DNA of 28,610 nucleotides from assembly GCA_026129385.1 (NCBI GenBank), contig JAHCIE010000003.1:1-28610 (forward strand), written 5' to 3'. The notes beneath the pieces were generated by a model, which searched no databases, had not been told where the DNA came from, and saw only the letters and a program-made list of their open reading frames with translations. The position numbers and the translations under genes are program-made. Source of the stretch: Anaerolineae bacterium (lineage in GTDB: Bacteria; Chloroflexota; Anaerolineae; Epilineales; JAHCIE01). Positions 1-28,610 of this stretch are shown here, piece after piece (the stretch's first letter is position 1; each line of letters opens with the position of its first letter).

Positions 1-1881
1 GCCGCCCCCCCCACGGCCGTGCGCGAGGCCGCCTGGCAATTGATGATCAACACTCGCCGCGCCTACCAGGCCTTGTTGCCTTCGCTGAATGCCGCTGGCA
101 TCCACATCCTCACCTACGCTGAGCTGAATGAGGAGCAACGTATCGCCGCCGACGCCTTCTTCCAGGAGATCGTCTTCCCGGTCCTCACCCCGCTGGCGAA
201 CGACCCCGGCCGCCCCTTCCCCCACATCTCCAACATGAGCTTGAGCCTGGCCATCATGATTCGCGACCAGGCGGGGGTGGAACGCTTCGCTCGCGTTAAG
301 GTCCCCAACACCCTGCCGCGCCTGCTAGAAGTCCCCGCCCTGGACCCCAGCCCTACCCAGCATACCTTCGTGTGGCTGGAGCAAGTCATCGCCGCTAACC
401 TCGGCATGCTCTTCCCGGGCATGGAGGTCGTCGAGTCTCACCCCTTCCGCATTACCCGCGACGCGGAGATGGTCATCCAGGAGTTGGAGGCGGAGGACTT
501 GCTGGATACCGTGGAGCGTGGCGTCCGCCAGCGGCGCTTCGGCTCGGTAGTTCGCGTGACCGTCGACCCTTTCATGCCGCGCTACGTCCGCGAGATTCTG
601 GTCGAGAACATGGACCTCGACCCCGGCGATATCTACACTCTGGACCCACCGCTGGGCATGAGTGACCTGATGGCGCTGGCCCGCGTCGACCGCCCCGACC
701 TGAAGTTCCAGCCGTTTACCCCGGCCGTTCCGCCAGTCGTCCAGGACGAGGCCGACATCTTCACCGCCATTCGGCAGCAGGACATCATGCTCCACCACCC
801 CTACGATTCCTTCGAGCCGGTGGTCGAACTGATCGACACAGCGGCCCATGACCCCAACGTGTTGGCCATCAAGATGACCCTCTATCGAGTGGGGCGGAAT
901 GCGGCTGTCGTACGCGCGCTGCTCGATGCGGCGCGCAACGGCAAGCAGGTCGCCGTGTTAGTGGAACTGAAGGCTCGCTTCGACGAGGAGAGCAACATTG
1001 AGTGGGCGCGACAACTGGAGAGTGAGGGCGTCCACGTCATCTACGGGCTGGTCGGCCTCAAGACCCACTCGAAGATTGCCCTGGTGGTGCGCAAGGAAGG
1101 CGACCATCTGCGCCGCTACATCCATCTCTCGACAGGCAACTATAACGCCGTCACCGCCCAACTCTACACCGATCTGGGCCTGCTGACGGATGACGAGGCG
1201 ATGGGGGCCGACGCGTCCGACCTCTTCAACTATCTGACCGGCTACTCGGCCAAGCGCGACTATTGCCGCTTCGTCGTCGCCCCCGTCAACATGCGTCCCC
1301 AACTCACCACTCTCATCGAGCGCGAGATTCAGCGCCAGCAGGAGGGCCAGGTGGGGCATCTCATCTTCAAGACCAACTCCCTCGTCGACAAGCAGATGAT
1401 CAACCTCCTCTACCGCGCCTCCCAGGCGGGCGTCAAGGTCGATTTGCTGGTGCGCGGCATGTGCTCCCTGCGGCCCGGCGTGCCCGGTCTCAGCGACAAC
1501 ATTCGCGTCCTCAGCATCCTGGGCCGCTTCCTGGAGCATAGCCGCATCTACTACTTCAGCAATGGCGGCCAGGAGGAAGTTTACCTCGGCAGCGCCGACG
1601 TGCGCACCCGCAACCTCGACCGCCGCGTCGAAATCCTGTTCCCCATTCGCGATACGGCCAACGTGCGTTACCTGCGCGATGTGGTGTTGGCGGCGTACCT
1701 GGCGGACACCGCCAAGGCGCGCCTGATGCAGCCCGACGCAACCTACACCCGGCGACTACCCGCCCCTGGCGAGACCGAGTTCAACGCCCAGGAATGGTTC
1801 ATCCAGACTCGCGATTGGCGCAACCAGGATAGCCTGCCCGCCCCGCCCGTCGCATCGTCGCCGCCTGCCCCAGCGGACTAG
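1..1881 (+). CDS. ppk1: Polyphosphate kinase 1, 5'-truncated by the window edge
   Basis: The frame is open from nt 1; the track ORF 19..1881 begins at an internal GTG. The translation carries the PPK1 phosphohistidine motif LKTHSKIALVVRKEG, the N-domain segment FFQEIVFPVLTPLANDPGRPFPHISN, and two PLD-like C-domains (FKTNSLVD, RFLEHSRIYYF). TAG stop at 1879-1881. Confidence 0.9.
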   Translation, partial: AAPPTAVREAAWQLMINTRRAYQALLPSLNAAGIHILTYAELNEEQRIAADAFFQEIVFPVLTPLANDPGRPFPHISNMSLSLAIMIRDQAGVERFARVKVPNTLPRLLEVPALDPSPTQHTFVWLEQVIAANLGMLFPGMEVVESHPFRITRDAEMVIQELEAEDLLDTVERGVRQRRFGSVVRVTVDPFMPRYVREILVENMDLDPGDIYTLDPPLGMSDLMALARVDRPDLKFQPFTPAVPPVVQDEADIFTAIRQQDIMLHHPYDSFEPVVELIDTAAHDPNVLAIKMTLYRVGRNAAVVRALLDAARNGKQVAVLVELKARFDEESNIEWARQLESEGVHVIYGLVGLKTHSKIALVVRKEGDHLRRYIHLSTGNYNAVTAQLYTDLGLLTDDEAMGADASDLFNYLTGYSAKRDYCRFVVAPVNMRPQLTTLIEREIQRQQEGQVGHLIFKTNSLVDKQMINLLYRASQAGVKVDLLVRGMCSLRPGVPGLSDNIRVLSILGRFLEHSRIYYFSNGGQEEVYLGSADVRTRNLDRRVEILFPIRDTANVRYLRDVVLAAYLADTAKARLMQPDATYTRRLPAPGETEFNAQEWFIQTRDWRNQDSLPAPPVASSPPAPAD

Positions 1882-1896
1882 GCAGAGGCTCGCCAG

Positions 1897-1936
1897 GCAA
1901 GAAGGCGGGGCGTCACGAGGACGCCCCGCCTCTTGC
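1897..1936. terminator. GC-rich stem-loop between convergent genes; candidate bidirectional terminator
   Basis: gcaagaaggcggggcgtc / acgag loop / gacgccccgcctcttgc forms a ~17-bp stem with one bulge. It starts 16 nt after the ppk1 stop and lies 108 nt beyond the 3' end of the minus-strand gene ending at 2044. There is no strong U-tract. Confidence 0.45.
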
Positions 1937-2043
1937 TGTGCTCGCCAATTGCGTCAGGTCGGGCCGACGGATCGTTGGGCGCGCTGCCCTTGAGCGTATC
2001 CGGTTTCCGATCCAGCGCGTCGGGCGTTATGTCGCGAATGGCG

Positions 2044-2763
2044 TCAGCTGGGCTTGGCGTCGCTACCAGCCGACGGTTGGCCCGCCTTGCCCGCCTGAGC
2101 GGACGCGGCCGAAGCAGCCAGGACAGCCTTTGACGCCGTCTGCTGCGCGGCCTGGAGCTGGGCTTGCGCGCGCGCAGCGTCGCGCCGTCGCAGGAGGGCG
2201 ATCAGCATCAGGATCACGCCACCAATGATAAGCACCCAGGTAATGATAGCGCTGGCGGTGCTGATCACGGTTGGCCCCTGGAACAACACGTATAGGGCAG
2301 CCACACCGACCAGGCCGAAGACAATGCTATCCAGGGTGATGCCCACCCGACCACCTCGACCGACGCCGATCAACATGGGAATGCCCAGGATACCCCAGAT
2401 AATACCGGCCAGACCGAGGATGACCAGACCCACGTTGACGACCAAGATGCCGAAGTAGAACATCAGGAAGAATAGGGCCGCCGCGAACACGGCAATGCCG
2501 CCCCGCGCGGCGGCCCACTGGTCGATGTTCTCTTCAAACTTGTGGCGAAACAGCCACCAGAATTGCATGAGGCCCCACAGGCCCAGCGCTGCGACACCAA
2601 ACATACCGGCGTTTCTCGCGCTCTCGGAAGGAAAGAGCAGCACCAGGAACCCCGCACCGATGGCCAACAGCCCTTCGACCAGCAGCCCCCACCAGGGCAA
2701 GCCCCCAGCCCAGGGAGCCAGCGACCTGGCTTGCTCTTGGGCTTTGTCGGAAAGACTGGACAT
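2044..2763 (-). CDS. DUF308/HdeD-like polytopic membrane protein
   Basis: Six or so hydrophobic helices with repeated G/A-rich segments (LLAIGAGFLVLLFP, GLVILGLAGIIWGILG) and a charged Ala/Gln-rich tail. The start is moved from the track ATG at 2778 to the ATG at 2763, because GGAGGT lies 7 nt upstream of it on the minus strand. Family assignment is from motif recall only. Confidence 0.6.
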   Translation of the reverse strand: MSSLSDKAQEQARSLAPWAGGLPWWGLLVEGLLAIGAGFLVLLFPSESARNAGMFGVAALGLWGLMQFWWLFRHKFEENIDQWAAARGGIAVFAAALFFLMFYFGILVVNVGLVILGLAGIIWGILGIPMLIGVGRGGRVGITLDSIVFGLVGVAALYVLFQGPTVISTASAIITWVLIIGGVILMLIALLRRRDAARAQAQLQAAQQTASKAVLAASAASAQAGKAGQPSAGSDAKPS

Positions 2764-2804
2764 GATAGATACCTCCATAGCAGATTGGCTGATTGTATTG
2801 GGGG

Positions 2805-3905
2805 CTAAGCCGCGCTCTCCTCCGCCGTCGGCGGCACGGCCTCGGGCGCTATGCAGACTGACAAGAGGGGCAGGCCCACGCCGTGCAGCTCATTGAGCGC
2901 CGTGATGAGATCGTTCTGGTAAGCAGCCTCCAGCACGAGAGTCGTCACGGGCCGCCCATCTGCATCATAGCCAATGGCGACTTCGATCACATGGGGGAGC
3001 GACAGCCAATCGGGCGACAGGTGCGACTCGACGCTGACGCGATAGGAATGCGGTGAGGAGGTAATCAAAATATTCTCGCTGCGGCGGGTAGCTGCCTCGC
3101 GGCCCAGGCCATCAATAGCGTGTTCTCCCGCAGTGTAGCAAAAACCAGCAAGCGTGTCTAGTCCCTTCTGCCTGCCGTCATGTACCACTTTGTACCAGCA
3201 GGGAATGGCTGGCGGCCCGCAACGACAGACCATCGTGCCTGGGCCGACAGAGAGTCGGGCGCGCTTCCTGACCCCGGGCCGGGCATCAGGAAGCGCGTAC
3301 TCCACGAGGCACGACGCGGCGGCCATGTCGGCGGCGGCCATGTCGGCGGCGCGCTCCGGGCGCGCCCGGCGGGCCGCGGACAATTTCCAGCCCCGGCCCG
3401 GCGGCGAAGCGACGGATGCGAGGTTGAACGTACCATGCATAGGGTCGGCAACGGGACGAGCTTCTTTGATCAGGCGCATCGCCTCGTTTGCCGATCGGCC
3501 TTCGGCGATGAGGATGCAGGCCGCGACGGCGACGCTACGATGCACCCTGCGCGGCAGTGCACCAGATCGGGCCGCCCCGCAGCCACCTCCTGGCTGCGCG
3601 GCCTGTACGCCGCGAGCCAGCACCGAGAGCGGCAGCGGGAGCAGGGGCGAGTCGGGCCAGGTCAGGCGCACGACATGAAACGGACCGCGATAATAGACGG
3701 ATGGCGGGCGTTGGAGGCTAAGGGAGATGATCAACCGCACCCGTAACGCCGCCAATGTAGCGGCCTGCTCGGGGCGTGGCAGCGCCCCAACATACAGCCT
3801 CTCGGTCACGCGCGAGATCAGCGGCGCCCGCCACACGTCCGGCGAACTATCAGCGGTGGGCAGCGACGCGGGGGAGACCGCCGTCGAGGGCCGCCATCGC
3901 CTCAC
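2805..3905 (-). CDS. Dual-specificity-phosphatase-like protein fused to an Arg/Ala-rich linker and a ~80-aa C-terminal domain of unknown function; catalytic P-loop scrambled in this frame
   Basis: N-terminal RLYVGALP ... VHRSVAVAACILIAEGRSANEAMRLIKEARP resembles the DSP/PTP fold, but HCxxG is absent in-frame (see finding at 3535-3575). The C-terminal SYRVSVESHLSPDW...DGRPVTTLVLEAAYQNDLITALNELHGVGLPLLSV resembles small stand-alone proteins common in high-GC Gram-positives and Chloroflexi. The GTG start overlaps the upstream gene's TGA (GTGA). The start, and whether this is one gene, are both uncertain. Confidence 0.5.
   Translation of the reverse strand: MRRWRPSTAVSPASLPTADSSPDVWRAPLISRVTERLYVGALPRPEQAATLAALRVRLIISLSLQRPPSVYYRGPFHVVRLTWPDSPLLPLPLSVLARGVQAAQPGGGCGAARSGALPRRVHRSVAVAACILIAEGRSANEAMRLIKEARPVADPMHGTFNLASVASPPGRGWKLSAARRARPERAADMAAADMAAASCLVEYALPDARPGVRKRARLSVGPGTMVCRCGPPAIPCWYKVVHDGRQKGLDTLAGFCYTAGEHAIDGLGREAATRRSENILITSSPHSYRVSVESHLSPDWLSLPHVIEVAIGYDADGRPVTTLVLEAAYQNDLITALNELHGVGLPLLSVCIAPEAVPPTAEESAA
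3316..3351. repeat. In-frame 15-bp tandem duplication (2.4 copies of gcggcggccatgtcg)
   Basis: Exact copies at 3316-3330 and 3331-3345, plus a 6-nt partial copy. It encodes the ADMAA ADMAA repeat in the linker of the minus-strand ORF. Confidence 0.95.
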
Positions 3906-4624
3906 GGCGCTTTGAACCGAATCTGCCAGTGGCTGCCGTCACAGAAGGGCTTATTCTGCGACTGGCCGCAACGACACAGCAGCTGGCGGTTGCGCACCTC
4001 ATAGGTGAAGCCATCGGGGCCGGTCACGGGAATGCCGCCCAGCACCCAGTAGGCGCCATTGACGATGGTGGCAATGGTCGGCTCGTAGGGCAGCTCCACC
4101 GCCCCCTGGGCGCGCTCGATGAGGTATTGGAGGCGACCGCTGGGGCAGAGTTGAATTTGAGCCTTGAGCCGTTCGCGCACTTCGGGATCGTCCGTCTGCT
4201 GGATCTCATGCCACACACTGCCGAAGCGATCGCAGAAGGCATAGCCGGCGCACAGCGTCTCGTCGTCGGTCATGGTCATCCCGACGCCCTCGAACTCCTG
4301 GCGTCGGCTGTCGGTCGGCGCGTGGTCGGCCGTCAGTGTACCATCCCATTCGATAGTCTTGTGGGTGCTATCGCAGAAGGGCTTGTTGGACGAGTGGCCG
4401 CAGCGGCATAGCAGATACGTCGAGCGCTTCACCTCCCAATCTGGCCCCGCTTGCCAGGTGACGGCTTCTCCCTCGGCGTTGAGGACGCGAAGCCGCTGGG
4501 TCAATCGAGGGCCGCCGGTAACTACATACGGGCCTTGTTCCTGTATCTTGATGTGGGGATGCGGAGCCTGGTCGGCAGCCGAATGTTCAGCAGGGCCAGG
4601 TGAAGGGGCAGCTTGGTCGGGCAT
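3902..4624 (-). CDS. CDGSH iron-sulfur domain protein (two CDGSH motifs flanking a ferredoxin-like Cys cluster)
   Basis: CRCGHSSNKPFCDSTH and CRCGQSQNKPFCDGSH match the C-x-C-x2-S-x3-P-x-C-D-G-S-H signature. The central region has CAGYAFCDRFG...LCPSGRL. GGAAAGGAAG Shine-Dalgarno lies upstream of the ATG at 4624. Confidence 0.85.
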   Translation of the reverse strand: MPDQAAPSPGPAEHSAADQAPHPHIKIQEQGPYVVTGGPRLTQRLRVLNAEGEAVTWQAGPDWEVKRSTYLLCRCGHSSNKPFCDSTHKTIEWDGTLTADHAPTDSRRQEFEGVGMTMTDDETLCAGYAFCDRFGSVWHEIQQTDDPEVRERLKAQIQLCPSGRLQYLIERAQGAVELPYEPTIATIVNGAYWVLGGIPVTGPDGFTYEVRNRQLLCRCGQSQNKPFCDGSHWQIRFKAP

Positions 4625-4913
4625 GCATAGCTTCCTTTCCAGGCGAGTAGAGCCTGCGCAGTCGATGCGCCGCAGGTCTGCGAAGACAAGGGTGACAGCA
4701 TCGGTGGACGGCCTACTATAGCTTCAGCCGCTGCGAACGTCAACCCGGTTATTCGGAGCCTCATTGGGCATCTGAAAGGTGGGCGGGCCATGAGTGACAG
4801 GACACGACTCACCCTACCCGTCCTTCAATGCCGCCGTGGCATTTGCCCGCGCGAGTCACCTCGAGTAGACTTTGGCCCCGCACCCAGTGAGCATAGACGA
4901 GGAGGCTGCGCCC

Positions 4914-5837
4914 ATGTGCCTGGACGGTAACAACCATCCCCCTATCGCCTATGTCATCGATGAGTACGAGCACGGTGCGATTGGTCGCCGCGAGTTCCTG
5001 CGTCGCGCCACCGCCCTGGTCGGGGCGGCTGGTGCGGCCGCCCTGCTGGCGGCCTGCTCGCCCCCGGCAATGACATCGCCGGGGGGCGGCGCGCAGCCAA
5101 CGGTCCCGCCCTTCGGGACCGTGCCCGCCGACGCCAATACCATCCAGACCGAGACCGTAACCTTCCCAAGTGAAGGCGGCGCCCAGGTCAAAGGCTACCT
5201 GGCGCGACCCAGCGGCCCCGGCCCCCATCCGGCCGTCATCGTCATCCACGAGAATCGCGGCCTCACACCCCACCAACAGGACCTGGCGCGGCGCTATGCC
5301 AGTGCGGGCTTTGTCGCGCTGGCCGTCGACCTGCTCAGCCGCCAGGGTGGCACGGACCAGTTTGCCTCGACCCAGGAGGCCACGGCCGCCATCGGTCGCG
5401 TGACCGATGAGCAGGCCACCGCCGACCTCAACGCCGCCGTCACCTACCTCAAGGGCCACGACGCCGTCAAGGGGCAGAAGATCGGCGTGACGGGTCACTG
5501 TTGGGGTGGAGCGCGCACCATCCTGCTCGCCCTGCGCAACCCCGATATCGCCGCCGCCGTGCCCTACTACGGCAGCAGCCCCCAAAACCTGGACGAGGTC
5601 AGCAATCTCAAGGGAGCGTTGTTGGGTATCTACGCCGGCAACGACCAGCGCATCAACGCTGGTGTGCCGCCCTTCGAGGAGAAGCTCAAAGCAGCAGGCA
5701 AGACCTACGAGATCAAGACCTACGATGGCGCGAATCACGCCTTCTTCAACGACACGGGCGCTAGCTTCAAGGTTGATGCGGCCCAGGATGCCTGGGCGCG
5801 CACCATCGCCTGGTTCAACAAATACCTGCGGGGCTGA
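4914..5837 (+). CDS. Dienelactone hydrolase family protein, Tat-signal lipoprotein
   Basis: GYLARPSGPGPHPAVIVIHENRGL and the nucleophile motif GVTGHCWGG are typical of the DLH family. The N-terminus has the twin-arginine motif GRREFLRRA followed by the lipobox-like LLAAC. The start is set at ATG 4914, with GAGGAGG 8 nt upstream, rather than the track TTG at 4872. Confidence 0.85.
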   Translation: MCLDGNNHPPIAYVIDEYEHGAIGRREFLRRATALVGAAGAAALLAACSPPAMTSPGGGAQPTVPPFGTVPADANTIQTETVTFPSEGGAQVKGYLARPSGPGPHPAVIVIHENRGLTPHQQDLARRYASAGFVALAVDLLSRQGGTDQFASTQEATAAIGRVTDEQATADLNAAVTYLKGHDAVKGQKIGVTGHCWGGARTILLALRNPDIAAAVPYYGSSPQNLDEVSNLKGALLGIYAGNDQRINAGVPPFEEKLKAAGKTYEIKTYDGANHAFFNDTGASFKVDAAQDAWARTIAWFNKYLRG

Positions 5838-5844
5838 GATCCTG

Positions 5845-6468
5845 ATGGACGACTTCCTATCGATGTTCCCACCCAAGCTAGCGCGACGGATGCACGCCGC
5901 GGGCGTGACAGGCCCATCCAGCCTGCTTGAGATTCTGCAAGAGAATGAGGCCCTGGACCGGGAGTTCACTCGCTACGTACAGAAACACCCCGATGTGGTG
6001 CTGACCCTGACCCTGGGCGCGCTGCTGGAGCAATTCCTGCTGGCCGAAACGCCAGCGGAACTGCTCGCGGTCTACCTGGCCGCACCGCCCGAGGTCCGCC
6101 CGATCTTCCCGATGGCTATCGCGGAGGTAGCGGACGCCCTCGAAGCGGAGGGACATGATGACGAGGCCGAGGCGATGCGCGACCGCCTCGACGAGTTGGA
6201 CAGCTTGATCGCGGCCCTTGACGACCCACTGATTGCCGCCGTCGGCAAGTTCTTGAGCGCGCCCAACGAAGCGGCGGCGCGGGCGGTCTACCGACGCCGC
6301 CATCGGGTCTTGCAGACGATTCAGGCTCAGCGGGCGCTCGACGGCGACGCGGCGATGGCGATAGCGCCGGTCCCAGAGCAACTCGAGGCGCGGCGAGAGC
6401 TGCTGCGCGAGCTACGCGCCGCTGGCTCGCCCCACGCGCCGCGCCACCGCCTCAGAGGAAATCGCTAA
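5845..6468 (+). CDS. Hypothetical acidic all-helical protein
   Basis: The track ORF 5506..6468 overlaps the DLH gene out of frame. The in-frame ATG at 5845 lies 7 nt after the DLH stop, and from there the composition becomes protein-like (E/D/L-rich, G/C-ending codons). I recognise no family. Confidence 0.6.
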   Translation: MDDFLSMFPPKLARRMHAAGVTGPSSLLEILQENEALDREFTRYVQKHPDVVLTLTLGALLEQFLLAETPAELLAVYLAAPPEVRPIFPMAIAEVADALEAEGHDDEAEAMRDRLDELDSLIAALDDPLIAAVGKFLSAPNEAAARAVYRRRHRVLQTIQAQRALDGDAAMAIAPVPEQLEARRELLRELRAAGSPHAPRHRLRGNR

Positions 6469-6480
6469 CAACGCAGGTAT

Positions 6481-6509
6481 TTGCGCTTCTCGTTAGCCTC
6501 CTGTACAGT
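6481..6509 (+). promoter_or_regulatory. Candidate sigma-70-type promoter for the GH130/manA pair
   Basis: TTGCGC (6481-6486), a 17-nt spacer, then TACAGT (6504-6509), about 90 nt upstream of the GH130 start. This is a pattern match only. Confidence 0.3.
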
Positions 6510-6597
6510 TCTGATAAAGCGACCCTGTGGCGCGTCACCCTGTTCCCCTGCCGTGCGCAGCGTCGCCACGCCTGAGCCAGGTTCAAGGAGAACTGTC

Positions 6598-7614
6598 ATG
6601 GCTTCAACGCGCCCCCTCCGCCCCACCTCGACCGCGACCATCGTCGGCGACGCCCTACCCACTATCCCCTGGCAGGATCGCCCTGCTGGTAGCCATGACG
6701 TCGTCTGGCGCTATAGCGCCAACCCCATCATCCCCCGCGATGCTACCCCGACCTCCAACAGCATTTTCAACAGCGCCGTTGTGCCCTTCAAGGGCGGCTT
6801 CGCCGGTGTCTTCCGCTGCGACGACCGGGCGCGCATTATGAACGTGCATCGCGGCTTTAGCCCCGACGCGATCCATTGGACGATTGAAGCTGACCCAATC
6901 ACCTTTATCAATGAAGACCCTGAAGTCACAACCTTCGTTCACCGCTATGACCCGCGCGTGACGTGGCTCGAAGACCGCTACTACGTGACGTGGTGCAACG
7001 GCTACCACGGCCCTACCATCGGCGTTGGCTACACCCACGACTTCGAGACCTTCTACCAGTTGGAGAACGCCTTCCTGCCCTTCAACCGCAACGGGGTGCT
7101 CTTCCCACGCAAGATTGGCGGCAAGTACGCCATGCTCAACCGCCCCAGCGACAACGGCCACACCCCCTTCGGCGACATCTTCTACAGCGAGAGTCCCGAC
7201 ATGGAGCACTGGGGCAGGCATCGCTGGGTGATGGGAACCAAGACCTGGACCTGGCAGGGCACCAAGATCGGCGCTGGCCCCATCCCCATCGAGACAACCG
7301 AGGGCTGGCTGCTCTTCTACCACGGCGTGCTGACCAGCTGCAACGGCTACGTCTACAGCTTCGGCGCGGCGCTGCTCGACCTCGATCAGCCGTGGAAGGT
7401 CATCTACCGCACCAGGCCCTACCTTCTCTCGCCCCAGACCCTCTACGAGTGCGTCGGCGACGTGCCCAACGTCGCCTTCCCGTGCGCGGCCCTCGCCGAT
7501 GCGCCGACGGGTCGCATCGCCATCTACTACGGCTGCGCCGACACCGTCACCGGCCTCGCCTTCTGCCAGGTTGACGAGGTCATCGACTTCATGAAGGCCA
7601 ACTCCGAGGTTTAG
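6598..7614 (+). CDS. Glycoside hydrolase family 130 beta-mannoside phosphorylase
   Basis: [25 protein letters not shown]...[23 protein letters not shown]...[20 protein letters not shown] are GH130 hallmarks. The start is set at ATG 6598, with AAGGAG 6-11 nt upstream. Confidence 0.85.
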
Positions 7615-7631
7615 AGGGCAAGCGAGCGGCC

Positions 7632-8582
7632 ATGCCTGAACTACCTGGCGCGCTGCGCCTGCACTCCGAGTACCGCGACTACGTATGGGGCGGTCGCGAG
7701 CGGCTACGGCCCGGCCAGCTGACGGCCGAGGCGTGGGTCGTCTATGAGAACGACCGCATCGACGGCGGCCCCCTGGCGGGGCGAACCCTGGGCGAGGTGG
7801 CGGCCGAGCAGGGTGCGGCATTGCTCGGCCGCCGCGCCGTTACCCGTACCGGATCCCGCTTTCCCCTGCTCATCAAGCTGCTTGACTGCGAACAGTGGCT
7901 CTCCCTCCAGGTACATCCCAACGACGAGCAGGCGGTGCGACTGGCCGGTAAGGGCCACTTCGGCAAGACCGAGGCCTGGCACATCCTGGCCGCTGACCCC
8001 GGCGCGACGCTCATCGCCGGCATTCGCCCCGGCACGACCCAGGCCGCACTGGCGGCGGCGATTCGCGACGGCCGCGTCATCGACCTGGCCGAGCCACTTG
8101 CGGTCAACCCTGGTGACACCGTGGTAATGCGGGCGGGCACGCTCCACGCCCTGGGGCCCGGTCTGTTCGTCTACGAAGTCCAGCAGACTTCCGATCTGAC
8201 CTACCGCGTCTACGACTGGGGCCGCCCGCAGACCGCCGCCCGTGGCCTGCACCTCGACCAGTCCATCGCCGTCACCGACCCGGCAGCCCTGGCGAGCGCC
8301 ACGCCCGCCCCCGGCCTGGGTGACGGGGAGTGCGGCGTTCTGTGCCACACTGAGTATTTCACGCTGACAATGCTCCATAGCCAGGGACGCGCCTGCGACC
8401 TGGACACGGCGGGGGAGACTTTTCATGCCCTCACGGTCATCGACGGCACGGCGCAGTTGATCATCGGCGGCATGGAGGTAGGCGCGCTCGGCGAGTACGC
8501 CAGCGTCGTCATTCCTGCCGCCACCGGCGCGTATCGACTCGAACCGGCGCCGGCGTTCCGCGCGCTCAAGGCGAGCGTGTAG
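7632..8582 (+). CDS. manA: Mannose-6-phosphate isomerase, type I (short Bacillus-type form)
   Basis: YVWGG, FPLLIKLLDCEQWLSLQVHPND and GKTEAWHILAADPGATLIAG are cupin metal-site motifs of class I PMI. The length of about 316 aa fits. Confidence 0.85.
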   Translation: MPELPGALRLHSEYRDYVWGGRERLRPGQLTAEAWVVYENDRIDGGPLAGRTLGEVAAEQGAALLGRRAVTRTGSRFPLLIKLLDCEQWLSLQVHPNDEQAVRLAGKGHFGKTEAWHILAADPGATLIAGIRPGTTQAALAAAIRDGRVIDLAEPLAVNPGDTVVMRAGTLHALGPGLFVYEVQQTSDLTYRVYDWGRPQTAARGLHLDQSIAVTDPAALASATPAPGLGDGECGVLCHTEYFTLTMLHSQGRACDLDTAGETFHALTVIDGTAQLIIGGMEVGALGEYASVVIPAATGAYRLEPAPAFRALKASV

Positions 8583-8606
8583 CGCCCCCAGAACAACGCA
8601 CTTCCC

Positions 8607-8639
8607 GGCGCGCGGCGGATGCGACATCCGCCGCGCGCC
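8607..8639 (+). terminator. Perfect 15-bp GC-rich hairpin after manA
   Basis: ggcgcgcggcggatg / cga / catccgccgcgcgcc, 25 nt after the manA stop. Only TT follows, so the U-tract is weak, as is common in high-GC genomes. Confidence 0.55.
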
Positions 8640-8821
8640 TTGCGTCGGGCCAGCCGCTATTCCGTGGCGCTATCCCCGTCGCACCCAGGCATCGAGGCCC
8701 CTCGGTGACCAAAGCAAGGTGTCGGCGCTCGCGACACGACCCTCTCTGATCGCTTCGAGGTCCTCCGCCGGGCACGTCAGACAAGTTCCAAGAAACCTGG
8801 CACGACGAAGGCAAGGCGGGC

Positions 8822-9082
8822 ATGCTCGCCTGCATGGTGGCGTATAAAGACATCGACTTTGATGGCGTCTTGCCTCCCTACCACGTGCCAACCCTCGACG
8901 GTGACCGCAACCATGCCGCCGGTTGCTCCTCCTATGGCTCCTGCTTCGCCCTGAGCTACCTCCGTGATCTATACGACGCCGTAGACGGCAACCTTAACGG
9001 GCGCTGGGCGCTGCCAGCCGAAGGGGGGGCAGGTGGGTCAGTCGCCTGTTCCCCTGTGTGCGTTACAGGCTGTTGTCTCTAG
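8822..9082 (+). CDS. Small hypothetical protein with a Gly-rich hinge and a Cys-rich C-terminus
   Basis: 86 codons. The composition is protein-like (D/Y/N-rich, not the Arg/Pro/Ala bias of shadow ORFs). By hand count, roughly three quarters of the first 64 codons end in G/C. The ORF ends ...PAEGGAGGSVACSPVCVTGCCL. No family recognised. Confidence 0.4.
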   Translation: MLACMVAYKDIDFDGVLPPYHVPTLDGDRNHAAGCSSYGSCFALSYLRDLYDAVDGNLNGRWALPAEGGAGGSVACSPVCVTGCCL

Positions 9083-9196
9083 CGCAAGCAAGTGTGACAG
9101 CAGTGAGACTAACGGCCACATGGGGGAGCCGTGCGTCGGCAGTATAGCGGCCCTAAACATGACCGGGTTACGAAATATATATCAAATAGTCAGGCA

Positions 9197-9225
9197 TTGA
9201 CGAGGCGGCACAGTTGTTGTAAAAT
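9197..9225 (+). promoter_or_regulatory. Near-consensus sigma-70-type promoter upstream of the STAND regulator
   Basis: TTGACG (9197-9202), an exactly 17-nt spacer, then TAAAAT (9220-9225). It is preceded by an AT-rich patch (gaaatatatatcaaatag) that stands out in this GC-rich window. Confidence 0.45.
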
Positions 9226-9291
9226 AAGGGGGAAGCGCGCCGATCAGCAGCGAGACCGTGCCGCGCCGCCTGGACCGGATTACACAGTGGA

Positions 9292-12200
9292 ATGCTCGGC
9301 CGACCCTGGGGGGGGACTGTGTCGAAAGCGAACGCGCACTATCCGAGGCCGCCGCACCGTGTCCGCGAGCTTACGCCCAACACGCACCCCGTTCAACTGG
9401 CTGCGTCGGCGACCGCTCGCGGACAGCATGATCGAGCCTCAGCCAAGAACCTTCGCCACTTTCGCGGGCCAACCCGCATCCTCTCGCGCTCTGGCGCGCC
9501 CGATCGAGTCGACACCAGCGCCCTCAACAACCTGCCCCACTCGGCGACACCCCTGATTGGTCGCGATCATGAACTGACCGAGCTACGAGCGTTGCTCACC
9601 GAGTCGGGTGTCCGCCTGCTCACCCTGGCCGGCGCTGCCGGCGTCGGCAAGTCGCGCCTCGGCCTGGAAGTGGCCGCCTCGGCGCTGTCGGCCTATCCCG
9701 ATGGTGTCTGGTGGATCGACCTGGCTCACACGCCCGACGCCGTCGACGTTGTGGCCCGCATCCGAGCCGCGCTTCAGGTGGACGATGACGCCGACGAGTC
9801 AAGCGCCGCCGTGCTGTCGCACCTTGAGTCTAAGCACCTCCTGCTGCTTCTCGACAACTGTGAGCCGCTAACGCGCGCCACGGCCGATGTGGTCCACCAC
9901 ATCCTGGCGGCGGCTCGTGCCGTCACCATCCTCGCCACCAGCCGCGAGTCGCTGCACCTGCCCGGCGAGCGCATCTGGTACGCTCAGGCGCTGGCCGCCC
10001 CACCGCAAGCTGAACTCGCCATGAGCATCGATACCCTGCCGCCGGGCGACCAGGCCAGCTATGTCGCGAGGCTGGCCGAATACGACGCTGTCCGCCTGTT
10101 CGTGGAGCGCGCCCAGGCAGCGCTACCCGGCTTTGAGCTGACACCTTCGACGGCCGGCGTGGTCGGCGACATCTGCCGACAGTTGGAAGGCCTGCCCCGC
10201 GCCATCGTATTGGCAGCCGAGCGCAGCCGTGTTCTATCGGTCGGCCAGATTGCTACGACTCTCGGTGACCTGGTTCGCCAGCCCCGCCGTCGCGCTCACG
10301 CGGCCACCACGGCTGAACGTAGCCTACGCTCCGGCCTGGAATGGAGCCACGGACGACTTAGCCCCCTCGACCAGCGCGTCTTCCGCAACCTGGCCGTATT
10401 CGAGGGCAGCGCATCCCTGGAAGCCGTCGAGGCTATCTGCGCCCCCGGTGAGCTATCGGCCTTTGAAGTCCTCGACAGCCTGGTAGAACTAGTGGATGCC
10501 TACTTGCTGCGGGTCGAGAGCCAGCTGGGCGCCGCGCGCTATCAGTTGCCCATCCTCAGCCGCGCGTACGCGGCCGAAAAACTCACAGCCGTGGGCGAGG
10601 GCGACATCGTGCGCGCGGCCCATGCCGCCTTCTTCGCCAGCCTGGCCGAGACCGCCTTACCCCACCTGGACGGTCCGCAGCAGGGTCAGTGGCTAGAGCG
10701 GCTGGACCTGGACCGAGATAATCTACACGCGGCCCTGGCCTGGTCCCTCGAAGTCGAGGACGCCCAGACGGCGCTGCGCCTGTCGGCCTCACTATGGCCC
10801 TATTGGCAGGCGCGGGGCCTCAGCGGCGAAACACGCCAGTTCCTCGACGCTGCCCTGGCCCTGTCGGGCACAAGCGCGGCCGAGCTTCACCTCCGCACCC
10901 TCGACGGCGCGGCGGCCCTTGCCTATCTCCAGGGCAACGACGAGCGCGCCGAGGCCCTGCACACGCGCAGCCTCGCCCTCAAGCGCGAGCACGGCGACGA
11001 GGCCCGGCAGCCGTCTTCCCTGTGCGCCCTGGCTGCCCTCAGCATCGACCGGCGCGACTACGAGCGGGCGGAAACATTATGCCAGGAGGCCCTGACCCTG
11101 AGCCGGGAGCGTCGCGACCGCCGTGCCACGGCCTACGCCCTCCTTCTCCTCGGTCGGCTACGCCATGTCGGCTGCGACTACCACGCGGCAACCGCCCTGT
11201 TCGATGAGGCCGTCGCCGCGTACCGGGTGTTGGGCGACACGGGACGGCTGGCTCTGGCCTTGAGCGCACACGCCGCCACGGCGAGCGCGCAGGGGCGGCG
11301 CGACGAAGCGCGAATGCTCGCTGGTGAGGCGCTCGGCTTGCGGCGAGAGCTGCAAGACGAGATGGGCATCGCCGCATCCCTGGCCGACCTGGGCGCTCTG
11401 GCGCGCGACGGCGGTCACATGCATGATGCCGCCGAGTTACTGCACGATAGCCTGACCCGCTATCGCCACCTCCGCGCGCGAGCCGGCGCCGCCCGCGTGC
11501 TGGCCGACCTGGCGCTCCTGGCTATCTATCAGAGCGACCCCGCCCACGCACGGATGGCCTGCGCCGAGAGCCTGACCCTCTACGAGGAACTTGGCGCCAG
11601 CGACGGTATTGCCACGGCGCTGAGTATCCAGGCGCTCGTCGCGCTCCATGACGGCGACAATCCGCGCGCCCTGGCCCTGGCTCACCGAGCGCTAGCGATG
11701 CGCCGCACCCTGCGCGATCAACACGGCCTCGCGGAGTGCCTCGACATCGCGGCCGCCATCTACGCCACGACTGGCCCCCTGGAGAATACACCACAACTAG
11801 AGGGCATCGCAGCCGCCTTGCGCGAGGCCATCGGTGCGCCCCGCCCACCTGCCTTCGACGCTGATGTGCAACGTCGCCTATCCCCGGCGATTCGCGGCCT
11901 GGGTGAGGAGCCATATGAGGCCCTCCGCCGCCAGGCGCACCTCACCCCCATCGCGAGCCTTGATCAGCTGGCGTGGGCCGAGCCGGCAGTCGCGGCCTCC
12001 GAACCCCGCGCCACGCTGCCGCCCCCTGTCGTGGCGGTAGTCGCGCCGCCCGCGCCCCGTACCGACGACCCCGACCCCGATCTGCGCGTGCTGGCCCTCG
12101 GTCAGAGCAAGATCTATCGTAGCGGGCGACTGCTATCCACCGCCGACTGGACCTACGCCAAGCCGCGTGAGATGCTCTTCTTCCTACTGTCGCACCCGCC

Positions 12201-12840
12201 CCGCACCAAGGAGCAAATCGGCGTGATGTTGTGGCCAGACGCATCGCCCAATCAGCTACGCGCCGCTTTGCATCCGGCCCTGTATCACCTGCGGCGTACC
12301 CTGGGCGACCGTCAGCGCGTCGTAACCCGCCAGGATAGCTACTCATTCAACCCTGACATTCCCTACTACTTCGATGTCGACGAGTTCGAGACCCTCGTGA
12401 CGGAAGCCCGTCGCCACGCCGAGAAATCGCCCGGCCAGGCCATCGCGGGCCTCCAGGCGGCGGTGGCTCTGTATCAGGGTGACTTCCTCGCCGATGCGAC
12501 GGTTACCAATGAATGGGTACTCATCCGCCGCGAGGAACTGCGCCAGACCTTCCTGGAAGCGCTGCTCCTGCTGGGGCGACTGCTCTTCGAGGCGCAACGC
12601 TACACCGAAGCGGCGGATGTCTATCGGCGCGCCATCGCCCAAGATAGCTACCTGGAGGTCGCCCATCGCGAGCTGATGCGCTGCTATCAGCAGCAGGGCG
12701 AGATCAGTCGCGCCCTCAAGCACTATCAGAGCCTTGTGGAGTACCTCCGCGCGGAGATGTCATCGGTTCCCGCGCCCGAGACAACGGCTCTGTTCCAGCG
12801 CCTGGCAGCTCAGGTTGCGTATACACCTAGCGGCAAATAG
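9292..12840 (+). CDS. STAND-class transcriptional regulator: NB-ARC-like ATPase + TPR array + C-terminal SARP module (OmpR-type winged helix + BTAD)
   Basis: Walker A is GAAGVGKSRLG (about nt 9628-9660) and Walker B is HLLLLLDNCEP. The centre has long TPR-like repeats (ALLLLGRL..., ALADLGAL..., RVLADLALL...). The last 252 aa (nt 12082-12837), LRVLALG...WTYAKPREMLFFLL...LYQGDFLAD...EWVLIRREELRQ...YRRAIAQDSYLEVAHRELMRCY, match wHTH plus the Bacterial Transcriptional Activator Domain. The true start is uncertain because the first ~80 aa are Arg-rich and junk-like. Confidence 0.85.
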   Translation: MLGRPWGGTVSKANAHYPRPPHRVRELTPNTHPVQLAASATARGQHDRASAKNLRHFRGPTRILSRSGAPDRVDTSALNNLPHSATPLIGRDHELTELRALLTESGVRLLTLAGAAGVGKSRLGLEVAASALSAYPDGVWWIDLAHTPDAVDVVARIRAALQVDDDADESSAAVLSHLESKHLLLLLDNCEPLTRATADVVHHILAAARAVTILATSRESLHLPGERIWYAQALAAPPQAELAMSIDTLPPGDQASYVARLAEYDAVRLFVERAQAALPGFELTPSTAGVVGDICRQLEGLPRAIVLAAERSRVLSVGQIATTLGDLVRQPRRRAHAATTAERSLRSGLEWSHGRLSPLDQRVFRNLAVFEGSASLEAVEAICAPGELSAFEVLDSLVELVDAYLLRVESQLGAARYQLPILSRAYAAEKLTAVGEGDIVRAAHAAFFASLAETALPHLDGPQQGQWLERLDLDRDNLHAALAWSLEVEDAQTALRLSASLWPYWQARGLSGETRQFLDAALALSGTSAAELHLRTLDGAAALAYLQGNDERAEALHTRSLALKREHGDEARQPSSLCALAALSIDRRDYERAETLCQEALTLSRERRDRRATAYALLLLGRLRHVGCDYHAATALFDEAVAAYRVLGDTGRLALALSAHAATASAQGRRDEARMLAGEALGLRRELQDEMGIAASLADLGALARDGGHMHDAAELLHDSLTRYRHLRARAGAARVLADLALLAIYQSDPAHARMACAESLTLYEELGASDGIATALSIQALVALHDGDNPRALALAHRALAMRRTLRDQHGLAECLDIAAAIYATTGPLENTPQLEGIAAALREAIGAPRPPAFDADVQRRLSPAIRGLGEEPYEALRRQAHLTPIASLDQLAWAEPAVAASEPRATLPPPVVAVVAPPAPRTDDPDPDLRVLALGQSKIYRSGRLLSTADWTYAKPREMLFFLLSHPPRTKEQIGVMLWPDASPNQLRAALHPALYHLRRTLGDRQRVVTRQDSYSFNPDIPYYFDVDEFETLVTEARRHAEKSPGQAIAGLQAAVALYQGDFLADATVTNEWVLIRREELRQTFLEALLLLGRLLFEAQRYTEAADVYRRAIAQDSYLEVAHRELMRCYQQQGEISRALKHYQSLVEYLRAEMSSVPAPETTALFQRLAAQVAYTPSGK

Positions 12841-12909
12841 CCTGGCGGTCGTCCGAATGCAGTATCAGTTACGCAACATGCTTGTGAAGGCCCCGTTCAC
12901 GGCCAAAAT

Positions 12910-12960
12910 TCAAGCAGTTCCTCAAGCAGTTCCGCAAGCGGTTAGCATTACACTAAAAAT
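12910..12960 (+). promoter_or_regulatory. Three tandem 12-bp direct repeats (core CAAGCRGTT) followed by a -10-like TAAAAAT; candidate activator-dependent promoter of the downstream operon
   Basis: tcaagcagttcc (12910-21), tcaagcagttcc (12922-33), gcaagcggttag (12934-45), then 8 nt, then TAAAAAT (12954-60). No -35 hexamer is present. It lies 70 nt after the stop of the SARP-domain regulator and about 610 nt upstream of the NusG-paralog start. Confidence 0.45.
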
Positions 12961-13302
12961 TGAGTAGATGGTTCTTGTGTTGACCCTGGGGATAATCGCA
13001 CCCGCCTGGGTGCATACGTTGGGCCAGGACTGCCGGCGGGGGGCTGGTGGTGCGCCTGAGTGTAGATAGCCCTATGGAACACAAGCTTTCGGTCAATGGC
13101 GACCGCGGTGTCTAAATCGGGATAATGTCGGCCTTCACGCACCTCGCACTCCCGAGCCTATTCCCCCCTTGCCGCTGGCTCCTGCCCACGATGGCGTAAC
13201 TGAGCCTCAGTCGCCTGATCCTGACAGCGCGTCTGGATCGATGCCCTGTTCCCTGTTCTCGTCGCGATTATCCCGCGCGGGTATGGGTCCAGGCATCACG
13301 TT

Positions 13303-13322
13303 GGGCGCTGTTCCCAGCGCCC
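13303..13322 (+). other. Perfect 8-bp GC hairpin in the operon leader
   Basis: gggcgctg / ttcc / cagcgccc. No U-tract follows. Confidence 0.35.
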
Positions 13323-13377
13323 ACAACGAGCGTCGTGCGCTCGCCCATAGGTAGTACGCTCAGCGCGGCATAGCCAT

Positions 13378-13481
13378 GCACGCATGGGCGGAGCCTGCCC
13401 GGCGACCGCTACGCCCTATATAGCCTCTGGCGACCCCTGCCCCGTTCGGCCCCCAACCGGCACGGATGGGCGGAGCCTGCC
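13378..13481 (+). repeat. Two copies of a 22-23-nt element (GCACGSATGGGCGGAGCCTGCC) 81 nt apart in the leader
   Basis: Copies at 13378-13399 and 13459-13481 differ at one position over 22 nt. Both are non-coding by context, lying 90-190 nt upstream of the NusG-paralog start. Confidence 0.9.
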
Positions 13482-13568
13482 TGACGGCCTTAACCGTCTC
13501 CTTCATGCTTCACCCTGCTCACACAGCGACTCAATCCCTTTCACGACTGGCGAGGATAAGAGGACCTC

Positions 13569-14096
13569 ATGGGTATATCCGCCGTTGCACCCACCCACTC
13601 AGTTGATACCCCTACCTGGTACGCGCTCCACACCAAGCCCCACGCTGAGCAGCAGGTCACGACGGCGCTGCAAGCGCGTGGCTTCGAGACCTACCTGCCG
13701 ACGATCCCTGTCTGGCGCGCCCGGCGGCGTCAAACCGAGGCCGAGCCATTCTTCGAGTGCTACAGCTTCGTGCGGGTAGCCCTCTCGGTGGTGGGCCTGT
13801 CGGCCATTACCTGGGTGCCCGGCCTCCGCGCGGTCGTCAGCAGCGAGGGCCACCCCATCCCTATCGCACCCTCCGTCATTGACACGATCCAGCGCCACCT
13901 GGGCCACCTACCGCCTACCGGGCCGCGCCGCCTGGAGCCTGGGGATCGGGTCGAGATTACCACTGGCCCGCTGCAAGACCTGGAGGGCATCTTCCAGGGC
14001 CACCTGTCAAGTGTCGAACGCGCCCAGGTATTGGTCAACGTTCTAGGGCGAATGACCCGTGTCGAGATTCGGGAGAACTGGCTCAGGAGGATCTGA
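13569..14096 (+). CDS. NusG paralog (RfaH/LoaP/UpxY-like specialised antiterminator): NGN + KOW
   Basis: The NGN start is WYALHTKPHAEQQVTTALQARGFETYLPTI and the KOW motif is GDRVEITTGPLQDLEGIFQG. The protein is 175 aa. AGGATAAGAGGA lies upstream of the ATG. It is the first gene of a long polysaccharide-type operon, the classic position for specialised NusG paralogs. Confidence 0.85.
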   Translation: MGISAVAPTHSVDTPTWYALHTKPHAEQQVTTALQARGFETYLPTIPVWRARRRQTEAEPFFECYSFVRVALSVVGLSAITWVPGLRAVVSSEGHPIPIAPSVIDTIQRHLGHLPPTGPRRLEPGDRVEITTGPLQDLEGIFQGHLSSVERAQVLVNVLGRMTRVEIRENWLRRI

Positions 14097-14097
14097 G

Positions 14098-15171
14098 ATG
14101 CTCATCGCACGAGCGCCGGTCCGCATCAGCCTCGGCGGTGGCGGAACTGACCTGGCCGCCTACTATCGCCCCTACGGGGGTATGGTCATCAGCGCGGCCA
14201 TCGACAAGTACTTCTATACCTTCATCTCGCGCGGCGCGCAGGACGAGGGGGTGCAGGTCATCTCCTCCGACTATCGAACGTTCTACCGCCACGACCCGCG
14301 CCAGCCCTTCTTCTGGGATGGCAACCTGCAGCTGCCGCGCGCCATCCTGCACCACTTCGGCGTCGAGCGTGAGTACGATGTGTTCCTGGCGTCGGAGGTC
14401 CCGCCCGGCACCGGCCTCGGCTCGTCGGGCAGCGTGGCCGTCACGCTGGTACGCGCCCTGAGTACCCTATCCGACATCCCCATGTCGCGACAGGAAATTG
14501 CCGAGACCGCTGCGTACATCGAGATCGAGAAGATGGGCATGCCAGTCGGCAAGCAAGACCAGTACATCGCCGCCTTTGGCGGTGTGAAGGTGATCACCTT
14601 TGCCGCCGACGGTGTCACGGTTGAACCGCTCCAACTCGACGACACCACGCTGGAGCGCCTGGAAAGCCGTCTCATCTTGTTCTTCACCGGTAGCAGCCGC
14701 GAGTCGTCCAATATCCTGGAGCATCAGAAGCGGGCCAGCGAGAAGCGTGACCCTGCCGTCATCGATGCCCTGCACGCGATCAAGGCGCTGGCCCACAACA
14801 TGCGCAGCTTCCTTGAGTTAGGCGACCTGGACGGCTTCGGCCAACTGCTGGACGAGTCCTGGCATGAGAAGAAGAAGCTGGCCCCGAACGTTTCCTCGTC
14901 GGGCATCGACCGCTGGTACGCGCTGGCTCGCCAGCACGGCGCGGTCGGCGGCAAGGTGACCGGCGCGGGCGGCGGCGGCTTCCTGATGCTCTACTGCCCT
15001 GTCGATCGCCAGGCTGCCGTCACCCAGGCCCTGGAGGCCGATGGCCTCGTCCGCATGAACTTCCACTTTGACTTCCAGGGCGCAACCGTCCTCTTGAACA
15101 CCCTATCACGCACGAATGGAGTCCAGGCGCAGCCCTCATGGGCAACGGCGCGTATCGCCGCCCTCCGATAG
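14098..15171 (+). CDS. GHMP-family sugar kinase, D-glycero-D-manno-heptose-7-phosphate kinase (HddA)-like
   Basis: The N-terminus is ARAPVRISLGGGGTDLAAYY and GHMP motif II is PPGTGLGSSGSVAVTLV. The start is set at ATG 14098, one nt after the NusG-paralog TGA and preceded by AGGAGGA. The track start at 14059 would overlap the upstream gene. Confidence 0.8.
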   Translation: MLIARAPVRISLGGGGTDLAAYYRPYGGMVISAAIDKYFYTFISRGAQDEGVQVISSDYRTFYRHDPRQPFFWDGNLQLPRAILHHFGVEREYDVFLASEVPPGTGLGSSGSVAVTLVRALSTLSDIPMSRQEIAETAAYIEIEKMGMPVGKQDQYIAAFGGVKVITFAADGVTVEPLQLDDTTLERLESRLILFFTGSSRESSNILEHQKRASEKRDPAVIDALHAIKALAHNMRSFLELGDLDGFGQLLDESWHEKKKLAPNVSSSGIDRWYALARQHGAVGGKVTGAGGGGFLMLYCPVDRQAAVTQALEADGLVRMNFHFDFQGATVLLNTLSRTNGVQAQPSWATARIAALR

Positions 15172-15191
15172 TCCCCCCTAAGGAGGTGGTC

Positions 15192-15842
15192 GTGAGAGTC
15201 GTATTTCTCGATCGGGATGGCGTCATCAACGAGAACCGCCCCGATCACGTCAAGTCGTGGTCAGAGTTCCAGTTCCTGCCGGGCGCCCTCGAGGCCCTGC
15301 GCCTGCTACACGAGGCAGGCTGGCGGGCGATTGTGGTCACCAACCAGGCCATCATTCACCGCAACATCGTCCCAAGCGCCGCCGTGGACGACATCAACCA
15401 GCGGATGCGTGAGGCCGTCGAGATTCACGGTGGCCACATCGATGCCGTGTTGTACTGCCCCCACAGGCCTGAAGAGAACTGTGAGTGTCGCAAGCCTCGC
15501 CCCGGTCTGCTTCGGCAAGCCGCGACCCAATTCAACCTCCCGCTAGACCAGTGCTACATCATCGGCGACGCCTACAGCGACATTCAGGCGGGCCGCGCCG
15601 TCGGCTGCCGCACAATCATGGTGAAGACCGGTCGCGGCTTGCAGCAGATGATGACCGCGCCGCCCCTGTCCCTGCGCCCCCATCAAGTCGTCAGGGACCT
15701 CGCCGACGCCGCGACATGGATGGTTCGGGCCGAGCGACGCCGCCAGCTCTTGCATATCCCCGACTCGGACCTACCCATCGACGTTCCACCCATCACCCCC
15801 GTTAGCCTCTTCCCGTGGTCAAGCAACTCCAGCTCTACATGA
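15192..15842 (+). CDS. gmhB: HAD-IIIA sugar bisphosphate phosphatase, GmhB-like
   Basis: FLDRDGVIN (nucleophile motif), VVTNQ, and the Zn-loop [17 protein letters not shown] are typical of D,D-heptose 1,7-bisphosphate phosphatase. The GTG start at 15192 follows AAGGAGG. Confidence 0.75.
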
Positions 15843-16558
15843 TGCGGCAGGCGGCGAGCCTGCGCTACTATCTCATCGAACAGACGATCATGACGCTCTT
15901 CGGGTGGATGCCAACCATCGTCGGCATTGGCCTGCGGAGCGTCGTGTATCGCCTGATTCTGCGCATGGACGGCACGGCCGCCATCGAGAACGGGGTGCGG
16001 CTGCGCTTCGCCAGCAACATCCACCTGGGCCACGGCGCGTACCTCGACCACGGCGTCTATCTACACGCCTGCCCCAACGGCATCAGCATCGGCCCACATA
16101 GCCTGGTGATGCATGGCTCCGTCCTGCACGTCTACAACTTCCGCCATATGCCGCATTCGGGCATCCGAATTGGTCGCGACAGCCTGATCGGCGAGTACAA
16201 CGTGCTGCGCGGTCAGGGCGGCATCAGCATCGGCCATCGGGTCTACACCTCACCCCTCGTCCAGATGCTGGCGGTCAATCACCTCTTCGACGACCCCACG
16301 CGGCCCTTCATCAGCCAGGGCATCACGGCCCAGGGCATCGTGGTGGAGGATGACGTCTGGATCGGCGGCGGCGCTATCATCACCGACGGCGTGCGCATCG
16401 GGCGCGGCGCGGTGGTGGCGGCGGGCGCAGTCGTGACGAAGGATGTACCGCCTCACACCGTCGTCGCCGGCGTCCCTGCCCGTATCGTTCGCCATATCGT
16501 TGCCAACGGCGCGCAGCCACGCGCCGAGACCGTGTATTACTCCGAGGGGGACGCATGA
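15839..16558 (+). CDS. Left-handed beta-helix (hexapeptide-repeat) acyl/acetyltransferase
   Basis: IGHRV..., [50 protein letters not shown] is the classic LbH C-terminus. ATG 15839 overlaps the gmhB-like stop (ATGA). An alternative in-frame start exists at 15815. Confidence 0.8.
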
Positions 16559-17829
16559 CTGTAGACGCTGCACTTCGCCCCATCGACTTCGCCCGGCCCG
16601 CCGTCGTCGCACCGTTGCTACCGCCGGTCACCCTATCGGTGGTGATCCCCGCGCTCAACGAGGAGGACGGCATTGCCGACATCGTCCACCGCATCCAGGC
16701 CGTTGCGCCGGCGTTGCGGGAGGTGGGGGTCGAGCATCTCGAAATCATTGTCGTGGACGACGGTTCCACCGACCGTACCGCTGAGATTGTGCAGAGTATG
16801 CCCGGCGCGCGCCTGGTCCGCCATCCGGTCAACCGGGGGTATGGTGCGGCCATCAAGACCGGCTTCCTCGCCGCGCATGGCGAGTTGCTCGCCTTCACCG
16901 ACGCCGACGGGACGTACCCACCCGAGCGTTTCCCCAGCCTGTGCCAGGCCGCGCTCGTCGATGGGGCGGACGTGGCCGTGGGGTCGCGCCGCTCTGGGGC
17001 CGAGAGTCACATGCCGATGGTGCGGCAGGTGGGCAACTTCATCTGGTCCAACCTGGTCAGCGTCATCGGCAACCAGCGCGTGGCTGACCCGGCCAGTGGC
17101 ATGCGCGTGGTGCGCCGCGACGCGCTGGCGCAGCTGTACCCACTGCCCGACGGCCTCAACTTTACCCCGGTGATGAGCACGCGCTCGGTCCACGAGGGCC
17201 TCAAGGTAGTCGAAATTCCCATCGCCTACAGCGAGCGGGTCGGCCGCTCCAAGCTCAGCGTCGTCCGTGACGGGACGCGCTTCCTCAAGACGATTCTCTG
17301 GACCTCACTGGAGTACAACCCGGCGCGCCTGCTGGGTATGGTGGGGCTGGCGTGTGTCGTCCTGGCCGCCATCCTGGCGGCGGGTCTCGTCGCCCTGCGT
17401 GCCCAGGGCGTGACGCAGCTGGGACCGTGGGGCGTGTTCTGCCTGTTCACGGCGATGGTGCTCAGCTTCGTCGGCGTCAGCACGTTCTCCCTCGGCGCGA
17501 CCTTCAACTATCTCGTCTCCCTCTTCCGCCTGGAGACGGTGCTGGTGGGCCTCTTCGGGCGACCCATCTTCAGCACGCCACTGGACCGCCACTTCTGGTG
17601 GATGGGACTGACGGCCGGCGGTCTGGGTATCGCCCTCGCCGTGGTCGCCCTGGTCATGGGCCTCCAGGGTGGGGATATCTCGCGCTCATGGTTTTGGATG
17701 CTGACCAGCGCCTTCCTGGCCCTGATCGGCCTGCAACTGTTCATCTCGTGGATTCTCATGCGCGTGCTAGAGGCGCTGAGCGAGCGCGAAGTCCGCATCA
17801 ACCAGGAAATGGCCCGCGTCACGCCGTAG
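16555..17829 (+). CDS. GT2 glycosyltransferase with four C-terminal TM helices (polyprenyl-phosphate sugar synthase type: GtrB/ArnC/DPM1-like)
   Basis: [32 protein letters not shown] and FTDADGTY form the GT-A catalytic core. The C-terminal ~170 aa contain four hydrophobic helices. The ATG overlaps the upstream stop (ATGA). Confidence 0.85.
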
Positions 17830-17868
17830 ACATCGGTTAGCGTTGCGATAGACGATCGAGGAGGGGGC

Positions 17869-19545
17869 ATGGCAGTTATCCAGAATGGCATCCAGCCCGA
17901 GGACATCAAGACTCGGGACGAGCTACGTCACAACCTGGGCACGCGCGCTGTCAAAGCGCCGCGCCCGCCTGAGTTCCCCGACGCGGGCGCGGCGGTCCGC
18001 GACCTGACGCACGTGCGGCCCCCGACGGCCGTCGATGTGCTGCTCGTCAATCCCCCATCTCCCGATGGCGGCATCTGGATTCGCACCCAACACCGCGTGG
18101 GGCGACGCAGCCGCGAGGAGATGATCTGGCCCCAGTGCTCCCTGGCCCAGCACGCCGCCATGCTCCACCCCGAGTATACAGTCGCCATCGTGGACTGTAT
18201 CGCCGAGGGGATGGGTTGGTCACAGTTCGAGGCGCTGCTGCGCGAGAAGGCCCCCAAGTATTACTTTACCCAGGTCACCGCGCCGACGCTCACCAACGAC
18301 ATGTACGGCGTCATGCTGGCCAAGAGCCTGGGCGCGATCACCATGGCCTTTGGCACGCATGTCACTGCCATGCCCACCGAGACGATGCGCGACTTCCCGG
18401 CGCTCGACTTCGTGATTCGCGGCGAGCCGGAGCTGACCTTCCGCGAGCTAATTGACGTTCTCGAGGGCCGCGAGACCGACCGCGCCGAGTGGGTTCAGGC
18501 GATTCTAGAGAAGTCCGATCCGTGGTGGAAGCCCGTCGGCCATCACGGCCCGCAGAACGGAACCCCCATCGACCTGACGAACCTCAAGGGGCTGGTCTGG
18601 CGCAAGAATGGCGACATTACGATGAACGCTACGCGCCCCTGGATCGCCAACCTGGACGATCTACCCATCCCCCTCTACCACCTGCTGCCGCTGGACAAGT
18701 ACCGCATGCCCTTGATGAAGGGGCCGTTCGTGTTCATGGTCACCAGCCGTGGCTGTACGGCGGGCTGCAAGTACTGCATCAAGCACGTCACCTACCAGTG
18801 GTCGGTGCGGCTGCACTCGCCGGAACGGATTATCCAGGAGATGTGGCTGCTGCACGACCTGGGCATCCACAACATCCACATGTACGCCGACCTCTTCACC
18901 ATCAACCGCGAGCAGGTGGTCCAGCTGTGCCAGCTGATCATCAAGGAGGGCTTGAAGGTCAAGTGGACCTGCAACAGCCGCGTCGACTACGTGGACGAAG
19001 AGATGCTCAAGCTCATGGGCCGCGCGGGCTGCTGGATGATCTCGTGGGGCATCGAGAGCGGCAATGAGGCCATCCTCAAGCGCGCTGCCAAGGGCGCGGA
19101 CCCCAAGAAGGCCAAGCAAGCCCTGACCTGGGCGCGGCAGGCCGGCATCAAGAACTGGGGCTACTTCATCATCGGCCTACCCGGTGAGACGGTCGAGACG
19201 ATCCGCGAGACGATCGACTTTTCCAAGAGCCTGCCCCTGGAGTTGGCCCTGTTCCATATTGCCGCCCCCTACCCCGGTACGCCCTTCTTCTTCGAGGTGG
19301 TCGAGAACGGCTGGTTCAAGCCCGGCACGAAGTGGGAAGAAGTCGACATGGACAAAGGCACCGTCCTCCAATACGACAATCTCTCCGCCGAAGACCTCAT
19401 GTACTGGCAGAAGCAGGCCTTCAAGGAATGGGCCTTGCGGCCCGGCCCAGCCAAGACCTACGCCAAGATGCTGGTAAGCGATAGCGCCACCTTCAAGCGC
19501 GCCGTTCGTGTCGGTATGGAGCACCTCCAGTGGGCGCTCCGGTAG
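17869..19545 (+). CDS. B12-binding (class B) radical SAM enzyme
   Basis: The N-terminal Rossmann-like cobalamin domain runs VDVLLVNPP...VAIVDCIAEG...AITMAFGTHVTAMP...DFVIRGEPE. It is followed by the radical SAM cluster motif SRGCTAGCKYC (CxxxCxxC). GAGGAGGGGG lies upstream of the ATG. Confidence 0.9.
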   Translation: MAVIQNGIQPEDIKTRDELRHNLGTRAVKAPRPPEFPDAGAAVRDLTHVRPPTAVDVLLVNPPSPDGGIWIRTQHRVGRRSREEMIWPQCSLAQHAAMLHPEYTVAIVDCIAEGMGWSQFEALLREKAPKYYFTQVTAPTLTNDMYGVMLAKSLGAITMAFGTHVTAMPTETMRDFPALDFVIRGEPELTFRELIDVLEGRETDRAEWVQAILEKSDPWWKPVGHHGPQNGTPIDLTNLKGLVWRKNGDITMNATRPWIANLDDLPIPLYHLLPLDKYRMPLMKGPFVFMVTSRGCTAGCKYCIKHVTYQWSVRLHSPERIIQEMWLLHDLGIHNIHMYADLFTINREQVVQLCQLIIKEGLKVKWTCNSRVDYVDEEMLKLMGRAGCWMISWGIESGNEAILKRAAKGADPKKAKQALTWARQAGIKNWGYFIIGLPGETVETIRETIDFSKSLPLELALFHIAAPYPGTPFFFEVVENGWFKPGTKWEEVDMDKGTVLQYDNLSAEDLMYWQKQAFKEWALRPGPAKTYAKMLVSDSATFKRAVRVGMEHLQWALR

Positions 19546-19562
19546 TGTTCGGGTTGGCTTGA

Positions 19563-19576
19563 CCCCGGGGGGGGGG
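19563..19576 (+). repeat. C4-G10 homopolymer tract in the 38-nt spacer, ending 7 nt before the next start codon
   Basis: ccccgggggggggg; the G run is 19567-19576, followed by ttcgtgg and then ATG at 19584. Confidence 0.95.
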
Positions 19577-19583
19577 TTCGTGG

Positions 19584-21192
19584 ATGACCGATTATACGCC
19601 CGACGCACGCGAGAAGGCGCTCGCGTTGCCGTCGTTGCTGCCGCCGCAGCTCCTTGTCCGCGAGCTGGCCTGCTTCGCCGTCGCGTTTGTCGGCGCTCTT
19701 CTCCTCTATGTGCCGTTCCTATCGATTCAGTTCGATATCAATAGCATCATCGAGGCCCAGGCGGTGGAGCGCGGCGGAACGTTCCTGTTCTCCCCTAATC
19801 GGCTGCTGTATCGAGCCATAGGGGCGCTGGGGTATGAACTCGCGCTACAGAGTTCCGGCCCATCGTTGCCGTTGTTGCAGTTTTTGAGCGCGTTCCTATC
19901 GACTGTCGCCATCGCAGTATTCTGCGTCGTGACCTTTCGGCTCACGAGAAGCATGACCGTGGCGTTCTGGGCCTCGGCCCTGCTGGCGACCTCGTGGTCG
20001 TTCTGGGCCTACAGCACCGACGCCTACTATATCACCCCGGCCGCGCTGGCCATCTTCTGCGCCCTGGCGCTGCTCATTCCAGCGACGACCAGCCTGCGAG
20101 CGGCCATTGGCGCGGGTGTGTTCGTGTGGGCGGGCATCCTGCTGTGGCAAGCCAACATCTTCGCTATTCCCTTGTGTCTCGGCCTCATTCTTCTACGCGC
20201 CGCGCCATGCCCGGCATTATGGCAGACGAACGCTCTGGCCTTCCTGGTGGTCGTCGGCGGCCTCACGGCGGCCAGCTACCTCACAGCGGCCATCGCTGTC
20301 CACGGCCTCGCTGACGGGCCAGCGTTGCTCGACTGGCTGCTATCCCACGGTAGCGACCAATTCGGTCGGCCCTCGATCTGGGGCGTCTGGTCCCTCGACC
20401 GTGTCCCGGCCGCCTTCCTGGCGGCCATCTCTAGCTGGATACCCGTGTGGGATGGCCTGGGCCTGCGGAAGTTAGCCCAGGGGCAGATACAACTTCACAA
20501 GGTCATCCCCCAACTCTCACCTTCGTCGCGCTGGGCATGTTGCTGGCGCTCCTGGGCCACGAGCTTACCCGTTGGAAATCCGCGCGCCCCGAATCGAAGC
20601 GGTTGGGGTGGCTACTCCTCGCCGGCTATCTCGCCTATCTGCCCTTCGTTGTGTGGTGGGACCCGGCCCCCAAGTGGTTCGTCATCCCCAACGCCTTCCT
20701 GGTATTGGGCGCGGCCCTCCTGCTATCCAGGTATCTTCATCGTAGAAATCCAGGCCCGCGTTCCTGCATCGCCGGCTCGGTCGCCATCATCGCGGCAGCC
20801 AATCTCAGCTCCTCCGTGTATCCGCGTCACACCACCCCGCCGCCGAGATTCCCATTGCCGAGTGCTTTGTGCAGGCCACCACGCCACGGGATACGCTGGT
20901 CCCCCTCGACTGGGTCTGGACGGAGTACGCCACGTATCTATTTGGCTATCGCGGCGCGGTCCTCGGACTCCCGCCGAATCTATCGGCCGTAGGCCCCATC
21001 CGCGCCGCGATCGAGAGCGCCGAGAGATCGGGCGGCAACGTGTACGTTGTGGACAAGCGCGACGCTCCACCCGACGTCCAGCAGCGCATCCGTGACACTG
21101 GCTACGCGCTCGATGCCGTCCTGGCGTTTGAGCACCAGCCTGCCTTCTCGTGTGGCGACGTGCGCTTTTCGAGATTGCAGATAGCTCCTTAG
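19584..21192 (+). pseudogene. Polytopic membrane protein (possible GT-C-type transferase or polymerase) with a soluble C-terminal domain, interrupted by two 1-nt frame shifts in poly-C runs
   Basis: Three consecutive track ORFs (19584.., 20447.., 20869..21192) each contain a protein-like stretch that turns into Arg/Pro/Ser junk past a junction. The frame order is 0, 2, 1. The junctions map to C5 (20507-20511) and C4 (20835-20838). Adding one C at each gives a continuous 536-codon ORF (...LHKVIPPTLTFVALGML... and ...VYPRHTTPAAEIPIAECFVQ...). This could be an assembly artefact. Confidence 0.6.
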
Positions 21193-21234
21193 CGCCGCCC
21201 GCGCCTGGCCCTGAAATACCTTGACGCACCCCCT

Positions 21235-21283
21235 AGCGCGCCGTTCGTGTCGGCCTGGAGACCTCCAGCAGGCGCTCCAGTAA
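21235..21283 (+). repeat. Decayed copy of the 3' end of the radical SAM gene (relic gene fragment)
   Basis: By hand alignment, 21235-21283 matches 19496-19545 at 43 of 50 aligned columns, with a 19-nt identical run (agcgcgccgttcgtgtcgg) and one 1-nt gap. It would encode RAVRVGLE/LQQALQ* versus RAVRVGMEHLQWALR*, with the stop codon at the same position. Confidence 0.7.
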
Positions 21284-21299
21284 GGCCCGGGCGGGGAGA

Positions 21300-21369
21300 G
21301 CGGGACAGATGCGCGTGACCCCATTCGTCCCCCCCGGTGGGTTCACATCCCCCTGGACGTCTGTCCCGC
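21300..21369 (+). other. 70-nt extended stem-loop in the 300-nt gap before the second GT2
   Basis: The outer arms are a perfect 10-bp inverted repeat: gcgggacaga (21300-09) and tctgtcccgc (21360-69). Inner gtgacccc / gggttcac can pair with one mismatch. The element contains a C7 run (21329-35). Confidence 0.35.
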
Positions 21370-21491
21370 ACCTCTCTCCACAGCCCTGGCCTGACTTGAC
21401 TTCGCTGCTGGCTCCCGGTCGGTTGCACGTTACCGGATAACTGACCCACAAGCGTCCTCAGCCCTGAATAGAGACTCTGGAGTTATGCCGC

Positions 21492-22265
21492 ATGGACATC
21501 TCAATCATCGTTCCCTGCTACAACGAGGCCGAGAATACTGACAAGCTGCGACGCGAACTGTTCCCGATCCTGGCGGAACTGGCGCGGGAGAGCAAGGTCG
21601 AATTGCTGCTGGTGGATGATGGCAGCACGGACCGCACCCTGGAAGCCCTGGCGTCCCTTCTCGACACGCCGGAGTTGGGGGGAGTGGAAGCGCGGATTCT
21701 GCAGCACGGCACAAACCGTGGGCTGGGCGCCGCGCTCCGCACGGGGTTCGGCGCGGCGCGTGGTAATGTCATCGTCACGACGGACAGCGATGGGACGTAT
21801 CGCTTCACCGAGATACCAACCCTGCTACGCTACATCGATGCGGGGGCCGACATCGTCACGGCGTCGCCCTATCACCCGCAAGGGGGCGTGGAGGGTGTGC
21901 CTGCCTACCGCCTCGTCCTTAGCCGTGGTTCGTCGCTCCTGTACCGTCTCACCGTTGACCCGCGGATTCACACCTACACCGCTCTCTTCCGCGCCTACCG
22001 CCGCCGCGTCATCGATACCATCCCCTTCGAGTCGGATGGGTTCCTGGCCGGCACGGAACTACTCGTCAAGGCTTCGCTGGCTGGCTACCGTGTCGTGGAG
22101 TGTCCCGCCGTACTCCACGTACGGCAATATGGCGCGTCAAAGGCCAAGATCGCGCGTACCATTCGCGCCCACCTCGGCTTCCAAAGCCAGATCGTGTTGG
22201 GTCGCCTGAATGTGCCCTCGGCCGCCGACGTTCGACCGTCGCTTGGAGGTGAGAAATGGGCGTAG
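21492..22265 (+). CDS. GT2 glycosyltransferase, soluble DPM1/polyprenyl-phosphate sugar synthase-like
   Basis: [36 protein letters not shown] and TTDSDGTY. The protein is 257 aa with no TM segment. Confidence 0.85.
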   Translation: MDISIIVPCYNEAENTDKLRRELFPILAELARESKVELLLVDDGSTDRTLEALASLLDTPELGGVEARILQHGTNRGLGAALRTGFGAARGNVIVTTDSDGTYRFTEIPTLLRYIDAGADIVTASPYHPQGGVEGVPAYRLVLSRGSSLLYRLTVDPRIHTYTALFRAYRRRVIDTIPFESDGFLAGTELLVKASLAGYRVVECPAVLHVRQYGASKAKIARTIRAHLGFQSQIVLGRLNVPSAADVRPSLGGEKWA

Positions 22266-22297
22266 TTGACAACGCGCTGACGCGCGGGAGGTCCCGT

Positions 22298-22666
22298 ATG
22301 TCGATTGCAATCGCGTATATCCTGGTCGCCGTCGTAGCGAGCGCGGTCGGTCAGATTCTGCTCAAGAAGGGGATGGTCAGTCTGGGCGCGGTCACGCTGT
22401 CCGTGGGCGACCTACCCGGCACCATCTGGCGGATTGGCACCAACCCCTATGTCTTCATCGGGTTACTGGTGTATGTGACCGGCACCCTGTTCTGGCTCTC
22501 CGCCCTGTCCCGCGTCGACCTTAGCTACGCCTACCCCTTCGCCAGTCTCAGCTACATCGTCATGCTGGCGGCGGGCTGGCAGATCTTCAACGAAGACATT
22601 AGCCCGATGCGCCTGATGGGGACGTTCGTGGTGGGTCTGGGCGTGCTCCTTATCGCCAGAAGCTAG
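22298..22666 (+). CDS. Small 4-TM EamA/SMR-like protein, ArnE/ArnF-type polyprenyl-phosphate-sugar flippase candidate
   Basis: VGQILLKKGM ... VDLSYAYPFASLSYIVMLAAGWQIFNEDIS ... GTFVVGLGVLLI resembles ArnE/ArnF. The start is set at ATG 22298 after GGGAGG; the track start at 22256 overlaps the upstream gene. Confidence 0.7.
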   Translation: MSIAIAYILVAVVASAVGQILLKKGMVSLGAVTLSVGDLPGTIWRIGTNPYVFIGLLVYVTGTLFWLSALSRVDLSYAYPFASLSYIVMLAAGWQIFNEDISPMRLMGTFVVGLGVLLIARS

Positions 22667-22693
22667 CTTGTACCTACGAGGGACGGGGGAAAG

Positions 22694-23830
22694 ATGAAGA
22701 TTCTATCTATCGTCGGGGCGCGGCCCGAGTTTATCCAGGCGGCGCCGGTGAGTCTGGCTCTACGCGGTGAGCACCGCGAGATTCTGGTCCACACCGGCCA
22801 GCACTACGACTACCTGATGTCGCAGACCTTCTTCGATGAGTTGGGCATTCCTGCGCCTGACTACAACCTTGAAGTGGGGTCCGGCTCCCATGCCGGGCAG
22901 ACGGCGCAGATGATGACGCGGTTGGAACCCATCGTGCGCGACGAGCAGCCCGATCTGGTCATCGTGCGCGGCGATACCAACTCGACCCTGGCCGGCGCGC
23001 TGGTCGCCGCCAAGCTCGGCATCCCCACCGCCCATATCGAGGCGGGCGAACGCAGTTTCGACCGCTCGATGCCCGAAGAAATCAACCGCCTCCTCACCGA
23101 TTCTGTGTCCAGCCTGCTCTTTTGCGCCAGCCAGACAGCGGCGTGGCGGCTCGTGGCTGGTGGCGCGACGGATGTACACTGGGTCGGGGACGTCATGCTG
23201 GACGCCTGCCGGCGCTATCTGCCTATCGCGCGCCGCAGTTCGTCCATCCTGGCGCGCGTGGGCCTCCTCGACAGCGAATACAGCCTGGTGACGATTCACC
23301 GCGCCGCCAACACCGACTCGCCCGATCGCCTTTCTCAGATCGTGCAGGCCCTGAATAGCTGCGGCGAGACGGTGGTCTTCCCTGTCCATCCTCGCACCCG
23401 CCACGCCCTCGACAGCCTCCCCGCCCGCTTCGGGCCTCACGTGCGGCTCATCGAGCCAGTCGGTTACCTGGACATGATGATGCTGGAAGCCCACGCGCGG
23501 CTCATCGCCACCGACTCGGGCGGCGTACAGCGCGAGGCTTACTTCCTCGCGACGCCGTGCCTGACGCTCCGCGACGAGACAGAGTGGACCGAGACTGTCA
23601 CAAGCGGTTGGAACCGGCTGGTCGGTGTCGACCCCGACGGGATTCTTGCCGCGTGGCGATCGTTTGTCCCACCAACGGAGTATCCGCCCATCTTCGGCGA
23701 CGGCACGGCGGGGGCGCGCATCGCCGCTGTGCTCAGCGCGTGGACGCCCTCCCATCGCGTCACCGCCGACGCCATCGAGACCAACGGCCACGGCACGCTG
23801 CCCCTTGTGCGAGGCGACGTATGGAAGTAG
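22694..23830 (+). CDS. wecB: UDP-N-acetylglucosamine 2-epimerase (non-hydrolysing type)
   Basis: MKILSIVGARPEFIQAAPV, HTGQHYD, PDLVIVRGDTNSTLAGALVAAKLGIPTAHIEAGERSFDRSMPEEINR. Confidence 0.9.
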   Translation: MKILSIVGARPEFIQAAPVSLALRGEHREILVHTGQHYDYLMSQTFFDELGIPAPDYNLEVGSGSHAGQTAQMMTRLEPIVRDEQPDLVIVRGDTNSTLAGALVAAKLGIPTAHIEAGERSFDRSMPEEINRLLTDSVSSLLFCASQTAAWRLVAGGATDVHWVGDVMLDACRRYLPIARRSSSILARVGLLDSEYSLVTIHRAANTDSPDRLSQIVQALNSCGETVVFPVHPRTRHALDSLPARFGPHVRLIEPVGYLDMMMLEAHARLIATDSGGVQREAYFLATPCLTLRDETEWTETVTSGWNRLVGVDPDGILAAWRSFVPPTEYPPIFGDGTAGARIAAVLSAWTPSHRVTADAIETNGHGTLPLVRGDVWK

Positions 23831-25203
23831 CTATCATCGGCGGCGGCATCATGGGCGTGACGCTGGGCTACTACCTGGCGCAGCGCGGCGTGAGCGTCGA
23901 CATCTACGAGGCATCGCCCGTCGCGGGCGGCCTGGCCGGTCCCATGACCCTGCCCGACGGGACGGCCATTGACCGCTTCTATCACGCCATCCTGTCCAGC
24001 GACAGCCACCTGACCCGGTTGTGCGCCGAGCTTGGCATCGCCGACCAGTTGCGCTTTCGCGAGACGCGCATGGGCTTCTACCGCCAGGGCGCGATCTACT
24101 CGATGAACAATGTTGCCGAGTTCCTGCGCTTTCCGCTTCTCAACCCGCTGGACCGCATGCGCCTCGGCTTCACCGTCCTGGCCGCGCAGCTGGTCCGCGA
24201 CTGGCATCAGTTGGAGGGCGTCAGCGTCGAAGACTGGCTCGTGCGCCTCAGCGGCCGCCGCGCCTTCGACACCGTATGGCGGCCCATGCTCATGGCGAAG
24301 TTCGACGGCGGCTTCGAGGACACCCCGGCGACTTACATCTGGTCGCGGCTGGTCCGCATGAAGTCCACCCGTGAGGGCGCCAACCAGAAGGAGATGGCGG
24401 GCCACCTCATCGGCGGCTACATCACCCTCATCAACGCCCTGGTCGAGCGCATCCAGGCGGCGGGCGGCCGCCTGCACCTCAGCACGCCGGTGCGCGAGGT
24501 GGTCATCGAGAACGGGCGGGCGGTGGGCGTGCGACTGGCCGACGGCGTGCGCCGCTTCGACGCCCTGGCCGTCACGATGCAGGCCCCCATCTTCCAGCGC
24601 CTGATCCCTGGCGCAGCCGAAGACTATCGCGCCTTCCTGGGCCAGACCGAGTACCTGGGCATTGTGTGTCCCGTCGTCGTCCTCGACCGGCCTCTGACGG
24701 GCTATTGGACCCTCAACATCACCGATGAGAGTGTTCCCTTCACCGGCGTGATCGAGACGACCGCCTACATCGACCCCCAATACGTCGGCGGCCACCACCT
24801 GGTCTACCTGCCCAAGTACACCGCCCCCGGTAGCCCGTGGCAGCAGAAGACCGACGCCGAGATTCAGGAACTATGGCTGGCGAGCCTGGAGCGCATGTTC
24901 CCGCGTTTCGCCCGCGACCAGGTGCGCTACTTCCTCGTCCATCGCGAACGCTACGTCGAGCCGCTCCACCGGCTCAACGGCACGGACGCCATTCCCGGCG
25001 TCCAGACGCCCATCGCTGGCCTGACCCTGTGCACCACCGCCCAGATCTACCCGGCCCTCACCAACGGCGAATCCGTTACCCGCCACGCTGAGAGCGCCGC
25101 CGAGCTGCTGCTGAACGGCCTCCTGGCGCGCCGCTCGGTCGCCGACGATGTCGCCATGGCGACGCCGGTTGCGCCCCTGGACAGCGTCGCGGTCACGCGG
25201 TAG
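23821..25203 (+). CDS. FAD-dependent oxidoreductase of the amine-oxidase/protoporphyrinogen-oxidase/phytoene-desaturase superfamily
   Basis: The dinucleotide-binding N-terminus is MEVAIIGGGIMGVTLGYYLAQRGVSVDIYEASPVAGGLAG. The ATG at 23821 overlaps the wecB 3' end by 10 nt. The upstream 88 codons of the track ORF are Arg-rich junk inside wecB. Confidence 0.8.
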   Translation: MEVAIIGGGIMGVTLGYYLAQRGVSVDIYEASPVAGGLAGPMTLPDGTAIDRFYHAILSSDSHLTRLCAELGIADQLRFRETRMGFYRQGAIYSMNNVAEFLRFPLLNPLDRMRLGFTVLAAQLVRDWHQLEGVSVEDWLVRLSGRRAFDTVWRPMLMAKFDGGFEDTPATYIWSRLVRMKSTREGANQKEMAGHLIGGYITLINALVERIQAAGGRLHLSTPVREVVIENGRAVGVRLADGVRRFDALAVTMQAPIFQRLIPGAAEDYRAFLGQTEYLGIVCPVVVLDRPLTGYWTLNITDESVPFTGVIETTAYIDPQYVGGHHLVYLPKYTAPGSPWQQKTDAEIQELWLASLERMFPRFARDQVRYFLVHRERYVEPLHRLNGTDAIPGVQTPIAGLTLCTTAQIYPALTNGESVTRHAESAAELLLNGLLARRSVADDVAMATPVAPLDSVAVTR

Positions 25204-25213
25204 GTGCGCCTCG

Positions 25214-27451
25214 ATGAGGAACCCCATCGCCATGCGCCTCAACATCGTGCCCACATCCCTTCGGCTCGCGGCGGCGGTCGGCCTGGCCGCCCTGCTGCTG
25301 GCGCGGGGCGGCCCCCTGTCGGCGGCCAGCCCATCCATATGCGATAACCCGCCCAATCCTGTCGTGGCGGAGAATTGTCGCCCTGGTGCGGCCGACTGGG
25401 CCGTGACGCGGCCGCTCGGCGACATCGAGGGCTTCGCCTCACCCACCAGTGTCGCGCCCGGTGCGACGCTTCAGTTTCGTGTCAACACCGATGCGCCGAC
25501 GTTTAACCTGGACATCTATCGCACGGGCTACTACGGAGGCGCCGGCGCGCGCCTGGTCGACAGCATCACCGATCTACCGGGCCAGGTGCAGCCCGATTGC
25601 CGCACCGACCCACGCCTGGGCCTCACGAGTTGCGCCAACTGGTCGCCCTCCCACACCTTGACGGTGCCCAGCGACTGGGCGAGCGGCGTCTACCTTGCTC
25701 GGCTCACGCGGCCCGATACCGGCGGCCAGGCGCATGTGACGTTCGTCGTGCGCGACGACTCGCGCCAGGCGTCCATCTTCTACCCGTTGGCGCTCACGAC
25801 GTACCAGGCCTACAACTGGTTTGGCGGCAAGTCCCTCTACAGCGTCTCCAGTGGGGCCTGCCGCACCGTCGCCGAAGCCCCGCGCGCTGTCAAGGTGTCC
25901 CTCGACCGCCCGCTGGCTTTGTCTGTGCCCTACTTCAACACCTACGAGTGGGCCGACTTCCCGATGGTCTACTGGCTGGAGAGTCAGGGCTACGACGTGA
26001 GCTATGGGACCAGCCTGGACGTCCACCAGGCGGGTAAAGCCGGTGCGCCCAACACCCTCCTGCAGCATCAGATCATCCTCATTGCGGGCCATGACGAGTA
26101 CTGGTCGGGTGAGATGCGCGATGCGATGATGGCGGCGCGTGACGCGGGGGTAAATCTCGCCTTCCTGTCGTCGAACGTCAGTTACTGGCGCATCCGATTT
26201 GAGCCAGACCCCTGGACCGGCGAGGCGGACCGCGTCATAGTAGGCTATAAGACGACCGAGAGCGGCAACCCCGACCCCAGTGGCGTGCCGACCGGAACAT
26301 GGCGCGACCCAGCGGGGGCGAACGACCCGGAGAATGAGCTCGTCGGCATCCAATATGTGGGCGACAATGACATCCGCTTCTTCCCGCTCCGCGTGACGGC
26401 TGAGCATGCCGCCGACCGCCTGTACCGGCATACCGACTTGCAGGCCATGCCCCCCGGCACGTATGCCGACATCGGGCGACACATTATCGGTTGGGAGTGG
26501 GACGCGATCACCGACAACGGGCGCACGCCCGGCGGCATTAATATCCTGGCCGAGACACCGGTCTTTGGCAGTCTGCTGACCGATGACGGCGGCGCCTACG
26601 AGTTGGGTACAACCACCAGCCACGTCACCCGCTATGTGGCCCCCAGCGGCGCCACGGTCTTTGCGGCGGGCACCAACCTGTGGCCGTGGGGGCTGGCGCT
26701 GGTCGAGCCGGATGGCCGCCTGCAACAGATCACGGTCAATCTCCTGGCTGACATGGGAGTCCGGCCGGCGATGCCGGCGCATCATATCCAGCTCGATGAC
26801 ACGCCCGCCAGGAGTGGCGAGGCGGCCCTGACCGAAGACGCCTCAGCGACGGGGACAGCGGCCAGCGTTGGCCGCGCTATCCGGGATGCCCTGGCCTCGA
26901 TGGACCTTGATATGACCGCCCAGGGCGAAGAGGCCAGTTCCTCCACGGCCGCCCGCCCCATGCCCGCGCCGGGTGGGCCGACGCTATCGCCCGCCCGCAC
27001 CTCTATCGTCGGCGACGCAGCGACCATAGAGTGGGAGACGGACATTCCCAGCAGCGGTCAGGCCTGGATCTGGCGGGAGAAGGGGCGAGTCGACTGGAGC
27101 CTCGCGAACCTCGCCTTTGGGCAGCTGCCGAGCATCGGGGATGGCGCGCATGAGACGCCCTCGCTCTCCCACTCCATAGCCATCGATGGGTTGGACCCCA
27201 GCTCCACCTACTACTATCAGATCGCCTCGACCGACACCGACGGGCGCACCACCATCGCCGCGCCCGCGGAGTTGCGCACGCCCAGAGGATCGGCGAAGGC
27301 CGAAGCCCAGCGACTCCTGCGACCGGTCTACCAGCGCATCCGCTGCGAAATCCAGATCAGTGGGCCGGCGCCAATCGGCCTGTTCGTGATGGCAGTCATG
27401 CTCTGCCTGGTCGCGGCTTCCTACGTAGCGTACCAGAGATGGGCGCGGTGA
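25214..27451 (+). CDS. Secreted, C-terminally membrane-anchored protein: N,N-dimethylformamidase-beta-subunit-like domain + FN3/purple-acid-phosphatase-N-like domain
   Basis: Signal peptide: LRLAAAVGLAALLLARGGPLSAAS. The DMFase-beta-like family region is ENCRPGAADWAV...IEGFASPTSVAPGATLQFRV...DIYRTGYYGGAGARLV...SGVYLARL...FVVRDD...TTYQAYNWFGGKSLY. The FN3-like region (about 26978-27285) is ATIEWETD...HSIAIDGLDPSSTYYYQIASTD. The terminal TM helix is IGLFVMAVMLCLVAASYVAY. Confidence 0.7.
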   Translation: MRNPIAMRLNIVPTSLRLAAAVGLAALLLARGGPLSAASPSICDNPPNPVVAENCRPGAADWAVTRPLGDIEGFASPTSVAPGATLQFRVNTDAPTFNLDIYRTGYYGGAGARLVDSITDLPGQVQPDCRTDPRLGLTSCANWSPSHTLTVPSDWASGVYLARLTRPDTGGQAHVTFVVRDDSRQASIFYPLALTTYQAYNWFGGKSLYSVSSGACRTVAEAPRAVKVSLDRPLALSVPYFNTYEWADFPMVYWLESQGYDVSYGTSLDVHQAGKAGAPNTLLQHQIILIAGHDEYWSGEMRDAMMAARDAGVNLAFLSSNVSYWRIRFEPDPWTGEADRVIVGYKTTESGNPDPSGVPTGTWRDPAGANDPENELVGIQYVGDNDIRFFPLRVTAEHAADRLYRHTDLQAMPPGTYADIGRHIIGWEWDAITDNGRTPGGINILAETPVFGSLLTDDGGAYELGTTTSHVTRYVAPSGATVFAAGTNLWPWGLALVEPDGRLQQITVNLLADMGVRPAMPAHHIQLDDTPARSGEAALTEDASATGTAASVGRAIRDALASMDLDMTAQGEEASSSTAARPMPAPGGPTLSPARTSIVGDAATIEWETDIPSSGQAWIWREKGRVDWSLANLAFGQLPSIGDGAHETPSLSHSIAIDGLDPSSTYYYQIASTDTDGRTTIAAPAELRTPRGSAKAEAQRLLRPVYQRIRCEIQISGPAPIGLFVMAVMLCLVAASYVAYQRWAR

Positions 27452-27458
27452 GGTTCAT

Positions 27459-28610
27459 ATGACAGACTGGACGGTGGGCGTTCCGCAGCGCGTACGGGCG
27501 TCCCTGCCGGCGCGCTACAGGCAGCTGACGTTGGGTGAGCGACTGGCCCTGCTGGCGCTCCTGGTCTTGCTGCCCGTGGTTACGCTCTACAACCTGCCCT
27601 ACGGGCCACGGACCTGGCACGATGAGGGCGCCGCCCTGAACGTCGCCAAGACCCTCGCCACGGAGGGGGTCTACGCGATGCGCAACTCCGACGGCTATCA
27701 GACGTTCGGCCCCATCCAGAGCGTCGGGCCAACGGTTCTGCTGCCCGTCGCGCTGGCTCTCAAGCTGTTCGGCATCGGCCTGTTGCAGGCCCGCCTGGTA
27801 GCGGCGGCCTACCTGTGCCTGCTGCTCGCCGTTGCGGCGTTCCTCGCCTGGCGACTCTTTGGGCTGCGGACGGCCATCGTGACGATATTCCTGCTGCTGG
27901 CTGTACAGGATGTGCGACTCCTGTACTTCGGGCGTCAGGTGCTGGGCGAAGCGCCCGCCCTCATGTTCTTTCTGGGTGGGGTAGGCCTGTTCACTCTGAA
28001 GGCGCGCGGTCGACTGCTTGTCGCCGTGGCAGCCGGGCTACTCATCGGCGCGGCCATGGTGACGAAAAGCACCTATATCGCCATTGGCTTCGTGACGTTG
28101 GCCATGATGGGCGGCCTCGACTGGTTCTACTACCGCCAGCACAATCGGCGCGGGCTGGTCGTAGCCGTCCTCGTTGCCGCCGCGTGTGTCGTGGCCTGGA
28201 TGGGGGCGCAATACGCCTACTTCGGGCCTGACATCTTCTGGGACAACTCCAGGAAGATGCAGCAGTTAGCGACCGGCACGACAGGCTTCAACCCGCGGGT
28301 GATGGCCGCATCCCTGCAATTCTTCATGGGCTCCGGATCGGGGCACTTCCTGTACCTCTGGGGTCTCCCGGCCCTCCTCTATGGAGTCTTCCTGGCCCGG
28401 CGCCGCGACCAGTCCGGCTTCATAGCTGCCTTGCTGCTCATCTTTGCCGTCCTCTGGCTGGGCTATTACTTCTGGAGCGTCCCCTGGATCGCCTACCTCT
28501 TCGCCCCGGCCGCCATCGCGGCCTTCTTCGTCGCGAAGCTCTGGCACGATCTGACCGCTGGCTTCACGCTACCCGGAGCAGCCCTGCGCCAGGAATGGGA
28601 CCAGGGGCGA
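27459..28610 (+). CDS. GT-C fold polyprenyl-phosphate-sugar-dependent glycosyltransferase (PMT/ArnT, GT39/GT83-like), 3'-truncated by the window edge
   Basis: Not in the ORF track because no stop is reached. My hand translation from ATG 27459 stays open for 384 codons: MTDWTVGVPQRV...LLALLVLLPVVTLYNLPYGPRTWHDEGAALNVAKTLATEGVY... followed by at least 9 hydrophobic helices. The first-loop acidic motif WHDEG is typical of GT-C enzymes. The track ORF 27815..28231 is an out-of-frame shadow. Confidence 0.75.
   Translation, partial: MTDWTVGVPQRVRASLPARYRQLTLGERLALLALLVLLPVVTLYNLPYGPRTWHDEGAALNVAKTLATEGVYAMRNSDGYQTFGPIQSVGPTVLLPVALALKLFGIGLLQARLVAAAYLCLLLAVAAFLAWRLFGLRTAIVTIFLLLAVQDVRLLYFGRQVLGEAPALMFFLGGVGLFTLKARGRLLVAVAAGLLIGAAMVTKSTYIAIGFVTLAMMGGLDWFYYRQHNRRGLVVAVLVAAACVVAWMGAQYAYFGPDIFWDNSRKMQQLATGTTGFNPRVMAASLQFFMGSGSGHFLYLWGLPALLYGVFLARRRDQSGFIAALLLIFAVLWLGYYFWSVPWIAYLFAPAAIAAFFVAKLWHDLTAGFTLPGAALRQEWDQGR

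Follow-up and report, generated by a model that had tools for sequence, protein, structure and literature searches.

A NusG-paralog-led operon, probably for surface sugars, in an uncultured Anaerolineae bacterium is a mosaic of separately conserved enzyme cassettes

Several described systems resemble parts of the locus considered here. NusG paralogs encoded within operons, at the head of polysaccharide or antibiotic genes, are an established kind of regulator (UpxY, LoaP and TaA; PMC7593976, PMC7819879); in the operons of these proteins (for UpxY, the Bacteroides capsule operons) and of RfaH and ActX, an NGN+KOW protein is encoded at the very start of the operon, behind a long 5′ leader; such operons are very long, their product is a surface component or a secondary metabolite, and the tie to polysaccharide genes recurs. 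The combination of a polyprenyl-phosphate-sugar synthase, a flippase and a GT-C transferase, along with auxiliary enzymes for changing the lipid-linked donor, is likewise an established design (PMC11127046). It is found in the Gtr (GtrA/B/V), Arn (ArnC/ArnEF/ArnT) and mycobacterial PPM/DPA systems and in the pentofuranose systems of Kelly et al. 2024 (PMC11127046). These systems have several parts in common with our locus: the polyprenyl-phosphate sugar synthase is a GT2, the putative flippase is a small protein of the SMR/EamA type, GT-C transferases are present, and cytoplasmic auxiliary enzymes alter the donor before export (compare ArnD, DprE1/E2 and the ORF13 epimerase). In hopanoid biosynthesis, the radical SAM enzyme HpnJ works beside a GT2, its substrate being an amino sugar linked to a lipid, and is regarded as a ring-contracting enzyme, not a methylase; together with the calditol synthase Cds, it has been proposed to contract the ring of lipid-linked hexoses (PMC13459092). 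The evidence for HpnJ itself is so far genetic only.

The window (the whole stretch of DNA that was analysed, 28,610 nt) carries a long and real operon, probably for building surface sugars. It belongs to a bacterium of the Chloroflexota (Anaerolineae) that has not been cultured and whose nearest genomes are MAGs of Anaerolineae. Between 13569 and the end of the window, 13 ORFs lie tightly packed on the + strand, and the coordinates and junctions given in the initial annotation were confirmed in the sequence: TGAgATG between the NusG paralog and the GHMP kinase (14094-14100), ATGA overlaps at 15839 and 16555, a 10-nt overlap of WecB and the flavoprotein (23821-23830), other gaps of 39, 38, 27, 28 and 7 nt, and a single break of about 300 nt. 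Pfam and NCBIfam searches also backed nearly every function that it had guessed. The set runs on past the end of the window: near-identical metagenome contigs, which provide the downstream extension that had been suggested, continue with at least six more co-directional genes. The window probably represents the 5′ two-thirds of an operon of at least 19 genes, all co-directional and either overlapping or no more than 60 nt apart, with a 299-nt gap as the sole exception. Six metagenome contigs that we looked up carry the array at 99.4% identity (four further ones were retrieved), and in a MAG of a different species the whole array is collinear at 90% nucleotide identity; therefore, the array is conserved and not a chance arrangement.

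The operon begins, after a regulator gene and a long leader, with the NusG paralog:
9292..12840, + strand, STAND NTPase (NB-ARC)-TPR-BTAD regulator, AfsR/SARP-like (Pfam BTAD 1e-26, NB-ARC, TPR)
12841..13568, + strand, long 5′ leader with two copies of a 16-nt direct repeat
13569..14096, + strand, NusG paralog (NGN + KOW), first operon gene (Pfam NusG 3.5e-16)
NusG and RfaH structures align with the 13569 protein across both domains, and we presume that it is an operon-resident processive antiterminator, although, in contrast to the named members of this group, it scores below the NCBIfam cut-offs of the RfaH, UpxY, LoaP and housekeeping NusG models. Of 80 related loci, 25 have a NusG paralog no more than 10 kb away, and in 23 of these it precedes the enzyme triad described below. 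Given these loci and the precedents of UpxY, LoaP and TaA (PMC7593976, PMC7819879), the earlier view that an operon-dedicated NusG paralog outside the Proteobacteria is undescribed is not supported. What differs is the host, here a member of the Chloroflexota with related examples in Acidobacteriota and Acidimicrobiia, and the candidate recruitment element, which, compared with the RfaH/UpxY kind, consists only of the lineage-restricted leader repeat ATGGGCGGAGCCTGCC (13383-13398 and 13465-13480), loosely resembling ops. Its core, GGCGGAGCCTG, occurs in the whole window only at these two sites; the related locus L011 has both copies, one of them with a single mismatch, and L012 has one. The leader had no match in Rfam, and its predicted RNA fold was not significant. 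The upstream regulator, which lies outside the 13-gene array, co-directional with it and 729 nt upstream, is a candidate regulator of the operon and is 82% identical in L011.

The next five genes form, with the NusG paralog, a conserved 5′ block:
14098..15171, + strand, GHMP-family sugar kinase, HddA-like (GHMP_kinases_N + _C)
15192..15842, + strand, HAD-IIIA phosphatase of the GmhB type (PRK08942, 181.6 bits, above the cut-off of 178)
15839..16558, + strand, left-handed beta-helix (hexapeptide) acyltransferase, WcaF/Maa-like, triad gene 1 (Hexapep 5.6e-12)
16555..17829, + strand, GT2 with about four predicted C-terminal TM helices, triad gene 2 (Glycos_transf_2 1e-31)
17869..19545, + strand, radical SAM enzyme with an N-terminal B12-binding-like domain, triad gene 3 (Radical_SAM 2e-28; CTAGCKYC motif)
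The kinase, whose identity is 69-73% in L012 and L014, is best matched by HddA (198 bits, below the cut-off of 600). The GmhB-type gene more likely starts at GTG 15192, preceded by AAGGAGG, than at the alternative ATG 15138; the gene calls of relatives use both starts. An HddA-best kinase adjoining a GmhB-type phosphatase recalls the GmhA-HddA-GmhB-HddC pathway to GDP-D-glycero-alpha-D-manno-heptose, and a heptose is the most likely sugar-1-phosphate formed; in related loci, a SIS (GmhA-like) gene lies between the two. In contrast to that pathway, the kinase is far below the HddA cut-off and the window contains neither the HddC nucleotidyltransferase nor GmhA, which leaves gaps in the heptose route here. 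Two acidobacterial loci have the phosphatase gene between the GT2 and the radical SAM gene, which hints at a role on the lipid-linked sugar.

The acyltransferase, GT2 and radical SAM genes (cassette A) occur as a triad on one strand in 67-74 of the 80 loci, in Chloroflexota, Acidobacteriota and Acidimicrobiia. The acyltransferase, best matched by WcaF/Maa models, is kept upstream of the GT2 on the same strand in 67 loci (53-78% identity), and a counterpart of the GT2 lies directly upstream of the radical SAM gene in 73-74. With AglJ, Dol-P-hexose transferase and ArnC as its best models and ArnC, Pyrococcus PfDPMS and GtrB as the top matches among solved structures, the GT2 probably belongs to the polyprenyl-phosphate glycosyltransferase class (ArnC/DPMS/AglJ-like). 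The radical SAM enzyme has more than 5800 homologues (63-84% identity in other species, across three phyla). Its domain bears out the earlier assignment to the radical SAM enzymes but hardly to class B, as the B12-binding match (25 bits) is below the Pfam cut-off of 32.1 and the nearest named family is HpnJ. Judged by sequence comparison, it is a distant relative of HpnJ: it aligns collinearly with an annotated HpnJ over about 500 residues (28% identity, E 4e-46), and the HpnJ model gives 220 bits against a cut-off of 577. The locus thus shares with HpnI-HpnJ-HpnK and Cds a GT2 directly upstream of a radical SAM enzyme of the B12-domain type, an expected lipid-linked sugar substrate and a third enzyme acting on an acetyl group. 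It differs in that the GT2 is of the ArnC/DPMS class, with no significant similarity to HpnI, that the third enzyme is an acyltransferase whereas HpnK is a deacetylase, and that the surroundings are those of polysaccharide assembly, with no hopanoid genes nearby.

Elsewhere, the triad usually lies within ordinary Wzz/Wzy/PGT polysaccharide loci, often headed by a NusG paralog. No Wzx, Wzy, Wzz, ABC or PGT domain occurs in the window, as had been noted; the conclusion that this is not a classical locus is nevertheless weakened, as the triad in other genomes sits inside Wzz/Wzy_C/GT4/Bac_transf or ABC loci, also with BY-kinase and PGT genes, and the backbone machinery may lie elsewhere in this genome. 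In 30-46 of the 80 loci, a Wzy_C protein and not a GT-C directly follows the radical SAM gene; because the donors of Wzy_C enzymes are diphosphate-linked, the coupling of the triad to a GT-C is not general.

The remainder of the window comprises a GT-C gene, the 299-nt gap, a second cassette (cassette B) and two further genes:
19584..21192, + strand, GT-C-fold membrane glycosyltransferase (gene 7; predicted fold of an orthologue), frameshifted in this assembly
21193-21491, non-coding gap of 299 nt that joins the first block to cassette B
21492..22265, + strand, soluble DPMS-like GT2, cassette B gene 1 (Glycos_transf_2 7.5e-28)
22298..22666, + strand, small EamA/ArnF-like membrane protein, about 122-136 aa (EamA 8e-8)
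22694..23830, + strand, non-hydrolysing UDP-GlcNAc 2-epimerase, WecB (Epimerase_2 2e-102; TIGR00236, 298.8 bits, above 210)
23821..25203, + strand, FAD oxidoreductase of the uncharacterised PRK07233 family (Amino_oxidase; NF005560, 449 bits, above 252)
25232..27451, + strand, membrane-anchored extracytoplasmic protein with DMFA2_C and an FN3-like module (DMFA2_C 5e-103)
27459..28610, + strand, GT-C glycosyltransferase (gene 13), cut by the window end (homology to the next downstream gene)
The gap contains no plausible ORF, and a consensus scan matched neither promoter nor terminator, although it could hide an internal one beyond the reach of such a scan; its length is unchanged in relatives, and a GFO_IDH_MocA gene sits at its position in other genomes. 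The cassette B GT2, closest to PfDPMS and then ArnC among solved structures, is a putative polyprenyl-phosphate sugar synthase. The small membrane protein (three hydrophobic segments in a crude hydropathy scan; ArnF model 56.6 bits, below the cut-off of 99) is presumed to be a flippase subunit for polyprenyl-phosphate sugars. The flavoprotein belongs to a family named only 'hypothetical protein' (NF005560) and is about 70% identical across many Chloroflexota; its AlphaFold2 model (pLDDT 81), closest to 3ka7, rice PDS and PPO, predicts a phytoene-desaturase/PPO-like fold. The order GT2-EamA-Epimerase_2-FAD is kept in L094 and L096, and in L095 without a called EamA gene, with PMT_2 GT-C genes following in two of the three; cassette B is also found in L011, L044, L052, L077 and L089 (the last with no ArnF-like match). 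Small EamA/ArnF-like genes lie beside the triad in loci lacking cassette B as well (e.g., L014, L015, L017 and L072).

Gene 7 is a member of a rare family (nine proteins found) that is intact at 536 aa in all relatives, from which this copy differs by six indel events (20187, 20216, 20521, 20759, 20769 and 20835; net -2 nt). It had no Pfam match, but the AlphaFold2 model of the orthologue P0241 (pLDDT 70) matches only GT-C structures (PglB, ArnT, STT3, ALG9/12 and DPY19), and the fold is predicted to be GT-C. Gene 13 (535 aa in relatives, about 13 hydrophobic segments) likewise has no Pfam match of its own; because it shares 34% identity (488 aa aligned, E 1.5e-44) with the product of the gene that follows downstream, which clears the PMT_2 cut-off, we take it to be a GT-C. 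The earlier proposal of a GT-C at 27459, and possibly at 19584, is accordingly supported for both genes, except that the latter is frameshifted here. Downstream follow two PMT_2 proteins, two more large membrane proteins, an Acyl_transf_3-SGNH protein and a Tat-signal/dockerin protein; the last GT-C matches both PMT and PMT_2. The suggestion of a secreted DMFase-beta-like protein is borne out by the DMFA2_C match. This protein, more likely starting at 25232 as in the relatives' gene call, has hydrophobic segments at its N- and C-terminus, and its gene, found among the 80 loci in L011 only, is a lineage-specific accessory gene.

How might these genes act together? The three-part polyprenyl-phosphate-sugar glycosylation system that had been proposed is recognisable in the ArnC/DPMS/GtrB-like GT2s, the ArnF-like EamA protein and the GT-Cs (by PMT_2 paralogy or fold), and we consider it fairly probable that the operon makes a cell-surface glycan, part of which is assembled or decorated on the outer side of the membrane with lipid-linked monosaccharides as the source. 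Domain identities, gene order, cassette conservation and the predicted GT-C fold of gene 7 are read directly from the data, and from them we infer the substrates, the order of steps, the acceptor and antitermination. The NusG paralog would ride with RNA polymerase, suppressing pausing, termination and polarity along the long transcript. The HddA-like kinase and GmhB phosphatase would provide a sugar-1-phosphate, and at the cytoplasmic face the membrane GT2 of cassette A would load a sugar onto polyprenyl phosphate, to be tailored by the HpnJ-like enzyme and the acyltransferase at the lipid-linked or the nucleotide-sugar stage. Cassette B would supply a second donor: WecB would form UDP-ManNAc, the DPMS-like GT2 would transfer this sugar or a derivative to polyprenyl phosphate, and the flavoprotein might oxidise or reduce the lipid-linked sugar or the polyprenyl chain. 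The donors would be flipped by the ArnF-like protein, a role against which its scores below the ArnE and ArnF cut-offs and its single copy both count, and the GT-C array (19584, 27459 and at least two downstream), with the OafA-type O-acetyltransferase, would transfer the sugars to an acceptor outside the cell. Compared with the Gtr, Arn, PPM/DPA and pentofuranose systems, two separate synthase cassettes lie in one operon, and the auxiliaries (the HpnJ-like enzyme with the acyltransferase, and the PDS/PPO-like flavoprotein) are in no described system; the array of at least four GT-C paralogues also recalls mycobacterial arabinan/mannan assembly more than the addition of a single side chain.

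In an alternative reading, the system serves protein O-glycosylation resembling actinobacterial Ppm1/Pmt mannosylation: the PMT/PMT_2-type GT-Cs would use the polyprenyl-phosphate sugars on secreted or S-layer proteins, with the DMFA2_C and Tat-signal/dockerin proteins as candidate targets. The PMT match of the last GT-C, the presence of two large extracytoplasmic proteins in the operon and the Wzy_C-TPR proteins that follow the triad in many loci are consistent with it, the Wzy_C domain being found also in PglL-type protein O-oligosaccharyltransferases. However, four or more GT-C paralogues beside a fifth, unassigned large membrane protein, together with an OafA-type acetyltransferase, suit polymer assembly or decoration better than one step of protein modification, the Wzz/BY-kinase, PGT and GT4 genes around the triad elsewhere are typical of polysaccharides, and the Pfam family PMT_2 also takes in ArnT-like lipid/glycan transferases; we regard this alternative as unlikely. 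Still less probable is that what cassette A tailors is a membrane glycolipid head group and not a carrier-lipid donor, the GT2 glycosylating a membrane lipid on which the radical SAM enzyme rearranges the sugar in place. The models would be HpnI-HpnJ-HpnK, which converts bacteriohopanetetrol glucosamine to a cyclitol ether, and the archaeal calditol synthase, and the closeness to HpnJ, the GT2-HpnJ gene order of hopanoid loci and the ring contraction proposed for HpnJ and Cds (PMC13459092) speak for it. Against it stand the class of the GT2, the large shortfall from the HpnJ cut-off and the setting of the cassette, which is embedded among flippase-like and transferase genes of polysaccharide loci; the families that recur within 10 kb in the 80 loci are those of glycan assembly, with no hopanoid or ether-lipid function recognised among the clusters examined.

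The heptose module, the triad, cassette B and the membrane proteins might also be merely juxtaposed, by chance or synteny, with no common product and with the NusG paralog acting on the first few genes only. We find this very improbable. The cassettes do occur apart in other genomes, conservation in L012 and L014 ends at the radical SAM stop codon, and the 299-nt gap separates two halves; but the tight packing of the co-directional genes, the order kept in another species and the assignment of all recognisable products to glycan biosynthesis argue for a common function. Surface-glycan loci, moreover, usually have such a layout, with a conserved block at the 5′ end and a variable one at the 3′ end.

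Returning to the surface-glycan reading, the operon is put together from cassettes that are each conserved on their own, and does not represent one invented pathway. What L012 and L014 have in common with it is precisely the block from the GHMP kinase to the radical SAM gene, and the variable 3′ part includes cassette B and several GT-C transferases. In the proposed neighbourhood comparison, the full array was co-conserved at 90% nucleotide identity in another species, and the cassettes occurred separately elsewhere. Our literature search found no paper on this gene combination, in agreement with its not having been recognised as a described pathway, and no paper or characterised member for either tailoring cassette. 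The overall designs, a NusG-paralog-led glycan operon and polyprenyl-phosphate-sugar glycosylation with a flippase and GT-Cs, are already known. The product and the radical SAM and flavin chemistry are those that we infer above, and what appears to be new here is a pair of enzyme cassettes, both of them widely conserved, that include a radical SAM enzyme and a flavoprotein, respectively.

What does the array headed by the NusG paralog encode, and how far does it extend? ORF calls reproduced the thirteen forward-strand ORFs that the initial annotation had placed between position 13569 and the edge of the window, together with their junctions: TGAgATG at 14094-14100, ATGA overlaps at 15839 and 16555, and a 10-nt overlap at 23821-23830. 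The remaining intergenic gaps are 7-39 nt long, apart from a single gap of 299 nt (21193-21491), and the G+C content of the window is 62-71%. Consensus promoters and terminators were no more numerous than in shuffled sequences, and none lies inside the 299-nt gap. We traced the locus on metagenome contigs by exact-protein look-up; six contigs, with 99.4% identity to the window, were compared, and four more were retrieved. On these contigs the array goes on past the window edge with at least six genes, including the complete copy of the gene at 27459, all co-directional and separated by gaps of no more than 60 nt. This extension covers the window proteins plus 10 kb. The nearest genome, an Anaerolineae MAG (locus L011), shows 90% DNA identity and full collinearity with the window over 8770-28610, which places the window in Chloroflexota, in line with the high-GC non-proteobacterial origin given in the initial annotation. 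The gene identities guessed from the sequence were confirmed by Pfam and NCBIfam profile searches, as listed below.

Genes of the operon, with model scores followed by the cut-off of the model in parentheses
13569, + strand: NusG paralog with a Pfam NusG N-terminal domain; RfaH 84.5 bits (144.5), UpxY 59.5 bits (100), NusG (TIGR00922) 51.8 bits (135.7), LoaP 34.8 bits (125)
14098, + strand: GHMP kinase; best model HddA, 198 (600)
15138/15192, + strand: GmhB-type HAD-IIIA phosphatase, 181.6 (178)
15839, + strand: WcaF/Maa-like hexapeptide acyltransferase, scores below the equivalog cut-offs
16555, + strand: GT2 with C-terminal TM helices (GT2-TM); top models AglJ, Dol-P-hexose transferase and ArnC
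17869, + strand: radical SAM enzyme (rSAM), Radical_SAM 100 bits (Pfam), with a weak N-terminal B12-binding match, 25.0 bits (32.1)
19584-21192, + strand: gene 7, no Pfam match
21492, + strand: soluble GT2; same model set as for 16555
22298, + strand: EamA/ArnF-like protein; EamA 33 bits (28.2), ArnF 56.6 (99), ArnE 30 (92)
22694, + strand: WecB, 298.8 (210)
23821, + strand: flavoprotein NF005560/PRK07233, 449 bits (252); NCBI name only 'hypothetical protein'
25232, + strand: DMFA2_C protein (Pfam 5e-103); no match to solved structures by sequence search
27459, + strand: gene 13, no Pfam match; truncated by the window end, complete copy on metagenome contigs (535 aa)
Downstream of the window: PMT_2 protein, 521 aa
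Downstream of the window: Acyl_transf_3-SGNH (OafA-type) acetyltransferase, 775 aa
Downstream of the window: membrane protein, no Pfam match, 525 aa
Downstream of the window: PMT/PMT_2 protein, 521 aa
Downstream of the window: Tat-signal/dockerin protein, 945 aa, truncated by the locus end; last gene in range

Of the three-part glycosylation system proposed in the initial annotation, the GT2 synthases and the GT-C transferases stood, and the flippase part came down to one EamA-family gene, which scores above the Pfam cut-off for EamA and below the cut-offs for both ArnF and ArnE, with no ArnE/ArnF pair. The best solved-structure matches of both GT2s are ArnC, PfDPMS (the Pyrococcus Dol-P-Man synthase) and GtrB, and their top NCBIfam models (AglJ, Dol-P-hexose transferase, ArnC and PpgS) all fall below the equivalog cut-offs. 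These structural matches support a role for both proteins as putative polyprenyl-phosphate sugar synthases of the ArnC/GtrB/DPMS class.

The GT-C component is present in three guises, namely the fold of gene 7, the paralogy of gene 13 and two PMT_2 genes. Over 488 aa, gene 13 shares 34% identity (E 1.5e-44) with the gene that follows it, which is one of two downstream genes scoring above the PMT_2 cut-off. Gene 7 belongs to a rare family, of which nine proteins were found. An AlphaFold2 model of an intact orthologue (pLDDT 69.8, pTM 0.73) matches, at E < 1e-3 in the PDB, GT-C enzymes only (PglB, ArnT, STT3, ALG12, ALG9 and DPY19; E 3.5e-6 to 1e-3), and we therefore assign 19584 to the GT-C transferases, as had been suggested as a possibility from the sequence. 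The extended operon codes for at least four GT-C proteins. In the window itself, gene 7 contains six indel events with a net effect of -2 nt (20187-20835), and its reading frame breaks down from about position 20521; in all six of the compared contigs it is an intact ORF of 536 aa. Its mismatches against relatives fall in clustered patches (also at 19614-19700), and it is the most divergent gene between strains (84-94% identity, versus 96-100% for the rSAM). The frameshifts may represent either an assembly error arising from a strain mixture or a recent pseudogenisation; taken together, the divergence and the indels suggest either a specificity gene that varies from strain to strain or an artefact of the assembly consensus.

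The GDP-heptose pathway is not complete in this operon: the phosphatase passes the GmhB cut-off, the kinase fails that for HddA, and no SIS or NTP_transferase gene occurs among the operon genes of the window; SIS genes are present in related loci. The absence of Wzx/Wzy/Wzz, of an ABC exporter (Wzm/Wzt) and of an initiating phosphoglycosyltransferase (PGT), noted previously for the window, holds for the thirteen window genes and the six downstream genes alike, and local HMMs for Wzy_C and PGT, built from related loci, matched no operon protein. In this respect the thirteen window genes and the six downstream genes differ from classical Wzx/Wzy, ABC-transporter and synthase loci, the hallmarks of which were not found among them.

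A widely conserved part of the operon is the triad of acyltransferase (15839), GT2-TM (16555) and rSAM (17869). More than 5800 homologues of the rSAM were found at E < 1e-20, and species-representative genomes contain 558 confirmed matches, the best 80 of which were used for neighbourhood counts by tblastn of the operon proteins and de novo clustering of all ORFs. These 80 loci come from Chloroflexota (Anaerolineae, Ardenticatenaceae, Caldilineaceae and Promineifilaceae), Acidobacteriota (Bryobacterales, Vicinamibacterales and Solibacteraceae) and one member of Acidimicrobiia. On the same strand, the rSAM is found in 80/80 loci (61-84% identity outside its own species), the GT2-TM in 73-74/80 (49-71%) and the acyltransferase in 67/80 (53-78%). 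The GmhB-type phosphatase accompanies them in 20-21 loci, the GHMP kinase in 16 and a SIS/GmhA-like protein in 8. A Wzy_C protein, often with TPR repeats, lies directly 3′ of the rSAM in 30-46 of the 80, and further neighbours are a Bac_transf PGT (24/80), Wzz/BY-kinase (18/80), GT4 (16/80), ABC-2/Wzt (7-11/80), PMT_2 GT-C proteins (11/80) and small EamA proteins (11/80). Because Wzy_C, PGT, Wzz, GT4 and ABC genes are its neighbours elsewhere, we regard the triad as a cassette that in other genomes belongs to polysaccharide loci of the ordinary kind; what sets the window apart is that GT-C genes stand in place of Wzy_C, with no PGT, Wzz or ABC genes in range. The frequent Wzy_C neighbour had raised the idea that gene 7 might be a Wzy, which was ruled out, since gene 7 has no Pfam or local-HMM match and its model matches GT-C folds only.

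Several of the related loci differ in their arrangement. In two acidobacteriotal loci (L035 and L036), a GmhB-like HAD phosphatase sits between the GT2-TM and the rSAM and, given this position, may act on a lipid-linked sugar rather than in nucleotide-sugar supply. In an Ardenticatenaceae locus (L091, 15534-21175), the genes after the array NusG-GHMP-SIS-HAD-triad-Wzy_C-EamA encode a fused ATP-sulfurylase/APS-kinase and two proteins of the Phosphodiest family, which hints at a sulfated glycan in that lineage. On a soil contig (L093, 1-13163; JGI 3300005531; NCBI name of the rSAM cluster, Isosphaeraceae), genes of the lasso-peptide type, namely PqqD, Transglut_core3, Asn_synthase and an ABC transporter, are intermingled with the GT2-rSAM pair and a NusG paralog.

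The second cassette comprises the soluble GT2 (257 aa), the ArnF-like protein, WecB and the flavoprotein, which occur together at 46-71% identity in L011 and four other loci (L044, L052, L077 and L089; no ArnF-like match was obtained in L089). The order is also kept around three distant homologues of the flavoprotein (the EamA gene was not called in one of them, L095); in all three a GFO_IDH_MocA oxidoreductase gene precedes the cassette, and in two of the three a PMT_2 GT-C gene follows it. The 299-nt gap of the window corresponds to the position of the GFO_IDH_MocA gene in these three genomes, and may mark the loss of that gene or a recombination junction between the two cassettes. By its NF005560 score the flavoprotein is a member of PRK07233, a family without a descriptive name among the NCBI curated models. 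Its predicted fold combines an FAD Rossmann domain with a PDS/PPO-type substrate domain, and the structures nearest to the model (pLDDT 81) are those of an uncharacterised oxidoreductase from Methanosarcina (3ka7), of phytoene desaturase from rice and of protoporphyrinogen oxidases. A role like that of UDP-galactopyranose mutase was rejected: no such mutase is among the 50 structural matches listed for the model, which are dominated by PDS, PPO and amine oxidases.

What chemistry might the rSAM perform? Its CxxxCxxC core (C296-x3-C300-x2-C303) is invariant in the homologue alignment, its B12-binding match is flagged in only some homologues, and none of the NCBI curated models attains its cut-off. 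The best named relative is HpnJ (TIGR03471, 220 bits, cut-off 577.6; an annotated HpnJ is 28% identical across some 500 aligned residues, E 4e-46), and the closest solved structure is the radical SAM enzyme AprD4. For HpnJ, on genetic evidence only, a ring contraction of lipid-linked glucosamine has been proposed, and likewise for calditol synthase (PMC13459092). Because HpnJ is a proposed ring-contracting enzyme and AprD4 is the best structural match, identity as a class B methyltransferase is not established, and the B12-binding match that bears on the class B assignment of the initial annotation is below threshold.

The NusG paralog contains both an NGN and a C-terminal KOW domain; the Pfam NusG match spans residues 16-107, and RfaH/NusG models and solved structures align over residues 16-173, KOW included. 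It is not the housekeeping nusG, as judged from its TIGR00922 score, and it is flanked by a STAND regulator and glycan genes, with neither secE nor rplK beside it. Its scores likewise place it in none of the named subfamilies RfaH, UpxY and LoaP. Of the 80 loci, 25 have a NusG paralog on the same strand, and in 23 of these it is 5′ of the triad. Control by a dedicated NusG paralog in a high-GC non-proteobacterial genome had not been recognised as described; in fact, operon-resident paralogs are an established kind of activator for long polysaccharide or antibiotic operons, with polysaccharide genes as their commonest neighbours (PMC7593976, PMC7819879), and Chloroflexi are not mentioned in the main text of these two papers. 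The 729-nt leader 5′ of the gene contains a 16-nt direct repeat, ATGGGCGGAGCCTGCC, at 13383-13398 and 13465-13480, whose core, GGCGGAGCCTG, has no further copy in the window. L011 keeps both copies, one of them with a single mismatch, and a related locus, L012, keeps one copy; the repeat is not conserved in more distant loci. It bears a loose likeness to RfaH ops minus one T, and could be a candidate recruitment or regulator-binding site, which we record as a lead only. An RfaH ops element itself was rejected, because GGCGGTAGnnTG is matched no more often than in shuffled sequences; Rfam gave no match in the window or the leader, and the leader RNA fold is not significant (z-score -0.42).

Directly upstream and co-directional lies an NB-ARC/TPR/BTAD (AfsR/SARP-like STAND) protein of 1182 aa (9292-12840; 82% identity in L011), which may be a regulator of the pathway. 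Further upstream, a GH130 beta-mannoside phosphorylase and a type I phosphomannose isomerase stand side by side (6481-8582) and may relate to mannose supply or salvage, as a candidate beside the operon. The minus-strand genes at 19-1881 and 3902-4624, encoding polyphosphate kinase and a CDGSH iron-sulfur protein with a divergent 4Fe-4S domain, appear to be of housekeeping type and unrelated to the operon.

We propose that this is a surface-glycan operon under putative antitermination by its NusG paralog, in which a heptose-type sugar-phosphate module would be combined with two polyprenyl-phosphate sugar donor cassettes, each with one uncharacterised tailoring enzyme, and in which the GT-C array and the OafA-type acetyltransferase would act outside the membrane. 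The substrates, the acceptor and the transcript structure are all what we infer. The operon follows the three-component logic described by Kelly et al. (PMC11127046), in which auxiliary enzymes edit the lipid-linked donor, and its architecture is of known kinds. A protein O-glycosylation system is a rival explanation for the same GT2 and GT-C genes; the triad elsewhere is found in polysaccharide loci. Glycolipid head-group tailoring in the manner of HpnIJK is another. The rSAM has HpnJ as its nearest named relative, and in the hopanoid locus of the annotated HpnJ a GT2 (HpnI) lies directly 5′ of HpnJ and HpnK lies 3′; in contrast, the GT2-TM of the triad has no significant similarity to HpnI, and none of the recurring neighbour families that were examined in the 80 loci had a recognisable hopanoid function. 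Because TIGR03471 is far below its cut-off and the GT2-TM is not HpnI-like, we rejected HpnJ/HpnIJK membership for the rSAM and the triad.

The operon might also be a functionally unlinked mosaic. The neighbourhood comparison that had been suggested for these genes bore out the conservation of the triad. In two loci, L012 and L014, the stretch shared with the window is exactly 14098-19538, which opens with the GHMP kinase and closes at the rSAM stop codon. This gives the operon a conserved 5′ block and, after it, a variable 3′ part.

Within the surface-glycan reading, we put forward as an improbable but specific proposal that the lipid-linked donor made by the triad is not an ordinary sugar, and that the PRK07233 flavoprotein redox-edits a polyprenyl-phosphate sugar or saturates the carrier lipid. 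The triad unit may be a ring-contracted carbocyclic (cyclitol-like) one, or a C-branched one built directly on polyprenyl phosphate, and GT-C or Wzy_C-type enzymes may put it into surface glycans. By analogy, editing of a polyprenyl-phosphate sugar by the flavoprotein could be DprE1-like.

Soils, sediments and wastewater sludge are rich in Chloroflexota and Acidobacteriota, whose envelope glycans have, to our knowledge, seen little chemical characterisation. If the proposal is true, the triad donor would be a building block of wide occurrence, found across hundreds of species genomes, and we know of no description of such a building block for the envelopes of these phyla. Full-text literature searches returned no description of the triad, the second cassette or the gene order of the window, and no characterised member. 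Both cassettes show high conservation (60-80% identity across phyla) and a very wide distribution: one joins an HpnJ-like rSAM to a polyprenyl-phosphate glycosyltransferase, and the other combines WecB, a DPMS-like GT2 and an ArnF-like protein with a phytoene-desaturase-like flavoprotein. The recurrent NusG paralog heading these loci would extend operon-specific antitermination of glycan genes to further phyla. A glycobiologist should find the operon itself not very surprising; its two cassettes offer targets that are concrete, widespread and open to testing. If their enzymes edit lipid-linked sugars, radical and flavin chemistry would join the known donor editing by ArnD and DprE1/E2, and would provide a handle on the glycan diversity of uncultured phyla.
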